IMG/VR virus record: IMGVR_UViG_3300028048_000073
Coordinates: 62,660 to 126,659 of that record
Source of the DNA: a virus
Direction: 5' to 3' (one strand)
Length of the DNA: 64,000 nucleotides
Shown: positions 1-64,000 of the stretch, one piece after another
How positions within the stretch are numbered: position 1 is the first letter of the stretch
Layout: each line of letters opens with the position of its first letter
Position numbers and translations under genes: made by a program
Notes under the pieces: model-generated
Told to the model about the DNA's origin: nothing
The model's input: only the letters and a program-made list of their open reading frames with translations
Database searches by the model: none

Positions 1-909
1 ATTATCTTTCTTACGGTAAACTGATACTTGGCTTTTACTAACATTTAATTTCTTAACTGCGACAAAAGGTTCATCAACATCTTGGCCCCATAAGTCTTGA
101 CCCGCAGAACCAATATCAAGAATCTTATCTTTATCAATATTTGTTCCTTTCCATTCAAAATCAACATAGAACAGGGGTTCTGTTTCCATTGCGGCAAGTG
201 CTTTATCTGACTTTTCAATAAAAGTATCTACACTGTCCAATGGAAGCGAAAGACCGAATGCATTCGCGTGGCCCTGAGCGTATTCAATGACACCATCACC
301 AAAAGATTCGCAAATATCCTTAAAACTTTCTATCCCAGACTTATTATAGCCGCGTGCAGACCCACTAAATGAAGTCTTTCCATCTTTTTCTGTAAGCGTT
401 AAAATGCAACAAGGACGTTGATATTTTGCCATAAGTTTGTTAGCCACCAAACCAGCAAGACCAGAAGCAATCTCACCTTGATTTAATAGGAAAAGTAATA
501 CTGCATGGTCTAACATATTTTCAGTTTCAATTCTTTTCTCTAAAAGCTCCATAGCTTTATCTTGTTCTCTTGTTTGACGAGCTTTAACATTTGTAGCAGT
601 ACGAACAGCTTGCTCAACGAGTTTTTCTGTCTGACCTTTACAACCGCGTTTAGTTGATGGAACTATATTAAAAGCTTTAAAATTTAACATAGCATCAAAA
701 ATTAACTCTTTCTCTTGCTGTGTTCCACTTCTAGTAACAGCATTAACAAAAGGAACAATATAAAAGGCTGCGCCAATAGGAGTGATATGACTTCCTAAAG
801 AATAAGCATTTTTTTGTGCCATATAATAAAGAAAAGGATTCTTTACATAATCATCAGATAATCCTTTATTAATAAGGTGTTTTGTTTCAATTGATTTAAG
901 GCTCATCAT
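1..909 (-). CDS. RecJ-like DHH-family exonuclease, 3' exon with the DHHA1 region; partial, runs off the window start
   Basis: The minus-strand frame starts at an ATG at 907-909 (MMSLKSIETK...). It has a GHANAFG motif typical of DHHA1 and continues the DHH-motif ORF at 1991-2644 across an intervening intron with a homing endonuclease gene. Confidence 0.55.
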   Translation of the reverse strand, partial: MMSLKSIETKHLINKGLSDDYVKNPFLYYMAQKNAYSLGSHITPIGAAFYIVPFVNAVTRSGTQQEKELIFDAMLNFKAFNIVPSTKRGCKGQTEKLVEQAVRTATNVKARQTREQDKAMELLEKRIETENMLDHAVLLFLLNQGEIASGLAGLVANKLMAKYQRPCCILTLTEKDGKTSFSGSARGYNKSGIESFKDICESFGDGVIEYAQGHANAFGLSLPLDSVDTFIEKSDKALAAMETEPLFYVDFEWKGTNIDKDKILDIGSAGQDLWGQDVDEPFVAVKKLNVSKSQVSVYRKKDN

Positions 910-1990
910 ATCTGCTACTCATGTACTTTTATATTTCTATAAAACATTGACTATCTTTTAGTAAAAATTATTTACTATATCTCTTTCGGTTTTCATAGAC
1001 TTCGTTTCCTAAAATCTAGCTACGTATCAATAGTAGCCCTACTCCCCAGCATTTCAACCTAAGGGATAGTCGATACAGGCTTCAAGTTACGTTTTTCCAA
1101 GTTTCTCTTTTACAAACTCTTCGAATAGAATTTACATTTACGCAAGAGTAATCTTTTTGAATTGATACAGGAGATTCCCCTGTATCATACCTTTGCCTAA
1201 TCTCTTTCACCATTTTTTCATTTAATTTTGCTTTATTATTCTTTGAGCCTGAATTTGCTATTGAGCTATATTCTTGACGAGTTTTATACCCTTTAGGAAT
1301 AATATATTCTTTTCCAACATTTGGGTAACCCCTGCCTAACCAAACTCTTTCAAAAGTAGCAAATGAAAAATTGGTATAATCCTGATATACGTCTCTTTTT
1401 CTCTCGCCTAAAAAGCGTCTTTTTCTAATATCTAAAACTTGTTCATTGGTAAAAACTGCGCTCACGCTATTTTCCCCAACAAGAAAAGAGTTATCTCCGC
1501 CCGACGTTAAATTATATCCTATTTCCTTTTGATTTGAGTGATAATATGCTATCCAATATCTTTCTCGTTCATTCAATAATTGCGTATCGGATATGTATTC
1601 TAAAATTTCAATTTCTTCAAAAGGGCCGTATTTCTTAATGGCTAAATCACATGGACTCTTATGATGAGTTTTTAATCTATTAATATTATTATGCTCATAC
1701 ATTCTTCGTTTTATGTCATGGCTTAATCCAATGTAAATTTTCCCATTTGGATAATTAAGTTTATAAATACCAGAAACATTTAAAGGTAATTGTTTAATTT
1801 TTATAATTTCTCCCACATTGTTTTCTCCTTACTTTTTTAAAATAAAGAGATATAATAACTTGATTCCCACGGGATTTTCATGATATCATAAAGTCATCAT
1901 ATCTTTATAATATTTTAGAATTCCCCGTTAGCATTAAAATATTTTTGACCAAAAAATTTTAATACCCCATTGATAAATGGAAAAGATATA
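910..1990 (-). mobile_element. Group I intron carrying a GIY-YIG homing endonuclease gene and interrupting the RecJ-like gene; boundaries approximate
   Basis: A conserved host gene is split around a complete endonuclease ORF. The flanking non-coding blocks at 1040-1081 and 1866-1975 closely match those of the helicase intron (4681-4693, 5507-5625): for example 'ctactccccagc...gggatagtcgataca' and 'gaattccccgttagc...ccaaaaaattttaat'. Confidence 0.5.
1082..1816 (-). CDS. Intron-encoded GIY-YIG homing endonuclease
   Basis: N-terminal GIYKLNYPNGKIYIGLSHDIKRR...YEHN matches the GIY-YIG signature. It is a paralog of the ORF at 4694-5461. Confidence 0.8.
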   Translation of the reverse strand: MGEIIKIKQLPLNVSGIYKLNYPNGKIYIGLSHDIKRRMYEHNNINRLKTHHKSPCDLAIKKYGPFEEIEILEYISDTQLLNERERYWIAYYHSNQKEIGYNLTSGGDNSFLVGENSVSAVFTNEQVLDIRKRRFLGERKRDVYQDYTNFSFATFERVWLGRGYPNVGKEYIIPKGYKTRQEYSSIANSGSKNNKAKLNEKMVKEIRQRYDTGESPVSIQKDYSCVNVNSIRRVCKRETWKNVT

Positions 1991-2644
1991 TTAGCCCAGT
2001 CTACCCAGGCCTATAGCAACTAAATCATAGTATTTTTCGGCATGGTTCGTATGAAAAATATAGTCATCTAAATATCGACAAAATTGCCAAGTAATACCAA
2101 CTCCGCTAAAAGACTTATTAGGGTAATCAGAAAGTTGATTATTTATAATAATAGCATCTTCTGATATTTTTTCAGCTTCATGGTGGTCACAGCAGATAAC
2201 AGGGATTCCCATTTCTCTTAATATCTTATGCTCTTCATAATCATTACTTGCGGCGTCAAGACATACAACAATGTTAAAAGTTTTTGCCAGATCAATACAA
2301 TCTTTCAATCCATGTTGCTTACCTTCATGATGCCACCACGTAATTTTATTTTCAACATATTCAGGTGAAATATTGTATAAATAATTTAAAAATAATGCGG
2401 CTGAAGAATAGCCATCATAATCGCTATCTATCGGTACAAACATCGTAGCATTATCATCAATCGCGGCTTTAAGAACTTCTGCAGCAATCCTGATATTGTC
2501 GCCTAAAAGAGAGTAGCTATTAATAACATCATCTGAAGTATGCAAGTATGCGGGTATATCTTTTTCAGATATACCCCTGTTAAAAAGTATTTGTTCAATA
2601 GTAGAAAACTTATCATTCGGTTTATTAATTAACTTATATTTCAT
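1991..2644 (-). CDS. RecJ-like DHH-family exonuclease, 5' exon
   Basis: DHH motifs are present: VPIDSDYDG (DxD) and CCDHHEAEK (DHH). The ORF ends at the upstream boundary of the intron. Confidence 0.7.
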   Translation of the reverse strand: MKYKLINKPNDKFSTIEQILFNRGISEKDIPAYLHTSDDVINSYSLLGDNIRIAAEVLKAAIDDNATMFVPIDSDYDGYSSAALFLNYLYNISPEYVENKITWWHHEGKQHGLKDCIDLAKTFNIVVCLDAASNDYEEHKILREMGIPVICCDHHEAEKISEDAIIINNQLSDYPNKSFSGVGITWQFCRYLDDYIFHTNHAEKYYDLVAIGLGRLG

Positions 2645-2656
2645 TTTAAAAACTCC

Positions 2657-2962
2657 TTAAATAAAAATCATAGGTCTTTCCCACCTTTCAGAAAAAGGAT
2701 CTTTATTTGTAAGAACAATGTTAAGAAGATCATTCTTTGAAATGTCTAAATCAACATAACATTTTTCCCATTTTTTACCTCGTACTCTATTGTCTATTGG
2801 AAGCACTTCCCAATATTCATTAAGACCATATAACCTTGAAAAGTATCCATTTTTTGTCTTAACTACTTTTGCTTTTGAATCTCCATCAATGCGTAATCGT
2901 TCACATACTTTGATTAGAAAATCTACACCTTTTTTTGGGTGTTTTGTATATATTGCTATCAT
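2657..2962 (-). CDS. hypothetical protein
   Basis: 101-aa ORF in an operon position between the primase and the exonuclease. Confidence 0.35.
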   Translation of the reverse strand: MIAIYTKHPKKGVDFLIKVCERLRIDGDSKAKVVKTKNGYFSRLYGLNEYWEVLPIDNRVRGKKWEKCYVDLDISKNDLLNIVLTNKDPFSERWERPMIFI

Positions 2963-3054
2963 AAGGTAATCCTCTCCTTAAATAATGAAATCACTAGTTT
3001 CTAGTAATAGATCTTTTTATTACCATTAATTTACCAAATTTTTGACCTGTTAAA

Positions 3055-4221
3055 TCAATAAGTTTTGCCATTTCTATCCAACCTTTTTTTAAATAATTTA
3101 ATAAAAGTCGCAGCCCCTTTATCAATAGGACTATCTTTATAATCTAATAAATTTTCTGTATCAAATATAAAACTAATTAAACAATGTTTTGAAAATTTGT
3201 CTCCAATACTCTGTAATTTTTTTATCCATCTTTTATATTCATCATTGCCGATATCAATCCACTGCTTATCAAAAGCAATAACAATTTCTTCTACACCAAG
3301 ATTCCGTAGTAGGTTAAACTGTGCCAAAGTAAAAGAACTGCCGCAAGTTGCAACAGAGATATCTGCATCGCCGCCAAAGTAAGAACGGAAAAGTAGCGTT
3401 GACTTCTCCGACTCAAATACAATAGCTTTCTTAATCTTACTTATATTATCTTTACTATTGTTAAGATTATAAAGTGAAAAACCAAGAGGATGATTAAACA
3501 TCATACCATTCATTAGAGTTGCAGGTTTATATTTTCCATCTTCTTCGAGGTCTTTCACTAACGTTCTTTCTCTTATACCTATTAATCTTCCAAAAATATC
3601 ATAGTGTGGTATAATAATTCCACAAGCGTAGGGGTCATATGCAATGCCTGTCTCTTGCATTACCTCATAAGTAATTCCCTCATTCTCCCATGGCTCAATG
3701 TGCGGGTGTGGATAATTCTTTAAAAACCCATCATCAAAAGTTGCCAATTCAACTCGCTGTTGCGCCTGTATATCTTCTATCTCATATCTTTTTAATACAT
3801 CCCAATCGGGTAAAGAAATATATAGTCCCGCAAATCCTTCGGGCTGTTCTCTTTCGAGCGGAATGCCAAAATATTTTGCAACAAACCAAATCGAATCATA
3901 TAATGTCCAATCCCTATATACAACTTCTCCGTTCTCGTCTTGGACAGGTCTCTTTTCCCCCATAGTCTGTTTTGCTCTTGTTGTTAAATCAAAAATATCA
4001 AAAGCTCCGCCTTCACATTCTGTAAAGCATTTAAATAGGCGAGTATTTTCATAATAGAACAATTTGTGACTACCAACCCCTGGTGGGTTATGGCAAATGG
4101 TTTGCGCAACAAAATAACCATTTGCCATCTGCGGCTCACCGCCCAAATCCGCCACAAAATCAAACACTTGTTCTATTGTTAAAGAATTTTTAATACGGGT
4201 TTTTTCTGCGTTTCCTGACAT
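3055..4221 (-). CDS. DNA primase, DnaG-like, with a zinc-binding domain and a TOPRIM-like region
   Basis: A CHC2-type zinc-finger signature (CHNPPGVGSHKLFYYENTRLFKCFTEC) and an acidic TOPRIM-like segment (IVFESEKS...VIAFDKQ). It lies immediately downstream of the helicase. Confidence 0.55.
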   Translation of the reverse strand: MSGNAEKTRIKNSLTIEQVFDFVADLGGEPQMANGYFVAQTICHNPPGVGSHKLFYYENTRLFKCFTECEGGAFDIFDLTTRAKQTMGEKRPVQDENGEVVYRDWTLYDSIWFVAKYFGIPLEREQPEGFAGLYISLPDWDVLKRYEIEDIQAQQRVELATFDDGFLKNYPHPHIEPWENEGITYEVMQETGIAYDPYACGIIIPHYDIFGRLIGIRERTLVKDLEEDGKYKPATLMNGMMFNHPLGFSLYNLNNSKDNISKIKKAIVFESEKSTLLFRSYFGGDADISVATCGSSFTLAQFNLLRNLGVEEIVIAFDKQWIDIGNDEYKRWIKKLQSIGDKFSKHCLISFIFDTENLLDYKDSPIDKGAATFIKLFKKRLDRNGKTY

Positions 4222-4535
4222 TCTTTTTCACCTTTCTCAATAACACCTATATCCATACCTTGTACGGGGATAAGTCTATAAGAATAATCAGTAACATACA
4301 TTGGCTCAAAACGACACGTACCTTTGTTTGCTTTACACCATAACAGTATGTTATGATATTTATTACCTCTATTCTTATATACCGCTATCTTTACGTTGGG
4401 GGTTTCTAAATTTTTCTTTTGGATAAGTGGACCAAGTCCCTCTAAATCTTCTGGAAGCACATCAAACATAATCATACCAACGTCAACCTTATCAGCAATA
4501 GCCTTAGCACCTCTTAGAAGATTCTGGTCATACAC
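4179..4535 (-). CDS. DnaB-like replicative helicase, 3' exon (C-terminal)
   Basis: A DnaB C-terminal-like segment (GAKAIADKVDVGMIMFDV) follows the intron at 4536-5654. Confidence 0.55.
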   Translation of the reverse strand: MYDQNLLRGAKAIADKVDVGMIMFDVLPEDLEGLGPLIQKKNLETPNVKIAVYKNRGNKYHNILLWCKANKGTCRFEPMYVTDYSYRLIPVQGMDIGVIEKGEKECQETQKKPVLKIL

Positions 4536-5654
4536 TTTTGCATCTCTATAATCCGTTTTCCTTATTATATTTCTATAATAAACTGACTAGCTCTTAACCT
4601 TACTTATATAGTAAGTAAAACCTGTTTCGGTTCTCATGCGATTCGTTTCCTAAAACGCAGACATATCTCATTATAATGTCCCTACTCCCCAGCTTATTTC
4701 AGACTTTGGGGATAGTCGATACATGGCTTAATCCAACATTTTTCTTTATTTTTCCAAATAGGTAAATGCTTATATGTCCTTCCATACAAAATAGCAAATA
4801 TGGCTGATTCAGAAGCAATATGGCGATATTTTTGAATAATTTCTTTTGGTTTATATCCTTGAGAATAAAGATTCCTCATCTCCATAACTTGTTCTTCTGT
4901 AAATTTTGCTCTACCATTTTTTATTCCTTTATTAGAGGTAGACATTTGTCTAATAGGATAATGTTCTTTTTCATTGTGCCAGATTTTCCCTTGATTAATC
5001 ATTGAAATTGTTGATTTTGATATAAAAGGAAATCTTTTTCTAATTTGTTCTAAAGATTCATCAGTTGTCAAAAGGAGTTGCTTAATTAAATCAACATCTT
5101 TTTGAGATAATTTTGCTTGACTATGTTTTTCTCCTTTAAGAGCAAAATTATCTTGTCCACCTGCGGTTAAATTATATCCTATTTTTGAATCATTACTATG
5201 ATAAAAAGAAATCCAATATTTTTCTTTTTTATCTAACTCTTCTTTAGAACATTCTTCTAAAATGGTCAATGAAAAATTTTGAACACCATATTTTTGCATT
5301 GCTTTGTGGATAGGTAAATTTATATCTCTATCGTTTTTATGTGAATATTTTTCTGGCTGCCCCGCCCGAAGATGTTCTTGATAACGTCTAAAAATATCAA
5401 CACTTTGTCCAATATAAATTTTACCATTTGTTAAATTGTTTATTTTATAAATACCTATCATTTTAGTATCCTCCTTTTTTCTGAGAATACTATGTATTGG
5501 ATTACATCACACGGGATTTTCATAGTATAATCAGAATTTTAATATTCTCTGTTCATTATACGTTAGAATTCCCCGTTAGCTATTAATTAAAATGTACCAA
5601 AAAATTTTAATTAATAACCCCCGATGAGTAGTCGGGATAAGGTTTTATTGGCAA
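4536..5654 (-). mobile_element. Group I intron carrying a GIY-YIG homing endonuclease gene and interrupting the DnaB helicase; boundaries approximate
   Basis: Helicase ORFs lie on both sides. The non-coding elements are shared with the RecJ intron (see 910-1990). Confidence 0.5.
4694..5461 (-). CDS. Intron-encoded GIY-YIG homing endonuclease
   Basis: GIYKINNLTNGKIYIGQSVDIFRRYQEHL with a NUMOD-like C-terminus. Confidence 0.8.
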   Translation of the reverse strand: MIGIYKINNLTNGKIYIGQSVDIFRRYQEHLRAGQPEKYSHKNDRDINLPIHKAMQKYGVQNFSLTILEECSKEELDKKEKYWISFYHSNDSKIGYNLTAGGQDNFALKGEKHSQAKLSQKDVDLIKQLLLTTDESLEQIRKRFPFISKSTISMINQGKIWHNEKEHYPIRQMSTSNKGIKNGRAKFTEEQVMEMRNLYSQGYKPKEIIQKYRHIASESAIFAILYGRTYKHLPIWKNKEKCWIKPCIDYPQSLK

Positions 5655-6854
5655 TTACTTTTTCTCACCATTAAGTTGAGTACTTGAGAGAATAAATACT
5701 CCATATTCATTACAAATATCCTTTAAGCGCGTAGAAATCATGAATAGGATATTATCTTCTCTCAGTCCTTTTATCCCAGACTGCGAAGAAATTTCTCCGA
5801 GGATAGCCATACTTGAATGAATATAGTCATGACAGACATATTTAACATTATGCTCTTTTATATCAATTTTTATTGCATTTTCAATATCTTTCATTGTGAA
5901 GTTGGGAAGGGTTGTGATATACAAGGGAGAATCTTTTAAAATCTCCGCCGCCTTTTTAATCCTCTCTTTTTCTCCGACATTGTACTCATTTTTTACAATA
6001 TGGTCTTCATCAACATCAGATATAAAAGCCAACATCATTGTTTGTATCTCTTCACGCTCTTGCTCTGTTGATATGTAGAGCGTCGGTTCTTTTGTTCCAT
6101 TAGGAACCCACTTTCCATTTTTATAGATTGTGTTGCAAGCAAAATTACAAGCATCCGCAATCATTGTACGAGTCTTGCCGATACCTGTGGGCGCAGACCT
6201 TAAATAAAATTTCTTTAATCTGGCTCCTCTAACTATTGCATTAACAAGCGGACCGTAGAGCGGATAGCCAATAGCAGGTTCTTCCTCTAAACGAGAAAGT
6301 AGTTCAAGGATACCTTCACCCGCTTGCTCACTTCTTTTATTTGAAGAATCCAAACACGCATCTCTAATTGAAGATATTCTTTCATCTATTAAATCCGCCA
6401 ATTCTCCAATAGTGCTTCTATCTAAGAAATCTTCTTGTTCTTGCTTTTTCTTTGAATCAAAGATATTATCTATATCATAAAGCCAATCCAAATCAAGTCC
6501 TATCTCATTATAGGCTCTTAGTAACGTCATTTTCTTCATTCTGTTATAATAGAAATCAAATGCTTCAAACATATTTTTTTCAATGATTTCTTGGAGATAT
6601 TCTCGTCCTTTATTTGTTTTATATATCGCAAACTGCTTTGGACGTTGTGTTAAATAATCCTCAATAGTGTTGATGTTAATTTGTTTTGCTCCCGCAAGAT
6701 GTAAATTATAAATTGTGCCAAAAAGGATTTTATGAAATCTCTCAGGGAAATCGCTTTCAATAAAAGAATATCTGTTATCGTCTAAAATATCGGAATGTTT
6801 AAAAACAGAGCCAATAACTTGAATAATTGCTGATGTATCTACATATTTACTCAT
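5655..6854 (-). CDS. DnaB-like replicative helicase, 5' exon
   Basis: Walker A motif APTGIGKT, and the hexameric-helicase organisation of an N-terminal domain followed by a RecA-like core. Confidence 0.7.
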   Translation of the reverse strand: MSKYVDTSAIIQVIGSVFKHSDILDDNRYSFIESDFPERFHKILFGTIYNLHLAGAKQININTIEDYLTQRPKQFAIYKTNKGREYLQEIIEKNMFEAFDFYYNRMKKMTLLRAYNEIGLDLDWLYDIDNIFDSKKKQEQEDFLDRSTIGELADLIDERISSIRDACLDSSNKRSEQAGEGILELLSRLEEEPAIGYPLYGPLVNAIVRGARLKKFYLRSAPTGIGKTRTMIADACNFACNTIYKNGKWVPNGTKEPTLYISTEQEREEIQTMMLAFISDVDEDHIVKNEYNVGEKERIKKAAEILKDSPLYITTLPNFTMKDIENAIKIDIKEHNVKYVCHDYIHSSMAILGEISSQSGIKGLREDNILFMISTRLKDICNEYGVFILSSTQLNGEKK

Positions 6855-7360
6855 TCTTCATCCTCCAAATTAAATGGTCTTCTTTTTGCCAACTCTGGAA
6901 CACAAGTTGGTGAATGTATTATTATCTTCTTGTCTGGCGGCAATTGGACATCTTCTTTAGCAGCTATTTCCGCCAAATATAAATGATAGTAATAATCCAT
7001 TGCGTCTTGGTACACATATGGTATAATACCTATACTCTTGTCATATCCCTTAACTGAATGGTTCTTTAACTCATAAAACCAATATAAAGTTTTCCTCATT
7101 CCAGAGTAGCTATAACCATACTTAGATTTATATTCTCTTATTTGATTATTTATCGTATTAAATAAGACAGGCATTTTAAATAACTTTTTTATATATGCAA
7201 CTAAATCATTATAATCTTGTTCTTCTTTATTTACAACAACTTGTTTTTCTTTTGGCGCACATTCTTTATGACAATATCTGCGCGCAGAGACTTGTACGAA
7301 CGGCTCTTTATCCCTATCGAAGCGTCCATTACAATAGTAACAAGTAACTATATGAGCCAA
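6851..7360 (-). CDS. Cys-rich zinc-finger protein; possibly a helicase-associated loader
   Basis: N-terminal CYYCNG...CHKEC motif. It overlaps the helicase start by 4 nt. Confidence 0.3.
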   Translation of the reverse strand: MAHIVTCYYCNGRFDRDKEPFVQVSARRYCHKECAPKEKQVVVNKEEQDYNDLVAYIKKLFKMPVLFNTINNQIREYKSKYGYSYSGMRKTLYWFYELKNHSVKGYDKSIGIIPYVYQDAMDYYYHLYLAEIAAKEDVQLPPDKKIIIHSPTCVPELAKRRPFNLEDEE

Positions 7361-7380
7361 TACCTTTCACCTCTAATTCC

Positions 7381-7425
7381 TATATCCATATATATTATAA
7401 CATATTTTTTCATAAAAATCAAGAC
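7381..7425 (-). promoter_or_regulatory. Variant copy of the conserved early promoter
   Basis: The reverse complement reads TTGATT...TATAAT-like followed by the ATATAT leader. Confidence 0.4.
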
Positions 7426-7525
7426 CGCCCTTTCGAGCGGTCTCTTTTTATCTCATAGATTTCGATTCAAAAAAACCAAAACCTCTTTCCGATTCCCAAA
7501 CACGACTGTTGACGCTCCGAGCAGA

Positions 7526-8239
7526 TTAAAGTTCCTTTAAATCAGCTACAATAAGGCTAAGCATTTCAACTTGTTCTCTTGTACACTGTGAAACTTTCTT
7601 TCCTCTTCCGAGGTAACGCTCTACGATTTGCTGAATACGTGGAGCAATCTTCTCTCCAAATTCCTCTTCATCTGGGTAACTTCTCTTCAGATTGCCAATG
7701 ACGTCATTGAACTCGTCCATGAGATCGTCGAAGTTAAGCTCTTCTGCGATATGGATTTCCGCAGTATCAGTTACGAACTCTTCACCCTTAGTCTCAGCTT
7801 CCTTATCTATTGCATCATTAAGTGCTTTTACAAGGTCTTTATAAGTAGGACCAATTTCCTCGGGCAGATATTGAAAGCGTCCTCCACATGAGATTGAACC
7901 ATCTTTTGAACGAAGTGTAATAACTCTTTTTTGAACTCCGTCTTGTACTTCCTGATGCATGTACCCATAAAGATCCGTCATGTTCTCGATGATTGCATTA
8001 TAGGTATTCGCAACAGAGGGGCGTATTACACTATACTCTGTGCCGTCTTTTCTCTTAAAAACGCCTTCTTTAGCATGAGAAATAAAATAAACAGCATATC
8101 CCATTTGAGTAATAGATCTAAAAGTAGATTCAAACTCTTTCTTTAATAAACCCCATCCTTGACCATAAGGGATCTGAGAAATTGTATCAACATCATTTTG
8201 ATCACAAATATATTTCTCACAGAGTTGTGCCGCAATATC
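7526..8239 (-). CDS. RecA-like/Sak4-like AAA ATPase, 3' exon. The frame is open upstream of the annotated Met as far as 8239
   Basis: The in-frame extension (DIAAQLCEKY...ITQMGYAVYF) has no start codon. The Walker-A exon lies upstream at 9465-9773 across an intron. Confidence 0.45.
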   Translation of the reverse strand, partial: DIAAQLCEKYICDQNDVDTISQIPYGQGWGLLKKEFESTFRSITQMGYAVYFISHAKEGVFKRKDGTEYSVIRPSVANTYNAIIENMTDLYGYMHQEVQDGVQKRVITLRSKDGSISCGGRFQYLPEEIGPTYKDLVKALNDAIDKEAETKGEEFVTDTAEIHIAEELNFDDLMDEFNDVIGNLKRSYPDEEEFGEKIAPRIQQIVERYLGRGKKVSQCTREQVEMLSLIVADLKEL

Positions 8240-9464
8240 TCATTTGTTATCCTAAAGGCTTTTTATCCTTTAGCTCTTATACTTGTTATTCGTATAAGTT
8301 CAGCGTACCTTTTATAGTCATACCTGACTATTAGAGTCTCTTGGAGTATTAATAAGGTTAGTAAATTTATTCTTTTTCCTTTGCAGGCTTAGATTGCAAG
8401 AGGAATTTTTATAAAATAAGTTATATAATTGCTTTATGCTATTTTTATTTGAGGTGTAGAGCCTATACATAACAGTTCCATTGTCTAAAACGCTAGTGGA
8501 GATTTCGTTTGTTTCAACGTAATATTGATTAATGAGAACATTCCGTATCCAATAGATAACCTCTTTACTCGCCCCGGCAATCTCAAAACATACACGTTCG
8601 TCGTCTTGCCTTTGGTATATAGTTCCATCTCCATCAAAATATCCCTTTATATAATCTATATAATAGTTTGATTGCAGGAAGTATGGGGGTTTTAAGATAA
8701 AGGTTTTATTGGGAAGAATATTATAATGAGCTAAATCTTTTTTCCATTCGCTGCTCCATACGGCAAATTTACACGTTTTTTGTTGGGTACTGTTTTTTGT
8801 ATAATGTTTAATCGGTCTCTGACTTTGAGTTTCAGCTCTTATTTGCTCTAATACCTCCGTGTCGCGCTCTGCTAACTCAATGGTTATGCAATTTTCTTTT
8901 TTAGCAATGTTGCCGTCTGAAGCTATAAAGCCCAATATATAAGCCATATTAGGAGTTTGAACCTTAAAATAATCATCGTTACAAGGATACTTTCGACCTA
9001 TTTGCTTTGCTTCTGTGTAAGTCCTCTTTTCAATCCCCGCATTTTTCAATATCGTTTCAACTGTTGCTTGAGACAAATGATATTCTCTTCCGCAAGTTTG
9101 TAATCCTTGCTTATTGATTAAATAGTTTTCTATTACTTTCTTTTTGATTTCATCAGATAGATCTTTTGCAACTCCATTAGCCTCTTGTACACCTCTGATA
9201 TGTATATGTCTTTCCTTCAATAGTTTTCTCAATGAATATAAAGATACACCACAATGTTCAGAAACATACTTTTGACTCTTTTTATCTTCATCATACATTT
9301 TAATGATATAACTTATTTCTTCTTCTGTAAACTGTCTTCTCAACCGAGCCGACCTCCCTTATAATTTACTCTACGCGTTGCGCGTGTCACAATTATGTGA
9401 CTTCCGCTCTGGTTACCATTTCAGGCTTCCAGCTTTTTACTCTAATTTTTACATACGGCAGACA
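8240..9464 (-). mobile_element. Group I intron carrying a LAGLIDADG homing endonuclease gene and interrupting the ATPase gene; boundaries approximate
   Basis: The 3' intron segment at 8240-8317 shares 'ataaaggctttttatcctttat(t/c)tcttata' with the GyrA intron segment at 19086-19303. Confidence 0.45.
8318..9343 (-). CDS. Intron-encoded LAGLIDADG homing endonuclease (two motifs) with an N-terminal HTH region
   Basis: LGFIASDGNI and YIKGYFDGDGTIY motifs. TAG stop codon. Confidence 0.8.
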   Translation of the reverse strand: MRRQFTEEEISYIIKMYDEDKKSQKYVSEHCGVSLYSLRKLLKERHIHIRGVQEANGVAKDLSDEIKKKVIENYLINKQGLQTCGREYHLSQATVETILKNAGIEKRTYTEAKQIGRKYPCNDDYFKVQTPNMAYILGFIASDGNIAKKENCITIELAERDTEVLEQIRAETQSQRPIKHYTKNSTQQKTCKFAVWSSEWKKDLAHYNILPNKTFILKPPYFLQSNYYIDYIKGYFDGDGTIYQRQDDERVCFEIAGASKEVIYWIRNVLINQYYVETNEISTSVLDNGTVMYRLYTSNKNSIKQLYNLFYKNSSCNLSLQRKKNKFTNLINTPRDSNSQV

Positions 9465-9773
9465 TTAGTTTACCGTATCTACGACCACGGTTTTAAACCT
9501 TTCTTTAACTTCCTTCTTTTTTAGCTGATTTACTATTTGTTTCATTTCTGACCAAGAAGTGACATCTTGTGCAAAAATGTTTGCTATTGCGTTGTATCCG
9601 CGTTCAAACGCCAAGACAAGTGGCGAAGGCATCTGCGAACCAAGTGTAGTTTTTCCTGTTTTAGGCTCACCATAAATATATGTAATATATCCGCTTAAAT
9701 CACGCGCAATTTTATGTGGCTCAAGTGCTAATAAATTAATAGCCATAATTTCAAACTCCTTTATCAAAAACAT
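9465..9773 (-). CDS. RecA-like/Sak4-like AAA ATPase, 5' exon with the Walker A motif
   Basis: GEPKTGKTT P-loop. Confidence 0.55.
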   Translation of the reverse strand: MFLIKEFEIMAINLLALEPHKIARDLSGYITYIYGEPKTGKTTLGSQMPSPLVLAFERGYNAIANIFAQDVTSWSEMKQIVNQLKKKEVKERFKTVVVDTVN

Positions 9774-9814
9774 TAGTGGAATGAGCGGAGAGATAATCTC
9801 TCCGCTTATTTATT

Positions 9815-10771
9815 TTAAAAATCAAAATTTGATTTCTTGTTAACTTTTACGGGTGCTGGCGCAGGAGCTTCTGCTTTGCTGTTCTGTGATGCCGCATACT
9901 CCTCGGCGTTCTTCTGAACTTCTGCAAGTGCAACTTCTCTTGTCTGCATACACTTCTTGAACTCTTCTTCAGTGATTGTGTCCTCTTCACCGAATACATA
10001 TCCCGCAATTTTCATGTTTGTGATAAGGAACTCACGCTTTGATACAGATGTATATGTTACCTTAACACTACCCCATGCAGTCTCCTCTTCATTCTTTATC
10101 TTAATAGTTGTGTTGCAAATCTGACCCCACAACTTAACAAAAATTGGGTTCTTCTTTGAAACATCAAGGCTCTGCATATAGTCGATACCCTCAGGGTCTC
10201 TCAATGTGAAACGTACAGGCTGAATTTCTTTTCTGAACGTAAACACATAACCATCAACATAAAGGAACGGCTCTTCAATACCCTTGTCCTCATTCTCCTC
10301 AACATACTTGACACCTGTGATGACGGTTTCTACACAGAACTCATTTATTTTGCTGTCGTCTGTGGGCATAGCGTTAAGTGTCTTAATAAAACCACCCTGT
10401 GCATTTGTGATGCTGTAAGGCTCTTTTCTCTGAACGCTATATCTATCTTCTGTTGCGAGAGTTGAGTTGGTTATCTGAACAATCGGAGCGTCTTCCTTTC
10501 CGACCTCCTCAACCGTACATTTTGTGTCCATAATCTGCTTAAGTACTTTATACTTACTATTCGGTGTTCCACTTTTGCTGTTTGTAGGAAGCTCAAAGAT
10601 ATAGTTGACAGGAACCACATTCAAGCACTCTTCATCAGTTGCAATACCGATTGTGCCTTTAATAAATTCCTTACCAAAGTTATCTCCCTGCTTCTTAACG
10701 GTATAGGTTTTTAAATCTTTGTTAAAAAGTTTACCTGAAATCGTTATGTTATTCAAAATCTTTTCTTTCAT
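9815..10771 (-). CDS. Putative ssDNA-binding protein (OB-fold-like N-terminus) or hypothetical
   Basis: The N-terminus (ITISGKLFNKDLKTYTVKKQGDNFGKEF) resembles an SSB OB-fold start. A Pro/Ala-rich linker and a C-terminal FDF tail follow. The gene sits among recombination genes. Confidence 0.3.
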   Translation of the reverse strand: MKEKILNNITISGKLFNKDLKTYTVKKQGDNFGKEFIKGTIGIATDEECLNVVPVNYIFELPTNSKSGTPNSKYKVLKQIMDTKCTVEEVGKEDAPIVQITNSTLATEDRYSVQRKEPYSITNAQGGFIKTLNAMPTDDSKINEFCVETVITGVKYVEENEDKGIEEPFLYVDGYVFTFRKEIQPVRFTLRDPEGIDYMQSLDVSKKNPIFVKLWGQICNTTIKIKNEEETAWGSVKVTYTSVSKREFLITNMKIAGYVFGEEDTITEEEFKKCMQTREVALAEVQKNAEEYAASQNSKAEAPAPAPVKVNKKSNFDF

Positions 10772-10789
10772 GTCTTTTCTCCTTTAAAA

Positions 10790-11131
10790 TTAATCAACTT
10801 TAAAATCAATACCATTCTCTGTCAATTTATAACTTACTGGATTCTCGCTTGCTTTTTCTACATAGCCGATTTCAACCAACTTACGCATTGAACCAGAGAT
10901 AGAACGTCCGCTCTTACCGAGGATATCTCCTATCCCTTTACTCGTCCAAAGCAACTCTGGTCTGTCTTGCATGACCTGAAGAATCTCTTTTGCGGCGTCA
11001 GTCAGTTTTATTGTTGACGGGTCTGGACAAAAAGTTTTCATAAAATAATCTCTTGCCTCCGCAGTAAGGGCAGAGGGATTGTCTGTAATCAAATCCAAAA
11101 TTTCTTTTACGAACTGCTTTTTATTATTCAT
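10790..11131 (-). CDS. hypothetical protein
   Basis: 113-aa ORF. Confidence 0.35.
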   Translation of the reverse strand: MNNKKQFVKEILDLITDNPSALTAEARDYFMKTFCPDPSTIKLTDAAKEILQVMQDRPELLWTSKGIGDILGKSGRSISGSMRKLVEIGYVEKASENPVSYKLTENGIDFKVD

Positions 11132-11150
11132 CTTTTTAAAAACCTCTTTC

Positions 11151-11195
11151 TTAACTTTCTATATATATTATAACATATATTTTTTTAAAAATCAA
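11151..11195 (-). promoter_or_regulatory. Conserved early promoter
   Basis: The reverse complement reads TTGATT-N17-TATAAT immediately followed by ATATATAGAAAGTTAAG. Confidence 0.6.
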
Positions 11196-11842
11196 GAAAT
11201 GAGCAATTCTTTTGCGTAGGGAAGCGATTCAATCCATCTACAAATTACTCCCCATTCTCTATGTAATCTATGATTCTTGCGCTGACGATATATGTTGCGA
11301 AGCTCCTCATAGTTTGTATCTCTTGTTCGGAGCTGTAAAAATCCCTCGGGAAGAAGCTGTTTAGCCATTTCAATGAGGTCATTCATTGCTTCCGAATTAC
11401 CTGCTGCTTTTTCAATAAGATACTTATTTCTCATATCATTTAGTCGGTCTACTATATCACCCATGAGAATATCAATAGTGTCGCTATAGACAAACTGTTC
11501 AAGAGAAATAGGTTCTTTATTGTTTAGCAACTTATGCATTGTAGAACAACTATTTTGCGTATTAAAATGATATGTGTCAAATTCAGACCATATGTATCGC
11601 GGAAGCGTGAAGTCTGCTGCCACATGAATCATACGAAGATACTTCCTATGCTCAGGTCCTGCTTTAATAAGACTTTGTGCCAACTTCATATCATTGTCTC
11701 CGACAAAAGCAAAAGCATCTCCATCTTCCGCCGTGTCAGTTCTCTCCCAACTGTTCATAGGGTTTCTCATTCCGCGCATAGCGTGTTCAAAACCCCAGAC
11801 TGATGTGTTTTCAACTTTAATTTTTTCTAAATTCTGTATCAT
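11192..11842 (-). CDS. hypothetical protein; weak ThyX-like pattern
   Basis: 216-aa ORF. Only a loose resemblance to the ThyX core, and no RHR motif. Confidence 0.3.
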   Translation of the reverse strand: MIQNLEKIKVENTSVWGFEHAMRGMRNPMNSWERTDTAEDGDAFAFVGDNDMKLAQSLIKAGPEHRKYLRMIHVAADFTLPRYIWSEFDTYHFNTQNSCSTMHKLLNNKEPISLEQFVYSDTIDILMGDIVDRLNDMRNKYLIEKAAGNSEAMNDLIEMAKQLLPEGFLQLRTRDTNYEELRNIYRQRKNHRLHREWGVICRWIESLPYAKELLIS

Positions 11843-11845
11843 TTA

Positions 11846-12880
11846 TTATTTCCCCTTTGATATTCCAGCAAGAGTATTATATCCAAAGTCTTTTGACATA
11901 TAAGCATCTATGTAATATTTTTCTCTTTCGTTTAAATCTTTTTGAGAACACTTTTCCAATAGTTCCCAAGTAAAATTCCATAATCCATCTTCAAGCATTG
12001 CTTTATAGAGTTTATTATTTGTGGGGGTATCTATTCCGAGGCCGCATTTAGCATGACTCTTAAAACGCGTAGCTACGTCTACTGCCTGACCTATATAACA
12101 TCTATTATTTTTGATATTTGTTATTTTATAAATACCACAAACAGTAGAAGGACCAAGCACCTTCGTGCATAATGCAGTCATAGGTTTTTGAAACCATGTA
12201 GACCAAATAAGCATACTTACTGCCCGCTTGTTATTTACTTTCTTTTTAAAATCTTCAAACAAAAGGATATCAGAGATTTCTTCTTCTTTTAAAACAATTC
12301 TAAAGAAGTCTTGTTTTTCTTTTAATTTCTCTTGCTGAATTGCGGCTTCTTGTATTGCTCGCCAAGCACTCTTTAATTGTTCAATTTCTTTTTCGGTTTG
12401 TTCTTTATCTTTTTGAATTTCTTTTTTCGATTCTTCCCATTTCTTTTGACATTCAAGTATTTTTTCATCATACTCTTTATCTTTTTTTTCATAATCTTGT
12501 TCAAGAATTGAGCAAAAATTACTAAAAGCCTTGCGGGAAGTTTCTTCCATCTGTCGTTCTATTTGTTCTTGCCTACTAACATTTTCACAACTTGTTTCTA
12601 ATTGCTGTTGTTTATCCCTAATTTGCCCTTCCATATAGGTGATTGCTTCTTCCATTGCCTTTATTGTATTATTATGGTTATCGGCATCTTCTTGTAGACA
12701 TCTTTCTTCTTTCTTTAAAATTTCAATATGCTCTTGCATTTTTTCTATTTCACAAGAAAGGTAGTCTCGATAGTCTCGCATTTTATCAGCTTTTAAACCA
12801 AATAGTACAACAAGACCTATACAAACAACAATAGCGATAGCAATAATCCCAAACGCACCTGCGGCTCCTAAAAGTTCCAT
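11846..12880 (-). CDS. Protein with a membrane anchor, a coiled coil and a C-terminal GIY-YIG nuclease domain
   Basis: An N-terminal hydrophobic helix (AFGIIAIAIVVCIGLVVLF), a long charged coiled coil, and C-terminal GIYKITNIKNNRCYIGQAVDVATRFKSH...YNT. Confidence 0.55.
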   Translation of the reverse strand: MELLGAAGAFGIIAIAIVVCIGLVVLFGLKADKMRDYRDYLSCEIEKMQEHIEILKKEERCLQEDADNHNNTIKAMEEAITYMEGQIRDKQQQLETSCENVSRQEQIERQMEETSRKAFSNFCSILEQDYEKKDKEYDEKILECQKKWEESKKEIQKDKEQTEKEIEQLKSAWRAIQEAAIQQEKLKEKQDFFRIVLKEEEISDILLFEDFKKKVNNKRAVSMLIWSTWFQKPMTALCTKVLGPSTVCGIYKITNIKNNRCYIGQAVDVATRFKSHAKCGLGIDTPTNNKLYKAMLEDGLWNFTWELLEKCSQKDLNEREKYYIDAYMSKDFGYNTLAGISKGK

Positions 12881-12888
12881 TTAATCAC

Positions 12889-13239
12889 CTACTCTGTTTG
12901 GTCTATCCCTATACGAGCCTTTTCCCAAAGAGAATAGATTAAACTGTTTATCGTAGGATTCGTATTGTCGTACTTACTAATTTCATTTGAAGCCCAATTA
13001 ATTAAATCAATGCGCTTTGAACTCTTTGCAATATCATAGATAAACTTAATAAAAGATTGCGTGGGGCCGCCCACTTCTCCCTCAAATACGCCTTGCGGCT
13101 CACCGCCCTCATTATAGAGACAAATTGTATAATTACCGCTTGGGTTGTGGGAGTCATTAAGGTCTTCAATTGACTGATAAATCTTTTCAATATTTGTAGT
13201 GGCGTACTTTGTTAGCGGGGCAGAAAATAAATATATCAT
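12889..13239 (-). CDS. hypothetical protein
   Basis: 116-aa ORF. Confidence 0.35.
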   Translation of the reverse strand: MIYLFSAPLTKYATTNIEKIYQSIEDLNDSHNPSGNYTICLYNEGGEPQGVFEGEVGGPTQSFIKFIYDIAKSSKRIDLINWASNEISKYDNTNPTINSLIYSLWEKARIGIDQTE

Positions 13240-13253
13240 TTAATAAACTCCTT

Positions 13254-14192
13254 TTACTTTACAAGATATTTTTCTTGTATCAAATCATCATACGTATTTA
13301 TTTTATTTAAGTCATAAAAAGGAATACGATATAATAGATATCCATTCTTTTTACACCATTGGTTTTTATAATTATCTCTAAATTGTCTTTCAGACAAAGT
13401 ATCTTTGCATAAATCATTCTCTTCAAAATGTTGTTGTCCATCAAACTCTATTAAAAATAAAATATTATTTGTATTTTTTTCAAAAATACAAAAATCGAAA
13501 AATAATAATGCATTTGTTTTAGGATTTCGACAACTATTATTTCTATATTGTGAAATAAAACTTGTTTTATTTTGTTCTAAAATTATTTTTATACATTGTT
13601 CTCCTCTTGATTTGGGAATTTTACAACCACAAGAATTAACATGACCAGATTGAAGTCTTTCTGAAGAATCATAAAAAATTTTTCCACAATCACATTGGCA
13701 TTTCCAGATATAGCAACCTCGATCATTTAATTTTCCTGTATTTTCTAAAGCTATAATATTACCATACCTTTTATTTGTTAAATCCAATGTATTACGTTTA
13801 CTTGTCATTTCTCTTTTTAGACATCCACAAGAACGCGTTTTTTGATGTACTAGTGCGCTATATCGTATAGATACAATATTTCCACAGGAACATTGACAAT
13901 ACCATTGACTTTCATATCTTTTACCATAAGGAATATCTAGATTGCGTTTCAGAACTGTTAGCCTTCCAAATTGCTTACCAACCAATGAAGTGGTATCAAT
14001 TGTATGATTTTCTTTTGCTAAACAACCACAAGAACGTGTTGGTTTATTTTTTGTAGTTAGATTTGATCCTCGAATACTTTTTATTTTTCCACACTCACAT
14101 TGGCATATCCAATAAGCTGCTGCAGTCTTTTTCTCTGTATCTCTTTTTAAAACTGTTAATTTTCCAAAAGTTTGTCCTGTTAAATCTATCAT
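13254..14192 (-). CDS. Triple zinc-ribbon repeat protein with a C-terminal Vsr/DUF559-like (PD-(D/E)xK) endonuclease domain; possibly a free-standing homing nuclease
   Basis: Three repeats of the W/YxCQCxCG...SCGCL pattern. C-terminal LIEFDGQQHF...D...K resembles DUF559/Vsr-type nucleases. Confidence 0.45.
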   Translation of the reverse strand: MIDLTGQTFGKLTVLKRDTEKKTAAAYWICQCECGKIKSIRGSNLTTKNKPTRSCGCLAKENHTIDTTSLVGKQFGRLTVLKRNLDIPYGKRYESQWYCQCSCGNIVSIRYSALVHQKTRSCGCLKREMTSKRNTLDLTNKRYGNIIALENTGKLNDRGCYIWKCQCDCGKIFYDSSERLQSGHVNSCGCKIPKSRGEQCIKIILEQNKTSFISQYRNNSCRNPKTNALLFFDFCIFEKNTNNILFLIEFDGQQHFEENDLCKDTLSERQFRDNYKNQWCKKNGYLLYRIPFYDLNKINTYDDLIQEKYLVK

Positions 14193-14280
14193 AACAAAAG
14201 CTCCTTTTTATATTATTTTCATTTTAATATAAAAAGGAGCTTAATAAAATTAACCAATATCGGTTAAAAATTTGATTTCA

Positions 14281-14550
14281 TTATTCGTTATCTTGGTCAG
14301 GGTCAAGCTGCTTGCCTGCTTCTGTTAGCTTAATTAGCTTAATAGCCTTATGCGTACCATCGGGGTTCTCCATCTCTGCGGGGATTCTCTCCATAAAACC
14401 CTTCTTCTGGAAAGCCTGTGTGATAATACCATTAACAGACTTAGGTGAAAGACCAAGTGCCGTTGCAATATCATTTGCTGTTACGTCCGCGTCACCAATG
14501 CTCATCATATAATCGAATACTTTTCTTGAATTTTCACTCATCTTTGCCAT
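14281..14550 (-). CDS. Small HTH DNA-binding protein; a putative transcriptional regulator
   Basis: A helix-turn-helix-like segment, TANDIATALGLSPKSVNGII. Confidence 0.45.
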   Translation of the reverse strand: MAKMSENSRKVFDYMMSIGDADVTANDIATALGLSPKSVNGIITQAFQKKGFMERIPAEMENPDGTHKAIKLIKLTEAGKQLDPDQDNE

Positions 14551-14599
14551 AATCTTTTTTCTCCTTTAATATTATAAAATTTATATATTTAATAAGAAC

Positions 14600-14650
14600 T
14601 TTTTCGTTCTTTATTATACTAATATTATACCAAAAATTTTTATACTTTGC
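14600..14650 (-). promoter_or_regulatory. Variant of the conserved early promoter
   Basis: The reverse complement reads TTTGCAAAG-N-TATAAT. Confidence 0.4.
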
Positions 14651-14658
14651 AAAAAATT

Positions 14659-14865
14659 TTAAGATTTCCATTTAAAGATTAAGTCATCCAACTGCAGGAC
14701 TTCTTCCATAGTGAGCTTTCGCATGATTCTCTCTATCTCCTGCTGGCTCTCCTCAACCTCGAAATCTTTTTCTATATTTGCTTCAAGTTGTAAAATTTTC
14801 TTTGCTGTTTTCTGTAACTGTTTTTCTTTCATATATATTATATCAAAAATTTTCAGACTTTTCAA
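14659..14865 (-). CDS. small hypothetical coiled-coil protein
   Basis: 68-aa ORF overlapping the ligA stop. Confidence 0.3.
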   Translation of the reverse strand: MKSLKIFDIIYMKEKQLQKTAKKILQLEANIEKDFEVEESQQEIERIMRKLTMEEVLQLDDLIFKWKS

Positions 14866-16862
14866 CTATCGGCATCTTTTAGTCCAAATTTTTTGATAAA
14901 ATCTCCTTCCGAAATATTTTCTATGTTGTACTCTTTTGCTTTTTTATTTTTACTTGATGTACTATTTATGTCATTATTGATAAGATAATTAATCTTTTTT
15001 GTTACAGAATCTGTAACTTTGCCGCCCGCATTTATAATAGCAATCTTAAATTGTTCTCTATTTTTAAAATGCTGTAATTTTCCTGTGATGCACACAGTTA
15101 TATCTTTCAGCGTATCGGTTGAGGCATATTCTGGCGCAAAAGTGGTAAAACTATCTAAATAATTCTCATATATATAATCTGCCGAAGACCAATCAAATTC
15201 CTTTAGTGCTTTGTCTTTTGCTGGACCGAATCTATCAATAGTGCTAAAGTTAAATCCATCAGCGATAGCATCCATTAATTCTTCATATGAACTAAAGTAA
15301 TTCATCAAATCTTTAGCTACTGTTTTACCAATAAGGGGAATACCAAGAGCAGATATAAATGTTGGGAAAGTTGTGGTTTTACTTTTTTCTATTGCGGCGA
15401 GTATATTATCAACCGACTTCGGACCAAAACCCTCCATTTGTATCCATTCATCTCTATGGTCTTTTAGAGTATAAATATCTACAATGTCTTTAAGCCAACC
15501 TTTATCCCATAGCTTAGTTATTGTTGCTTCGGACAATCCTTTTATGTCCATTCCCTTTTTAGAAGTATAATGGATAATTTTCTCAATTCGAGAAGTTGTA
15601 CATTTTGGATTCTTGCAAACTGCAATTTTTACAGCACCATTTTGCTGAATTGAAACAGGCTCTCCGCAACTTGGACATACTTTTGGCACATCAAACATAA
15701 ATGCGCCCTCTGGTTCTGCGGGGGTAACTGCGCTAATTTGAGGAATAATCTCATTTGCTTTAAATACTGTTAGTTTATAACCTGCATACCACGGAAGCGG
15801 AGATAACATTTCCATAACGCCAACGTTATGAAGACTTGCGCGGGAAACCGTTGTACCACCAATGTCTATGGGAGTAAAATGAGCAACTGGTGTGAGAACA
15901 CCTGTTCTGCCAATTTGCCATTCGACACTTTGTAGAGTCGTTTCATATTCATCTTCATAGAACTTGTATGCGAGGCCGCCTTTAAAATGATGGTCTGTTC
16001 TTCCTTGTTTTTCATAGAAAAGACAAACATCATATTTAAAAACAATACCATCTATTGGATATCCTTTTTCTTCACACTCATATTTGATTTCATCAATAAG
16101 AGTTTCATCCCACTTACTTGCAGCTCTAAAAGGTACAATAATAAAATCAAATTCATCACGCAATATTTCAAGTCTTTCGCTTAAAGTAGTTGTAAGTTCC
16201 AGACCTTGAATAGCGTCCCAAGCTATAAAAGTTAATCTCCTTTTTGCACATTCATTTGCATCGAGGAGCCTGATACTGCCTGCCGCAAAGTTACGAGGAT
16301 TTTTATAACTGTCTTTAAAATATTCAAAATCATCATAAGTGCAAATAATCTCACCGTCAACAACGAGCTTACCTACCATATGAGGAATCTCTTGTGGAAT
16401 TGAGGGGATGACCCGCGCATTATGTGTGATATCTTCTCCAACCTCTCCATCTCCACGAGTTTCAGCACGAACTAATTTACCTTTTTCATAAGTGAGTGAA
16501 ACAGTTAATCCGTCCATTTTTCCCATACCAATATAAGCATGATGACCTACGAAATCTTTCAATTCATTTGTGCTTTTGGTTTTAGCAAGTGATAGCATAG
16601 GGTGGTTGTGGGATACTTTATTAAGTTCATTAACAATAGCAAAATGAATGGTTTTAGTTGGTGAATCAGGCGGAGTATATCCTGTTGCCTGTTCAAGTCG
16701 GATAAGTTCAAAATAAAACCTATCCCACAAGGTATCGGACATAAGTGGCTCGCCCTTATCATAAGCATCTGTTGCTGCGTTAAGCACCTTTACAAACCAG
16801 TCTACTCTTCCTTCCTCATCATCGGGGATTTCTCCAAATTGTTCAAGTGTCGTATAAAACAT
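14862..16862 (-). CDS. ligA: NAD-dependent DNA ligase
   Basis: KxDG adenylation motif (GKMDGL), ETRGDGEVGEDIT, a zinc-finger Cys cluster (CPSCGEP...CKNPKC), and a C-terminal BRCT-like tail. Confidence 0.9.
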   Translation of the reverse strand: MFYTTLEQFGEIPDDEEGRVDWFVKVLNAATDAYDKGEPLMSDTLWDRFYFELIRLEQATGYTPPDSPTKTIHFAIVNELNKVSHNHPMLSLAKTKSTNELKDFVGHHAYIGMGKMDGLTVSLTYEKGKLVRAETRGDGEVGEDITHNARVIPSIPQEIPHMVGKLVVDGEIICTYDDFEYFKDSYKNPRNFAAGSIRLLDANECAKRRLTFIAWDAIQGLELTTTLSERLEILRDEFDFIIVPFRAASKWDETLIDEIKYECEEKGYPIDGIVFKYDVCLFYEKQGRTDHHFKGGLAYKFYEDEYETTLQSVEWQIGRTGVLTPVAHFTPIDIGGTTVSRASLHNVGVMEMLSPLPWYAGYKLTVFKANEIIPQISAVTPAEPEGAFMFDVPKVCPSCGEPVSIQQNGAVKIAVCKNPKCTTSRIEKIIHYTSKKGMDIKGLSEATITKLWDKGWLKDIVDIYTLKDHRDEWIQMEGFGPKSVDNILAAIEKSKTTTFPTFISALGIPLIGKTVAKDLMNYFSSYEELMDAIADGFNFSTIDRFGPAKDKALKEFDWSSADYIYENYLDSFTTFAPEYASTDTLKDITVCITGKLQHFKNREQFKIAIINAGGKVTDSVTKKINYLINNDINSTSSKNKKAKEYNIENISEGDFIKKFGLKDADS

Positions 16863-16874
16863 ATTATAAAAATC

Positions 16875-16920
16875 TCCTTTTTTATTTCTATATATATTTT
16901 ATCATAATTTTTTATAAAAT
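16875..16920 (-). promoter_or_regulatory. Variant of the conserved early promoter, upstream of ligA
   Basis: The reverse complement reads TTGAAT...TATGATAAAATATATATAGAAATAAA. Confidence 0.4.
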
Positions 16921-16949
16921 TCAATAGAGGGGCATTAAAGCCCCTCTTG

Positions 16950-19085
16950 TTATATTTTCACCGCAGAAAGAATGACACTCTTTTTAATCATTATATTTCC
17001 AACACTCGTTCTTGTAAGCAGCGGAACCTCAGATGCGGCAATACAAAGATTATTCGTCGTGCCTTGAATGAAAATAATGTCATTTTCATCAATAGCAAAT
17101 GCAGAAGCTACAGACGTCTTACTTAATAAAACACCTTTTCCTCCACGGTTTTGAGTTAAAATAGTAGAAACATCAATTTTCTTGCCTGTTCCGCAAGTAT
17201 TGAAAATTGCAACTTTTGTATCTACTTTTGGACAAACAACTCCTGCAATGACTTTATCATCTTGCGCAAGGGTTATGCCTTTTACACCCATAGCAGTCTT
17301 TCCAACAGGAAGAACTTTTGTTGTATCAAACTTTAGTCCTATTCCATTCTGGGTTACCAACAGCATATCTTCATCACTGACAAATGCGGCAGATGCGATT
17401 GTATCGTCTTCACGCAACTTGATAGCGGCTGTTCCCGCACCCTTTCTTCCTGTGAAATATTCCTTTAATTCAGTCTTTTTAATCAAACCATTTTGAGTTA
17501 CGAATATAACGTACTTTGCAGTACCATGACGATTCAGAGAGGTTGCCGCAATTACACTTTCGTCACCTTTCATTGTCAATAGCATTGTTAAATCAGTTGC
17601 TTTTGTTTTCATTGTTCCCGCGGGAATATTATCAACGAGAGTTCTATATAGTCTTCCTTTTGATGTGAAAATCATTAAGGTATCTATTGTGTTTGTGGAA
17701 ATCGTTGTTAAGATAGCTTCATCAGGCTTCTTTATTCCCTGAGTATTTCTATGCTGAGGCTTAAAGGCTGACTTAGGAACTCTTTTTACTCCGCCGTCTC
17801 GAGTGATAATGACAACCACATCTTCCGCCTCGACATTCTCAATTTCCTTATCTTCATCTGTTAATTCGGGGAGGGTGATGACCTTTGTTCTGTGGTCATC
17901 ACCAAGTTCTTTAATTGTCTTTTCCCAACCTGCAATAAGATAAGAATTAAATTCTTCAACATCATTGAGAATGTGCTCAATTTTTGCGGCTTCTTCCTTA
18001 AGCTGCTCATTCTCTTGTATCAGTTTCTCAATTTCAAGTTTTGCCAATCTTGACAAAGTAACCTTAAGAATTGCTTTTGCCTGGTCCTCATTGATGTCAA
18101 GAAATTTTATCAATTTCTCTTTTGCATCTGTGGTTGAAGATGATGTCTTTATTAACTCAACGACTTCATCAATATTATTAAGACACTTTAGTATACCTTC
18201 ATTTATCATAATTTGGAATCTAATCTTATTGAGATTATATTCAAACTCTCTGCGATAAACTATTTTCTCATGTTCAACGTGCTCTTGAAGCATCTCTTTC
18301 CATGTAAAAATACGAGGAAATCTTCCATCTTTTAGCATTGTAAAGTTTACACCAAAATGGCTCTGTAAAGAGGTATGTTTCCAAAGATAATTGAGCACTT
18401 TCGTAGGATTACCATTTTTCTTCAAATAGATTTTAAGAAGAGGAGTTTTTCCTGTTAAATCATTAAAACGCTCAATCCCAGGATTTTCATCACTTTCAAC
18501 TATTGCTTCCAATTCTCGGCAAATTGTATTGGTATACACGCCATAAGGAATTTCTGTAACAACTAAAGTATTTTCCTTACTATCTAAATCAATTTTTGCT
18601 CTAAGTTTACAAGATACTCCATGACCAATTCTCATTGACTCTTTTACTTCATCTTCATTGAGAAGATACCCGCCCGTAGCGAAATCAGGCTGACAATAAA
18701 GTTCTTCAAAGGTTGCATCTGGATTATTTAACAATGTAATAAGAGCTTGATGTAAATCTTTTGCATTATATTGCGGAATTGAACTTGCTGCGCCGATACC
18801 AATTCCCAAAGTTCCATTTACTAAATTATAAAAGCCTTTAGACGGCAAGACCATAGGATACTGTTCTGTATCATCATAATTATCTCGCCACTCTGATATT
18901 GTATCTTTATTAATTGAATCAAACATACTTGCTGCTATTTTTGATAGTCTTGCAGAAGAATAACGCGGTGAGGCCCAGTTACCTGATTCAATGGGGTTAC
19001 CACCGTTTCCTTCAACTTCAACAAGAGGATATCTCATAGCAAAAGGTTGAGCAGCACGCATAATAACGCCTTCTGCACTTGAATC
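16950..19085 (-). CDS. Topoisomerase II large subunit (GyrA/ParC-like, T4 gp52-type), 3' exon
   Basis: MRAAQPFAMRYPLVEVEGNGG matches the GyrA active-site region. The frame is open upstream to ...LDSSAEGVIM, which matches the GyrA pattern HGDSS....M.R.AQ. Confidence 0.8.
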   Translation of the reverse strand, partial: DSSAEGVIMRAAQPFAMRYPLVEVEGNGGNPIESGNWASPRYSSARLSKIAASMFDSINKDTISEWRDNYDDTEQYPMVLPSKGFYNLVNGTLGIGIGAASSIPQYNAKDLHQALITLLNNPDATFEELYCQPDFATGGYLLNEDEVKESMRIGHGVSCKLRAKIDLDSKENTLVVTEIPYGVYTNTICRELEAIVESDENPGIERFNDLTGKTPLLKIYLKKNGNPTKVLNYLWKHTSLQSHFGVNFTMLKDGRFPRIFTWKEMLQEHVEHEKIVYRREFEYNLNKIRFQIMINEGILKCLNNIDEVVELIKTSSSTTDAKEKLIKFLDINEDQAKAILKVTLSRLAKLEIEKLIQENEQLKEEAAKIEHILNDVEEFNSYLIAGWEKTIKELGDDHRTKVITLPELTDEDKEIENVEAEDVVVIITRDGGVKRVPKSAFKPQHRNTQGIKKPDEAILTTISTNTIDTLMIFTSKGRLYRTLVDNIPAGTMKTKATDLTMLLTMKGDESVIAATSLNRHGTAKYVIFVTQNGLIKKTELKEYFTGRKGAGTAAIKLREDDTIASAAFVSDEDMLLVTQNGIGLKFDTTKVLPVGKTAMGVKGITLAQDDKVIAGVVCPKVDTKVAIFNTCGTGKKIDVSTILTQNRGGKGVLLSKTSVASAFAIDENDIIFIQGTTNNLCIAASEVPLLTRTSVGNIMIKKSVILSAVKI

Positions 19086-20389
19086 CAGTTTATTGTTATC
19101 ATAAAGGCTTTTTATCCTTTATTTCTTATAGTTTCCTATAAGCTCAGCATATCTTTTCGCTTAAAGCGCTGCGGCCTCGTGGTAGGATTATATCTTTTCA
19201 CCTACTATGCGTTGCCCCTGACTATAGTTTCTATAGCCTTCGGTTCGGATTAGCATATCATATGTTATATAACTTAGCCTTCCCGCTTAATTCCGCAGTT
19301 TAATCACGGCAATTCATAAAATTGCAGATAAAGTTGTCTTTTTCGGTCTAAACTGATAGTTGAAGAATCATAAAAATAATGAAGAATTTTACTTGTTTGT
19401 TGACGTCCAGATAGTTCTAACTTGTAAATAACACCGTGCTGATGAATATGATTAGTGGAAATATCTATAATATACCGACAAATATAATCTTGAACATATT
19501 TACAAATTTCATAACTGCCAACAATTCCCATTCCATATTGCGTTTGTCTTATATATCCATCACCATCTAATAGTCCTCGAATATATGCTTTTTCTAATTC
19601 GGGCGTTTTACAAATATATGGTTTTTCTTTTCCCGATTTTCGAGCAGTAACCCCCTTGTCTTTTAAATTTGCTACAATCTGCGTAGAGCATATATTCAAG
19701 CAAGAAACTGGATTATCTTTTGAATATGCTCCGCCAAAAGTCGATTTGATAACTTTGGGAATTTCTTCCGCAGGCATTTTAAGATACTGACAAAATTTAA
19801 TTAGATGTTCTTGATCTCGCGCTGCTAAATTAATATTTAACCTATTATTTTGGATAATACATCCATCAGCTGTAATAAAACCTAACCAATATGCATCGTC
19901 TTCGGTTAAAATATCTTTAAAGGCTTCTCTATTATAATGATACCTATTGGGGGTTTTTACCTGAGGATCAATTCCTAATACCTCTAATTGTCGAACTAAA
20001 CTTTCTTTACGAGAGGGCGCAGCAGGATATCTTTTTTTAAATTCTGGGTATCCGAGTTCTAGACATTCATTATAATGCTTTATTACCTCTAATTCGTTTG
20101 GTGTAAAATAGTATATATAATCAGGGAAAATTGGACTTTCAAATTTAAATTTTTTATATTCATTATTTTTTCTATATTTTGCTATTCCATGCCTATCTGC
20201 TCCAAACAATTCTCCCGCTTGGGTCATCGACATTTTTGGATTTTGCTCTAAAAAATTAATTGCTTCAACTATCGCTTTTTTAATTCGTTCCATAAAATTT
20301 TTCCTCCTTTTGATGTCATTATAACTTCAAAAACAGAAAAAATAAATTCGTTAAATCAGACCAAAAATTTTAATTTTTTACTTTTATTT
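19086..20389 (-). mobile_element. Group I intron carrying a LAGLIDADG homing endonuclease gene in the GyrA-like gene
   Basis: The exon junction is inferred as ...VRVYIHG | DSSAEGVIMRAAQ..., matching the GyrA consensus. The last intron base pairs as G. The 3' intron core is shared with the ATPase intron. Confidence 0.55.
19304..20293 (-). CDS. Intron-encoded LAGLIDADG homing endonuclease
   Basis: WLGFITADGCI and LLDGDGYIRQT motifs. Confidence 0.8.
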   Translation of the reverse strand: MERIKKAIVEAINFLEQNPKMSMTQAGELFGADRHGIAKYRKNNEYKKFKFESPIFPDYIYYFTPNELEVIKHYNECLELGYPEFKKRYPAAPSRKESLVRQLEVLGIDPQVKTPNRYHYNREAFKDILTEDDAYWLGFITADGCIIQNNRLNINLAARDQEHLIKFCQYLKMPAEEIPKVIKSTFGGAYSKDNPVSCLNICSTQIVANLKDKGVTARKSGKEKPYICKTPELEKAYIRGLLDGDGYIRQTQYGMGIVGSYEICKYVQDYICRYIIDISTNHIHQHGVIYKLELSGRQQTSKILHYFYDSSTISLDRKRQLYLQFYELP

Positions 20390-20614
20390 ACCGTGAATGT
20401 AGACCCTAACAGCAGACCCTATTGCTTTTAGCGTCTTTTTAAAGGGTTTCGTTGGTAGAAACTTATCAGTATATAAACAATAGAATATTTGCCGCGCTGA
20501 TGGTTTAATGCAATCTCTTACATCAACGAGCGCACGAGACTGGAGCACCGCCCCTGCATACTGTACAAAACTTTCTTCTATAATTTGTTTCATATCTTTT
20601 TTCTGTTCGCTCAT
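20390..20614 (-). CDS. Topoisomerase II large subunit (GyrA-like), 5' exon
   Basis: RALVDVRDCIKPSARQIFYCLY matches the GyrA N-terminus (RALPDVRDGLKPVQRR). Confidence 0.7.
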
Positions 20615-22575
20615 TCTCTCACCTCTTGGAAATCTATATTATCAAATATGTATTGTCGTCTGAACTCAACATCGTCACCCATTAGGTTCTCTAAAAGCTC
20701 AATAGCCTCTACCGATGGCTCTAAAACGTCCATCCTCTGAAATTCTGGCGTGAACATAGAACGATGAGCTTGGTCTGGACTTAAGCTACCCAGTCCTTTA
20801 TTCCGCTGTACTATTCCTGTAATCGTAGGTCTTGCGGCATCCATCTCCTGATCAGTGAAATAATAATCCTCTTTTCCGTTTTTGCTTACGATATACAATG
20901 GGGATCTTAGCCAACACAGCCTGCTTTCAAGAAGGAATGAAGGTGCCATATAATGCAGGACTGAGGCAACTAGTAACCCGATATGAAATCCGTCACTGTC
21001 CGAATCGGTACATATCGCGACCCGTCCATAACGAAGCTTTTTCGGATCATATTTTCCCGGTACAATATTAAGTGCTTTTAATAACAGTGTAATTTCATCG
21101 TTTGCAGCAATTCTTTCTTCGCTGTTGCTTAATGGATTAAGAATTTTGCCCCTCAAAGCTAATATACCATAATGAGTTACATCTCGTGCTTGAGCCATTG
21201 CCCCCGCGGCACTATCTCCTTCTACTAACAAGAGCGTACTGTCTTGCCCAAGTTTTTCGGCATCCTTCAATTTATCGCTATTAAATACTTTTTTAGAACT
21301 ATTCTTTTCTATCTCTCTTGCTGTTTCCATGACTTGCTGTCGAGCTTTATTTGCAGCATTTTCAGCTCTTTGCATTTTATTCAATGTATTTATAATCATA
21401 TCAAATTCAGGAGTACGAGCAAGTCTTTCCAATCCATCTTTAAATGCCTGTGATGCAAGAGTACGAAGATTTGGATTATTGATTTTTGATTTTGTCTGAT
21501 TTGCAAATGATGGTTCTTGCACCTTACAATTAATCGCAAAGATAAGACCTTTTCTGATAACTTCGGGGTCAAACTCTTTTTTACTTAGCTTTTTAACCTG
21601 TTGAGTTATACTTGTCTTTGCGCCAGTAAGCGGAGTTCCGCCCTCGGGACAATACAAACCATTTACAAAAACATAAGATTGTGAGGGGTCAGCTGACCAC
21701 ATAAATGCGATTTCCAATTCATCTGTTGTGTCCTTCGTTGAAGCAATAATTGGCTGCCGCATAATAGGGTGCTTAATCTTGTCCTTAATAAAATCTGCAA
21801 TACCATTTTTTGAATAATATTCTACAGACTCTCCTTGAGAATTATCTATAATGAAATGAACACCCTTATTCAAGTATGCAATATTCTTAATTTCTTCACA
21901 TACTTTTTCATAAGAAAATCCTTTTTCCATATTCTTAAAGACTTCTTTATCAGGCTTGAAAGTTACTACTGTACCTGACTTTCTTAGCTTTTCGCCATTT
22001 TCAGCTTCCCATTCTTTTCTACTTATTTCTGAATAATCTTTTAAAATTCCTTTTTCAAATTCAGCATGGGCAACCATATCCCCTCTGACACTTGTAACAG
22101 AAAATTTTTCTGAGGACATACAGACGGCAGTTCCTCCAATGCCGTTCAAACCTGAAGCATTTTTATATACGTCATTGTTAAATTTACCGCCTGTATGACT
22201 CTCCGTATAGATGGCAACTAAAACATTTCTTCCATCTTTCATACCAAATGGAACTCCGCGACCTTCATCCGCGATTGAGATAATGTTCCAGTCTTCTGCA
22301 ACTCGAATATAAATAGTGTCACCGTATCCCGCAAGAGCCTCATCAGTTGAGTTATTGACAATCTCTTTAAACGCTTGATAAATTCCATCATCATCATCGC
22401 TTCCGAGATACATCTGAATACGAGCGCGCATGGCATCATGAGTGTTTAAATGTTCGATATCATCAATACCATATTCTCTATATCCTTTATCTAATAGAGC
22501 GTTCTCTCTATTGACAATTTCGAATCGTCCCTCTCCCGCATTTGGATTGTAACAATTCTTATCTTTTAAGCTCAT
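20611..22575 (-). CDS. Topoisomerase II ATPase subunit (GyrB-like, T4 gp39-type)
   Basis: GHKL ATPase motifs (EIVNNSTDEA, IADEGRGVP) and a TOPRIM motif (LLLVEGDSAAG). The start is taken at the internal Met, which follows an AGGAGA ribosome-binding site. Confidence 0.85.
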   Translation of the reverse strand: MSLKDKNCYNPNAGEGRFEIVNRENALLDKGYREYGIDDIEHLNTHDAMRARIQMYLGSDDDDGIYQAFKEIVNNSTDEALAGYGDTIYIRVAEDWNIISIADEGRGVPFGMKDGRNVLVAIYTESHTGGKFNNDVYKNASGLNGIGGTAVCMSSEKFSVTSVRGDMVAHAEFEKGILKDYSEISRKEWEAENGEKLRKSGTVVTFKPDKEVFKNMEKGFSYEKVCEEIKNIAYLNKGVHFIIDNSQGESVEYYSKNGIADFIKDKIKHPIMRQPIIASTKDTTDELEIAFMWSADPSQSYVFVNGLYCPEGGTPLTGAKTSITQQVKKLSKKEFDPEVIRKGLIFAINCKVQEPSFANQTKSKINNPNLRTLASQAFKDGLERLARTPEFDMIINTLNKMQRAENAANKARQQVMETAREIEKNSSKKVFNSDKLKDAEKLGQDSTLLLVEGDSAAGAMAQARDVTHYGILALRGKILNPLSNSEERIAANDEITLLLKALNIVPGKYDPKKLRYGRVAICTDSDSDGFHIGLLVASVLHYMAPSFLLESRLCWLRSPLYIVSKNGKEDYYFTDQEMDAARPTITGIVQRNKGLGSLSPDQAHRSMFTPEFQRMDVLEPSVEAIELLENLMGDDVEFRRQYIFDNIDFQEVRE

Positions 22576-22589
22576 ACACTTTTCTCCTT

Positions 22590-22640
22590 TCTTATTTTCT
22601 ATATTAATTATATCATATTTTTTAAAAAAAAGCAAGCTAC
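22590..22640 (-). promoter_or_regulatory. Variant early promoter upstream of the topoisomerase genes
   Basis: AT-rich region with the ctatattaattatatcat motif. Confidence 0.3.
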
Positions 22641-22680
22641 AGCTTAATGTAGCTGTAGCTTGTAAAAAATATAAAATTAA

Positions 22681-23664
22681 TTATTTCTTTTTCATATAAG
22701 ATAAACTTACCCAACCATTTCTGCCAGTTTTATAGGCTTTAAGTAGTCCCCAACCAGATTTCTCCTCAACAATAGTATAAACTTCATTTTTACGGATTGT
22801 AGTTGCAATACCATAGTTAGTACCAGGCCCTTTGCGAACATTCAGCACATCTGCGGTAACAACAGCTGTGTAAGACTTAAATCCCGTGTTAGTAGTAGCT
22901 GTCGTTTTTGGCGTATAGACAAGTTTACCATTGTTATCATAGACTTTGTACCCCTTTGCCGCATTTTTATTTGCTTGATCTTTAGCACTTGCTAAATTTT
23001 TCCATGCACCAATTTGGGTTTTTGCGTCATTTGCGGACTTACGAACCCTATACACTATTTCTTTTGAAGTTGCTTGTTGTGCGGTAGAGGTACCTATTCC
23101 GCTAGTCAATCGAGCTTTAAAAGTATTCCATTTAGATGAGTCACTATTGCTTTCATTATTCCAACCTCTAATTCCGGGACATAACTTGCCAGTAACATCA
23201 TAATGACGAATAACATTAGAAGCAGGGATATTATAAGTTTGCATTAAATACTTTACTAATTCAACAGCCTTATTAACAACAGCATCTGTAAAATAGTAAT
23301 GTGTATCATTTGCCTGGGTCATCATACCAGTGTTATTTGTGGAACATATCTCAATACCTATGCTATTGAAGTTTGTACATTTCCCATAAAAACTAGCACC
23401 TTTATTGTAATTTTTACCATCTCCACAATGCCAACAAGAATAATTTCTTAAATCTGGATTAAATTGAACAATAGTAGAGTCATCAACAATGAAATCTGCG
23501 GAAGCATTGATACCATAGTTATTAAAGTATAATGCAGTATTCCTTGCACTTCCTGCGCGGCTTGTCGTTCCCGCCGTATAATGGATAACAATATATTTTA
23601 TTGTCCTATTGGGAGTACTGCTAACATTATTGTAACTTGTTTGTTTTACTATATTAATTGCCAT
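22681..23664 (-). CDS. Endolysin: N-acetylmuramoyl-L-alanine amidase (Amidase_2/PGRP fold) with a C-terminal SH3b cell-wall-binding domain
   Basis: YIVIHYTAG...HYDVTGKLCPG are zinc-amidase signatures. The C-terminal SH3b-like segment is VVTADVLNVRKGPGTNYGI...GWVSLSYM. The start is taken at MAINIV after an AGGAGA ribosome-binding site. Confidence 0.8.
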   Translation of the reverse strand: MAINIVKQTSYNNVSSTPNRTIKYIVIHYTAGTTSRAGSARNTALYFNNYGINASADFIVDDSTIVQFNPDLRNYSCWHCGDGKNYNKGASFYGKCTNFNSIGIEICSTNNTGMMTQANDTHYYFTDAVVNKAVELVKYLMQTYNIPASNVIRHYDVTGKLCPGIRGWNNESNSDSSKWNTFKARLTSGIGTSTAQQATSKEIVYRVRKSANDAKTQIGAWKNLASAKDQANKNAAKGYKVYDNNGKLVYTPKTTATTNTGFKSYTAVVTADVLNVRKGPGTNYGIATTIRKNEVYTIVEEKSGWGLLKAYKTGRNGWVSLSYMKKK

Positions 23665-23705
23665 AACTTTTTTCTCCTTTCTTATTATTCTATTAAATAT
23701 CAAAA

Positions 23706-23735
23706 AATAACAAGAATGATTAATCATTCTTGTTA
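23706..23735 (-). terminator. Intrinsic terminator hairpin followed by a U-tract, immediately upstream of the endolysin ribosome-binding site
   Basis: A perfect 12-bp inverted repeat, aacaagaatgat/taatcattcttgtt, followed on the minus strand by ATTTTTT. Confidence 0.6.
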
Positions 23736-24235
23736 TTTCCATCTTTTATTTTATTTGCCAATGCTTCAATAAATTTTTTTTGTTCTTCTGAATGCTGAGG
23801 ATTCTTTCTATTTTCATAGATTTTTTTAAGCAACTTCGTTCCTTCGTCTCTATGCTTTATTTCTTCTTGAAGTTCTGTATTTAATTCATCTATCCTATTT
23901 TGTACATTTTTAATTTCTTTACCAATAATATAAAGACGTTTACGTAATTTTTTTGCTTCAATACTTGAAGCATTATATTCTTTTGTTTGTTCAAGTATCT
24001 TTTGGAAATACAATAATTCTTTTTCTCTTAGTTGTAGGTCCTGTTTATGCTTTTTATATGCTTTAATGTTGGCTTTCATTTCTGCAAAATGGCAACCTAT
24101 ATATTCAGAAGCAAAATCTTTATCCTCTTGGTGGAGTCTAGATTTTGCCATAAAAACTCCATATTTATTTTTAATCCATACTTTACTAATTCCTGTTTCT
24201 TTATCATATTTTGCATATACTAAAAAGTTTTTCAT
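23720..24235 (-). CDS. hypothetical coiled-coil protein
   Basis: 171-aa ORF with a charged C-terminal half. Confidence 0.35.
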   Translation of the reverse strand: MKNFLVYAKYDKETGISKVWIKNKYGVFMAKSRLHQEDKDFASEYIGCHFAEMKANIKAYKKHKQDLQLREKELLYFQKILEQTKEYNASSIEAKKLRKRLYIIGKEIKNVQNRIDELNTELQEEIKHRDEGTKLLKKIYENRKNPQHSEEQKKFIEALANKIKDGNNKND

Positions 24236-24363
24236 TTACTCACTCCTTTCTATATAATATGTAATAGATATATGGCAATTATATATCAACTAATACCTTT
24301 TTCACTTAAATTATTTAAACCCTTTATTATAGTTTATCAAAAATTTTTATAAATGTCAAGTTT

Positions 24364-24921
24364 TTACTGCTTTGACATACTGCGATATTTTTCTTTTCCT
24401 TTTTTTATATCTTCAAAAACCTGCTCAATATTTACGGGAAAGCAGTTATGTGAATCTACACCTGCATGGTAACAATAAGGTATATTAGAAAAACTATCTT
24501 TCTGGTGAGTATGCCCATGAAGATTCCAAACATTGTCAAAGGTCATATTCCCAACAACTGTAGGATAATGGGTACAAAGAAAAGCTATTTTTTTATGTTT
24601 TAAGCGATAACCAAACTGAATTTCTGCTGTATTGGAAAGCTGCTTAATTGCTTCTATCTTTTTATCTCCATCGTGATTCCCAATAGCATAATGAATCTGC
24701 CCATTTAATCTGCTAACCATCTCAAGACTTTGTTCCTTATTGGTTCCAAGAAACACATCGCCAAGATTATATACGATATCATCTTTTTGAACAATGCTGT
24801 TCCACCTTTCTATGAGTGCTTCATTCATTTCTTGCACTGATTCAAACCCACGGGCTTTCCATATGAAATCTTTATCGTGATTAAAATGCTAATGAAGATC
24901 TGATGTAAACCAGATCGCCAT
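24364..24921 (-). CDS. Calcineurin-like metallophosphoesterase with an in-frame TAG at 24889-24891. It is either a pseudogene or translated by readthrough
   Basis: Reading upstream from the GTG at 24837 gives MAIWFTSDLH-TAG-HFNHDKDFIWKARGFESVQEMNEALIERWNSIV...GNHD...GHTH. All phosphoesterase motifs are present, with the DxH motif upstream of the stop. A ribosome-binding site precedes the ATG at 24921. Confidence 0.6.
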
Positions 24922-24934
24922 AAAATCATCTCCT

Positions 24935-25468
24935 TTATATTAATATTTTTAAATATGTCGTTTCATTTGCTTCATTGTGGTATAAGACGGCTCCCGCATC
25001 ATTAATTACATTAAATCCTTCTTCATTTGTAGGCATTGTAAAATTTTTCTGCATATTATAAATTGCAACATCAGGAACTCTTTCTCTTCCAATTCTTGTT
25101 TTATTCTGTTGAATGCATCTTGTAACGGGGGTTTTAAAGACAACAGCTTCTACAATAATGTTGTTTAGATTTAATTTTTTGAGAACTTTTGCTCTTGACT
25201 TTGCATTAATGTGGGTGGCATCTGCAATAACAATGTCAACATCGTCGTCATTCAAATAGTTCTGAATATTAGAAATGTAATTTTTAAAAACATCAGCTTC
25301 CTTTGAAAAATATCCTTCGCCTTCATCAACTAATGCAAAACGAATTACATCACGGGAAACTATCACGATATGGCGTCCCTGTCTTGTTTGGTCTTTTACA
25401 TACTCTCGTGCCCAAGTTGACTTGCCGCTGCCAGCTATTCCCACAAGCATTAGTAATCTCTTATTCAT
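24935..25468 (-). CDS. Polynucleotide 5'-kinase (T4 Pnk kinase-domain-like P-loop kinase)
   Basis: LLMLVGIAGSGKSTWAREYV matches the T4 Pnk N-terminus (ILTIGCPGSGKSTWAREF). Confidence 0.7.
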   Translation of the reverse strand: MNKRLLMLVGIAGSGKSTWAREYVKDQTRQGRHIVIVSRDVIRFALVDEGEGYFSKEADVFKNYISNIQNYLNDDDVDIVIADATHINAKSRAKVLKKLNLNNIIVEAVVFKTPVTRCIQQNKTRIGRERVPDVAIYNMQKNFTMPTNEEGFNVINDAGAVLYHNEANETTYLKILI

Positions 25469-25985
25469 TTATGATACCCCTTTTCTTTTTTAAATCACAA
25501 CAGAAAGTGTTATTTGCGTTCCAACACTTACCATTTTTATTATAGCGGCAGCTGATGTGTCCGCATCCAGTGAGCTGAGCTATCGGAACCCTTTGACCAT
25601 CTACAAATCTGCCAAGAATAAATTCTTCACAAAAATCTTCATAAGAGTAGCTACCAAAAGGACGAACCTCCGCATGATTAATTTCTTCCTTACAGTGGTA
25701 GCACCAAAGAGATTTGAGATGACCTGGTTCTCTGAATCTTCCGTTTCGTCTGGGGAGTGACATAGACCTGTTCCCGCATTTTGTGCAATAGAAATCACTA
25801 ATCTTAACATCGGCTTTTTTACTCAACTGCAACAACCTTCTTTCTTTACTTTCTATATATATTATATCATAAAAAATAAAAAAAATCAAGAAGTTATAAA
25901 AAACTTCTTGATAAAAGTTATTATTTAAATAAAATTTTCTCTTATTTTGCTTTTCTTTCATTTTGAAAAAACTCTTCCATGTCAA
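25461..25985 (-). CDS. Cys-rich zinc-finger protein, hypothetical
   Basis: CTKCGN...CYHCKEE...CGHISC motifs. Confidence 0.3.
   Translation of the reverse strand: MTWKSFFKMKEKQNKRKFYLNNNFYQEVFYNFLIFFIFYDIIYIESKERRLLQLSKKADVKISDFYCTKCGNRSMSLPRRNGRFREPGHLKSLWCYHCKEEINHAEVRPFGSYSYEDFCEEFILGRFVDGQRVPIAQLTGCGHISCRYNKNGKCWNANNTFCCDLKKKRGIINE
25847..25889 (-). promoter_or_regulatory. Conserved early promoter
   Basis: The reverse complement reads TTGATT-N17-TATAAT-ATATATAGAAAG. Confidence 0.55.
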
Positions 25986-26304
25986 ACCATCTATCCTCGA
26001 TTATATTACCGATTGTCGTAACGCGTGAACCCCAACCGTCAGATTTAATACGACAATACTTGCCTTTTAAATCCTCCCAATTTGTAACACCTACGACGTC
26101 CATTATCTTCATCATAGCAACTAAGCCCATGCCATTTTCAGACTTGAACTCTTTTGCTCCGAGATAGCCATGTCCTATACAATATCCGCCGATACTAACG
26201 CCTATGCCGCCGCCTTCGACTGTTATGTAAAAAGTTAAACAGCCGTGGTCAGCCATTGTCAATCTTACATCTGTTATTTTTACGTTGATAATCTCCATTT
26301 TCAT
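25942..26304 (-). CDS. hypothetical protein
   Basis: 120-aa ORF. Confidence 0.3.
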   Translation of the reverse strand: MKMEIINVKITDVRLTMADHGCLTFYITVEGGGIGVSIGGYCIGHGYLGAKEFKSENGMGLVAMMKIMDVVGVTNWEDLKGKYCRIKSDGWGSRVTTIGNIIEDRWFDMEEFFQNERKAK

Positions 26305-26609
26305 TCTCCTTTCATCTTTACTCCGCAGTTTGGACAGAATTTCATTTCTTCTTCATCGTAATAAAAATCACCTGAAAACAAATCATCTAGGCTTTTGCCA
26401 CATTCTGTGCATCTGCCGTGCTCCCATTTCCCGTGTTTCTGCTGATTTGCACGAATATAATCAATCGCCTCTTGCAAATGTCGTTCGCTGTTTTCGATAT
26501 CTCGATCTTGCACTTCTTTCGATTTGTCAAACCATAATTCTCTCCCCGCTCGTTGGTTGAAAAATAAGATTCGCTCCAAACGATCAATGATTGTTTCTTC
26601 TTCACTCAT
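26301..26609 (-). CDS. zinc-ribbon protein, hypothetical
   Basis: CTECGK...CPNCG. The start is taken at MSEEETI, which gives an ATGA overlap with the upstream gene. Confidence 0.35.
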   Translation of the reverse strand: MSEEETIIDRLERILFFNQRAGRELWFDKSKEVQDRDIENSERHLQEAIDYIRANQQKHGKWEHGRCTECGKSLDDLFSGDFYYDEEEMKFCPNCGVKMKGE

Positions 26610-26962
26610 GTTTCTTCTCCCTCCATCTTTGCGCCGCAGTGAGGGCAATATTCCGCATCGCACCCCTCCACATCCATACTTGTATGTATGCGCTGACAGA
26701 CCGAGCACTCATACATATCACACCTATAGGGTATCCACCGCCCCGTTTTCGGCTCTATTTCCGGCTGTGCGGATGGCAGATTAACAAGTGTTGCTATTGC
26801 CGTGTCCAACTCGTCTACTCTGATTTTTTCTGCATAAAACAATATTGAGAATGTATCTGGAGTGTTATCGCAATACAACGCCCTGTGTTCTTTCAACTTA
26901 TCAATCGCCGCTTGTCTGCTGATTAAATCGTCATTCATTCCGTTTCGCTCCTTTCGCAGCAC
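26606..26962 (-). CDS. zinc-ribbon protein, hypothetical
   Basis: CSVCQ...CPHCG. Local GC content is elevated. Confidence 0.35.
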   Translation of the reverse strand: MLRKERNGMNDDLISRQAAIDKLKEHRALYCDNTPDTFSILFYAEKIRVDELDTAIATLVNLPSAQPEIEPKTGRWIPYRCDMYECSVCQRIHTSMDVEGCDAEYCPHCGAKMEGEET

Positions 26963-27180
26963 TCACAACTGCAAGCGCAATCTTGAATGTAATCTTCCGG
27001 TTTTGATGCAAAGTATGAACATAACACTACCGCACCCACAACCAGATAGATCGCCGTTATCCCAATTATCCCAACCATCAACGCCGTCTGATTATCTACC
27101 TCTTTGTCGTACCAAGTTCTAAGCACCATTGTCACGCAAACAATCGTTAATACAATGCCAATCGCAACTGCTAAAATCAC
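26935..27180 (-). CDS. small membrane protein, hypothetical
   Basis: Two hydrophobic helices and a C-terminal Cys cluster. Confidence 0.3.
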   Translation of the reverse strand: MILAVAIGIVLTIVCVTMVLRTWYDKEVDNQTALMVGIIGITAIYLVVGAVVLCSYFASKPEDYIQDCACSCECCERSETE

Positions 27181-27295
27181 TTTACAAACCTCTCTTTCGC
27201 TCTCTCACGCCGCTTACGCCGTTTTTATCGCTTGAAAGTAAATTTATACCCCTAAAATTTAAAGCGATTTAAACGGCATTTGCGGCGATTTTAGA

Positions 27296-28003
27296 CTATT
27301 TTTTCTCTTTCAACTTACGGATGATCTCACCGCCGTAAGCGTTCTCAGTGAGCTTGATAAACTCGTCAACTGTCATTTCACCATTCTCAAGGTCGATTTC
27401 GTGCTCTCTTGCAAATTCTCTCCGCCCCATCTCACACGAGCCTGTCAGACGATTGTGCCACTCGAAGAAATCACTAACGGGATAACAGTCTGTTCGATTA
27501 TGATACTCCCAGAATGCAGTTACCCTATCCTCTACGGGCATATAGTTCATCGCTTTAGTAAATGCAGCCTCCCGTGCTTTTCTAAGTGTCCTGCCATGCG
27601 CAAAATAATTATCATATTTTACAATGTAGCAAGGTGTAAGAGTTAGATCTGAACGTAAAATAAATCCTTTAGCGCAATTGCCATGCAGCCTCTTAATGAT
27701 CGTTTGTACGCCATCTATCTCATAAATTTCATTACCACAAAAGTTCTTTATCCCATCGCCATCCCCGCAACCGGAGCCATCGTCGTAATGGTAATTATAA
27801 TCGTAGGCGTTATCATTGTAAACGCCACCGGAACCGCTAATGCCCCCATCACCGATACCATCCCCGTTACCGTAGCCGTAACCATGGCTAGAGCTGTAAT
27901 TACTGTCATTACCATCCCCGCAACCACAGCCAGAGCTGTAACTACCATCGTTACACTTGCCGTAATCAACAGTTGACGCCAAGTATGTATTTATATCTTC
28001 CAC
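27296..28003 (-). CDS. Protein with a Gly/Asp/Tyr-rich low-complexity N-terminus and a globular C-terminal domain, hypothetical
   Basis: GYGYGNGDGIGDGGISGSGG repeats. GC-rich. Confidence 0.35.
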   Translation of the reverse strand: MEDINTYLASTVDYGKCNDGSYSSGCGCGDGNDSNYSSSHGYGYGNGDGIGDGGISGSGGVYNDNAYDYNYHYDDGSGCGDGDGIKNFCGNEIYEIDGVQTIIKRLHGNCAKGFILRSDLTLTPCYIVKYDNYFAHGRTLRKAREAAFTKAMNYMPVEDRVTAFWEYHNRTDCYPVSDFFEWHNRLTGSCEMGRREFAREHEIDLENGEMTVDEFIKLTENAYGGEIIRKLKEKK

Positions 28004-38231: not shown

Positions 38232-38552
38232 ATGGTAAAAGATAGAATGGGAATTGATAGATTAAATAAAAACGATGTTCCAGATTATGGCTCGCTATTC
38301 CTAATCAAAAAAACGCAAGACAACATTAATGAATATGGCGGAAGCTATGTTGCTGATGTTGAAAAATTAGAATTAATTTCTAATGCAGCTCTTGGTTCGA
38401 CTTGTCTTTTTACGAATGGAGACCTATATAGAAAGGAAATCGTAGGATGGAAGAAGATGGGCGGGGTAGCCGCCGAAGAAGCGCAAGTTCCAGTGAATCC
38501 AGAAGAAGAGCAAGCTCCAGCGAATCCAGAGGATAATATGGGCAATATGTAA
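38232..38552 (+). CDS. hypothetical protein
   Basis: 106-aa ORF with a Pro/Glu-rich tail. Confidence 0.3.
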   Translation: MVKDRMGIDRLNKNDVPDYGSLFLIKKTQDNINEYGGSYVADVEKLELISNAALGSTCLFTNGDLYRKEIVGWKKMGGVAAEEAQVPVNPEEEQAPANPEDNMGNM

Positions 38553-38607
38553 AAATTAAGTGTGGTATTTTACCACACTTAATTAATATTTAAAGGAGGA
38601 TTGTATT

Positions 38608-38787
38608 ATGGATAATAACGTTGTCTATAGCAACAGCGGCAACAATACTCCTACTTCCCGCCGGGACCTGCGACTATTTCAGTACAAACCCAGGGTATGT
38701 CTGAAGGATTTGAGAACTATTTTAGAACACAACTATGCTTACAATATTAAGGTAAGGCAGATATTCTGCCTTATCTTTTTTATTTAA
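38608..38787 (+). CDS. small hypothetical protein
   Basis: An AGGAGG ribosome-binding site precedes ATGGATAAT. About 59 aa. Followed by a terminator. Confidence 0.25.
   Translation: MDNNVVYSNSGNNTPTSRRDLRLFQYKPRVCLKDLRTILEHNYAYNIKVRQIFCLIFFI
38751..38787 (+). terminator. Intrinsic terminator
   Basis: The hairpin ggcagatattctgcc followed by TCTTTTTTATTT. Confidence 0.5.
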
Positions 38788-38848
38788 TTAATTCAATTTA
38801 TTTTTAAAATAATATAGAATTAGATTTTATCAAAGAGGTGATATAATT

Positions 38849-40024
38849 TTGAAAGCAAATCTTAGTGATTATCACTACAATCATAAGATGGACACACGAA
38901 ACGAGATTCTCCGCGCATGGGCAACTAAAGATAATGGAAGAATAATCCCCAAGTCTTGGAACCATGTTCAATTTTTAGTTAAGCATGGGTTGCATAAAGA
39001 TATCTTTAATATAAAAGATCAATTTATTATGCAAAAAGACAATACAAATTTAGTATGGGATATCATTGGTGTTGATCATGACACGCCCTCAGACCCACAG
39101 TACACGCACTCCATGACGCTCCAGCTACACGACCAATTTCCGACAGCCATGCAGTTTGACGCGCGCGAAGCGTTCTATTACTGCGAGGAGGGACTTCCGA
39201 TAGGCACTTATCATTTCAAGATTGACCCGACTTATGATGCTACGTACAACAGTTTCAAAGATACGGGGTATCAGTTTACGCTTACAAAACCCGTGCCCGC
39301 AGGTGGACAACTTACTTTTCCATGGAGTAGCAATGTCAATGCTTCCACCATCAAGGTAAACAGTTTTGCCAGTGCTACTTCGATGACTCCGATTGAACAG
39401 GTTGTAGTCTCCGAAGGAACAGGCGGACAGAATCTTGGTAATCTCACTATTGCAGGTGATTTTTCTAATAACCTTAACGCTATTCAAAGAGTACGCTATG
39501 GCAGCAACAACTACAAGGAGTCCGCTATAAGGCAGTGGCTTAACAGTTCGGCGGCGGCAGGCTCGGTATGGAAGCCGCAAACAAAGTGGGATAGACCGCC
39601 TGCATGGGCAGCAACGGCTGCGGGCTTCATGAACGGTATGGACGCTGATTTTCTTGCCGTTATAGGTAAGACACATATCATTGTAGCAAGAAATACGACC
39701 TGTGAAGGCGGCGGTTATGATGAAATGGACGATTATTTCTTCCTGCTGTCCAGACGTGAAGTCTATATGGGTAATGAAGTTGCAAGCGTGATAGAGGGAG
39801 AACCCTATCCGTACTACTCCGATTACTCCGACCTGTCCGAACCGAGTATTAGAGCAGACAGCAATCGTATTAAGTACCGTGGTGAAACTGCACAGTCTTG
39901 GTGGATTAGAGCTCCGTACCCCTTGAGCGGCGGCAGTACCCGTGGTGTCACTCCGACAGGCGCTTTGCACATCGGATATGCGAGTTACAGCTACGGCGTT
40001 GCACCTGCTTGTAATATCATATGA
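38849..40024 (+). CDS. Tail fibre or receptor-binding candidate, paralog 1 of 3
   Basis: Shares NEILRAWA, YGSNxYKxSAIRQWLNSxAxAGSVW, GGGYDEMDDYFF and C-terminal APACNII with the ORFs at 40774 and 42047. Confidence 0.4.
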   Translation: MKANLSDYHYNHKMDTRNEILRAWATKDNGRIIPKSWNHVQFLVKHGLHKDIFNIKDQFIMQKDNTNLVWDIIGVDHDTPSDPQYTHSMTLQLHDQFPTAMQFDAREAFYYCEEGLPIGTYHFKIDPTYDATYNSFKDTGYQFTLTKPVPAGGQLTFPWSSNVNASTIKVNSFASATSMTPIEQVVVSEGTGGQNLGNLTIAGDFSNNLNAIQRVRYGSNNYKESAIRQWLNSSAAAGSVWKPQTKWDRPPAWAATAAGFMNGMDADFLAVIGKTHIIVARNTTCEGGGYDEMDDYFFLLSRREVYMGNEVASVIEGEPYPYYSDYSDLSEPSIRADSNRIKYRGETAQSWWIRAPYPLSGGSTRGVTPTGALHIGYASYSYGVAPACNII

Positions 40025-40216
40025 GAGGTAATACCATAAACACTTTTTAAAATGAGCGTTGTTAATTGCCGCTGATGTCGTTATCCTGATATTTGGTATT
40101 TTTGTTCATAATATTAATATGATAGGTGTAATATACCTTTATCATAATGATAATAATCGTATTAAGGTTGTATCAGTTTATAATAGTATTTAAACAATAA
40201 ATAAAGAGGTGATTAT

Positions 40217-40771
40217 ATGCCAACAACAAATAATGAAATTCATTTTAAACATGGATTAAAAGATAATTTTAGTCAAACTACAAAAAATACAGATACGCTA
40301 TACTTTATTACAGATACTCAAGAATTGTATCTTGGTAATCAAAGATATGGCGGAGATATTGGTGTGGGAGGCACATTACCACAAACACAATATCTAGGTA
40401 AAATGTTTATCTTAAATCAAAATGGCAATTATAGTTTATATATTTCAGATGGAACAAATTGGAAATCTACAACTACTTTAACAGAACAACAATTTGAAAC
40501 TTATAGGCAAGAAATAGAAAATACTGCGGAGGCTCTTGCTCAAACATATTCAGATTCAATGGATGCTTTATACGCAGAATATCAAACAAAACTTGATAAA
40601 GGGTTAAATGATATTAATACTGCGGTTGCAGCCGCTCAGTCAGTCACAGGACCTTTCTACGTAATTGACCATCAAGCTAATAAAACATATCAAGCTGCAT
40701 TTCAAATTGCTTCAGATGGAACGCCGCAGCTTAAATATGAAGAGTTTACAGAAGAAGGCGGAGGTGAATAA
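40217..40771 (+). CDS. hypothetical structural protein
   Basis: 184-aa ORF lying between the paralogs. Confidence 0.3.
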   Translation: MPTTNNEIHFKHGLKDNFSQTTKNTDTLYFITDTQELYLGNQRYGGDIGVGGTLPQTQYLGKMFILNQNGNYSLYISDGTNWKSTTTLTEQQFETYRQEIENTAEALAQTYSDSMDALYAEYQTKLDKGLNDINTAVAAAQSVTGPFYVIDHQANKTYQAAFQIASDGTPQLKYEEFTEEGGGE

Positions 40772-40773
40772 TC

Positions 40774-41955
40774 ATGTCTTATCAATGGCCTTACATACCA
40801 AATGATGAAATGTATAATGAGAAAATGGATACACGAAACGAGATCCTCCGCGCATGGGCAGAAAAAGGTGTAGGTAAAATTGTACCTACCTCTTGGAATC
40901 ATGTTCAAGAACTTGTTCATGCAGGACTGCATAATAAAGTATTTCATATAAAAGATAAATTAACTTGTCAAAGAAGTGGAAGTAATCTTGATTGGGATAT
41001 TATTGGTATTAATCACGACATACCCTCAGACCCGCAATATACGCACTCCATAACACTTCAATTGCATGACCAATTCCCTACCGCAATGCAGTTTGATGCG
41101 CCCGAGGCTTTTTACTACTGTGAAGAAGGACTTGCGGCAGGGACGTACTACTTTACGATCGACAGCACCTACGACCCCACAAACAACGATCTATCGGCGT
41201 ATCAGTTTACGCTCACTCAGAGCGTGCCCGCAGGAGGACAGCTTACTTTCCCGTGGACAAGTGGAAAGGCAAGCGCGGTCAAGGTGATCAGCTTTGCAAG
41301 TGCTACAAGCACAACAGTAATCGAAAGAGTGGGCGTCTCAGAAGGCACGGACGGGCAGAACCTTGGCAACCTCACTGCTGCAGGCGATTTCGCTCACGAC
41401 CTAAATGCGATCCACAGAGTGCGCTACGGCAGCAATCGCTATAAAGACTCTGCTATAAGGCAGTGGCTTAACAGTTCGGCGGCGGCAGGGAGTGTTTGGA
41501 CACCACAAACGAAGTGGGACAGACCCCCGGCATGGGCGGCGAATGTCGCAGGGTTCATGTACGGCATGGACGCTGATTTTCTCTCTGCAATCGGCAAGAC
41601 ACACATCATAACCGCGCGAAACACGGTGTGTGACGGCGGCGGTTATGATGAGATGGACGATTACTTCTTCTTTCTCTCACGCAGCGAGGCATACATGGGT
41701 AATGAGATCGCAAGCGCGATAGAGGGAGAACCCTATCCATATTATTCCGATTACTCAGACCTGTCCGCACCGGGTACGGGAAGCGATAGCAATCGTGTTA
41801 AGTACCTAGGGGGCAGCGCACAGTGGTGGTGGATAAGAACCCCGAACCCAGAGAGCGGCAACGGCGTCCGTAATGTAAGTACGACAGGCGCATTGACCAG
41901 CAGCTACAGTGCGTACGGCTTTGGCGGCGTTGCCCCTGCTTGCAACATTATCTAA
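40774..41955 (+). CDS. Tail fibre or receptor-binding candidate, paralog 2 of 3
   Basis: See 38849-40024. Confidence 0.4.
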   Translation: MSYQWPYIPNDEMYNEKMDTRNEILRAWAEKGVGKIVPTSWNHVQELVHAGLHNKVFHIKDKLTCQRSGSNLDWDIIGINHDIPSDPQYTHSITLQLHDQFPTAMQFDAPEAFYYCEEGLAAGTYYFTIDSTYDPTNNDLSAYQFTLTQSVPAGGQLTFPWTSGKASAVKVISFASATSTTVIERVGVSEGTDGQNLGNLTAAGDFAHDLNAIHRVRYGSNRYKDSAIRQWLNSSAAAGSVWTPQTKWDRPPAWAANVAGFMYGMDADFLSAIGKTHIITARNTVCDGGGYDEMDDYFFFLSRSEAYMGNEIASAIEGEPYPYYSDYSDLSAPGTGSDSNRVKYLGGSAQWWWIRTPNPESGNGVRNVSTTGALTSSYSAYGFGGVAPACNII

Positions 41956-42046
41956 GAGGTGATATCATGAACACTTTTTCTAAATAAGCTATGTCTATAT
42001 TTTAAAGATAGTCTTTAATTAATATATATAAAGAAGGTGAAAAATT

Positions 42047-43231
42047 ATGGCAATAGAAAATTTTAATTTAATTTCAGCCAAAAGTTTTGATAAACAAAAT
42101 GATATAGAAAATACTTTACTTGCTGCAATAGTACAAAATGAAACTGGCGGGGACGCTTTTATTTCTCCTACATCATGGGATGATATAGATAATATGGTTG
42201 ATTTAGGAATCGCTAAAAAGCAAATAAAGATAGGGGACCAATTCACTTGTAATCGCGATAATGATGAAATTACTTGGGATGTCATTGGACATAATTGTGA
42301 TACTTTAACAGATCCGCAATTTGCTAATAGAGATAATATGACTATTTGTATGCATGATGTATATACTTCTATGCAATTTGGTGCAAGACAAGCATTTTAC
42401 GCTACAGATGAAGGACTTGCCGCAGGAACATATAATATTTTAATTTCATCACAACCCTGGTATGCTGCAGATCAAGGTAAATATGCTCAATTTACATTAA
42501 CTCAGCCGCTTCCCGCAGGTGGTCAAATGGTATTTACTCATTCACAGGATGTAAAAATGTTTGGAAAAACTTTTTCAACATATTCTGGACCCACAAGTAC
42601 AACCGCTATTGAGACACCGATCATCATAGAAGGTTCTGATGGAATTAATTTAGGAAGTTTAACTGTTTTGGAGCAGACAAATATTAATTCAAGTCACAGA
42701 GCTATTTGGGGAAGCAATAATTATAAAAATAGCGCAATTAGGCAATGGCTGAATAGTAATGCAGTAGCAGGTAGTGTATGGCAGCCAATGACTAAGTTTG
42801 ATAGACCTCCATCATGGGCATCTACTACTAATGGTTTTATGCATGGATTAGATGAAGATTTTGTAAAATCAATTAAAAAAACTCATATTAAAGTAGCTCG
42901 TAATACTTTGTTTGAGGGCGGCGGTTATGATGAAATGGACGATTATTTCTTTCTCTTGGCTAAACCACAAGTTTATGGCAACGCTACTGTAACAGGTGTT
43001 GATGAAGGAAATGTTTATCCATACTTTGAAAATTATAGTGATTTAAACGCAGCAGGGATAGGTGCAGATAAAAATAGAATTAAAACAAAAAATGGTACAG
43101 CTACTTATTGGTGGTTACGCTCTGCAGTTGTGTCGGATAGTCTCGATGTTTGGAATGTCTATCCCGTTGGGTCCGTGCTCCCCGACTATGCTCTGTACGC
43201 TCTTGGAATTGCCGCTGCTTGCACCATTTAA
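42047..43231 (+). CDS. Tail fibre or receptor-binding candidate, paralog 3 of 3 (the most diverged)
   Basis: See 38849-40024. Confidence 0.4.
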   Translation: MAIENFNLISAKSFDKQNDIENTLLAAIVQNETGGDAFISPTSWDDIDNMVDLGIAKKQIKIGDQFTCNRDNDEITWDVIGHNCDTLTDPQFANRDNMTICMHDVYTSMQFGARQAFYATDEGLAAGTYNILISSQPWYAADQGKYAQFTLTQPLPAGGQMVFTHSQDVKMFGKTFSTYSGPTSTTAIETPIIIEGSDGINLGSLTVLEQTNINSSHRAIWGSNNYKNSAIRQWLNSNAVAGSVWQPMTKFDRPPSWASTTNGFMHGLDEDFVKSIKKTHIKVARNTLFEGGGYDEMDDYFFLLAKPQVYGNATVTGVDEGNVYPYFENYSDLNAAGIGADKNRIKTKNGTATYWWLRSAVVSDSLDVWNVYPVGSVLPDYALYALGIAAACTI

Positions 43232-43249
43232 AAGGAGGTAAACAAAAAT

Positions 43250-43450
43250 ATGTTTAAGTATAAAAGTATTCAAGATCAATTTATTGAAACTCAACAGAAA
43301 AATAGACTATTAGAATCAAATATTATGCAATTACAAGCAAATCTTGATTTTGTAGCTATGATGAGTGACATTGAAATAGACAATGAAGAAAAAGAAGAGG
43401 AGGCTGAATCTAATGTCGAAGAAGTTCAAGAAAGTGAAGAATTATTATGA
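43250..43450 (+). CDS. small acidic coiled-coil protein
   Basis: 66-aa ORF following a ribosome-binding site. Confidence 0.3.
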   Translation: MFKYKSIQDQFIETQQKNRLLESNIMQLQANLDFVAMMSDIEIDNEEKEEEAESNVEEVQESEELL

Positions 43451-43555
43451 TTCTGGTCTTTGGACAATAGAAATGGTAAGACAGGCTGTAATTAAACATT
43501 GGATTACAACAGAGGAGTTTGAAATTATTACAGGGCAGCCTTATAATGATTAAAT

Positions 43556-43592
43556 AAAAGGACGAGTTAAAAATAACTCGTCCTTATTTTTA
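43556..43592. terminator. Bidirectional intrinsic terminator
   Basis: The hairpin aggacgagtt/aactcgtcct flanked by A-tracts on one side and T-tracts on the other. Confidence 0.55.
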
Positions 43593-43934
43593 AATTGCTT
43601 CCCATGTTAAAGTGGCGCGGACACCTGTGTTATTGCTGCCTATCACCCACTCCTTAGTGGTGGCATCAATGACAGGCGTTAACCCATTTACGAAAGGAAC
43701 TGCGCCGCAATCAATAACTTCATCATCTGAAAATGTTATGATTAGGTGATAATCACTTTCACGGATATAGCAATCTTCAATGCTAAGTTCAGTAGGCGCA
43801 GGAAAATGCATCTGCAAAGTTTGTCCATCTTTTGTCGTAATTAATAAATCTTGATTATGGACAGTTAAATCTGAGATGCCTGTGGCAGCTCCAGCCGCAA
43901 CTTTCTTACATAAAGCATATGTAATAAGATCCAT
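43590..43934 (-). CDS. hypothetical protein
   Basis: 114-aa ORF. Confidence 0.3.
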   Translation of the reverse strand: MDLITYALCKKVAAGAATGISDLTVHNQDLLITTKDGQTLQMHFPAPTELSIEDCYIRESDYHLIITFSDDEVIDCGAVPFVNGLTPVIDATTKEWVIGSNNTGVRATLTWEAI

Positions 43935-43948
43935 TAATTAGCACCCCC

Positions 43949-44134
43949 TTATAGTACAACCCATTCATTTTCGCCATTTAAAATATAGATCGTTGAATCC
44001 TCAATGCATAAGCACACGCTACCTTTTGCACAAGCAGGAAACACTGGAAGTTCTGCAATTTCATCTTCCTTATCAACAGTGAACTCTGTTAAATAAGCAG
44101 TAGTTCTTCCGCTTTGTTCTCTAATATTAATCAT
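43949..44134 (-). CDS. small hypothetical protein
   Basis: 61-aa ORF. Confidence 0.25.
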   Translation of the reverse strand: MINIREQSGRTTAYLTEFTVDKEDEIAELPVFPACAKGSVCLCIEDSTIYILNGENEWVVL

Positions 44135-44852
44135 ATAATTACCTCCTATGTTATAATCTTTATAAAATATGAAAACGGGTTTTTATGAAAAAATTATTAT
44201 TGCCCATATTTTGGTCTCAAAAAATCCAAGCCCCCTCTTGGAATCAGAAACGCGGCTGAAAACGTCCCGAGTAGCTTAGCCATTTACGATAGGCTGGCCA
44301 GTTGCTCTCTAAAGAAGATAAGAAAATAAGAGAGCCAAAGCTCTCTTAAAAATCAGTAGAGCACGAGAGATTCGAACCTATGGAGTCTCGCGAGGTTTTA
44401 AAGGCTATTTAAAAGCTCAATTTATAATTGATAATAATTGAAGACTATATAGGTAGGCAAAGGAAAAAATTTCCTTTGTCTATCTTATTTAATCATTATA
44501 TTTTATTTTTAAAAATATTATAGATATATAATTATTATATATTGAAAATCTTCAAGAAGGTTTATAAAATGATTTATAATGGTTTAAATAAAGAAAAGCT
44601 GATTAAAAATAAAAATTAAAAACAACAAAGAAGTTATAAATGTTTTATCCCATAAACCATATGGTTATAGAATACCCATTATATGAGGTGAGGAAATAAC
44701 CAATATTTATCTTCAAGGGGCTTTTGAAGAAGGAGAGTAAGGAAAATGATGGTTAATGCAGGACAAGCTTCTTATGTGTTTTGATTTGATATAATTAATT
44801 AAGGGCAGAATTTTTCAATATATATTAGAAAATTTTAAAAGGAGGAGATTAT

Positions 44853-45935
44853 ATGTTTGATAAAGAGTACGCTAAACCTGGACAACCTTTAGTTGGTTTT
44901 TCTTGGAGGGAAACAGAGTTTTCACATATAAACACTAAAACAGGCGAAACTGCAAACATTCATTTTGATCCCTATGCATTGGGACAGGTAGCTCGAATTA
45001 CAGTTAATAATATCCCTTGCGGTCAACTTTCTTTACCAGTAGGATTCATTGAAGGAAAGGTAACATATAATAGAGATTACTATAATTTACCAATAGGATC
45101 AATTTCGACACAGAATGGTAAAAAACATTTTGAAAAAGTTTTTTTCCCTCAACGTTCAGTCGTGTCTGGCTCATATTCTTATAAGATTGACACAAAAGAT
45201 TATATAAGTTTAAACTCGTTACTTGATTTGAATAAACCAATACTTTTAGAAGAGCTGCCTCTTGGCACAGTAGCAATAATTTTCTATAGAACGGGAGAAC
45301 AGGCATATGAAGATTTGCCAGTAAGTATATTCACATATAATCCGAATAGTTCTAATAATGCGATTGGCAGTGCTATAGATTTTTATGAAGGAATCAATGA
45401 AAAATATCAAGCATGCTTGGTCCAACGCATAAGCAAGTCCAGGGGAGATTGGGAAGAAATTGAAGCAAAAAATGGAATATATGTCCATATTGCAAATCTT
45501 GATGGAAGCAGTTTAAACACTCCAAGCGATGGTATAAATGAAGAAAATATTGTTTTGCCAGACCCAAATGTTATTTCTGAAAATTTGTTATTAAAGGTAA
45601 CCTATCGTGATAAAACTATTAGTCATGCGGCAAGCGGTAATTTAAATTCATATAGCAATACTATAACTGATCCGTCTTCTATTTCGACAACTTTATATTA
45701 TAAAGGAACTGTTGAAAAATTGAATTCAAGCACGGGGTACTTTGAAAAAACCACTGACTGGATTCCTATTCCATCCCTTGCAAGTATTGTTGATCGCGTA
45801 GGAGAATTAGAAATAGCTGTCCGAGAACTTCAAGAAGGCGGCGCGGGGAGTATAAGTAGAGCCGGAACGGTCGTCGGAATTATTTCGGGCGGCTACACAC
45901 CGAGTATATATGGTATAGCACAGGAAGGAGATTAA
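44853..45935 (+). CDS. Tail-fibre-like protein carrying the shared N-terminal module
   Basis: The N-terminus MFDKEYAKPGQPLVGFSWRETEFSHINTKTG is duplicated at 46652. Confidence 0.4.
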   Translation: MFDKEYAKPGQPLVGFSWRETEFSHINTKTGETANIHFDPYALGQVARITVNNIPCGQLSLPVGFIEGKVTYNRDYYNLPIGSISTQNGKKHFEKVFFPQRSVVSGSYSYKIDTKDYISLNSLLDLNKPILLEELPLGTVAIIFYRTGEQAYEDLPVSIFTYNPNSSNNAIGSAIDFYEGINEKYQACLVQRISKSRGDWEEIEAKNGIYVHIANLDGSSLNTPSDGINEENIVLPDPNVISENLLLKVTYRDKTISHAASGNLNSYSNTITDPSSISTTLYYKGTVEKLNSSTGYFEKTTDWIPIPSLASIVDRVGELEIAVRELQEGGAGSISRAGTVVGIISGGYTPSIYGIAQEGD

Positions 45936-45936
45936 T

Positions 45937-46551
45937 ATGGCGATAAATTTATTTTATAGTTCAAGCAAACGAGTCACATCTACAGCTGAAGATCTTATGA
46001 ATGATCTTGCGGAGCAATGGGATCAATGGACGAACGTGGTAGAAAGTGGAGGGCAGGTCTCCCAGCTTTGGTTTGGCGATAACCTTTATTTATCGCTTGA
46101 AAGTGACTATTTATATATCCGACATAATTCAACGGGCGCAAACACATGGTTTAATGCAAGCGGCCGCTTTATGGACTCATATGTCATTGTGGTCACCGAC
46201 AAGGGCTTGATGTGGCATACCATGGAAGTAAACAGTGCTTTCAGTTTTGTTATCTCCAAGATTGGCGATAATTATGGCTGTGCCTATAACCCTTCTGGCT
46301 CATTAAGTTGGTACCTCTTTTCAGAGTCTATGCAGAATCAGTCTGTTTCTGCGCGCGCTCTGTCAGGCAGCACCTACAGTATGTTTGTGACCCAGCTGGT
46401 CGATGTGGTCCCCGAAGGCGACACGGCGCCTTTTGACGGAGCATATTTCGTTTTCCTCCGCCCGGCACAATTTACGACAGGCAAGTATATCATAAGAGGG
46501 AAAAACTACTACATCAATGCAGCATCTCAGCTTGCGCTAGAGTATACATAA
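45937..46551 (+). CDS. hypothetical structural protein
   Basis: 204-aa ORF. Confidence 0.3.
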   Translation: MAINLFYSSSKRVTSTAEDLMNDLAEQWDQWTNVVESGGQVSQLWFGDNLYLSLESDYLYIRHNSTGANTWFNASGRFMDSYVIVVTDKGLMWHTMEVNSAFSFVISKIGDNYGCAYNPSGSLSWYLFSESMQNQSVSARALSGSTYSMFVTQLVDVVPEGDTAPFDGAYFVFLRPAQFTTGKYIIRGKNYYINAASQLALEYT

Positions 46552-46561
46552 GGAGTGCAAA

Positions 46562-47353
46562 ATGGAGCGGATATATAAAACGCTTGTTCTCGACTTCAAC
46601 TCGAATGCCTCTCTATATATTAGAAAATTTTTAAAAAGAGGAGATTATATATTTGATAAAGAGTACGCTAAACCTGGACAACTTTTAGTTGGTTTTTCTT
46701 GGAGTGAAACAGAGTTTTCACATATAAACACTAAAACAGGCACCAACGCAATACATGTAACTCAAGGTGGCTACACTTTTGCTACAGATTGGCAAACAAG
46801 TGGAGCTAATTACACTGAATTTGTAAAAGAATGGGCAGATGGCAATCTCAATAATGAAGATAAAATTGGATATATGGTTACTATTAAAAATAATAAATTA
46901 GAAAAAGCCAACGAAAACGACCACATTATTGGTGCCACTTCTGGCAATCCAGCGATTGTTGGTAATGCAGATGAGTCTTATTATTGGCAATATGAACGGG
47001 ATGCTTTTAATAGAATTATTTATGAAGGAGTCCCTGGTGCAACAACGGCACTTGATGATGAAGGTAATGAGATTACAATAACATCAAATGGAATGGTAAA
47101 ACAGCCAAAAATAAATCCTAATTATAATCCTTCATTAAGAATTTCTTATATAGCACGGGCAGATTGCCCAGAATGGGATTATGTAGGCATGCGGGGTATT
47201 ATTCTTGTTCGTGATGATTGGACCTGTGCCGTGGGGGAATTCTGCAAATGCGGCGGCAATGGCATCGTGACCCATACAAGTGAACAAAGCTTTAATACCT
47301 ATTATGCCATTGAACGCATTAGCAAAAATACAGTATCTATGGAGGTGAAGTAA
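46562..47353 (+). CDS. Tail-fibre-like protein, a second copy of the N-terminal module fused to a different C-terminus
   Basis: Contains FDKEYAKPGQLLVGFSWSETEFSHINTKTG. The duplicated upstream leader and ribosome-binding site are translated as an N-terminal extension, because the ancestral ATG reads ATA. Confidence 0.4.
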   Translation: MERIYKTLVLDFNSNASLYIRKFLKRGDYIFDKEYAKPGQLLVGFSWSETEFSHINTKTGTNAIHVTQGGYTFATDWQTSGANYTEFVKEWADGNLNNEDKIGYMVTIKNNKLEKANENDHIIGATSGNPAIVGNADESYYWQYERDAFNRIIYEGVPGATTALDDEGNEITITSNGMVKQPKINPNYNPSLRISYIARADCPEWDYVGMRGIILVRDDWTCAVGEFCKCGGNGIVTHTSEQSFNTYYAIERISKNTVSMEVK

Positions 47354-47354
47354 T

Positions 47355-48149
47355 ATGGCACTTGTTAGTTTTTATAGGGTTCTTTCAACGTCAAATCTTC
47401 CGACTAATAATAATATAGTAGATGGTGCATTATATTTTGTAGAAGATACGCAGTCTTTTTACAGGGGAATAAAAATAGAAACACCGTCCCAAACAGGCGG
47501 AGACCCAATAATTTCTTATGAGTTAACTCCTGTAAAAGTTTTAATAAACGATATAAATGCAACATTATCTGATGAAGATGTATTAAAAGTAATAACAGAT
47601 GATAGCACTTTACCAGCGGCATCTCGTGAAAAATTAGATAAACCAATGGATACAGAAGCCCTTTATAAAACTTTTTTGACAAGAGGTAAAGAATTTAAAA
47701 TATATTTTGTTCCTGATAGAGATATTGTTACCATTACTGCATATGATGGGAATTCTTATTTTGATGAAAGCACAGGGACATATGGACGGACTATAACTAT
47801 TCCTGACATAGAAGGAACTTTAAATTCTTTAAGCGATACTTTCAAGGACGGAAAAACAATTGTTTTTATAAAGAAAACAGAAATAAAATATGAAATTACT
47901 TCTTTTACTGGCGGGACAGGCGAAATTGACATAGTAGCTTGGGCAGACCTTGAAGAACACTATTTTGGATATGGACACATGATATATCCAGAAGTGAGTA
48001 ACCCAACCTATGACGATAATTCAACAAAATATGATGAATTTATTTATTCTATAGTTGACCAACAATGGGAAAAAATTGGTGACTGGACAGAAGATTTAAG
48101 ACCTCGATGGGAGATTTCAAGACGAAGTTATAACTCAGAAATACAATAA
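47355..48149 (+). CDS. hypothetical structural protein
   Basis: 264-aa ORF. Confidence 0.3.
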   Translation: MALVSFYRVLSTSNLPTNNNIVDGALYFVEDTQSFYRGIKIETPSQTGGDPIISYELTPVKVLINDINATLSDEDVLKVITDDSTLPAASREKLDKPMDTEALYKTFLTRGKEFKIYFVPDRDIVTITAYDGNSYFDESTGTYGRTITIPDIEGTLNSLSDTFKDGKTIVFIKKTEIKYEITSFTGGTGEIDIVAWADLEEHYFGYGHMIYPEVSNPTYDDNSTKYDEFIYSIVDQQWEKIGDWTEDLRPRWEISRRSYNSEIQ

Positions 48150-48251
48150 TGTAATTGGTTATTGGAATAAAAGAGCTTATCGTTATAATTCGGATAACAT
48201 TCAATATGCATTGATTATTAAAACAAACAAACTTGGGATACTTTTTAATAA

Positions 48252-48290
48252 AAAAAGACGGCTTTTAAGCCGTCTTTTCATTTTAGAAGT
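48252..48290. terminator. Bidirectional intrinsic terminator between the convergent late genes and the tRNA block
   Basis: aaaaaagacggcttttaagccgtctttttcatttt. Confidence 0.6.
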
Positions 48291-48388
48291 TTTTCCATTC
48301 ATTTCTATTGTATGAAATTGCACTGCAGTCTACTATTGCGCCATCATTTAATGTTAGTATTAAATGATTTTCGTCATCAATAAAATCA

Positions 48389-48465
48389 GTGGAACGTGAG
48401 GGATTCGAACCCATCTGTCTGTTGATTATGAGTCAACTGCTTTTTCCTCTTAAGCTACCGTTCCA
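48389..48465 (-). tRNA. tRNA-Met/Ile2 (anticodon CAT), atypical T-arm
   Basis: Acceptor stem and D-arm (GCTT/AAGC) are good. The anticodon stem GTTGA/TCAAC encloses the loop CTCATAA. The T-stem has only 3-4 base pairs. Confidence 0.5.
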
Positions 48466-48470
48466 AAATT

Positions 48471-48695
48471 TCATGGCTCAATGATGATAAATGGTTCAAT
48501 AGCCATATAAATATCCTCTTCACTATCTACCCATAGATTTTCAAACTCCATCGCGTGGAGTGCCCCAAGGACAGATTTAGCATTGACTGTAAGACCATTT
48601 CCATCGGTTATTGTAATTCTACCGTTAAGTCTTGCGGCGATAGCTGCAAATTCATTTGCCTGCTTCACTGTATCAATTCTTATTCGATTTCTCAT
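48471..48695 (-). CDS. HPr-like fold protein lacking the active-site His, hypothetical
   Basis: Weak HPr-like pattern: ANEFAAIAARLNGRITITDGNGLTVNAKSVLGAL. Confidence 0.25.
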   Translation of the reverse strand: MRNRIRIDTVKQANEFAAIAARLNGRITITDGNGLTVNAKSVLGALHAMEFENLWVDSEEDIYMAIEPFIIIEP

Positions 48696-48822
48696 ATTAT
48701 AATCTCCTTTAAATTATCTGTAGGGGACTAATTAGTCGATTGGTGGAAGATGTCGGAATCAAACCGCTCCCCGATGTCCCAAACATCGGATGCTATCATC
48801 ACACCCCATCCTCCATATAAAG

Positions 48823-48895
48823 TGACTCCTGCGGGACTCGAACCCAGCGTCTCTGATGTGAAAGACCAGCGTCTTTGCCTCTTGACTAAGGAGCC
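48823..48895 (-). tRNA. tRNA-Glu (anticodon TTC)
   Basis: Cloverleaf with the anticodon loop CTTTCAC and the T-loop TTCGAGT. Confidence 0.65.
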
Positions 48896-49175
48896 ATAAC
48901 ACCTGAGGTTTCCTAACCAATATCACTATTGTAACTCTAACCTCACAAGAGTTGTATATATTTTAATTGGAGGTAATAATGATTAGTTTTCTAGTCTGCG
49001 AAGAGCGCGTTCAGCTTTACGAATCAATCGTAGATTTTTCATTTCTCCCTTTGCCTTAAGGGCTGCAATGCGATTCTCATAATGTAGCTTATCTCTTATC
49101 ATTTAATTTTCTCTCCTTAATTTCTATAAATATTATATCATAATTTTTTATATTTTACAAATAAGGCTTTATAAA

Positions 49176-49249
49176 AGCTACTGGTCCGATTCGAACGGAC
49201 GTGAACGGTTTACAAGACCGACATACTAGACCCCTATATGACAGTAGCA
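49176..49249 (-). tRNA. tRNA-Thr (anticodon TGT)
   Basis: Acceptor stem GCTACTG/CAGTAGC, anticodon loop CTTGTAA, T-arm GTCCG-TTCGAAT-CGGAC. Confidence 0.6.
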
Positions 49250-49310
49250 TATCGGCTTTAAGGTCAGCTAACCGCACATACTTTTTTACTTGGCTATTTG
49301 CTTTCCAATG

Positions 49311-49385
49311 TGGCACCCGCGGAACGATTCGAACGCTCGATCTTTAGATTCGTAGTCTACTGCTTTTTCCGCTAAGCTACACGGG
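49311..49385 (-). tRNA. tRNA-Arg (anticodon ACG), CCA encoded
   Basis: Anticodon loop CTACGAA, T-arm GAGCG-TTCGAAT-CGTTC, ends in GCCA. Confidence 0.7.
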
Positions 49386-49390
49386 CATAT

Positions 49391-49466
49391 TGGTACGGCG
49401 AGAAGGAATTGAACCCTCGACACGCGCCTTAGAAGGGCACTGTTCTTTCCGCTGAACTACCGCCGC
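49391..49466 (-). tRNA. tRNA-Arg (anticodon TCT), CCA encoded
   Basis: Anticodon stem GTGCC/GGCGC with the loop CTTCTAA. T-loop TTCAATT. Confidence 0.7.
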
Positions 49467-49495
49467 ATATTTTCTTTTCTGGTATTCATTGTTAA

Positions 49496-49741
49496 TTATT
49501 CTAAGTTATTGATGATATTATCAAAATTATCTCTAACTTTAAGTAAGTCTTTTTTAGACATCTGTTTTAATAGCATATCTGACGGTAATCCTATGACTGG
49601 ATTCTCCAGTCCTTTTGTTCGTAAAGCGGCAGTTAAATTATTAAATGCAGAACACGCTTCCTCAACGCTACAGTCATTTAGACTATAATAAAGAACATAA
49701 ATGCTATTTTCCAAAAGAGGAATGTTCTCTATATCAACCAT
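49496..49741 (-). CDS. hypothetical protein
   Basis: 81-aa ORF. Confidence 0.3.
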   Translation of the reverse strand: MVDIENIPLLENSIYVLYYSLNDCSVEEACSAFNNLTAALRTKGLENPVIGLPSDMLLKQMSKKDLLKVRDNFDNIINNLE

Positions 49742-49775
49742 GTTTTAAAGCACCTCTTTTTGAGATTTCATATTC

Positions 49776-50516
49776 TTACCATGCAACATATGTATCAAGA
49801 GTTCCGTACGCACACCCAGAGTCATATACTTTACCTTGCTTACCAAAAGGGGTATCAACTATAGCGCCTTTAGATAATGAAGTCGCGGCAAGACAAATAT
49901 AGTCATTTTCGTCACAGACATATCCATTTTCATCCACATGACGTCCCGGTATACATAGACCGCCGCCCGGCAGTACATTCTGTGAGTACCAAGTCCAACG
50001 CCATCCGCCCCAGTAAATTACACCCGCACTCATAAAATTGGTAGGAGTATATTCTGGAACTGTTAATGGTGAAGTTTCTCTTGGTTTCTCCATATCAGTA
50101 TTTGTATCTTCATCTGTTGCAGGCTCTATATCTTCGGGTGTTAACTCGGGGGATAGAATTTCTGCTGATGAAGTTGTTGTTTCTTCTGTGGCAGGCACTT
50201 CATAATAAGTGATTACCACATTTTCAACATTGTTTTCTTTTGGCTGTTGAGTTGAAACAGTCGAAGACAATGCACTTGATGTAACACTCTGATTTGGCGT
50301 CTTTGAAGTGACATTACTTTCTGCTTTTGAAACAGTAGACGATGTAACTCTACTTGAAGTCATTTCATTCTTTACGCTCGAAGTGTTAATTGTTTTACTG
50401 ACTATTGCATCAGGAGTATCAACCGTTTCAACTTTTTCTGAAACTGCAGGCTTGCCACACCCACATAATACCACTAATAAAATTAATGCAATAGCTCTTG
50501 TAAATAATTGTTTCAT
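49776..50516 (-). CDS. Secreted lipoprotein with a Ser/Thr-rich linker and a C-terminal 3D-domain (MltA/YocH-like) peptidoglycan-hydrolase-type fold
   Basis: Signal peptide with the lipobox LCGCG. C-terminal GVIYWGGWRW...GYVCDENDYICLA...VDTPFG, with conserved Asp residues. Confidence 0.5.
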   Translation of the reverse strand: MKQLFTRAIALILLVVLCGCGKPAVSEKVETVDTPDAIVSKTINTSSVKNEMTSSRVTSSTVSKAESNVTSKTPNQSVTSSALSSTVSTQQPKENNVENVVITYYEVPATEETTTSSAEILSPELTPEDIEPATDEDTNTDMEKPRETSPLTVPEYTPTNFMSAGVIYWGGWRWTWYSQNVLPGGGLCIPGRHVDENGYVCDENDYICLAATSLSKGAIVDTPFGKQGKVYDSGCAYGTLDTYVAW

Positions 50517-50682
50517 TTTATTCTCTCCCTTTCTTTTGTGAATACCAGAAAAGGGGCGAAAATAATTGAGGGTCAGATTATTTTCAAGAGTCCATTAAAT
50601 GGAGTAATTTTCTCGCTTCTTATATACCGTTTCCGCACTCGGTCCAAATAGGACAGAAAATTACAAAGACTGTGAACGGATA

Positions 50683-50758
50683 TGGTGCGCGTGGAGGGAA
50701 TTGAACCCTCGACACCGAAATTAAAAGTTTCGTGCTCTGCCAACTGAGCTACACGCGC
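50683..50758 (-). tRNA. tRNA-Lys (anticodon TTT), CCA encoded
   Basis: Perfect cloverleaf: GCGCGTG-TA-GCTCAGTTGGCAGAGC-A-CGAAA-CTTTTAA-TTTCG-GTGTC-GAGGG-TTCAATT-CCCTC-CACGCGC-A-CCA. Confidence 0.9.
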
Positions 50759-51233
50759 ATATTATAGTTGTTATTTGGAAAATTTTAAGGAATATTCCAC
50801 CACAAATTTCATCAAACCTGTTCTATTGGTTGAACGGGACAACTAACTCCGTCACACTATTTACGCAAGTGTTCAACGCTCTGAAAGAGGAAAGAGCGGA
50901 TGAGGGGTGATGCTCCCCCGTATCGAGTTTGGAAGACTCGCATTCTACTGTTGAATTACATCCGCAAAAAGCATCCTTAGGTCGGCTAACCGCGCATTTG
51001 TTGATTGCTGGAATTTTTGCTTTTCCAATACGGGCTTTTGGGGAACCACCCCTTCGACGAGGTTTCTCCCCTCGTAATTATTATCTTGGCGGAAAGCGAA
51101 CCACCAGACTCGTTACGTGATATCGGACGCTAATTGTTGACCCGCAAATTAGTTTAGGACTATAACATCTCGGAGTGCATAGTATTCCGTAGTTTTTCGA
51201 CTGGTGAAGTCAAGGCACTAAAACTTCCTTAAG

Positions 51234-51306
51234 CTCTTGGGGCGGGGCACGATCCCGCGACCTTCAGTTTAACAGACTGTTGCTCTACCAGCTGAGCTAC
51301 CCAAGA
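51234..51306 (-). tRNA. tRNA-Asn (anticodon GTT), with a non-canonical T-loop
   Basis: GCTCAGCTGGTAGAGC D-arm, anticodon loop CTGTTAA, T-arm GCGGG-ATCGTGC-CCCGC, and a U1-A72 pair. Confidence 0.6.
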
Positions 51307-51313
51307 ATATAAG

Positions 51314-51387
51314 TGGTAGAGGGTAGAGGTTACGCTCCTCTGCCTCAAGGGTCAAAGCCTTGCGCGCTACTATTACGCCAACCCTCC
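51314..51387 (-). tRNA. tRNA-Gln (anticodon TTG), with a non-canonical T-loop
   Basis: Anticodon stem CAAGG/CCTTG with the loop CTTTGAC. T-arm AGAGG-AGCGTAA-CCTCT. G1-U72. CCA encoded. Confidence 0.6.
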
Positions 51388-51465
51388 ATATAAAAGCAGG
51401 ATTTTTTACAACTTACCTGCATAATGTTGGAAAAGGTGGTATCATATATTTGTACTCAATAATAG

Positions 51466-51537
51466 CGGTTCTAAGGAGAGTTGAACTCCTGTATCCAATG
51501 TGATAGGCGGATGTAATGACCGTTATACGATAGAACC
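51466..51537 (-). tRNA. tRNA-like gene with a degenerate anticodon arm; possibly a pseudo-tRNA
   Basis: Perfect acceptor stem (GGTTCTA/TAGAACC) and T-arm (AGGAG-TTCAACT-CTCCT), but the anticodon stem has only 2-3 base pairs. Confidence 0.3.
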
Positions 51538-51589
51538 AAATCTAATCGGTTTAGGTTTTTCCTCCGCGACGATACCGAAAAACTGGAGG

Positions 51590-51665
51590 TGGTTGCAGTG
51601 ACGAGATTCGAACTCGTGATTTACAGCTTATGAGGCTGTCGACGTAACCGCTGGTCTACACTGCG
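51590..51665 (-). tRNA. tRNA-Met (anticodon CAT), initiator-like with a C1xA72 mismatch
   Basis: Anticodon stem ACAGC/GCTGT with the loop CTCATAA. T-arm ACGAG-TTCGAAT-CTCGT. 5'-CGCAGTG and CACTGCA-3' leave positions 1 and 72 unpaired. CCA encoded. Confidence 0.65.
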
Positions 51666-51694
51666 ATATCTGCTTTTGTTTTTTAATTCTCTCA

Positions 51695-51737
51695 AACTTT
51701 CTATATATATTATATCAAATTTTTTGAGAATTTTCAA
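51695..51737 (-). promoter_or_regulatory. Conserved early promoter driving the tRNA-Met gene
   Basis: The reverse complement reads TTGAAA-N17-TATAAT-ATATATAGAAAGTTTGAG. Confidence 0.6.
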
Positions 51738-51982
51738 GTTGGTTTTCTTTATCTTGCTAAAGGCGCCTCGCTGCAAGCTGGTTGTCTGGGGGTTTCTCGC
51801 CCTCACCCCTCTGGTAGTTTTCCTTCTCCTAATAACGGCTCGTTTTCCAAAGCTGGAGGAAGTTTCTTTCTGGTTAATACTTCCAAATACCACTCTTCTT
51901 GTTTAATGTCGAAAAGAGCAAAAGTTGACAAGTTGGTTTATTTTAATGTCTGATGGGTAACAACCATATCCCGATTTGACAA

Positions 51983-52056
51983 TGGAGCAGAGAATGGGAG
52001 TCGAACCCATCTGAAATGTTTTGCAGACATTTACCTGACCGCTCGGACATCTCCGC
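51983..52056 (-). tRNA. tRNA-Cys (anticodon GCA), CCA encoded
   Basis: Anticodon stem AATGT/ACATT with the loop CTGCAAA. T-arm ATGGG-TTCGACT-CCCAT. Confidence 0.7.
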
Positions 52057-52070
52057 ATATTTATTTTTTT

Positions 52071-52116
52071 CTTAACTTTCTATATATATTATAACAAATT
52101 TTTTTAGATTTTTCAA
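52071..52116 (-). promoter_or_regulatory. Conserved early promoter driving tRNA-Cys
   Basis: TTGAAA-N17-TATAAT-ATATATAGAAAGTTAAG. Confidence 0.6.
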
Positions 52117-52332
52117 ATAAGGTTTTTTCGCGGAGTGCGGTGGGGAAAATCCCAAGCGCCCGCACTCCCCAATCGTTGTACAACTAATTTGGCTGTCTTA
52201 CAAGTAGCCAAGGGAATCAAACCCCACAGGACTGTTCTTCAACTTTTTTACGCCATAACGTTGCGCCAGAGTTTGCCAACAATAAAATCAACTCTCTGAT
52301 AAACGGCACCCTTGTCCCTATGAGTGCTGGGG

Positions 52333-52394
52333 GAACATTTATACAGCCGTTCCATACACTGAGGAACATTTATACAGCCGTTCCATACACTGAT
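52333..52394. repeat. Tandem direct repeat of 2 x 31 bp, each unit a hairpin, directly downstream of the tRNA-Ser 3' end
   Basis: GAACATTTATACAGCCGTTCCATACACTGA(G/T) appears twice in tandem. Each unit contains GGAAC...GTTCC. Confidence 0.6.
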
Positions 52395-52484
52395 TGGCAC
52401 TAAGGGTGGGATTTGAACCCACGGACCTATTACAGTCGGGAATTTTCAAGATTCCTACATTAAGCCAGACTCTGACACCTTAGC
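52395..52484 (-). tRNA. tRNA-Ser (anticodon TGA), class II with a long variable arm, CCA encoded
   Basis: Anticodon stem GGAAT/ATTCC with the loop CTTGAAA. A 17-nt variable arm. T-arm TGGG-TTCAAAT-CCCA. Confidence 0.8.
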
Positions 52485-52838
52485 ATATTATGTGGATTTT
52501 AGTGGCGGAGATTATCCACGGAACTCTATACTTTTAAGGCAAGTAGCCATAGCCTAAGTAGAGGATAGAGGTTATGCTTCTCTTTTACACGATCCTCAAC
52601 CGCGGTCGTGCGTTTTTACTGATTAAACTAATCCTCAATATAGTGCCAACCATTTCCTATTGGCATGGAGTAGGTTTTCATCTCCCATATGTCCGCAAAC
52701 ATATGCCGCTATTCTGGTACGGGTATGCTATATCGGAGTCAAGTACTTGCAGTTCTTCTTTCAAAGTTTTTTTATTCAGTAACAGACCTTTGTAACTTGC
52801 AATCATTACTCATGATCGACACCTAATCCGAAACCCGT

Positions 52839-52924
52839 TGGTGGGTGAAGAGGGTAACGCTCCCACTCGAACCATAGGTACGGGTTTTACAGACCCGCTC
52901 GTCTCTTTAACGATTTACTCACCC
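52839..52924 (-). tRNA. tRNA-Tyr (anticodon GTA), class II, CCA encoded
   Basis: Acceptor stem GGGTGAG/TTCACCC. Anticodon stem CGGGT/ACCCG with the loop CTGTAAA. A 14-nt variable arm. T-arm GTGGG-AGCGTTA-CCCTC with a non-canonical loop. Confidence 0.6.
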
Positions 52925-53149
52925 AGATATCTACTCCGTCGCCCCTCATGGGCTTATTCGGGACGGAAGTCACGCCGAGACCGCTTTACTCCCTCTAAGT
53001 GAAAGCTGTCATAAAAACTTGCGGACGCTTTAGTTTCACCGCATTACCCTTATCTTACTTTGCTATTGCTCAAAGATGACGTCCATTCTTCGTGCGCGGG
53101 GTCATTGGTTAGCCCAACTTTTTATTTTAACATCGCAGTCAACGATGGC

Positions 53150-53284
53150 TGGTAGCGGTAACGGGACTTGAACCCGTACGAGCAACTGCCCAACGGATTT
53201 TTGGAGCCAATACAAAGTGCTGCCCTTTGTTATTGCGACTGCGCATCGGCAAGTCCGTCGTGTCTGCCATTCCACCATACCGCC
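53150..53284 (-). tRNA. tRNA-Leu-like gene of 135 nt with a 49-nt insertion in the anticodon loop at position 34/35; the inferred mature anticodon is TAA
   Basis: The 5' half GGCGGTA-TG-GTGGAATGGCAGACAC-G-ACGGA-CTT and the 3' half AAAA-TCCGT-TGGGCAGTTGCTCGT-ACGGG-TTCAAGT-CCCGT-TACCGCT-A-CCA are canonical. The D-arm is shared with the Leu(TAG) and (CAA) tRNAs. The insertion GCCGATGCGCAGTCGCAATAACAAAGGGCAGCACTTTGTATTGGCTCCA lies between U34 and A35. Confidence 0.5.
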
Positions 53285-53380
53285 ATTTTTATCATCATCA
53301 GTCTTTATTGGCGCAAATGTCTCTAATTTAGAAGTCTTTGCTTGTATAAATGTCGATGATGATTGTTTAGAAAGTTTTTT

Positions 53381-53426
53381 CTTAACTTTCTATATATATT
53401 ATAACAAAAATTTTTAAATTTTTCAA
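53381..53426 (-). promoter_or_regulatory. Conserved early promoter driving the long Leu-like tRNA
   Basis: TTGAAA-N17-TATAAT-ATATATAGAAAGTTAAG. Confidence 0.6.
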
Positions 53427-53537
53427 TTTAAGCATTTTTGTTATCGGTCAGTTTTTTAAGAAACGCCCGCACTGAGGGCGGAAAGCAGTTGCCCAAGTTG
53501 CCCGAGGAATGATCCTCTACGTTTCTCAATAGGCAAG

Positions 53538-53620
<83 letters not shown>

Positions 53621-53806
53621 AAATCCATACGGTAGTTTTACAGGTAAAAACTACCAAATCCCCGTTACCTCGACTTTTCTACCCCGTTTTCAACCTTCAA
53701 ATATGAGGTCTCTCAGCTTGTTCTTCAGCTCAGGCAACTCCACGGCTCTGGTTCTATTTTCATACGACAGCTCAAGCCAGTATCTGACGGGTTTTTAAGT
53801 TTTTTC

Positions 53807-53852
53807 CTTAACTTTCTATATATATTATAACAAAAATTTTTAAATTTTTCAA
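53807..53852 (-). promoter_or_regulatory. Conserved early promoter driving tRNA-Leu(TAG)
   Basis: TTGAAA-N17-TATAAT-ATATATAGAAAGTTAAG. Confidence 0.6.
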
Positions 53853-53882
53853 TTTAAGCATTTTTGTTATAATGCTTAAAAG

Positions 53883-53957
53883 CACGGGACAACAGATTCG
53901 AACTGTTAAACACTTGCCTCTAATGGCAAGCGGCTTTACCAATTTGCCTAATCCCGT
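53883..53957 (-). tRNA. Atypical tRNA with an 8-nt anticodon loop CAUUAGAG; candidate suppressor or frameshift tRNA
   Basis: All other elements have standard lengths: ACGGGAT-TA-GGCAAATTGGTAAAGCC-G-CTTGC-[CATTAGAG]-GCAAG-TGTTT-AACAG-TTCGAAT-CTGTT-GTCCCGT-G. Alternatively the stem is 6 bp and the loop 6 nt. The loop contains both UUA and UAG triplets. A1-U72 and G73 resemble Gln-type identity elements. Confidence 0.55.
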
Positions 53958-54030
53958 ATGTTTCAAACGTGGGCAGATGCTTATTCTAATATATCACATT
54001 AACCACGCTTGTTATAACTGCCCCGTTGAA

Positions 54031-54107
54031 TGGTAGGTTGTTTGGGACTCGAACCCAAAAAATCCACTTTTTGAGAGTGGCGTGTCTGCCAATTGCACCA
54101 ACAACCC
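54031..54107 (-). tRNA. tRNA with anticodon CAA and a Leu-type D-arm but a class I short variable loop, CCA encoded
   Basis: GGGTTGT-TG-GTGCAATTGGCAGACAC-G-CCACT-CTCAAAA-AGTGG-ATTTT-TTGGG-TTCGAGT-CCCAA-ACAACCT-A-CCA. Confidence 0.65.
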
Positions 54108-54204
54108 ATATATGGTAAAGACTGTGCTGTTAAATTTTACACCATATTTGCCTGTCTAAAGCGGGGGTCAAGAACTTTTTAAAGAAAATTCTAAAAACTT
54201 TTTC

Positions 54205-54248
54205 AAATCTTGTATATATATTATATCAAAATTTTTGAAGTTTTTCAA
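54205..54248 (-). promoter_or_regulatory. Conserved early promoter driving tRNA(CAA)
   Basis: TTGAAA-N17-TATAAT-ATATATACAAG. Confidence 0.55.
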
Positions 54249-54339
54249 ATAAAAGAATTTATTATCAAGAACGGTGAGACTTTCCTTCAGCTTTCTCCGA
54301 TTTCATTGATTAAACGCTTAATAATAATTTTCTTTTATT

Positions 54340-54376
54340 GTATATTTATTATAACAAAAATTTTGAAAATTTTCAA
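54340..54376 (-). promoter_or_regulatory. Conserved early promoter
   Basis: TTGAAA-N17-TATAAT. Confidence 0.5.
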
Positions 54377-54574
54377 TTAAGGGGAACCTGTTCATAATCA
54401 TATACTTTATGCCCCGTGCCTTGAGTCTCAAGAAACTCGATCTCTTCTTGCAAAGCTGCATAAGTGGTATAGACTCCATAAATGTATGCTCTGCTATTAG
54501 TATAATCGTGTGTCAAAAGAACCCAAACATAACCTTCTATGTCTTTTCCCATTAATATACCCCATTTCTTTTTT

Positions 54575-54615
54575 TATTGTATAATAATTATACCAAAAAT
54601 TTTTATATTTTTCAA
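54575..54615 (-). promoter_or_regulatory. Conserved early promoter
   Basis: TTGAAA-N17-TATAAT. Confidence 0.5.
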
Positions 54616-54721
54616 ATTGGGTTTTCTTTGTTGAGTTCAGTCTGTCGAAGTCAGGCGCGCCAACGGGAAGGTCATACTCAACTGGCGCCCATATATGAAA
54701 GCTGAAATTTATTTTCAACTT

Positions 54722-54762
54722 TCATTGTATATATATTATATCAAATTTTTTAATATTTTTCA
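54722..54762 (-). promoter_or_regulatory. Conserved early promoter
   Basis: TTGAAA-N17-TATAAT-ATATATACAATG. Confidence 0.5.
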
Positions 54763-54947
54763 AATAAATGATTTAATCTGTCAATGTTATTTATAAAGAG
54801 AGGCTCAACACAAAAACTCCAATCTGGACGTTCAGCTTGAATAGTTTCAATAACTTCAGCAAGTTGAGCTTCCTCATAAACGCCAACAGTATGTGATATG
54901 CCAGAAAATTCATACGGTCTCATTTGAACAAGAAAAACTCTATTCAT
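54750..54947 (-). CDS. small hypothetical protein
   Basis: 65-aa ORF downstream of a promoter copy. Confidence 0.3.
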   Translation of the reverse strand: MNRVFLVQMRPYEFSGISHTVGVYEEAQLAEVIETIQAERPDWSFCVEPLFINNIDRLNHLFEKY

Positions 54948-54961
54948 AAAACGCTCCTTTT

Positions 54962-55004
54962 TTTATTGTATATATATTATATCAAAATTTTTGATAATTT
55001 TCAA
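54962..55004 (-). promoter_or_regulatory. Conserved early promoter
   Basis: TTGAAA-N17-TATAAT-ATATATACAAT. Confidence 0.5.
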
Positions 55005-55063
55005 ATTTTTTGTATTTTAATATAAAGTTTTTCAAAGCTACATTAAACATTTTTGCCCACGGT

Positions 55064-55357
55064 TTAATCACCAACATAAAATTTTTTTTCTCTTGCTATT
55101 CTATTAATTGTGTTTTTAAAGCGTCGCATATCTGACTGCTTCCGCCATTTAAATAAAAGCACACCTTTTTTTGAAAGATATAGAACTTCTGCATGAAAAG
55201 TTTCAACCAATAGCTTGACATATTCAGCAGGCGAAATTTCAAGCAGTCTAGGCACAATCCACCACATAGCGTATTTTAAACCATGAGATACATTATTGCA
55301 ATGCCAAGTTCCCAATGCAGCATCTTGCCATTCTGTCATTTTATATATTTCTTTCAT
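55064..55357 (-). CDS. hypothetical protein
   Basis: 97-aa ORF. Confidence 0.3.
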   Translation of the reverse strand: MKEIYKMTEWQDAALGTWHCNNVSHGLKYAMWWIVPRLLEISPAEYVKLLVETFHAEVLYLSKKGVLLFKWRKQSDMRRFKNTINRIAREKKFYVGD

Positions 55358-55366
55358 AATATAACC

Positions 55367-55666
55367 TCACTTTCTGCGGCAAGACTTTTTCCAATAGGCG
55401 TAATAATCTTCTTCTGTCGGATATTCTTTATGAAAATAATGATATCCTATTTGATGTGTTAATCGCCAATAGTATTTTTTAGCTTCTCGCCATGAGTAGT
55501 AATAAGGAGAATATCCCCAATAGTCAATAACATACTTTTTATATGCCGAACCATTTGCGGGGGTCTCCTTGTTTTTCATATGTCTAAAACGACGATTTCT
55601 TTCACGACGAGAGTGATGCCTACTACCCCATCTTTCAACAGGATGCTTTCTATAAGACCTACTCAT
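55367..55666 (-). CDS. small basic protein rich in Arg, Tyr and Trp, hypothetical
   Basis: 99-aa ORF. Confidence 0.3.
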   Translation of the reverse strand: MSRSYRKHPVERWGSRHHSRRERNRRFRHMKNKETPANGSAYKKYVIDYWGYSPYYYSWREAKKYYWRLTHQIGYHYFHKEYPTEEDYYAYWKKSCRRK

Positions 55667-55685
55667 AAGAAGACCCCCTTTAACG

Positions 55686-55970
55686 TTATTCTATCCGCGC
55701 CCCCAAAGCTCTTATCATCGCTTCAATATCAGCTTTTTCTGCATCAGTAGGAGCTGTGAAATCAATATTTATTTCTTTTGCGGCGGGAGCCTCTTTAGCG
55801 CTGCCACCAAGCAAATTTTTTGCAGCCGTCATTTGAATCTTAATTTCAACTGTTTCACCATTCTCTTGCCACGGAATACGCAAGATTTTTGCATCTTCCA
55901 TAAATGAGTTGGGAAAAGTTTCCTTTAACTTTTCCAAAATTTCCTGCTTGGCTTGACTACCTTTTACCAT
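55686..55970 (-). CDS. hypothetical protein
   Basis: The start is taken at the internal Met MVKGSQ to avoid a 77-nt overlap. Confidence 0.3.
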   Translation of the reverse strand: MVKGSQAKQEILEKLKETFPNSFMEDAKILRIPWQENGETVEIKIQMTAAKNLLGGSAKEAPAAKEINIDFTAPTDAEKADIEAMIRALGARIE

Positions 55971-56214
55971 TCTTCTGTACCCCTTCCATCCCTTCAATCC
56001 ATGACATTTCGCAAATATCTTGTACAGCATCATCCATATCCGTTACAATGAGTTCCATTGAAACCATTGAGATATCATCTTCGCCATAATAGTGACAAAG
56101 ATGCTCTAATGCCTCATTATAGGTACAGCCAAAAGTGATACCTTTAGCCTCTGCTATACTTCCATTCTTCTTCGTTTCATCATAGAATTGGACATAATAC
56201 CTATAAAAATACAT
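55957..56214 (-). CDS. hypothetical acidic protein
   Basis: 85-aa ORF. Confidence 0.3.
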   Translation of the reverse strand: MYFYRYYVQFYDETKKNGSIAEAKGITFGCTYNEALEHLCHYYGEDDISMVSMELIVTDMDDAVQDICEMSWIEGMEGVQKNGKR

Positions 56215-56228
56215 TCGGAAATCTCCTT

Positions 56229-56274
56229 TCCTTAACTTTCTATATTTATTATATCAAATTTTTTTAGAATTATC
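56229..56274 (-). promoter_or_regulatory. Conserved early promoter with a TTGATA -35 variant
   Basis: TTGATA-N17-TATAAT-AAATATAGAAAGTTAAGGAAAGGAG. Confidence 0.5.
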
Positions 56275-57069
56275 AATTATGAGTCCCGCCTTTTTCAAAG
56301 TTCCGCCCAATTCAAGACATCTGTCACATATGCGGCAGGCGCCTGTGCGTAGACAACGCAAGCGGCAATCGATACGAGCCTCCGCAAATTGCTTAATGAT
56401 ATATCGACTATCTATTGGCTGTTTAAGTCCAATGATAATTTCCTGCAACTCGCCAAACCACTTCTTGTCTTTGGCATATATCTTATAATAAACTGATTGT
56501 TCTGTTAGCTTCTCTTTGAAATAAAATTCACAAATGTCAAGAGAATCATCATATGTAACGATATCTTCGGGACGTATGAAAAAAGAATGTAAGTCATAAA
56601 TAGGAAGTTCCTGCTGTGCTATATTTGGAAAGGTTCTGGTCTTTATGTTGCGGCTATGGCAAAATTTACCAACCTCTACCATATCAAAACCAAGAGCTTC
56701 AGTGACATAAATATCTGAAACGCCAAATTCCGCTTGTGTACGGAGTTTCAGCCATGTGTTTGCCATGTCAATGAAAAAATAATCAATTCCCGCATCCTTA
56801 AACGGTTTAATGTCGTCAAGATTTTCACATTCTCTTGGAAGCAAAATAGCGAAATTGATTAGATTCATCTCTTGCTTTAGCGCAAGGAATACTTTTAAAA
56901 GTCCTTTTTCTGTTAAATGATTTTTATCCATAAGTTTTATAATAATTCTTTGGTTAGGGCGTTTAGAAATAAATGAACCATAGTTATGATTTTCTGTTGT
57001 TTCTATCATAAGTTCATCGACTTCATCCATATAATCCCCGCCAAAGATATAGTCTAGACAATATTTCAT
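56254..57069 (-). CDS. hypothetical protein with a C-terminal Cys cluster
   Basis: C-terminal CRLRCLRTGACRICDRC. The start is taken at MKYCLDY after a ribosome-binding site. Confidence 0.3.
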   Translation of the reverse strand: MKYCLDYIFGGDYMDEVDELMIETTENHNYGSFISKRPNQRIIIKLMDKNHLTEKGLLKVFLALKQEMNLINFAILLPRECENLDDIKPFKDAGIDYFFIDMANTWLKLRTQAEFGVSDIYVTEALGFDMVEVGKFCHSRNIKTRTFPNIAQQELPIYDLHSFFIRPEDIVTYDDSLDICEFYFKEKLTEQSVYYKIYAKDKKWFGELQEIIIGLKQPIDSRYIIKQFAEARIDCRLRCLRTGACRICDRCLELGGTLKKAGLIIDNSKKI

Positions 57070-57134
57070 ACCTTTAACTCCTTTATATAGAAATATGAGG
57101 CGACATTGCTGCCGCCTCTTGTAGGGGGTTATTA

Positions 57135-57521
57135 TCACTCTGCCAGCTTGTAGTGCATTGTACGCTTGCCATCGACGTTGATAGCTGTCTTCTCAACCTC
57201 TCCAGCCTTGAAGAGCTGCCCAAGACGAGCGCTTACCTTTGCACGAGTAATCTCGGGGTCATCGAGACCCATAGCATCCATAATCTGAGGGATTGTCTGA
57301 AACTCGTTTGTCAAAGCACCGTAAACCATGTCACGAAGCTCGTCACCCTCTGCCTTACGAACAGCTGCCTGTGCCTTAGCCTTTGCTGCCTTAGTCTCAA
57401 TCTGCTCAATCTGCTTTGCACAGAACTCCTTAAGCTCTGCTGCGTGCTCCGCGTCCTCAGGAATGTATGTAGCCAGAAGTGCAAACATATCCTTTTTTAC
57501 CATCTTATCAGCCATAATCAC
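57135..57521 (-). CDS. GC-rich Ala/Lys-rich small protein, hypothetical
   Basis: 128-aa ORF. Its composition differs from the neighbouring genes. Confidence 0.3.
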   Translation of the reverse strand: MIMADKMVKKDMFALLATYIPEDAEHAAELKEFCAKQIEQIETKAAKAKAQAAVRKAEGDELRDMVYGALTNEFQTIPQIMDAMGLDDPEITRAKVSARLGQLFKAGEVEKTAINVDGKRTMHYKLAE

Positions 57522-57574
57522 TATCTCCTTTTTCTCTTTTAAATTTTTTGTTTTGTTTGTTTTCTTATCTTTAC

Positions 57575-57612
57575 TGTATTTATATTATACCAAAAATTTT
57601 TATAGAACTCAA
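57575..57612 (-). promoter_or_regulatory. Conserved early promoter with a weak -35
   Basis: TTGAGT-N17-TATAAT. Confidence 0.4.
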
Positions 57613-57618
57613 ATTTTT

Positions 57619-57840
57619 TTAGGGGTTAAGAAGTGAATCAAGTTCTGTGCGGGTCAATGAGTTGTATGTAAGGTTATTGTAATGAAGAACGTCATCTATG
57701 CAGACATTTGGATTTGCGCCATGAGAAATAAGCGAAGCCATATCCTCCCGTGCCTTATTTACCTTGTAGTCATGCTCTTCCGCGGAGTCAAGCATACCGC
57801 AATCCTCCAGCTTAAACATCTCGAATGGTGAATAGAACAT
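57619..57840 (-). CDS. small hypothetical protein
   Basis: 73-aa ORF. Confidence 0.3.
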   Translation of the reverse strand: MFYSPFEMFKLEDCGMLDSAEEHDYKVNKAREDMASLISHGANPNVCIDDVLHYNNLTYNSLTRTELDSLLNP

Positions 57841-57854
57841 ACGTAGCCCTCCTA

Positions 57855-58115
57855 TTAATAATCGCTAAGGTCGAATCCTGCGCAATCATACTTACCGTAA
57901 TCGACTGCTGTTCCTCTTATTGCTTCTGCCGCGCAGTAATTAGCATACATTTCCTCTATCTCCTCGTCAGTGGGGAGGTAAACAAAAGGTGCGTCTGCCG
58001 CCTCATAGTCCTGCATCATTTTTTCGATGTACTCATCGTACTCCTTATCAGATGTAATGCCTGCCTCTGCGCAGAAGATTTCCTCCAGAGTCATATCTTC
58101 GTAATTCTTATTCAT
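57855..58115 (-). CDS. small acidic protein
   Basis: 86-aa ORF. Confidence 0.3.
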   Translation of the reverse strand: MNKNYEDMTLEEIFCAEAGITSDKEYDEYIEKMMQDYEAADAPFVYLPTDEEIEEMYANYCAAEAIRGTAVDYGKYDCAGFDLSDY

Positions 58116-58134
58116 ATTTGATACCCCTTTCCTT

Positions 58135-58176
58135 ATCTTCTATATATATTATATCAAAAATTTTTGAAATTTTCAA
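58135..58176 (-). promoter_or_regulatory. Conserved early promoter
   Basis: TTGAAA-N17-TATAAT-ATATATAGAAG. Confidence 0.55.
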
Positions 58177-58956
58177 TTAGGAATTAAATGAAGCATAGTC
58201 AGTTATTACAGGGCGATGGTTGATGTATCCAACATTCGAGCTATGAAGATCCTCAATGCCAGTATCTTCAAGATACTTCCAAAGAGCTGCGACTTCCTTT
58301 ATACCATAATAAAGGTAAAAATCAACTATCCATTTTCTCGGACTCCTCCACCTTATCTGACAGTCTTTGATGCCAAGGTATTCTTTTAATTCAGCCTTTA
58401 TCTCATTATAAAGATGAAAAGCTTCTTGTTCTTTTTCATCTTCTTTGTACTCAGCTTCACCTTCATAGATACGAGCTCTCTCTTGCACATAGACAGGATG
58501 TCCATGACTGTAACCTATCAAAACTGTTTCTGCAAAAAAAGCATCTACACCATTTAGACAGGCATCATCAAAGAGGATTGTTTCTACTTCGCAGTAATCC
58601 CAATTTCTAACAAGTTTATCTTCAAGTCTGGGCGGTAATGACTGCCAAGCAGAATCAAAAGACTCTGAACAACTATTGTATGTGATGCAGGTATTGCCAT
58701 CCTCGTCTGTATAATATGAACGATAATATCCTTCACCGCTCTCAGTAAAAGGAATCTTTACCACAATATTCGGATAATCGTCAAGGAAAAGGACACCTTT
58801 AGAAACACCAGAATCAAAACGGTAAACACCATTTCCCCAGCATCTATCAAAAATATATTCAAAGTTATCCTCATTGATATCCGCATCATCAGATAAGTCT
58901 GCTCTATCAACAATAGAAAGAATATCTTTGATTTCCTTTTGTGTTAATTCTACCAT
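58177..58956 (-). CDS. hypothetical acidic protein
   Basis: 259-aa ORF. Confidence 0.3.
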   Translation of the reverse strand: MVELTQKEIKDILSIVDRADLSDDADINEDNFEYIFDRCWGNGVYRFDSGVSKGVLFLDDYPNIVVKIPFTESGEGYYRSYYTDEDGNTCITYNSCSESFDSAWQSLPPRLEDKLVRNWDYCEVETILFDDACLNGVDAFFAETVLIGYSHGHPVYVQERARIYEGEAEYKEDEKEQEAFHLYNEIKAELKEYLGIKDCQIRWRSPRKWIVDFYLYYGIKEVAALWKYLEDTGIEDLHSSNVGYINHRPVITDYASFNS

Positions 58957-58974
58957 TTGCCCCTCTCCTTTTCT

Positions 58975-59018
58975 TAACTTTCTATATATATTATATCAAA
59001 AATTTTTAAAAAAATAAA
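58975..59018 (-). promoter_or_regulatory. Conserved early promoter with a weak -35
   Basis: TATAAT-ATATATAGAAAGTTAAGAAAAGGAG. Confidence 0.45.
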
Positions 59019-59039
59019 GAGCGGCTCACTAGCCGCCCC

Positions 59040-59252
59040 TTAGTCATCTCTTTTTCTTGCATCTTCCAACTTTTTACGTTTTAAATTTTTGCGGATAGGC
59101 TCTCTGCCACGTACAGGCTCATACTTTTGGCAGTGTACGCAGGAATGCCATAGCGTTCCCTCCTTGCCATTGGCGCAGTCCTTTTCCGCCCTATACCATT
59201 TGCATAACGCGTCACGGTCCTTCATTAGGCTTGTTCCTCCCCCGCTGTTCAA
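59040..59252 (-). CDS. small basic Cys-containing protein
   Basis: 70-aa ORF. Confidence 0.3.
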   Translation of the reverse strand: MNSGGGTSLMKDRDALCKWYRAEKDCANGKEGTLWHSCVHCQKYEPVRGREPIRKNLKRKKLEDARKRDD

Positions 59253-59365
59253 TTATATCATATACTGACAGAGCAATCATAACAATGGCAAGAATTACTC
59301 CAATAGCAAAACCATTGTAAGCAAAAATAACTCCATAAGCAATCTGCAAGATTATTGATATAATA

Positions 59366-59605
59366 TTAAATTTCATAAGGCGATCGATCCTCCTCTAAAC
59401 TTCTCCATGGTGCTTTTGCATCGTATTCACGGCAAATACAGCCACATTCAGGACATACTACAGTGTTATATTCATGATAAAATTCAATTGAAAATCCAAC
59501 ATCTTCTTGTTCAAAAGAAAATTTACAACCACAGTCTACACAAGTTGTCCATTTAGGAAAACGAAAATCTTTCCAAGTGTCGCCATGTTCAATTACTTTT
59601 TTCAT
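59366..59605 (-). CDS. zinc-ribbon protein
   Basis: CVDCGC...CPECGC. Confidence 0.35.
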   Translation of the reverse strand: MKKVIEHGDTWKDFRFPKWTTCVDCGCKFSFEQEDVGFSIEFYHEYNTVVCPECGCICREYDAKAPWRSLEEDRSPYEI

Positions 59606-59631
59606 AGTAACTTCCTTTCTATTTCTTTAAA

Positions 59632-59853
59632 TTAATATAGTATGATTTTTCTTTTGCACTCTGGACAATAAATATAGTCTTGTGCTATCTCTGGCGGGGG
59701 ACTGCATAAATTTTTATAAAATGTTGTTTTTATATCTTCTTTGTCATATAGAAAAACACATTTACATTCATTACACATTTTCTGCTTAGGAAATTCATCA
59801 CTCCACTTGGTTCCATGACGAATTACTTGCATCCGTCCTTCACCTCCCGCCAC
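59632..59853 (-). CDS. zinc-ribbon protein
   Basis: CNECKC...CPECKRK. Confidence 0.35.
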   Translation of the reverse strand: MAGGEGRMQVIRHGTKWSDEFPKQKMCNECKCVFLYDKEDIKTTFYKNLCSPPPEIAQDYIYCPECKRKIILY

Positions 59854-60014
59854 GGGTAGAAGCCTGGCTCATCCTCAAACAGCTCCTCGCCGCATTTTGG
59901 ACACTCCACAACATCGGTAAAAGCAGAAGGTCTTGGTAACTTTCTTTTGTCTATACCAACAAAAGTAAAAGCGTGACCGCAATATTTGCAAATCGTTTCG
60001 TATCTCATAATCAA
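59823..60014 (-). CDS. zinc-ribbon protein
   Basis: CKYCGH...CPKCGEE. Confidence 0.35.
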   Translation of the reverse strand: MIMRYETICKYCGHAFTFVGIDKRKLPRPSAFTDVVECPKCGEELFEDEPGFYPWREVKDGCK

Positions 60015-60177
60015 TCCTCCATGTCTTTAATAGTGTCATAAATTACAACACCCCAAGTCATTCCGCCGAAAATGTTAAATAACATATTGGTTGTTTCTGT
60101 ATTATAATTACAATTTAAAAAAAATGTAATTACAAAAGCAATAAGTGTTACAGTTCTGAAAATTGTCAATTTGTAGT

Positions 60178-60363
60178 TCATATCTCATCATCCTTCACCA
60201 TACTAAGTAAAGTCAAACAGGAGCCAAAGCAGCTACCTAAAAGGATAAGACCAATATAGATAAGCGGCTCTGCTTCAATTCCTTTTCCAATAGCAACAAT
60301 AAAAAACCCGAATATCGCTCGAAGAAGAATCATTAGTATTTCAAAAAGAATCTCTATATCCAT
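60178..60363 (-). CDS. small membrane protein
   Basis: Two predicted transmembrane helices. Confidence 0.3.
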   Translation of the reverse strand: MDIEILFEILMILLRAIFGFFIVAIGKGIEAEPLIYIGLILLGSCFGSCLTLLSMVKDDEI

Positions 60364-60373
60364 GTTTGCCCCC

Positions 60374-60997
60374 TTATTCGATAGGCTGAAGTATACATCT
60401 TGTAAGTACAGTCTGTTTTTGCTGCCCGTACTCTTTATGATCTTTTACCGTGCCAGAAAGCAAGATCTCGTCACCGACACCCTCTTCCTTAAAAGATGAT
60501 GTAAACCAGCAAAGAACTGAGTTGCCAGACTCAAAAGTAAACAATGTTGAAATGCCGTACTTGGAATTGATTTCCTTTTTCCCGACAATAACTGCGGGAA
60601 TCTTGCGGAGCCTGTCACCGATTGCGCCGATAAATTCGGAATTGGTCATCGTACTTGCCAATTCGATCTCTCTTTTGGGCTGATACGGTTTAAGGGTTTC
60701 TTTAACGAAAGCTTCTGCGCCATCTTTTTCGGTCATTGTTGAAATAGAAGCCAACCAGTCGTAAATATCCTCTTCGAAGATCGGCACCCACACAAACCCC
60801 TCCATCTCAAATGTCTGCGGAGAGTGCCAACCAAGCAGCTTGTTGAAAACACAGTCATTCTGCTTTAAAGTATCCTTCACTTCATAGGTGTTGCCACCCG
60901 TAATGACATAGGTAACATACTTGCCGTCAACCTGCTTAAAGCCATTTCTTTTAAGCCATTCAGCTCTTGTTTCATTCTTTTTTCTATACATAGACAC
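60374..60997 (-). CDS. hypothetical protein
   Basis: 207-aa ORF directly downstream of a promoter. Confidence 0.35.
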   Translation of the reverse strand: MSMYRKKNETRAEWLKRNGFKQVDGKYVTYVITGGNTYEVKDTLKQNDCVFNKLLGWHSPQTFEMEGFVWVPIFEEDIYDWLASISTMTEKDGAEAFVKETLKPYQPKREIELASTMTNSEFIGAIGDRLRKIPAVIVGKKEINSKYGISTLFTFESGNSVLCWFTSSFKEEGVGDEILLSGTVKDHKEYGQQKQTVLTRCILQPIE

Positions 60998-61021
60998 TCA
61001 CCTTTCTTTTTTTCTTTTTTA

Positions 61022-61060
61022 TTGTATTTATATTATATCAAAATTTTTAGAATTTTTCAA
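61022..61060 (-). promoter_or_regulatory. Conserved early promoter
   Basis: TTGAAA-N17-TATAAT. Confidence 0.55.
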
Positions 61061-61168
61061 TAAAGGGGCTTTTGGGTCAAAAAATCTGTAAACCTCTTTT
61101 TGATTCCTGTACACGACAGAGCGCGCGCCGGCAAAAAATTTTTGACACAAGAAAATGATAAGTTTTAT

Positions 61169-61197
61169 TTGAAAAACAAAAAAATTTTTGATATAAT
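61169..61197 (+). promoter_or_regulatory. Divergent plus-strand consensus promoter
   Basis: TTGAAA-N17-TATAAT on the plus strand, upstream of 61238. Confidence 0.55.
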
Positions 61198-61237
61198 AAA
61201 GGTACAATAAAATTAAAAATGAAAAGGAGAGTTTGGT

Positions 61238-61720
61238 GTGGAAGACCTTGTTATGGCAGGAAAAATGCGCTTCATCGAGGATATCAATAGAAAGCAAAAA
61301 CATGGAAAGTTAACAGGTTGCTTTTACGCCAACTTTTATCCACGATGGAAAGATTTTGGTGAGGATAGCGATGTTGCTTTTACTGGCTTTTGGTGGGTAG
61401 GTGCCCAAACATATCGCAAAAGAAGAGAACTAAACCTCGATGAAAAAGAATATCAAACCTTTACTGGTGGGTTTAATTTAATCCCTTGGTATATAGAACA
61501 AATAGTGGAGTTACAGAGATATATTCGATTAAACCAGCTCAATACACCAATTATTATATACGGCTCCGACTCGCGCCGCCGCCATTTATACGAACGCTTT
61601 TTTACAAAGAAGTTAGGATTTTTTGCAACACATTGGACAGATGATGCGAGTATAAAAGTCTTAATGTGGAAACCAGACAGGAGGATTAGATATGACAACA
61701 GTAACGAAAATGCTCGATGA
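61238..61720 (+). CDS. hypothetical protein
   Basis: GTG start. 160-aa ORF. Confidence 0.3.
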   Translation: MEDLVMAGKMRFIEDINRKQKHGKLTGCFYANFYPRWKDFGEDSDVAFTGFWWVGAQTYRKRRELNLDEKEYQTFTGGFNLIPWYIEQIVELQRYIRLNQLNTPIIIYGSDSRRRHLYERFFTKKLGFFATHWTDDASIKVLMWKPDRRIRYDNSNENAR

Positions 61721-62060
61721 TAGAGTATATCCCTACTGTAAAATGAAAATGCCATGCGGTGAAACCAACTTATATTATTTTGATTGGAAACTGGGTGATC
61801 CAGAAGATGACGTTTTTCGGATATGGGAATATCCTAATCATTTTGCTTATTATATTAGCGCTTCGGAGCTAACGAAATATAAACGGCAAGAACTTTATAG
61901 CTACTATGAAAAAATAAAAAAGCATTTTGAAGCGGAAGACTGGAAGATTGAGGGCGGATTAAGATTTCATAGAATAAAAAAAGAAATTTATAAGCAAGAG
62001 ATCTTTGCTACTCTTAAAGAACTTGACGAAGATCCGCGCGCAGATGAGGAGTGGAGATAA
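61692..62060 (+). CDS. hypothetical protein
   Basis: 122-aa ORF. Confidence 0.3.
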   Translation: MTTVTKMLDDRVYPYCKMKMPCGETNLYYFDWKLGDPEDDVFRIWEYPNHFAYYISASELTKYKRQELYSYYEKIKKHFEAEDWKIEGGLRFHRIKKEIYKQEIFATLKELDEDPRADEEWR

Positions 62061-62437
62061 TGGCTATTAACATTAAAATTAAAAATTTGAATATGGCAAT
62101 TGATAAAGGGGCGCAGGAGGCTTTTCTTAATCTTGTTGCAAATATTCAAACTATTATTCCTTACTATTGCTACAATGATAAAATTTATAATTATATCTTT
62201 AACCCCGATTATGAGTGTGATCTTGACGACTTAAACTGTTCTATTGAGGCTTGCCTTTGTAAGTATAATAAAAAGGTAAATGAAAAGTTATGGGTAACAA
62301 GTGTACAAAAATGGTTACCAGATGAGAACGCATATTTTTATGGTATTTTTAATGACTATTTTGCTATTTCTTTTGAAGCGGAAGACGTTATTTGGGATAT
62401 GGAGCGTGGTTCAGTTAGACTTTGGTCAGAATGGTAA
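62051..62437 (+). CDS. hypothetical protein
   Basis: 128-aa ORF. Confidence 0.3.
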   Translation: MEIMAINIKIKNLNMAIDKGAQEAFLNLVANIQTIIPYYCYNDKIYNYIFNPDYECDLDDLNCSIEACLCKYNKKVNEKLWVTSVQKWLPDENAYFYGIFNDYFAISFEAEDVIWDMERGSVRLWSEW

Positions 62438-62445
62438 TTTCTTAA

Positions 62446-62474
62446 TTGATAAAATTTAAAATTTTTGATATAAT
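62446..62474 (+). promoter_or_regulatory. Plus-strand consensus promoter
   Basis: TTGATA-N17-TATAAT-ATATATAGAAAATAAAGAAAGGG. Confidence 0.55.
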
Positions 62475-62505
62475 ATATATAGAAAATAAAGAAAGGGTGG
62501 ATACC

Positions 62506-62916
62506 AAAATGGAAATGCCAAAAACAATTACAAAAAAATACCTCGTAGCAAGTCTTTATCGAAACGGAAAATATGAAAGCGAATCTTTATTCTCCGGTAT
62601 TTATGATTATACCTCTTATGCCTCTTATAGGTATTTAGACTTAGATTATCTTGAGGTTGAGCAAGATGTCATTGAGCATCCTAATCCGGTATGGGTTGGT
62701 GATGAATCACTTCTTACCGCGCATGATTTTCGCGATGATGAAGAAATTGAAGATCTTCTTAATAAAGTCGCAGAAGTTGCTGGTAACGGTATTTCTTTTA
62801 AAAATCCTTACTTCATTACTGTTACTTTTTATATTACTGCATCGACAGAAAAGAAAATGCTTATTAATATAAAAGATGATTATAAAGGGTATATTAGAAG
62901 TGCTGCGCGGGAGTGA
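62506..62916 (+). CDS. hypothetical protein
   Basis: The start is taken at MEMPKT after a ribosome-binding site. Confidence 0.3.
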   Translation, partial: KMEMPKTITKKYLVASLYRNGKYESESLFSGIYDYTSYASYRYLDLDYLEVEQDVIEHPNPVWVGDESLLTAHDFRDDEEIEDLLNKVAEVAGNGISFKNPYFITVTFYITASTEKKMLINIKDDYKGYIRSAARE

Positions 62917-62970
62917 CCCCTGAGAAGCTGTCAGATATTGGGGTATTGAAGAAGAGGAGGAAGAATATTA

Positions 62971-63294
62971 ATGCAGAGAAAAATCTATTACGTTATTAGC
63001 CCGATTCGCAACATTGACCTTTCTGTTGGCAACAAACACTATAATATTACTACTGACTGCTGGGGAGTAGTTACTGATGCATATGAGAAGGACTACAAAA
63101 ACTATTTTGTGTGCGCTTTTCCTGCAAAAGTTTCTTTCATTGGCGAGAATGGGGAAACAATAGAAAGAGTAGAGCGTAGATATATTGACCTTAAGCAGAG
63201 TGAGATTAGGGTTCTTGGATGGGGACGTGCTCCCTTTGAGGACGACTATCAAGCAAAGAGCGCGAAAATGTGCATCGATTTCTTTGAAAATTAA
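62971..63294 (+). CDS. hypothetical protein
   Basis: 107-aa ORF. Confidence 0.3.
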   Translation: MQRKIYYVISPIRNIDLSVGNKHYNITTDCWGVVTDAYEKDYKNYFVCAFPAKVSFIGENGETIERVERRYIDLKQSEIRVLGWGRAPFEDDYQAKSAKMCIDFFEN

Positions 63295-63315
63295 AGATAA
63301 AAAGGAAAGGTAAAA

Positions 63316-63504
63316 ATGTTAGTTTCTTCTCAAGACGCAAGAAGATTATTAACACTAACTTGGGATATATTTAGTATATTATCAAACAATGAGGAATGGT
63401 TTGCATTAGAACAAATTCAGTTTGTGTTTGCATATTATGATAAAGAGCCGTTTGAATTAGAAGAAATTGAAACTGCTTGTAACTTTCTTGAAAAAACAAG
63501 ATGA
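63316..63504 (+). CDS. small hypothetical protein
   Basis: 62-aa ORF. Confidence 0.3.
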   Translation: MLVSSQDARRLLTLTWDIFSILSNNEEWFALEQIQFVFAYYDKEPFELEEIETACNFLEKTR

Positions 63505-63648
63505 TTTTTAAAAAGCAAGATGGACGGTATGGAAGGCGCGGAACTTGGGGATATAAGGAAGATCACCCTGAAATAGCAAAAACATCAAAATGGTAATATT
63601 TAACCGTCTAATGAGCGAGGAACATCTATAATTAAAGGAGGACTAATT

Positions 63649-64000
63649 ATGGAAAAGTATTTTGTCGAAGGGCGCGGATATGGAGTATTGATATCACCAG
63701 GCTATGGCCGGGAGTTTTCAGCCAGCATGAACGACCAATCTATTGCAATAGATAAAAGAGTTATTGAGGCGGCATATGCGTGTGCGGATGCAGTTATCTC
63801 TCGTAAAGGGTGGGGTGCTGATTACGACGAGTTGCGCGGTTTTGATAACGAAAAGTTTTCAAAGATGTTGGTTGAACTCGGCTACTTCGAAGATGATGGT
63901 GAACCTCTTTATACCCCTCTTTATACCGCAGACGACTTCACTGTAGAATTTCTACATGAAGGAACTATGTTTAAAATTAGCGAGTATGATGGCTCTGAAC
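63649..64000 (+). CDS. hypothetical protein; partial, runs off the window end
   Basis: An AGGAGG ribosome-binding site precedes ATGGAAAAG. The frame is open to the window end. Confidence 0.3.
   Translation, partial: MEKYFVEGRGYGVLISPGYGREFSASMNDQSIAIDKRVIEAAYACADAVISRKGWGADYDELRGFDNEKFSKMLVELGYFEDDGEPLYTPLYTADDFTVEFLHEGTMFKISEYDGSE

Follow-up and report, generated by a model that had tools for sequence, protein, structure and literature searches.

Four probable mobile group I introns in replication and recombination genes of a large phage

Four interrupted genes and their splice junctions

We analyzed a 64,000-nt stretch of a viral genome (IMG/VR record IMGVR_UViG_3300028048_000073, positions 62,660 to 126,659), referred to here as the window. 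Open reading frame (ORF) listing and Pfam searches recovered, with small corrections, the ORFs and split genes that an earlier note on this DNA had placed here. There are four insertions, every one on the minus strand, and they interrupt genes encoding a RecJ-like DHH protein (DHH/DHHA1 domains in Pfam), the DnaB helicase, an AAA_24/Sak4-like ATPase, and GyrA (Table 1). Reading frames are open throughout the four endonuclease genes and the eight exons. The GIY-YIG proteins of introns 1 and 2 scored 42.6 and 35.5 bits in Pfam (cut-off, 22.6) and are 36% identical to each other (E 8e-29); the LAGLIDADG_3 scores for introns 3 and 4 were 45.1 and 29.9 bits (cut-off, 22.5), with 27% identity over 230 aa (E 2e-11). 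The endonuclease gene of intron 1, which matches the homing endonuclease families PHROG 7168 and 314, has a GTG start and an AAGGAG ribosome-binding site; that of intron 3 has a TTG start and a GGGAGG ribosome-binding site.

Table 1. Features of the split genes and nuclease genes (window coordinates)
Feature	Position	Strand	Basis
RecJ-like exon 2, runs off window start	1..919	-	spliced product vs L010
Intron 1, type A, 1087 nt	920..2006	-	frame and colinearity with intron-less L010 allele
GIY-YIG endonuclease gene of intron 1, 244 aa, in P6 loop	1082..1816	-	Pfam GIY-YIG E 7.8e-11
RecJ-like exon 1	2007..2644	-	DHH domain, residues 73-212 of spliced product
DnaB exon 2	4179..4553	-	spliced frame, homologue alignment
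Intron 2, type A, 1113 nt	4554..5666	-	gap-free alignment to SPbeta YorI at junction
GIY-YIG endonuclease gene of intron 2, 255 aa, in P6 loop	4694..5461	-	Pfam GIY-YIG E 1.2e-8
DnaB exon 1	5667..6854	-	DnaB and DnaB_C Pfam domains bridge junction in spliced product
AAA_24 exon 2	7526..8240	-	open frame and conservation
Intron 3, type B, 1231 nt	8241..9471	-	junction alignment to Enterococcus phage VRE9_4
LAGLIDADG endonuclease gene of intron 3, 341 aa	8318..9343	-	Pfam LAGLIDADG_3 E 1.2e-11; PHROG 4645
AAA_24 exon 1	9472..9773	-	AAA_24 domain bridging junction
Free-standing gene, C-terminal GIY-YIG, not in split gene	11846..12880	-	Pfam residues 248-335; PHROG homing endonuclease families
Free-standing gene, three Cys-rich repeats, C-terminal Vsr/PD-(D/E)XK-like nuclease domain	13254..14192	-	PHROG
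GyrA exon 2	16950..19085	-	spliced frame, Pfam, relatives
Intron 4, type B, 1304 nt	19086..20389	-	splicing restores HG/DSS
LAGLIDADG endonuclease gene of intron 4, 329 aa, inside P1 loop	19304..20293	-	Pfam LAGLIDADG_3 E 6.9e-7; PHROG 4645
GyrA exon 1	20390..20614	-	DNA_topoisoIV across junction

All four inserts obey the splice-site rules of group I introns. The 5' exon ends in U, which forms a U.G wobble with the internal guide sequence, and the insert ends in G (omega-G). P1 is 4 to 7 bp long with the U.G at the junction, and an in-frame TAA was read 1 to 5 codons past each 5' splice site. Each junction chosen was the sole position that both restored the frame and followed a U-ending exon. 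The 5' exon and intron 3' ends are ..GGCCU (2007) and ..ACAUG (920) for RecJ, ..AAUGGU (5667) and ..AAAACG (4554) for DnaB, ..AUACGGU (9472) and ..CAAAUG (8241) for AAA, and ..UCACGGU (20390) and ..AAACUG (19086) for GyrA, and the corresponding P1 helices are GGCCU/GGGCU, UGGU/GCCA, AUACGGU/GCCGUAU, and UCACGGU/GCCGUGA, the last being of 7 bp.

Excision of the inserts leaves intact host frames that are colinear with uninterrupted homologues (SPbeta YorI, Enterococcus Sak4-like genes, and the IMG/VR relative L010), with gap-free residue-level alignment across the junctions, nucleotide colinearity with the intron-less alleles of L010, and single Pfam domains bridging the junctions. Three junctions were defined in this analysis (a slash marks the splice point). 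In the RecJ-like gene, the junction AIGL/VADMM splits the codon CT/A, and residues 1-519 of the spliced product match L010 in one piece at 76% identity. In DnaB, TQLNG/DYRDA aligns without gaps to TQLNGDWKEA of SPbeta YorI, which residues 6-498 match in one piece. In the AAA gene, the junction VVDTV/DIAAQ splits the codon GT/A; VVDTV/DIAAQLCEKYI aligns to IIDTVDIAYGLCEKFI of Enterococcus phage VRE9_4, residues 5-338 match Enterococcus phage Sak4-like genes in one piece, and the AAA_24 domain (E 6.7e-45; residues 31-215) runs across the junction in codon 101. The first 45 codons of AAA exon 2 precede any in-frame ATG, GTG, or TTG, and the ORF listing starts this frame at 8104; these 45 codons are conserved in alignments with homologues. 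The fourth junction, VYIHG/DSSAEGVIM in GyrA, had been proposed in the earlier note and proved correct: HG/DSS is restored, and DNA_topoisoIV covers residues 27-459 of the spliced product (E 2.6e-100).

Two nuclease genes lie outside the split genes. A GIY-YIG domain had been assigned to the product of 11846-12880, and both Pfam and PHROG agreed. This protein has a hydrophobic N terminus, a putative membrane anchor, and a coiled-coil-like middle. The product of 13254-14192 had been described as DUF559-like; DUF559 itself was not matched in Pfam, and DUF2726 and RAP gave weak matches below the cut-offs instead. It matches PHROG 374 (E 4e-49) and PHROG 559 (E 3e-25), the latter a Vsr-type endonuclease family (PMC11878797).

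Ribozyme cores and covariation

Helices P1 to P9 could be placed in all four introns, with P4-P6 and P3-P8 domains and a P3/P7 pseudoknot. Every modelled base pair was found in order (87/87, 86/86, 59/59, and 67/67 for introns 1 to 4). The introns fall into two types. In type A (RecJ and DnaB), P7 and P3' are separated by P7.1, the motif AGUAGGG, and P7.2, and the P7 elements are ..CGACUAU.. and ..AAGAUAGUC.., as in Twort. In eight type A introns the ORF-containing loop is closed by a P6 of 8 to 18 perfect bp, the sequences of which are unrelated. In intron 1 the P6 strands are UCAAGUUA/UAACUUGA, and the last 8 nt of the ORF, including its stop codon, form the 3' strand (1089-1082); in intron 2 the 3' end of the ORF overlaps the P6 3' strand and the 5' strands of P7 and P7.1 (4736-4707). 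The sequence blocks said earlier to be shared by these two introns are both present, although the 3' block is longer than was stated: positions 44-142 of intron 1 match positions 56-160 of intron 2 (74%), and positions 925-1078 match positions 938-1102 (72%).

Type B (AAA and GyrA) lacks P2. Its P7 elements are GCAACGCRUAG and AAAAGRUAYGCUG, in which the two window introns differ by a compensatory A-U/G-C change. Similarity between these two inserts is confined to the last ~70 nt (81%), where the 19-mer AAAGGCTTTTTATCCTTTA occurs; the window holds exactly two copies of it, at 8254 and 19103, versus 0 expected. The shared 3' core proposed for this pair is real, but the copies differ at 4 positions over a 30-nt consensus rather than at 1. 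A minimum free energy fold of the GyrA intron core recovered P5, P6, P7.1, P9, and P9.1 (z = -3.0). In intron 3 the ORF lies in the P7.1 loop, past the P7 5' strand and ahead of P3', and P3' and P8 (8336-8315) overlap its 3' end. In intron 4 the internal guide GCCGUGA (19310-19304) overlaps the stop codon of an ORF that lies in a different loop. Such placement of endonuclease genes in different loops of homologous ribozymes speaks directly for separate histories of ribozyme and endonuclease.

We compared covariation among relatives of each type with 1000 shuffles. For type A, 98.2% of 448 helix cells were paired (shuffle mean, 71%; maximum, 76%), and 40 of 54 helix columns had changed on both sides (shuffle maximum, 30). 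For type B, the values were 98.3% of 354 cells (mean, 76%; maximum, 81%) and 29 of 44 columns (maximum, 22). The ~98% figure is partly built in, because the helices were picked by eye for complementarity; only the excess over shuffles and an anchored test are independent of that choice, and the anchored test also found covariation. P7 variants included GCAUA/UAUGC, GCGUA/UACGC, and GACUA/UAGUC.

The earlier note had suggested a scan with Rfam Intron_gpI (RF00028; gathering score, 50 bits). The window returned no match, nor did a 1.1-kb slice of it at E <= 10, but the failure is uninformative, since the model is disrupted by the ORFs and the terL intron of JCL1032, an annotated type B intron, has no RF00028 match either. 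An ORF-less type A intron that splits GyrB in the relative L099 gave a full-length, sub-threshold match (model positions 1-253; 29.8 bits; E 6.9e-6), whereas Twort control introns scored 63.6 to 100.9 bits.

Known relatives and occupied sites

Type A resembles the IA2 introns of T4 td and Twort. P7 (GACUA/UAGUC) is identical to that of Twort orf142 (IA2), as is the order P7, P7.1, AGUAGGG, P7.2, P3', P8, P7', judged from the Twort sequence and the Rfam alignment. The P9 hairpin and terminal G are common to type A and the IA2 phage introns (Twort and T4 td), and we take the J3/4-P4 element, CUAACGGGG...AAUCCCGUG, to resemble that of td. The I-TevI gene sits in the P6 loop of td, as the GIY-YIG genes do in type A. 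The host genes differ, however, and blastn found no significant similarity between type A and the biochemically validated Twort introns.

Compared with Twort and td, the strand order of type A looks non-canonical. The 5' strand of P3 comes directly after P1, 2 to 5 nt past the internal guide, and is separated from J3/4, which it would otherwise abut, by two hairpins that in the usual arrangement would be P2 and P2.1. A third, extra hairpin lies 3' of P7.2 and has the conserved loop UUAGGAAACGA. Beyond the window, intron 1 matches Lak phages and an insert in Enterococcus phage EF1, which we read as a putative intron and which splits the gene annotated there as DNA polymerase III alpha. Type A might represent a structural variant of subgroup IA, so far undescribed, in which the order of the strands is rearranged, though we regard this as doubtful. 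Such a variant would take in the RecJ and DnaB introns, at least 119 IMG/VR places that have the core motif, the EF1 insert, and a Lak megaphage intron (3' half). A rearranged order, if true, would account for the sub-threshold scores that the standard covariance model gives even to members lacking an ORF.

Type B, as judged by its core, is a member of the JCL1032-like family, whose introns occur in terminase and tape-measure genes of phages. By blastn, the core of the GyrA intron matches the Lactobacillus phage JCL1032 terL intron (72% over 117 nt), for which a joined coding sequence is annotated, as well as introns of Clostridium, Clostridioides, and Staphylococcus phages, and the last ~65 nt of type B are 84 to 91% identical by blastn to Staphylococcus and Clostridium phage introns. 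Type B and JCL1032-type introns (IA1/IA2) have the same helix set and order, without P2, and share the pairing of a GCCGU guide with exons ending in ..ACGGU, a CCACGAG motif before P3', and P9 and P9.1 hairpins. They differ in their ORFs, JCL1032 having none and the Staphylococcus 6ec tape-measure intron an HNH gene where type B has LAGLIDADG genes in the P7.1 or P1 loop, and in their hosts, which here are Sak4-like ATPase and GyrA genes. Introns of Bacillus cereus-group prophages belong with the JCL1032 type (PMC2504315).

Gut and rumen phage genomes can be riddled with group I introns, as described for crAss-like and Jug phages (PMC12880540) and for Bastillevirinae (PMC11878797). Those genomes, too, have several endonuclease-bearing introns in essential genes, and covariance models often match one side of the endonuclease loop or neither. 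There, introns are reported mainly from terL and from the genes for DNA polymerase, ribonucleotide reductase, and thymidylate synthase, in contrast to the four hosts described here.

As the earlier note had proposed, we compared the sites with intron-less alleles in related phages, and the AAA and GyrA sites were found both occupied and empty. A homologous intron with endonuclease gene occupies the AAA site in L064, L067, and L069 (endonuclease 50% identical) and the GyrA site in L168 (54% identical), whereas ~75 other IMG/VR relatives are empty at each site. At the RecJ and DnaB sites, the IMG/VR relatives yielded solely empty alleles and no intron at the same position; other positions in the RecJ-like and DnaB genes are occupied in L052, L064, and L062. 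The Sak4-like and RecJ-like hosts had been called unusual, but the host sites are less so, given that related phages have introns in the same genes. Introns in helicase genes have been reported for Staphylococcus myoviruses (PMC5526547).

Alternative explanations and proposed mechanism

In T4 topoisomerase gp39/gp60 with mobA, and in Aeromonas phage Aeh1 NrdA split by mobE, an endonuclease gene likewise lies between the halves of a topoisomerase or replication gene. These genes lack a ribozyme, and each half is translated on its own. The window genes could in principle be split in this way, by free-standing endonuclease genes whose flanking products assemble into active protein. In-frame start codons do occur 3 to 8 codons past the junction in three of the downstream exons (RecJ, ATG at 909; DnaB, GTG at 4535; GyrA, ATG at 19061), and splicing is deduced here from sequence. 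By eye, however, there is no obvious ribosome-binding site before these starts, and AAA exon 2 has its 45 conserved codons ahead of any start. Unlike in the T4 and Aeh1 cases, a full covarying ribozyme flanks every ORF: the ~200 to 350 nt of noncoding sequence around each one is a conserved P1-P9 core, which a free-standing endonuclease does not need. Moreover, ORF-less relatives interrupt genes without any endonuclease (GyrB in L099 and terL in JCL1032). We therefore consider unspliced split genes very unlikely. It is also highly improbable that these are former group I introns that have lost splicing, leaving four pseudogenes in this assembled genome. The sub-threshold Rfam scores would fit such decay, and the sequence is a metagenome assembly from which intron function is deduced. 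Against this, all core helices are intact with zero mismatches, and the endonuclease ORFs and exons are all open. Both DnaB and GyrA function in replication, and the gene for the partner subunit GyrB, which adjoins GyrA, is intact; simultaneous loss of four replication genes that 80 relatives keep is unlikely.

DnaB and GyrA are also classic intein hosts, and the insertions fall in conserved motifs. An in-frame protein insertion is nonetheless impossible, because stop codons occur 1 to 5 codons past the upstream exons and the endonuclease ORFs are in other frames, with their own starts and ribosome-binding sites. Pfam found no Hint/intein domain among the window proteins, and the window has no reverse transcriptase/maturase ORF and no Rfam group II match. 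On these features, we rejected inteins and group II introns as almost certainly wrong.

We conclude that the insertions are very probably four mobile group I introns, each a ribozyme with a homing endonuclease gene, placed in conserved motifs. The splice-site rules, restored frames, P1-P9 cores, and covariation all support this reading, which was that of the earlier note. In all likelihood, the hosts are four replication and recombination genes, all in one orientation, of a large phage of Firmicutes type.

We infer splicing, endonuclease activity, and target sites as follows. Transcription of each host gene would run through its intron, and the last 4 to 7 exon nucleotides would pair with the internal guide to form P1, with the U.G wobble at the splice site. 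The P3-P8 core, with its P3/P7 pseudoknot, would bind free guanosine for attack on the 5' splice site; the terminal G of the intron would next take the same guanosine site, leading to exon ligation and intact RecJ-like, DnaB, Sak4-like, and GyrA reading frames. The in-frame TAA 1 to 5 codons into the intron would halt ribosomes coming from exon 1, and each endonuclease gene has a ribosome-binding site of its own, from which it would be translated. During mixed infection, the enzyme may cut close to the junction in a related phage's intron-less allele, and repair would copy the intron in.

These introns, though real, are an ordinary type of phage mobile element and leave knowledge of how such elements work unchanged. 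They add GyrA, a RecJ-like nuclease, and a Sak4-like ATPase to the known hosts of phage group I introns, and provide a further example in a replicative helicase gene. For two homing sites there are now matched occupied and empty alleles, with those of L010 as candidate cleavage substrates. The standard Rfam scan fails to recognize these introns, and an annotation that overlooks them would report eight gene fragments in place of four core replication and recombination genes, or list the genes as absent. If type A is indeed a structural variant, a common class of phage introns would be systematically under-annotated.

Interrupted genes and their junctions

The window is contained in the DNA assembly Logan SRR8442993. 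Every gene in positions 1-23000 of the window is carried on the minus strand, and four endonuclease ORFs there are each flanked by the two halves of a recognizable gene. The introns of the RecJ-like and DnaB genes, with GIY-YIG genes, are referred to as type A, and those of the AAA and GyrA genes, with LAGLIDADG genes, as type B. The endonucleases are 36% identical in the GIY-YIG pair and 27% identical in the LAGLIDADG pair.

Introns and endonuclease ORFs in the window
Feature	Interrupted gene	Coordinates	Strand	Length (nt)
Intron 1	RecJ-like	2006..920	minus	1087
Intron 2	DnaB	5666..4554	minus	1113
Intron 3	AAA_24	9471..8241	minus	1231
Intron 4	GyrA	20389..19086	minus	1304
GIY-YIG ORF (Pfam)	DHH/DHHA1 (RecJ-like)	1082-1816	minus	
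GIY-YIG ORF (Pfam)	DnaB	4694-5461	minus	
LAGLIDADG_3 ORF (Pfam)	AAA_24 (Sak4-like in phage annotations)	8318-9343	minus	
LAGLIDADG_3 ORF (Pfam)	DNA_topoisoIV and GyrA C-terminal blades	19304-20293	minus	

The junctions chosen are unique in restoring the reading frame while also obeying group I rules (the exon ends with U and the intron with G). In each spliced product, a single Pfam domain crosses the junction. The spliced DnaB protein gives a single match to SPbeta YorI, with TQLNG/DYRDA (slash, junction) aligning gaplessly to TQLNGDWKEA, and spliced AAA matches Sak4-like proteins of Enterococcus phages, with VVDTV/DIAAQLCEKYI aligned to IIDTVDIAYGLCEKFI. The AAA, RecJ-like, and DnaB genes of the closest IMG/VR relative, L010 (protein identities of 89%, 76%, and 70%, respectively), all lack an intron and are colinear with the window at the nucleotide level.

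Read in the frame of the upstream exon, TAA occurs 1 to 5 codons inside each intron; in-frame stops of this kind have been noted in group I introns of bacteria and phages (PMC3984707). The window also contains an amber-suppressor-like tRNA gene with anticodon CUA (ARAGORN call; 49391-49466, minus), one of about 15 phage tRNA genes clustered at 48389-54107. Since the stops discussed are TAA or TGA, the intron calls are independent of this tRNA. Other tRNA-like features are a 132-nt Rfam match without an ARAGORN call (53153-53284, minus) and an odd ARAGORN tRNA with a two-base anticodon (53882-53957, minus). Near the cluster, adjoining minus-strand genes for a T4-type RNA ligase 1 (28278-29396) and an RlaP-family nucleotidyltransferase (29579-30334) resemble a module for RNA repair. 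Positions 33640-35853 (minus) hold a gene for a pyruvate formate-lyase-like glycyl-radical enzyme (PFL-like, E of 2e-191, plus Gly_radical), perhaps an auxiliary metabolic gene that would suit an anaerobic host.

The blocks that the earlier note described as common to the RecJ and DnaB inserts were confirmed and extend further than it listed. The sharing that it reported for the AAA and GyrA inserts is present but is confined to the last ~70 nt, within which a 19-mer has exactly two copies in the window, versus none expected. The free-standing GIY-YIG gene was borne out; the ORF termed DUF559-like is better labeled a Vsr/PD-(D/E)XK-type nuclease (PHROG 374 and 559).

Ribozyme cores and covariation

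The type A introns have, in order, P1; the P3 5′ strand, 2 to 5 nt past the guide; two hairpins; J3/4 CUAA; P4 ACGGGG/UCCCGU; P5; P6, which closes the ORF loop; P7 GACUA/UAGUC; P7.1; the motif AGUAGGG; P7.2; an extra hairpin with loop UUAGGAAACGA; P3′; P8; P7′; P9; and the terminal G. The 3′ ends of their ORFs overlap core strands. In type B introns, P1, with guide GCCGU.., is followed without P2 by P3, P4, P5, P6, P7, the P7.1 hairpin, the motif CCA(C/A)GAG, P3′, P8, P7′, P9, P9.1, and the terminal G. The LAGLIDADG gene lies in the P7.1 loop of the AAA intron and in the P1 loop of the GyrA intron; in the latter, the guide GCCGUGA overlaps the endonuclease stop codon and is ~1.08 kb from the splice site that it pairs with. 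A script located every strand of all four introns in the stated order, with 87 (intron 1), 86 (intron 2), 59 (AAA), and 67 (GyrA) modeled base pairs, all Watson-Crick or G.U.

Covariation was counted in Python on helices registered by hand using conserved flanks. The helices were picked for complementarity, and the informative number is the excess over shuffles. For type A, 98.2% of 448 helix cells were paired (71% in shuffles), and 40 of 54 helix columns had changes on both sides (shuffle maximum, 30). The corresponding values for type B were 98.3% of 354 cells (76% in shuffles) and 29 of 44 columns (shuffle maximum, 22). The clearest case is P6, in which 8 to 18 perfect pairs of unrelated sequence bridge an ORF of 700 to 800 nt. 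A MAFFT alignment of ORF-deleted type B constructs was not used; it placed P3 and P4 out of register in three sequences.

The order P7, P7.1/P7.2, P3′, P8, P7′ is that of the Rfam alignment of validated Twort introns. In contrast to the canonical P1-P2-P3-J3/4 of the Rfam consensus, two hairpins separate the P3 5′ strand from J3/4-P4 in type A. The P3 strands in the window are 1981-1989 with 977-985 and 5640-5646 with 4617-4623, and a P3 5′ strand directly past the guide is also seen in four other compared loci (L008, L058, L062, and L099) and 72 IMG/VR loci; the type A core motif occurs at 119 or more places in IMG/VR, and 89 or more type A members are available for alignment. A first comparison of cognate and noncognate P3 pairings in 115-nt windows was swamped by chance A/U helices and showed no signal. 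We then anchored the strands to the 15 nt before hairpin H1 and the 11 nt after the GAAA anchor. Helices of at least 5 bp were found in 63 of 72 cognate pairs, versus 37% of noncognate pairs, with 29 distinct helix variants among the 72 introns. The anchored test supports the unusual placement of P3. An alternative P3 adjoining J3/4 was rejected on reading the sequences, as Enterococcus phage EF1 and L062 have no complementary partner. When L099 is folded for minimum free energy, the early segment pairs with J8/7. Intron 1, like L099, could form this pairing, EF1 and L062 could not, and we regard it as an alternative conformer at most. A tentative and rather doubtful proposal is that type A represents a variant of subgroup IA whose strand order has not been described before.

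A promoter-like motif was also observed (5 matches versus 0.7 expected). Three intergenic sites (14624-14641, 54587-54604, and 57584-57601, minus) carry the 18-mer AAAAATTTTTGGTATAAT, which, with TTTGxA 17 nt upstream, looks by its sequence like an extended −10 promoter. Near-copies lie upstream of endonuclease genes: in introns 1 and 2 they fall within hairpin H2 (1947-1960 and 5595-5608), and in intron 4 within the P1 loop (~20352-20364).

Covariance model scans and alternative explanations

Rfam scans of the window and of a 1.1-kb slice, at gathering and E ≤ 10 thresholds, found no Intron_gpI match. The earlier note had held that failure of covariance models would count against introns; the failure occurred, but controls indicate that it is not decisive, and we dropped Rfam silence as evidence of absence. 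Three validated Twort introns score 64 to 101 bits. An ORF-less type A intron in the GyrB gene of the relative L099 matches the model over its full length at 29.8 bits (E of 6.9e-6; threshold, 50), with the P3 columns flagged as nonpairing, and the annotated ORF-less intron of Lactobacillus phage JCL1032 gives no Rfam match whatever. This weakness of Rfam and GISSD models on phage introns with endonuclease loops has also been reported elsewhere (PMC11878797).

Against genes that are simply split, with their halves translated separately, stand the conserved, covarying RNA found around every ORF and the ORF-less copies of the same element that interrupt genes; moreover, AAA exon 2 has 45 conserved codons ahead of any possible start. 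Split genes are therefore unlikely. Decay to pseudogenes is also unlikely, with all helices and all ORFs intact. The stop codons, together with the lack of Hint and reverse transcriptase domains, exclude inteins and group II introns.

Group I introns that carry GIY-YIG or HNH genes, and less often LAGLIDADG genes, are well known in phages, usually in DNA polymerase, ribonucleotide reductase, thymidylate synthase, and terminase genes (PMC3984707, PMC11878797). Introns have been reported in helicase genes of Staphylococcus myoviruses (PMC5526547), and gut jumbo phages have ~18 per genome (PMC12880540). Because comparable phage group I introns are documented, we conclude that the four introns belong to an already known kind.

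Related introns and their insertion sites

Megablast of positions 1-20500 found no close phage relative in GenBank; the only match among GenBank phages was a 72-nt intron stretch in Staphylococcus phage 6ec. In 6ec, an HNH-carrying insert with a match to the AAA intron 3′ end splits the tape-measure gene. This gene is annotated as two coding sequences with the HNH gene between them (20536-28605 of the record), and the sequence immediately ahead of the second shares 86% identity with the AAA intron 3′ end; the insert probably represents a group I intron that lacks annotation. Matches to the GyrA intron core are seen in the JCL1032 terL intron, annotated as a joined coding sequence, and in introns of Clostridium, Clostridioides, and Staphylococcus phages. 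The JCL1032 type has been placed among the IA1/IA2 introns found in tape-measure and terminase genes of phages (PMC2504315). Intron 1 matches Lak megaphages and an EF1 insert, interpreted here as an intron, within a gene annotated as DNA polymerase III alpha. No intron half had significant blastn similarity to Twort orf142. The intron of Prevotella phage Lak-A1 (~459070-460300 of the record) has a type B-like 5′ half (P4 CGGU/ACCG) and a type A 3′ half, with a covarying P7 (GGUCA/UGACC), which suggests that intron halves have been shuffled between types.

IMG/VR scans with spliced DnaB and GyrA proteins gave 160 loci of the same phage clade, on contigs of up to ~180 kb. The exact AAA site is occupied in three of these relatives (L064, L067, and L069) and the exact GyrA site in one (L168) by homologous introns with LAGLIDADG genes 50% and 54% identical, respectively, to those of the window; each site is empty in roughly 75 others. 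Same-site introns have compensatory helix differences (e.g., P3 CUGCGG/CCGCAG versus UCCCAG/CUGGGA). The RecJ and DnaB sites of the window had no intron in any relative examined. Type A introns were found elsewhere in DnaB (L062, 15 codons downstream), RecJ (L052 and L064, residue 429/430), and AAA (L071, residue 128), and in pairs in GyrB of L099 and L104. Those of L099 lie at ~497-813 and ~1010-2255, one ORF-less (DSDG/YHIG site) and the other with a GIY-YIG gene. The window GyrB gene (20611-22635) is uninterrupted.

The guide GCCGU is common to the AAA, GyrA, JCL1032 terL, and L064 introns (window 9453-9459 and 19304-19310; loci L004 and L064). All four follow an exon ending in ..ACGGU, in unrelated genes, which suggests that the ribozyme guide limits the new sites that the family can colonize.

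Follow-up and report, generated by a model that had tools for sequence, protein, structure and literature searches.

A 49-nt insert resembling the top half of a tRNA interrupts the anticodon loop of a phage tRNA-Leu(UAA) gene

[quoted passage not shown] A 2026 survey of bacterial tRNA introns speaks explicitly of self-splicing introns alone in bacteria (PMC13011429). The tRNA-Leu(UAA) gene described here lies in a 64,000-nt stretch of phage DNA, here called the window, and it is interrupted by 49 nt within its anticodon loop (Table 1). With the group I intron of cyanobacterial and plastid tRNA-Leu(UAA), and with other bacterial tRNA group I introns, this insert shares the tRNA species and the very phosphodiester, U34|A35. 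It also shares with them an apparent mobility, a presence/absence polymorphism, co-conversion-like changes in the exons and a genome with many homing-endonuclease genes. The group I introns, however, are longer than 200 nt and have a P3-P9 core, a G-binding site and a terminal G, whereas the phage insert has none of these and no Rfam match, and it cannot self-splice by group I chemistry.

The other described systems each match the locus in part. With the archaeal and eukaryal BHB introns it has in common a short (tens of nucleotides), structured insert of the anticodon loop, with presumed removal by protein and joining by an RNA ligase; the fungal and plant tRNA ligase even unites Rnl1-type ligase, kinase and phosphoesterase domains, much like the enzyme set of the phage. 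The phage insert differs from BHB introns in having no BHB, in its location at 34/35 instead of the canonical 37/38, in being a tRNA-like unit that ends in CCA, and in that the host is bacterial, where no EndA-type endonuclease is known. In the systems in which RNase P and RNase Z process RNA at tRNA-like units (bacterial tRNA operons, mitochondrial tRNA punctuation, MALAT1 mascRNA), an acceptor/T-arm fold sets both cuts, and the 5' cut that we propose would be a standard RNase P reaction. In the phage, by contrast, the unit sits inside the anticodon loop of another tRNA, and its flanks would need rejoining, a step that the known systems lack. The Pnkp-Rnl1 repair system of phage T4 offers the same kinds of enzyme (the Rnl1 of our phage is most like T4 Rnl1, and its kinase is PNK-like) and acts on a nick in the anticodon loop of a folded tRNA; in T4 the break is inflicted by the host and nothing is removed, whereas here it would be programmed by the structure of the gene and would excise 49 nt. 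Bacterial YrlA, a Y-RNA-like RNA encoded with Rsr and RtcB and found also in phages, is likewise a tRNA-like RNA linked to RNA ligase and repair genes. In YrlA, however, a Ro-binding helix replaces the anticodon arm and no tRNA can be restored, whereas the phage gene is restorable and exists as an uninterrupted allele. No Rfam match to Y-RNA was found at the interrupted gene.

The tRNA family of Rfam (RF00005) matches 53153-53284 on the minus strand with 43.8 bits (gathering score 29), the insert being handled as a loop insertion. ARAGORN does not call the gene in default mode. With introns permitted it reports tRNA-Leu(taa) with i(35,49), a 49-nt intron at position 35, in a mode that also gives many false nested calls where neighboring tRNAs abut, and after in-silico deletion of 53202-53250 it calls a canonical 86-nt tRNA-Leu(taa). 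The acceptor stem is GGCGGTA/TACCGCT and the anticodon stem ACGGA/TCCGT, which encloses a loop of 56 nt (CTT, the 49 nt and AAAA); a variable arm of 15 nt, the T arm ACGGG-TTCAAGT-CCCGT, A73 and an encoded CCA follow. This is a class II tRNA-Leu, with an above-threshold cloverleaf, a long variable arm and, once the insert is removed, a 7-nt loop with U33. The sequence-only reading, by a model that saw nothing but the letters and their reading frames, had described a 135-nt class II tRNA-Leu gene with 49 nt inserted at 34/35, removal of which gives the loop CUUAAAA with anticodon UAA. All of this is borne out, by the searches above and by the intron-less orthologue discussed below. Its statement that the neighboring Leu genes share the D-arm 16-mer GTGGAATGGCAGACAC did not hold, as the 16-mer was not found in them even with 3 mismatches and only the part TGGCAGACAC is similar.

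Table 1. Coordinates of the interrupted tRNA gene, its insert and the candidate RNA-repair genes in the window
Feature	Position	Strand	Remarks
Whole interrupted tRNA-Leu(UAA) gene	53150..53284	(-)	135 nt including encoded CCA (53152-53150)
5' exon, tRNA nt 1-34	53251..53284	(-)	Ends ACGGA (53258-53254), then C32-U33-U34 (53253-53251)
3' exon	53150..53201	(-)	A35-A38 (53201-53198), UCCGU (53197-53193), 15-nt variable arm, T arm, acceptor 3' strand, A73, CCA
Near-consensus sigma-70-type promoter	53398..53426	(-)	TTGAAA-17-TATAAT with TG; about 110 nt upstream of tRNA-Leu(UAA)
49-nt insert (tRNA-top-half-like), GCCGAUGCGCAGUCGCAAUAACAAAGGGCAGCACUUUGUAUUGGCUCCA	53202..53250	(-)	Between U34 and A35; precisely missing in L208
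Acceptor-like stem, 5' strand GCCGAUG	53244..53250	(-)	Begins at insert base 1; pairs with UAUUGGC
Connector CGCAGUCGCAAUAA	53230..53243	(-)	With the preceding G can form the small hairpin GCG-CAGU-CGC
T-arm-like hairpin CAAAG-GGCAGCA-CUUUG	53213..53229	(-)	5-bp stem closed by G-C; 7-nt loop, C at 3, purine at 4
Acceptor-like stem, 3' strand UAUUGGC	53206..53212	(-)	Contiguous with T-like stem; 12 stacked bp in total
Unpaired discriminator-like U and CCA	53202..53205	(-)	CCA is the final three insert bases
T4-type RNA ligase 1 (Rnl1), candidate exon sealer	28278..29396	(-)	PF09511 47.6 bits against cut-off 28.3
Polynucleotide 5'-kinase-like P-loop protein, possible end-healing	24935..25468	(-)	Pfam AAA_33 62.6 bits
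Calcineurin-like phosphoesterase, possible 3'-end healing	24364..24837	(-)	Weak assignment: Metallophos_2 25 bits, below cut-off 27; PDB 1XM7 E 5e-4
RlaP-family nucleotidyltransferase (RNA-ligase-associated Pol-beta)	29579..30334	(-)	PF10127 26.5 bits against cut-off 23

The promoter upstream of the gene belongs to a promoter repeat that occurs about 10 times in the tRNA array. An uninterrupted tRNA-Leu(UAA) was seen neither in the window nor in L240, a related contig whose orthologue keeps the same promoter and leader upstream. Elsewhere in the array of the window, the orthologue of the tRNA-Ile(GAT) of a second related contig, L208, has an altered anticodon arm, and one tRNA has a 6-nt loop. 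The phage is bacterial in type, with sigma-70 promoters, an NAD-dependent ligase and peptidoglycan amidases. The genome had been taken to be rich in group I introns. A search with Rfam detected none of them in the window, although the window does contain five homing-endonuclease genes.

Comparison with the two related contigs defines the insert. At the syntenic site L208 carries an uninterrupted 86-nt tRNA-Leu(TAA) in which exactly 53202-53250 is missing, which independently confirms the boundaries of the insert. Outside the anticodon arm the exons of the two alleles are identical (61/61; 25/25 in the 5' exon and 36/36 in the 3' exon), as are 168 of 170 positions of the downstream flank. The six changes between them all fall in the anticodon arm, where ACGGA/UCCGU in the window and AAGGU/ACCUU in L208 are each fully paired. 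The relationship to L240 is the reverse: the insert (48/49) and the anticodon arm (25/25) are nearly or fully identical, whereas the remainder of exon 2 agrees at only 24 of 36 positions, with compensatory changes in the acceptor and T stems, and the flank at 150 of 167. In the L240 insert the G4.U pair of the acceptor-like stem is replaced by A-U. Since L208 differs only in the anticodon arm, and L240 has the same arm and insert in a diverged tRNA body, the arm and the insert appear to travel jointly as a mobile cassette. The insert is also present in an independent ENA assembly, L085, which is 99.98% identical, so it is not an assembly artefact. The contigs for P0001, P0010 and P0012 stop short of the tRNA-Leu locus. 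Two genes of L208 contain an element AGAGTTTAGAAKTAAACTCATACAGCAA, for which the intron-mode models of ARAGORN were unconvincing.

By its predicted pairing, the insert resembles the top half of a tRNA: a 7-bp acceptor-like stem continues into a stacked stem of 5 bp that carries a loop of 7 nt, and a single unpaired base separates the helix from the final CCA. We expressed this architecture as a template, in which the initial 7 nt form a helix with the 7 nt just ahead of NCCA, with a 5-bp stem and its loop of 7 nt upstream of the latter. The insert of the window matches it with 0 mismatches; the 12 bp and 7-nt loop of an acceptor/T-arm minihelix are present, and the discriminator-like U and CCA fall exactly at the 3' boundary of the insert. 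The loop, GGCAGCA, is without U54, U55 and A58 of the T-loop consensus (U54 U55 C56 R57 A58). Relatives have UUCAACU, UUCGAUG and UGCAAAU in its place. Three features are constant in 7 of 7 sequences: a G-C pair closes the loop, its third base is C and its fourth is a purine. Support for the predicted structure comes from comparison and not from folding energy: the proposed structure is calculated at -39.9 kcal/mol, 6 kcal/mol above the minimum of -46.1, the minimum-energy fold of the whole gene RNA is not a cloverleaf, and the whole RNA has a z-score of only -1.4. No copy of the insert exists elsewhere in the window with 3 mismatches permitted. The sequence-only reading had noted two small hairpins in the insert, both of which exist; it had overlooked the pairing of GCCGAUG with UAUUGGC into an outer stem and the U-CCA at the 3' end, and with them the acceptor/T-arm minihelix ending in NCCA, which is the key mechanistic clue.

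Inserts of this kind recur at 34/35 of phage tRNA-Leu(UAA) and tRNA-Gln(UUG). The eight CCA-ended ones all match the template with at most 1 mismatch, as against 44 of 160,000 shuffles in which the CCA was retained. In a purely positional extract of the inserts, 97.6% of cells are paired (36-48% in slid controls) and 11 of 12 helix pairs change on both sides. This covariation of the helices suggests that the insert is under structural selection. The connector varies from 9 to 32 nt. A CCA terminates 8 of the 15 distinct inserts found in a tRNA context, but only 2 of the 109 chance matches that these scans also produced; the pattern of the Gln scan did not require CCA, and all of its matches in a tRNA context nonetheless end in it. 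Upon in-silico removal of the insert, the 11 Leu and 5 Gln insert-bearing genes are called as canonical tRNAs without exception, the distant L064 among them. The diverged L064 insert of 57 nt forms the stem GCGCUAU/AUAACGC and the hairpin GUAGG-GGCAGCA-CCUAC, compensatory relative to the window, within an outer tRNA (Rfam 39.8 bits) of Gln identity (U1-A72, G73, a Gln-type D arm). As that identity needs U35-G36, the insert must run exactly from the first acceptor-like base to the CCA. Seven further insert families at 34/35 are plain hairpins without CCA, with 4-7 unpaired bases before the helix; for these, RNase P was rejected as a universal mechanism, as it cannot account for the whole class of inserts.

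Nearly all of these relatives were retrieved with patterns that fix the anticodon stem and the loop halves, so the class-wide conservation of those halves is partly a matter of ascertainment. A viral scan with GGCAGCAC...CTCCAAAAA gave chance matches only, among the matches listed, and a tighter version of the same scan gave L064 only. Relatives sought through the open reading frame at 56254-57138 were absent from IMG/VR. No close relative was found among about 50,000 deposited phage genomes, and hence no annotated precedent. In the literature searched as full text, a scope outside which most subscription papers lie, no report of such inserts was found.

The window also encodes candidate enzymes for the joining of RNA ends (Table 1). 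The best PDB match of the Rnl1 is T4 Rnl1 itself (2C5U, E 2e-14, over residues 33-329), and the best matches of the kinase-like protein are T4 polynucleotide kinase (1LY1) and the kinase domain of C. thermocellum Pnkp (4GP7). A homologue of the putative phosphoesterase is present in L064, near the L064 Rnl1. A role in RNA repair has been assigned to RlaP (PMC7824862). In other phages, tRNA-Leu genes with an insert adjoin Rnl1 and Pnkp genes. In L254/L076 the Rnl1 begins 18 nt past such a tRNA-Leu, with a T4-type Pnkp next, and it lies 1.3 kb from the insert-bearing tRNA in L231; at both loci that tRNA is the only one found. In L064 and L023 an Rnl1 or Pnkp is within 7-10 kb. RNA-repair modules are common in large tRNA-rich phages (PMC7824862), so the co-occurrence of Rnl1 with the inserts may be a coincidence, and the majority of loci do not extend far enough to judge it. 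A search by tblastn for an unknown protein common to the Rnl1 neighborhoods across loci, as a candidate endonuclease, found none.

We infer from these comparisons the removal of the insert and each enzymatic step that it would take. The reading that we favor, with a confidence that stays just below an even chance, is that the gene yields a functional tRNA-Leu(UAA), the insert being cut out by RNase P and a second nuclease and the exons sealed by Rnl1. With such a tRNA-like unit in its middle, the primary transcript would resemble a small polycistronic precursor consisting of a 5' half, a mini-tRNA and a 3' half. Acceptor/T-arm minihelices with a 3'-NCCA are substrates of RNase P, for which U(-1)/G(+1) is favorable, and the natural substrate of T4-type Rnl1 is a broken tRNA anticodon loop. 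Transcription would start from the gene's own strong promoter. Host RNase P would then cleave directly 5' of the minihelix, at U34|G+1, leaving a 3'-OH on the 5' exon, and a second endonuclease (RNase Z/BN-like, RNase E-like or phage-encoded) would cleave after the CCA to leave a 5'-phosphate on A35. The cloverleaf would keep both exons together, and the phage Rnl1 would seal them to the 86-nt tRNA-Leu(UAA), with the joined junction ...ACGGACUU|AAAAUCCGU. The phage kinase and phosphoesterase would be on hand if the cuts gave 5'-OH or cyclic-phosphate ends. At the level of DNA, the insert would spread with the anticodon arm through gene conversion between phage tRNA-Leu genes. We know of no enzyme in the host of this phage that cleaves exactly after an internal CCA, and 3' ends of tRNAs with a genomically encoded CCA are trimmed mostly by exonucleases. 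Trimming of that kind would destroy the 3' exon, which is a point against the pathway.

A selfish or neutral insertion would require no processing at all. Recombination or homing traffic would have placed a copy of a tRNA-derived fragment in the anticodon loop, leaving a pseudo-tRNA, with the host tRNA-Leu(UAA) used in its place. Phage tRNA sets are variable, the adjacent genes with the altered tRNA-Ile(GAT) arm and the 6-nt loop are visibly degenerating, homing-endonuclease genes abound and default ARAGORN misses the gene. The 48/49 identity of the window and L240 inserts fits a recent spread and is compatible with an invasion whose fitness cost is still unpurged. Against this, the exons are intact in 16 of 16 insert-bearing genes, compensatory changes in L240 and L064 preserve the cloverleaf alongside homologous, diverged inserts, the insert helices covary, the strong dedicated promoter is kept, and neither the window nor L240 has shown an uninterrupted tRNA-Leu(UAA). 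We therefore consider inactivation unlikely, and the disrupted pseudo-tRNA that the sequence-only reading had offered as an option is disfavored. Rather improbable, to our minds, is a different enzymatic route, in which a metal-independent endoribonuclease (host anticodon-nuclease-like or of the phage) would cut both junctions by measuring from the tRNA body, followed by 'heal and seal' of the fungal and plant type. The phage does encode the PNK-like kinase, the weakly assigned phosphoesterase and Rnl1, the order in L254 is tRNA, Rnl1, Pnkp, and such a route would also cover the hairpin-type inserts without CCA. Some anticodon nucleases (colicin E5, zymocin) cleave at position 34/35. A kinase-phosphoesterase, CthPnkp, and T4 Rnl1 together complete the splicing of tRNA halves in vitro (PMC1920235), a precedent that bears on any scheme with these enzymes. 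Yet no candidate endonuclease was found in the window or in common to the loci, and the exact delimitation of the inserts as tRNA-like units, from +1 to NCCA, would be left unexplained.

The RNA might instead function other than as an adaptor. The unspliced chimera, or an excised CCA-minihelix, would be a decoy or inhibitor against host anticodon nucleases or toxins of the tRNA acceptor end, in one counter-defense module with Rnl1 and Pnkp. The tight adjacency to RNA-repair genes in L254 and L231, where no other tRNA-like gene was found, and a minihelix structure kept under covariation speak for it, as does the bacterial precedent of tRNA-mimicking Y-RNA-like RNAs encoded with RNA ligases (PMC7824862). 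Defense toxins aimed at the CCA end of tRNA exist (toxSAS). Three observations make this distinctly improbable as the sole role: L208 has an ordinary intron-less tRNA-Leu(UAA) at the same locus, deletion at the insert boundaries gives back a perfect loop of 7 nt in keeping with the identity of the outer tRNA, the Gln case included, and a decoy has no need of intact outer exons. If the excised minihelix were the decoy, splicing could still take place, and in that form the idea is not a true alternative. A degenerate group I intron, a BHB (archaeal-type) intron or a small self-cleaving ribozyme is very improbable indeed. The group I connection drawn in the sequence-only reading retains the site shared with the cyanobacterial and plastid tRNA-Leu(UAA) intron and nothing beyond it; BHB introns and small ribozymes do come in this size range. 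As that reading had itself recognized, the insert is far too short for a group I intron: its 49 nt leave no room for a core, natural examples exceeding about 200 nt. Its last base is A (UCCA) and not G, and GCCGAUG pairs with the insert's own 3' part rather than with the exon CUU. Rfam gave no group I match at E <= 1 in 46000-58000, nor at gathering score in the whole window, and no family besides tRNA at E <= 1 at the insert stretch. For a BHB, no 3-nt bulge/4-bp helix/3-nt bulge can be drawn or is predicted in 11 of 11 Leu inserts; predicted and comparative structures have the anticodon stem, a 3 x 8-nt internal loop and then the insert helix. No EndA/Sen-type splicing endonuclease domain was found by Pfam among the approximately 57 open reading frames of the window, and the phage, as stated above, is bacterial in type. 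None of the small self-cleaving ribozymes (hammerhead, twister, pistol, hatchet, HDV-like/theta) matched in Rfam at E <= 1, a CUGAUGA...GAAA core is missing, and the order of helices and strands is incompatible with the HDV-like fold as described in PMC10879173. The insert families are also too different in sequence for one common ribozyme.

Removal of the insert from a functional tRNA-Leu(UAA) precursor corresponds to the 'novel mini-intron or processing element' among the options of the sequence-only reading, and it is the best fit to the precise presence/absence, the cassette transfer, the compensatory, intact exons in three lineages and the conserved structure. The comparison with related phages that had been suggested as a check yielded the uninterrupted L208 allele, and L240 and L064, in which compensatory change keeps the cloverleaf. 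A broader proposition, which we put forward more tentatively, as possible rather than probable, is that the inserts add a third class, by mechanism, to the known tRNA introns and are the first introns of bacteria and phages that do not splice themselves, their removal relying on RNase P, a cut after the CCA and Rnl1, and their spread on anticodon-arm cassettes. Such minihelix introns would be tolerated because the phage already has enzymes for the repair of the anticodon loop. The inserts might delay the modification of U34 or the maturation of the tRNA, and so evade modification-dependent anticodon nucleases, or they might release a CCA-minihelix decoy.

Because default tRNA finders miss such genes, the tRNA repertoires of phages, and what is concluded from them on code usage, are incomplete. 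The design of a minihelix with a ligase could be used for conditional tRNAs. If the proposed pathway is true, the inserts would be a new kind of mobile element, and T4-type Rnl1 and Pnkp would gain a second role besides the repair of nuclease damage. A phage intron cut by processing of the RNase P type and sealed by a ligase would then be a living example of the transition from RNA repair to splicing.

The sequence-only reading had reported a Leu tRNA gene with a 49-nt insertion, and this gene is real. It reads GGCGGUA UG GUG-GAAUGGCAGA-CAC G ACGGA CUU up to the 49 nt, and continues as AAAA UCCGU U-GGGC-AGUU-GCUC-GU ACGGG-UUCAAGU-CCCGU UACCGCU A CCA. The interrupted gene scores 43.8 bits on the Rfam tRNA model (threshold 29). 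ARAGORN did not call it under default settings and returned tRNA-Leu(taa) with a 49-nt intron when introns were permitted. The insert is also present in L085, an independent ENA assembly with 99.98% identity across 10.8 kb, and is thus not an assembly artefact; no second copy occurs within the window. A near-consensus sigma-70-type promoter (TTGAAA-17-TGnTATAAT), one of the roughly 10 copies of a promoter repeat in the tRNA array, lies about 110 nt upstream. As judged from its sequence, the gene is interrupted, otherwise intact and equipped with its own promoter. Two details of that reading call for correction. The D-arm 16-mer does not recur in exact form in the neighbouring Leu genes, and a richness in group I introns is unconfirmed: Rfam finds none, although the window has five endonuclease genes, three of the GIY-YIG and two of the LAGLIDADG type.

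The deposited phage genomes include no close relative of the window, and relatives were reached through homologues of the ORF at 49776-50516 and then their contigs. The syntenic ENA contig L208 lacks exactly window 53202-53250 and carries an ordinary 86-nt tRNA-Leu(UAA), a precise intron-less allele. The exons outside the anticodon arm are identical (25/25 and 36/36), as are 168 of 170 positions of the downstream flank, and all six differences in the tRNA fall within the anticodon arm, fully paired in each allele (U-AAGGU...ACCUU-UGA in L208 versus G-ACGGA...UCCGU-UGG in the window). In the JGI contig L240, the promoter, leader and downstream region are the same as in the window. Its anticodon arm is identical (25/25) and its insert nearly so (48/49, with one extra U); the remaining tRNA agrees at 21/25 and 24/36 positions, the changes in the acceptor and T stems being compensatory. 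The anticodon arm and the insert thus behave like a single, mobile cassette with a history of its own, the pattern expected of gene conversion or of homing with co-conversion. A second window/L208 difference confined to the anticodon arm is seen in a tRNA-like sequence missed by both ARAGORN and Rfam and orthologous to the L208 tRNA-Ile(GAT) (L208 1355-1427). It has seven additional bases where the D arm meets the anticodon stem, and its loop is UUGAGGA (CUGAUAA in L208). PD-(D/E)XK (PF11645) ORFs in the tRNA arrays of relatives (L207 7958-8356, L208 7094-7492, L211 57-869 and 1741-2190), absent from the window, may be free-standing homing endonucleases behind the exchange of anticodon-arm cassettes.

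A scan of viral, metagenome and genome collections with the pattern ACGGACUU-N30-60-AAAAUCCGU yielded 11 distinct tRNA-Leu genes that become canonical tRNA-Leu(UAA) after insert removal. Two groups display a tRNA-top-half design. One is the window family, made up of the inserts of the window, L240 and, as a distant member of 57 nt, L064; the other is L257, whose insert is unrelated in sequence. Bases 1-7 pair with the seven bases 5' of an unpaired N and CCA, and a 5-bp stem with a 7-nt loop lies directly inside on the 3' strand, for a total of 12 stacked bp and then N-CCA (in the window GCCGAUG / CAAAG-GGCAGCA-CUUUG / UAUUGGC - U - CCA). L064 has a second interrupted gene, flagged by ARAGORN; Rfam aligns it to the tRNA model at 39.8 bits, with ~70 nt inserted in a loop. 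The U1-A72 pair, G73 and the D arm of this gene are of tRNA-Gln type, and the Gln anticodon (UUG) is restored only with a 67-nt insert running exactly from the first base of an acceptor-like stem through U-CCA. This insert has the acceptor-like stem CGGAGAA/UUUUCCG and also retains D-arm-like and T-arm-like hairpins. A Gln anticodon-arm scan of viral sequences, in which CCA was not a requirement, gave two further insert types in tRNA-Gln genes (48 nt in L303/L307/L310, 62 nt in L320), each of the top-half design with an A-CCA end.

The template was matched with at most one mismatch by 8/8 CCA-ended inserts, compared to 44 of 160,000 shuffles in which the CCA was kept. A purely positional extract of the first 7 and last 28 bases has 97.6% of its cells paired (36-48% in slid controls), and both sides change in 11 of the 12 pairs. 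The invariant features of the extract are the stem-closing G-C, C at loop position 3 and a purine at position 4, which correspond to G53-C61, C56 and R57 of real tRNAs. The CCA end is found in 8/15 tRNA-context inserts versus 2/109 chance matches from the same scans. These comparisons show a tRNA-top-half architecture that recurs and covaries, with both of its ends at the insert boundaries. For nearly all relatives the search patterns fixed the anticodon stem and loop halves, so that class-wide conservation of these is in part an effect of ascertainment. Independent supports come from comparing the window with L208 and from the tRNA-identity argument for the L064 Gln gene. Thermodynamic prediction by itself is neutral on the fold (cloverleaf plus minihelix -39.9 kcal/mol, MFE -46.1).

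The same Leu site also hosts seven other insert families, all plain 8-13-bp hairpins without CCA, some with T-loop-like motifs. A separate family without CCA, absent from the window, is the 28-nt element AGAGTTTAGAAKTAAACTCATACAGCAA, a hairpin plus CAUACAGCAA. Two adjacent tRNA-like genes (L208 3178-3302 and 3309-3436; also L207 4162-4289 and L210 299-557) each have one in or near the anticodon loop, and the motif CATACAGCAAC recurs once shortly downstream; the ARAGORN intron models for these genes are unconvincing. Tandem arrays occur in Victivallales, Kiritimatiellae and Lentisphaeria MAG contigs and metagenome contigs (L275 901-1193, L277, L273/L274/L276/L278, L224, L244, L228). Their unit is a tRNA-Leu 5' half with a complete anticodon arm (ACGGACUU...AAAAUCCGU) enclosing an insert of 30-54 nt that is GC-rich, forms a double hairpin or one long hairpin and shows compensatory changes; many units have no tRNA 3' half. 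These arrays possibly constitute a tRNA-derived repeat or ncRNA family of their own in PVC bacteria or their phages.

Features of the window
Feature	Position	Strand	Remarks
Interrupted tRNA-Leu(UAA)	53284-53150	-	
Promoter repeat, ~10 copies	49099-55017	-	50-80 nt; near-consensus extended -10, TTGAAA-17-TGTTATAAT
tRNA with 6-nt anticodon loop (AUUAGA)	53882-53957	-	Rfam 47.1 bits; ARAGORN 'tRNA-??? anticodon (ta)'
tRNA with anticodon CTA (amber suppressor)	49391-49466	-	'Pyl' in ARAGORN
tRNA-like, tRNA-Ile(GAT) orthologue	52556-52637	-	
ORF-free stretch, 665 nt	52485-53149	-	downstream of tRNA-Leu; 90-99% conserved in L208, L240
Tandem perfect duplication of 31-nt GGAACATTTATACAGCCGTTCCATACACTGA	52332-52393		closely upstream of tRNA-Ser (plus-strand map)
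T4-type RNA ligase 1 (Rnl1)	28278-29396	-	PF09511 47.6 bits; closest solved structure T4 Rnl1, E 2e-14
Polynucleotide-kinase-like protein	24935-25468	-	closest: T4 PNK, C. thermocellum Pnkp kinase domain
Calcineurin-like phosphoesterase	24364-24837	-	weak assignment
RlaP nucleotidyltransferase	29579-30334	-	
Homing-endonuclease-like ORFs (3 GIY-YIG, 2 LAGLIDADG)	1082-1816, 4694-5461, 11846-12880, 8318-9343, 19304-20293	-	
Glycyl radical enzyme	33640-35853	-	pyruvate-formate-lyase-like; full-length, 638 bits
BspA-type leucine-rich-repeat protein	36712-38211	+	
DUF6273 proteins	38849-43231	+	three consecutive paralogues

The promoter repeat sits 5' of single tRNAs or small tRNA groups, and transcription of the array apparently proceeds in many short units; copies 53365-53444 and 53791-53870 are 94% identical. 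Odd anticodon loops comparable to the 6-nt one occur in L023 (7421-7508), L081 (20250-20320) and L303 ('tttt', 8-nt loop). CTA-anticodon tRNAs, similar in L226 and L310, hint at TAG recoding in these phages. The ORF-free stretch contains a tRNA-Tyr-like sequence at ~52841-52926, called by ARAGORN as tRNA-Tyr(gta) in L208 (326-411) and not at the window counterpart; the remainder is structured-looking, yet matches no Rfam family. The homing-endonuclease-like ORFs are interspersed with genes for replication (DnaB, gyrA/gyrB, NAD-dependent ligase), in part between fragments of these genes, and introns or inteins are likely there; Rfam at gathering score found no group I intron. The phage-encoded glycyl radical enzyme, BspA-type and DUF6273 proteins suggest an anaerobic, gut-type habitat.

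The genome holds ligase and kinase genes of the kind that elsewhere adjoin insert-bearing tRNAs. In L254/L076, Rnl1 begins 18 nt past the insert-bearing tRNA-Leu, and a T4-type Pnkp comes next. In L231 the insert-bearing tRNA-Leu lies 1.3 kb from Rnl1; at both of these loci it is the sole tRNA found by ARAGORN. L064 and L023 have Rnl1 or Pnkp within 7-10 kb. Rnl1 occurs at 0 of ~190 chance loci, most loci being too short for a fair comparison. A caveat to the association is that large phages rich in tRNAs commonly carry such repair modules to counter anticodon nucleases (PMC7824862). The L254 Rnl1 (10004-11924, equal to L076 189-1977) is split into two ORFs corresponding to residues 2-195 and 207-331 of the window protein. 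The gap of ~750 nt holds an opposite-strand ORF (10521-11327) without a Pfam match, and the interruption may be an intron or a mobile insertion. An I-TevI-like DNA-binding ORF (8407-9015) and a SegE-like GIY-YIG ORF (5092-6090) lie shortly upstream of the L254 tRNA.

We infer that the transcript would be processed as a miniature polycistronic tRNA precursor. RNase P cleaves acceptor/T-arm minihelices with a 3'-NCCA, preferring U(-1)/G(+1), and here would cut U34|G+1, leaving a 3'-OH. A second endonuclease would cut directly 3' of the CCA, placing a 5'-phosphate on A35; this cut is the weakest link of the pathway and its enzyme is hypothetical. Rnl1 would then join the nicked anticodon loop, the natural substrate type of T4 Rnl1. 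A genome already equipped to mend breaks in this loop would be pre-adapted to such inserts and could tolerate them. In vitro, a kinase-phosphoesterase together with T4 Rnl1 can complete tRNA splicing (PMC1920235). On sequence grounds, we lean slightly towards removal of the insert to give a working tRNA. The explanation as a whole, a functional interrupted gene together with its proposed processing, has somewhat less than an even chance, and the RNase P plus Rnl1 route in particular is less likely than that. Full-text searches, in a literature with few subscription journals, turned up no account of inserts other than group I introns in tRNA genes of phages or bacteria.

Several other explanations were weighed. 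The insert could be a selfish inactivating insertion, or the gene a pseudogene, which is unlikely: the exons are intact and compensatorily evolving in 16/16 genes, and the covariation inside the insert also speaks against a pseudogene. Cutting by a metal-independent nuclease followed by heal-and-seal splicing would cover the hairpin-type inserts too; it leaves the +1...NCCA delimitation unexplained, and we regard it as rather improbable. Slightly more doubtful is a decoy or regulator in a counter-defence module, acting as unspliced RNA or excised minihelix, a role compatible in part with splicing. A group I, BHB or ribozyme element is very improbable. At 49 nt the insert lacks a group I core, its last base is A, and Rfam gives no match. 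A bulge-helix-bulge cannot be drawn, and the phage is bacterial in type (sigma-70 promoters, amidase/SH3 lysin, NAD-dependent ligase, gyrase). Known small ribozymes give no Rfam match, and the helix order is incompatible with theta ribozymes, which occur in association with tRNAs in gut phages (PMC10879173).

Follow-up and report, generated by a model that had tools for sequence, protein, structure and literature searches.

Repeated promoters in the early regions of known phages

The closest described counterparts of the repeat reported here are the promoter-early stem-loop (PeSL) cassettes of T4-type phages, which have been defined and followed in their behavior (Arbiol et al. 2010, PMC2839356; Comeau et al. 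2014, PMC4122927). The 64-kb stretch of viral DNA that we analyzed (the window) resembles PeSL-bearing genomes in having dozens of repeated promoters of sigma-70 consensus and apparently early type that end in a Shine–Dalgarno (SD) site and start codon. Further likenesses are the concentration of these cassettes before small ORFans of variable regions, indel and replacement junctions between close relatives that fall at cassettes, and a subset fused to a terminator stem-loop overlapping the −35 element. However, the phage belongs to a gut/rumen group, probably with a Firmicutes rather than a Gram-negative host, its spacer is an A/T tract instead of a polyG/polyC stem, and some copies stand before individual tRNA genes. 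Stem-loops are missing from the majority of copies (class A), which are thus no composite PeSLs if the term is taken strictly.

Two coliphages offer partial parallels. T5 reportedly carries several very strong early promoters for the host polymerase, in which conserved AT-rich sequence extends past both hexamers into the spacer and the initially transcribed region. Multiple, presumably strong promoters with AT-rich conservation beyond the hexamers are found here as well, but host and consensus details differ, and the description of T5 includes no role in recombination. In the tRNA region of T4, small stable RNAs are said to adjoin the tRNA genes; similarly, small ORFs and non-coding units with early-type promoters are interleaved upstream of and within the tRNA cluster of the window. 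Whereas few promoters serve the T4 cluster, nearly every tRNA or tRNA pair here has its own consensus promoter, and there is no sequence relationship between the two regions.

According to the summary of Stewart et al. 1998 in PMC6873191, the host-takeover module of the Bacillus phage SPO1 consists of small genes that are expressed early and at high levels from promoters of their own. As far as that summary goes, our locus shares with this module and with Herelleviridae early regions a Firmicutes-type phage, clustered small genes in short operons, and, for many of these genes, an individual sigma-A promoter and a ribosome-binding site that are both strong. A PHROGs search gave no homology to SPO1 genes, and, unlike the SPO1 module, the array described below runs into a tRNA cluster and holds ORF-free units. 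For Bacillus subtilis, the portion of PMC7509114 that deals with 5′ mRNA stabilizers names the polypurine/ribosome-binding-site element of phage SP82 and 5′ hairpins, and cites Hue et al. 1995 for the ribosome-binding-site-dependent stabilization of SP82 mRNA.

Anatomy and distribution of the cassette

With at most one mismatch, TTGAAA-N17-TATAAT occurs 27 times in the window, against 2.68 ± 1.58 times (maximum 6) in dinucleotide-preserving shuffles. A position-weight matrix spanning −35 to +9 returned 25 sites above a cut-off of 18 bits and none in five shuffles. Inspection added a variant at 25889, and the resulting 26 cassettes (Table 1) bear out an earlier note that had claimed more than 25 near-identical copies. 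Every position given there corresponds to a cassette site, the note having used the end of the leader and we the first base of the −35 element; the cassettes at 14865, 30719, and 49160 were missing from its list.

Table 1. Positions of the cassettes and associated features in the window
Feature	Positions	Strand	Gene or RNA predicted to be driven; other features
Cassette, class B (TTGATT-17-TGtTATAAT)	7377..7422	−	169-aa ORF; GC hairpin abutting −35
Cassette, class B	11150..11195	−	113-aa ORF; exact leader ATATATAGAAAGTTAAG
Cassette, weaker class A (TTGCAA)	14607..14652	−	89-aa ORF; 67-nt leader, 5′ hairpin
Cassette, class A	14820..14865	−	at stop of NAD-ligase gene
Cassette, class B	16879..16924	−	NAD-dependent DNA ligase gene; GC hairpin upstream, −18.3 kcal/mol
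Cassette, class B	22590..22635	−	gyrase B homologue; upstream hairpin −19.4 kcal/mol, T-run over −35
Cassette, class B	25844..25889	−	121-aa zinc-finger protein; hairpin and T-run
Cassette, class A variant	30674..30719	−	107-aa ORF; hairpin and T-run 17 nt upstream
Cassette, class A	33227..33272	−	conserved 801-aa gene; top score (56 bits)
tRNA cluster	48389..54107	−	14 tRNAs by ARAGORN and 3 more by Rfam; array would read into it
Cassette	49115..49160	−	within tRNA cluster; 39-aa ORF, then tRNA-Glu
Cassette	51692..51737	−	tRNA-Met 37 nt downstream
Cassette	52071..52116	−	tRNA-Cys 25 nt downstream
Cassette	53381..53426	−	interrupted tRNA-Leu(UAA); leader with 5′-terminal hairpin
Cassette	53807..53852	−	tRNA-Leu(UAG)
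Array cassette 5	54203..54248	−	would read into tRNA-Leu(CAA)
ORF-free 93-nt unit	54249..54341	−	weakly structured, z = −2.1
Array cassette 4	54331..54376	−	93-nt ORF-free unit next; −35 overlaps stop codon of 59-aa gene
59-aa protein	54373..54552	−	with SD site
Array cassette 3	54570..54615	−	59-aa gene; absent from L101
ORF-free 113-nt unit	54616..54728	−	two hairpins
Array cassette 2	54718..54763	−	−35 overlaps stop codon of 65-aa gene
65-aa ORFan protein	54750..54947	−	AAGGAG SD site
Array cassette 1	54959..55004	−	65-aa gene
Cassette	56231..56276	−	85-aa ORF; TTGATA
Cassette variant	57567..57612	−	128-aa ORF; TTGAGT, 56-nt leader
Cassette	58131..58176	−	86-aa ORF
Class B composite	58973..59042	−	259-aa ORF
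Cassette	61015..61060	−	205-aa ORF; minus member of divergent pair
Cassette	61169..61214	+	160-aa ORF; plus member of divergent pair
Cassette	62446..62491	+	135-aa ORF; TTGATA

The −35 element reads TTGAAA, or TTGATT in class B. A spacer of exactly 17 nt, almost only A and T, and a TG at −15/−14 are found in 26 of 26 cassettes, and in all but one (25/26) the −10 hexamer is TATAAT, within an extended −10 element T(R/T)TGnTATAAT. An AT-only discriminator (ATATAT) follows, after which an A or G would be the transcription start, succeeded by a very short purine-rich leader. Pairwise identity amounts to 77–80% over the 40-nt cassette core and to 29–31% in the flanks. The assignment as a consensus sigma-A/sigma-70 promoter with extended −10 element is strongly supported by these features; start sites, strength, and timing are predicted from the sequence.

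Many near-identical copies, some of them beside hairpins or at rearrangement junctions, and a 26-mer common to otherwise dissimilar contigs might also be expected of a mobile or structural DNA element (MITE-like, an iteron, or a terminator repeat) with an incidental likeness to a promoter. This is highly improbable, as terminal inverted repeats and target duplications are absent and the invariant positions are the sigma-A promoter determinants (−35, 17-nt spacer, TG, and −10). The strand is that of the downstream gene or tRNA in 26/26 cassettes, and an SD-preceded start codon lies at a fixed distance of 22–34 nt in 17 of the 26. Moreover, terminator-like sites are not enriched overall (15 found versus 11.1 ± 3.7 expected), the conserved core is free of GC stems, and a similar promoter architecture, 76–83% identical, occurs in many cultured Firmicutes phages. 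The motif itself is no terminator, so that the caveat of the earlier note that it might prove to be a repeated terminator does not apply.

The exact 26-mer is present at 70 loci on about 50 IMG/VR contigs, and also on contigs of 130–180 kb that were assigned to bins of rumen and gut Clostridia; in the rest of their DNA, the contigs that bear it are at most 70% identical to the window or show no identity to it. The 214 unique promoters in these loci have the consensus TTGACTTTTt..aaAAatTaTGnTATAAT ATATATAGAAA, and, among 43 orthologues of the 801-aa gene, about 19 have a promoter of this kind. The lineage is an uncultivated group of 120–190 kb gut/rumen phages, and its host is probably a member of the Firmicutes, as judged solely from SD sites, promoter type, and MAG binning.

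A single conserved leader had been proposed, part of which is probably untranscribed discriminator and part simply the SD site. We found two leader subtypes, AGAAAGTTAAG and ACAATAAAA, with ∼16 copies A-GAAAGTTAAG-like and 8 copies A-CAATAAAA-like. Where a protein gene follows, a strong SD site closes the leader ∼10 nt before the start codon, for a predicted 5′UTR of 22–34 nt. Only these leaders contain an SD site; before tRNAs and ORF-free units an A-run takes its place, and about half of the latter leaders form a hairpin at the extreme 5′ end. This pattern is based on 10 leaders, with a hairpin in only 4–5 of them (14652, 53426, 54248, and 54763, and weakly 33272); short-leader copies have none, apart from a weak hairpin at 56276. 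The ATG of a 59-aa ORF lies 5 nt past the −10 element of the 14865 cassette, which may thus produce a leaderless mRNA or a non-coding unit. Short 5′ ends with a nearby SD site or a hairpin could serve as stabilizers against 5′-to-3′ decay in a Firmicutes host, the predicted arrangement being like that of SP82, with a purine-rich SD-like sequence or hairpin near the 5′ end of a phage early transcript.

The conservation downstream of the −10 element raises the question of whether the cassette is chiefly the target of a phage-encoded factor rather than a plain strong host promoter. Positions +1 to +11 after the −10 element (ATATATAGAAA) are 59–92% conserved in the 214 promoters from other phages, nearly the level of the hexamers, and GAAAGTTAAG is retained before tRNAs, where an SD site is not needed. 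An RNA-binding repressor or endoribonuclease might bind ATATATAGAAAGTTAAG, or a phage sigma factor or late activator might act, making the cassette a post-transcriptional shut-off unit or a dual early-plus-late promoter. In line with this, the motif TAWWWTAGWA, which resembles the cassette element, lies 26–33 nt before the start of three plus-strand genes that have neither −35 nor TG, but it is based on 3–5 sites. The first 6–7 conserved bases, however, are probably untranscribed, neighboring ORFs gave no function in a PHROGs search, and no candidate regulator was found. Furthermore, ACAATAAAA is the leader in eight copies of the window, whereas others such as ATATATGTAATAAAG stand at orthologous promoters in relatives, so no single RNA sequence is obligatory. 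We therefore regard such a factor as unlikely.

In six cassettes, a GC hairpin or T-run lies over the −35 element, which makes them terminator–promoter composites. Hairpins abutting the −35 element have −16 to −19 kcal/mol at 7422, 16924, 22635, and 59018, and −9.2 kcal/mol at 25889; at 58973..59042, the T-run of a 12-bp terminator-like hairpin (59042–59015) is itself the −35 region. The six class B copies, with upstream terminator hairpin and overlapping T-run, would insulate operons in the replication gene block. This composite subset and the mosaic junctions at cassettes described below are two features absent from the earlier note.

The array upstream of the tRNA cluster

Between 54.2 and 55.0 kb, where six copies had been claimed, we found five, spaced by 128, 239, 148, and 241 nt and all with the second leader type (ACAATAAAA; A-CAATAAAA-like). 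The description of this array as having almost no coding capacity does not hold, because 378 of 800 nt (47%) belong to genes for two proteins of 65 and 59 aa, both preceded by an SD site. The 65-aa protein is identical on 13 contigs and has a 69%-identical homologue in the related contig L101 (dN/dS 0.36); the 59-aa protein is identical on four contigs and has a divergent 63-aa allele in L093 (dN/dS 0.26). These ratios indicate that purifying selection acts on both genes. Of the suggested array of small RNAs or micro-proteins, the micro-proteins are thus real, and small RNAs are a possibility for the two ORF-free intervals among the five.

Each of these two units stands under its own consensus promoter, directly upstream of the tRNA cluster, where tRNA processing enzymes could release it. 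The 113-nt unit has a 13-bp hairpin 4 nt from its predicted 5′ end and a second, GC-rich one; it is significantly structured, its fold of −30.5 kcal/mol (z = −3.45) being matched by none of 200 shuffles. The only ORF of the 93-nt unit has 13 codons and no SD site, and the unit is kept at about 94–100% in L101–L103. These properties would suit a battery of functional phage small RNAs. However, neither unit has a terminator or other defined 3′ end, or an Rfam match even at E ≤ 1, so that a small-RNA function is only a possibility, and both could equally be alternative long 5′UTRs or remnants of lost genes. The 113-nt unit has no homologue in IMG/VR or JGI metagenomes outside this phage and is cleanly deleted in the close relative L101; both units are missing from L093–L098. 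These losses show the units to be dispensable, and we consider the battery doubtful, if less so than a phage-encoded factor.

Mosaic junctions and expression model

In related contigs, homology to the window begins and ends at cassettes. The block 55010–54720 is 98% identical in L093–L099, with unrelated DNA on both sides: upstream homology stops 2–6 nt before the −35 element of array cassette 1, and the block ends at 54720, within the leader of array cassette 2. In L093–L098, homology sets in again at 54248, where the −35 element of array cassette 5 begins. Neighboring blocks show 66–67% identity versus 98%, and the 56276 cassette has an orthologous copy in L094/L101 between flanks that are only 66–67% identical. 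In L101, precisely the 113-nt unit and one promoter are missing, and a single hybrid promoter combines the spacer of the promoter at 54763 (P54763) with the leader of P54615. At the 52116 locus, L093 has an extra, divergent promoter-plus-tRNA-Cys unit, and within the window the 53852 and 53426 copies are 94% identical over 80 nt.

Such homology ends and the exact unit-plus-promoter indel make the cassettes look like recombination joints as well. Four of eight rearrangement events in 51.4–56.3 kb, as counted by us from the alignments, fall in cassettes, which make up ∼12% of the sequence (binomial p about 0.01); the other four junctions lie at tRNA ends. Since cassettes fill almost all intergenic space, junctions would also come to lie in them if gene borders were favored by selection, and a crossover within the repeat is argued for specifically only by the L101 hybrid promoter. 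Between relatives, promoter-plus-gene units have been replaced, deleted, or duplicated, with junctions inside cassettes, and the 45–60 nt of near-identical sequence would then also serve as a site of homologous exchange.

The cassettes head short operons, comprising roughly a quarter to 40% of genes rather than most minus-strand genes as had been stated. They precede DNA ligase, gyrase A/B, small ORFs of unknown function, and tRNAs, and are absent from the plus-strand LRR/DUF6273/peptidase-G2 block, probably tail-fibre genes. The pair of divergent cassettes previously noted near 61100 is real (61060 on the minus and 61169 on the plus strand), and three to five further plus-strand cassettes follow past the window end in L071. 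A single early regulon is plausible on this layout. The operon headed by the 25889 cassette includes an amidase gene, and an amidase/endolysin homologue in a cassette-headed operon is a poor fit to a purely early role.

Overall, we favor, with a probability of about 0.75, a model in which the cassettes are both strong promoters for the host primary sigma factor (sigma-A/sigma-70 type) and recombination joints. Host RNA polymerase would fire them without phage factors and, hence, as soon as infection starts, yielding transcripts of the tRNA cluster, the replication genes, and numerous small ORFans. As the array contains no terminators, the output of its five promoters should be additive, with transcription continuing into the tRNA genes, and RNase P/Z processing would then free the pieces upstream of the tRNAs. 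In its promoters and its layout of tRNA and early-looking genes, the locus would represent a familiar phage design, here in a new lineage.

Promoter features of the repeated cassette

The window contains 26 copies of a cassette that consists of a promoter and a leader and is named here by the first base of its −35 element. The motif TTGAAA-N17-TATAAT, with up to one mismatch, occurs 27 times compared with 2.7 ± 1.6 expected occurrences. A weight matrix covering −35 to +9 retrieved 25 sites above 18 bits in the window and none in shuffled sequences; the 26th copy, a variant at 25889, was added by inspection and not by the matrix. Identity among copies is 77–80% over the 40-nt core and 29–31%, the background level, in the 40-nt flanks. 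Together with the finding that all coordinates listed in an earlier note map to matrix or inspection sites, these counts, shuffles, and identities confirm, far beyond chance, that the repeat exists in the number and at the positions described. The copies at 14865, 30719, and 49160 go beyond that list.

The −10 hexamer is TATAAT in 25 of the 26 copies and TAAAAT in the other. All copies carry the TG of an extended −10 at positions −15/−14 and a spacer of exactly 17 nt, which has a G+C content of 10% and the typical sequence AAAAATTTTTG. The −35 hexamer is close to TTGACA (TTGACT in the consensus of related phages); it reads TTGAAA in 14 copies, TTTATT in one, and TTGATA, TTGATT, TTGAAT, TTGCAA, TTGTAA, TTGCTT, or TTGAGT in a total of 11. 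This element separates two classes of cassette: class A (20 copies, TTGAAA-like) predominates in the tRNA and small-ORF region at 49–62.5 kb, and class B (7422, 11195, 16924, 22635, 25889, and 59018) possesses TTGATTTTT-like −35 regions. The sequence TATG, which conforms to TRTG, is found in most class B copies and in the consensus of the relatives, and TTTG in most class A copies. The leader had been described as conserved, yet it comes in two subtypes (in short, AGAAAGTTAAG versus ACAATAAAA), namely TATAAT-ATATATA-GAAAGTTAAG... and TATAAT-ATATATA-CAATAAAA....

The orientation of every copy matches its downstream feature, with 24 copies on the minus strand facing genes or tRNAs and two on the plus strand facing genes. 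A start codon preceded by a Shine–Dalgarno (SD) site follows 17 of the 26 copies, with a predicted 5′-UTR of 22–34 nt; five copies sit 25–197 nt upstream of a tRNA gene, and the sequence downstream of three or four is ORF-free or contains an unclear ORF. The GGAG/GAGG element is present only before protein genes and is replaced by an A-run before tRNAs. Rather than preceding most genes, as had been proposed, the cassettes head operons of 1–8 genes each. The 49–62.5-kb region holds 17 of the 26 copies, and 9 of 10 proteins tested there lack a PHROG match. As judged from its sequence, no determinant of a Firmicutes-type primary-sigma promoter is missing from the cassette, which is also positioned as a promoter relative to the genes, and we consider the promoter reading well supported. 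At cassette 14865 (14660–14865, minus strand), the ATG of a 59-aa ORF follows the −10 hexamer after only 5 nt and lacks an SD site; such an arrangement would represent either a leaderless mRNA or a promoter plus non-coding unit directly upstream of cassette 14652.

Early timing of the cassettes is plausible, because host RNA polymerase would fire them without phage help and hence early in infection. The very short leaders would place a strong SD site within ∼15–25 nt of the 5′ end, and where a tRNA or non-coding unit follows, the leader tends to start with a hairpin (clear at 14652, 53426, 54248, and 54763; weak at 33272). Such SD-proximal or hairpin 5′ ends might act as 5′ stabilizers. In Bacillus subtilis, an SD site near the 5′ end or a 5′ hairpin has this role, and the ribosome-binding-site element of phage SP82 early RNA is among the stabilizers known there (PMC7509114).

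In five of the six class B copies, a hairpin abuts or overlaps the −35 region (−16 to −19 kcal/mol in four, −9.2 kcal/mol at 25889). The hairpin ends exactly at TTG, and the T-run that follows forms both a terminator tail and the −35/spacer. These class B cassettes appear to be terminator–promoter composites, and their hairpins could insulate operons. A hairpin/terminator scan ruled out that every cassette has this architecture: the hairpin is absent in ∼19 class A copies; the class A variant at 30719 has one nearby. Terminator-like sites are not enriched at 48–64 kb (15 versus 11.1 ± 3.7 expected).

Plus-strand, probably structural genes that lack a −35 element and the TG carry the element TAWWWTAGWA 26–33 nt upstream of their start codons. 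It may mark a different, possibly late, promoter class or a shared start-site context; as a separate late promoter motif resembling the leader, it is represented by 3–5 plus-strand sites, too few to judge. On the same strand, a 128-nt direct repeat (96% identical) occupies 44819–44945 and 46614–46741. At 44853 it covers a promoter-like element, an SD site, and a gene start, and the 46.6-kb copy lies inside the ORF 46562–47353.

The 54.2–55.0-kb array and the tRNA cluster

Between 54200 and 55010, the earlier note counted six cassettes with almost no coding capacity. We found five, spaced by 128, 239, 148, and 241 nt, and 47% of the array is coding. All five copies carry the second leader subtype.

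Units of the array and positions of the plus-strand TAWWWTAGWA element
Feature	Position	Strand	Remarks
Array unit 1	P55004; 65-aa protein, 54947–54750	−	Stop codon overlaps next −35
Array unit 2	P54763; 113 nt, 54616–54728	−	No ORF
Array unit 3	P54615; 59-aa protein, 54552–54373	−	Stop codon overlaps next −35
Array unit 4	P54376; 93 nt, 54249–54341	−	Only a 13-codon ORF without SD site
Array unit 5	P54248; 106-nt leader, then tRNA-Leu(CAA)	−	
TAWWWTAGWA element	38810, 40179, 44821; also 36680, 42010	+	Resembles ATATATAGAAA part of cassette

The 65-aa and 59-aa proteins of the array are, by sequence comparison, products of real genes. Identical sequences are encoded on 13 independent contigs (65-aa) and on four (59-aa), and diverged alleles give dN/dS values of 0.36 and 0.26, respectively. 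Both are ORFans for which no PHROG or Pfam annotation is recorded, and among 5.8 billion proteins a search with the 65-aa protein retrieved only its own cluster. The two are not detectably related, so that they were rejected as paralogues (BLASTP E = 0.066 over 17 residues).

The units of the array had been suggested to be small RNAs or micro-proteins. Each ORF-free unit has its own promoter, and for these units we found no terminator, no Rfam family (no match at the gathering threshold or at E ≤ 1), and no homologues for covariation; the 113-nt unit is absent from IMG/VR and JGI metagenomes by exact-match search. This unit folds with −30.5 kcal/mol (z = −3.45, 0 of 200 shuffles as good) into a 13-bp hairpin that begins 4 nt past the predicted 5′ end and a GC-rich hairpin. 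Its z-score is the one structural argument for a small-RNA gene. The 93-nt unit is weakly structured (z = −2.1), and the assignment of array units as sRNAs is unsupported. Because no terminator-like site lies inside the array, transcription from each of the five promoters should continue into the tRNA cluster, where the array could add up transcription. In that case, the 113-nt and 93-nt units would serve as long alternative 5′ leaders or be pieces freed by tRNA processing.

The tRNA cluster on the minus strand comprises at least 17 tRNA genes. One of them (49391–49466) is of suppressor type with anticodon CUA and is reported as “Pyl.” We saw no sign in the window of TAG recoding by this tRNA: the standard code leaves long ORFs intact, and TAG is the stop codon of 2 of 42. 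The tRNA at 53882–53957 (minus strand) has an abnormal anticodon loop of 6 or 8 nt and is also present in L093, a contig of a related phage. The gene for tRNA-Leu(UAA) (53153–53284, minus strand) is interrupted after CUU of the anticodon loop by 49 inserted nt, and Rfam aligns 53 nt to the 4 nt of the tRNA model, and its counterpart in L093 (3502–3587) is an uninterrupted 86-nt gene. Two compensatory pairs differ between the two anticodon stems, which suggests that the interrupted gene is still under selection. The insertion site is about that of cyanobacterial tRNA-Leu group I introns, for which the insert is far too short. Between tRNA genes, ∼650 nt at 52490–53150 (minus strand) are ORF-poor, higher in G+C, ∼90% conserved in L093, and without an Rfam match. 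ARAGORN calls a tRNA-Tyr in L093 (3811–3896), and the diverged window position has no tRNA call.

Relatives and junctions at cassettes

The window is AT-rich phage DNA (32–43% G+C); its most G+C-rich part (43%, against ∼33% in the surroundings) includes a 1.3-kb stretch (25985–27296) without an ORF of at least 150 aa. Encoded enzymes are an NAD-dependent DNA ligase, gyrase A and B homologues, an RNA-ligase homologue, an amidase, and a pyruvate-formate-lyase-like glycyl-radical enzyme, and a plus-strand block encodes BspA-type LRR, DUF6273, and peptidase-G2 proteins. Megablast against 50,697 phage records returned no close DNA relative, only a tRNA match, and fragments 99.9–100% identical to the window are present in ENA and Logan assemblies (L071, L072, L092, and L103). 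Samples with this phage include ENA ERZ27252073 and SRA SRR8442993 and SRR34217803. Marker genes match uncultivated 120–194-kb contigs and, distantly, huge-phage records. The 801-aa protein headed by cassette 33272 has orthologues on 45 IMG/VR contigs (48–71% amino acid identity, many contigs 120–194 kb) and 35–36% identical relatives in 462–735-kb “uncultured phage” records. From the strong AGGAG-type ribosome-binding sites and the promoter type we infer a Firmicutes host.

We compared the window with contigs that encode an identical 65-aa or 59-aa protein and represent related but distinct phages. In L093–L099, the segment 55010–54720 (P55004, the gene, and P54763 up to ATATATACAAT) is 98–99% identical to the window. 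The DNA 5′ of this segment is unrelated, with a GIY-YIG endonuclease gene in L093–L098, a DUF3307 gene in L099, and a 97-aa gene in the window. On the 3′ side, one highly divergent 63-aa allele in L093–L098 takes the place of 471 nt of the window (the 113-nt unit, a promoter, the 59-aa gene, a promoter, and the 93-nt unit), and 91–94% homology restarts precisely with the first base of the next −35, at 54248. Junctions fall at cassettes at 55006–55010, 54720, and 54248. The contig L101 lacks exactly the 113-nt unit and one promoter (148 nt), and its single remaining promoter is a hybrid in which the spacer of P54763 (TTGAAAAATATTAAAA) is joined to the leader of P54615, the product that would be expected from a crossover between two direct cassette copies. 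At 58.2–56.3 kb, where L094 and L101 are 66–67% identical to the window, orthologous cassettes are visibly better conserved than their flanks. The tRNA region of L093 contains an extra divergent unit of spacer, promoter, and tRNA-Cys. At the corresponding site of the window, a 32-nt segment (TCAGTGTATGGAACGGCTGTATAAATGTTCC; 52363–52394, minus strand) is tandemly duplicated just 3′ of tRNA-Ser.

From the alignments we counted eight rearrangement events at 51.4–56.3 kb. Four end inside cassettes, which make up ∼12% of this interval (binomial p ∼0.01), and the remaining four, which all lie in the tRNA part, have their endpoints at tRNA gene ends. If selection favoured junctions at gene borders, a similar picture would arise, because the intergenic space is almost all cassette, and the hybrid promoter of L101 is the only observation specific for exchange within the repeat. 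We take it, with the junctions, as evidence that the cassettes may double as recombination joints. An identity of 45–60 nt could suffice for homologous exchange, which would explain the junctions as well as the local homogeneity of subtypes, as seen in five adjacent ACAAT-type copies and in the copies at 53426 and 53852 (94% identical over 80 nt).

The exact string TGNTATAATATATATAGAAAGTTAAG occurs at 70 loci on ∼50 IMG/VR contigs of mostly 40–197 kb, which outside the cassette share with the window patches of 67–80% identity in a few genes or nothing. Scanning these loci for TTG-N17-TGnTATAAT yielded 214 unique promoters with the consensus TTGACTTTTt..aaAAatTaTGnTATAAT-ATATATAGAAA, in which 11 positions past the −10 are conserved to 59–92%. 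A TGnTATAAT-type promoter precedes the 801-aa gene in ∼19 of 43 relatives, several others have one without TG, and the rest have none; the exact leader is not universal, as some of these promoters carry others, e.g. ATATATGTAATAAAG. Given this consensus, the patchy promoters, and the differing leaders, the promoter architecture is a property of the lineage with positions that come and go, and the exact leader is a common variant and not an obligatory sequence. In cultured Firmicutes phages (including Enterococcus, Lactococcus 949-group, Lactobacillus, Leuconostoc, Streptococcus, Staphylococcus, and Listeria phages), 76–83% similar sequences occur in several copies per genome, so the basic design is ordinary for low-G+C Gram-positive phages.

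In GTDB, the cassette 26-mer matches only phage-sized contigs binned with rumen/gut Clostridia and similar MAGs and one cultured isolate of Oscillospiraceae type, Massiliimalia massiliensis (NZ_FUHT01000003.1, L084 2190–2360), where two hairpins and a P-loop protein gene follow. This copy is probably a prophage or mobile-element promoter and may hint at the cassette's host range. With these matches, the 26-mer was rejected as a host promoter.

The invariant stretch right after the −10, ATATATAGAAAGTTAAG, is an exact string common to ∼50 otherwise dissimilar gut/rumen phage contigs of 100–190 kb. It might go beyond start-site context and be the recognition site of a lineage-wide phage factor that switches the whole cassette regulon (which could be a RegB-like endoribonuclease, an early shut-off repressor, or a late activator), with the cassettes serving as portable joints by which uncultivated Firmicutes phages would trade ORFans, tRNAs, and promoter-driven small RNAs. 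We regard this joint reading as improbable, and the leader as a regulator target is unsupported.

Comparison with known phage systems

Consensus early promoters in repeated copies are a classical trait of phages. The cassettes are similar to the strong early promoters of T5, and the array is similar to the tRNA region of T4, next to which small stable RNAs are encoded. Among described systems, the closest is the promoter-early stem-loop (PeSL) cassette of T4-type phages, in which ∼50 repeated sigma-70-consensus early promoters per genome combine an AT-rich upstream region, a stem-loop terminator at variable position, and a 3′ SD site with start codon; PeSLs are concentrated before ORFans in hyperplastic regions and lie at indel/replacement junctions of close relatives (PMC2839356; PMC4122927). 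Encapsidated mini-circles are a further trait of PeSLs in T4-like myoviruses. Like PeSLs, the cassettes are repeated consensus promoters with an SD site and start codon at their end (17 of 26 copies), precede ORFans in a variable region, and coincide with indel/replacement junctions of close relatives, although events in the tRNA part are at tRNA ends instead. The stem-loop component is confined to class B (five of six copies), apart from the hairpin near 30719, and the lineage and probable host of the window are outside the T4-like group; in our literature search, the term PeSL appeared only in T4-like and related literature. The array also functionally resembles SPO1's host-takeover module, which consists of small genes expressed early and at high levels, arranged in short operons that have strong promoters and ribosome-binding sites (PMC6873191).

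We classify the cassettes as a known kind, the repeated early-promoter regulatory cassettes of lytic phages, and current understanding is not overturned. Added here is the evidence for their apparent second role as joints and for a subset being terminator–promoter composites. The cassettes provide a transcription map for a large clade of uncultivated 120–190-kb gut/rumen phages, showing genes probably read by host polymerase and operon starts and stops. As a compact and probably very strong promoter plus 5′-UTR, the cassette could be used to build expression constructs for gut Clostridia. Modular shuffling by way of cassettes, known until now from T4-type phages of Gram-negative hosts, is suggested for phages that probably infect Firmicutes and, if true, would help explain their turnover of ORFans and tRNA genes.
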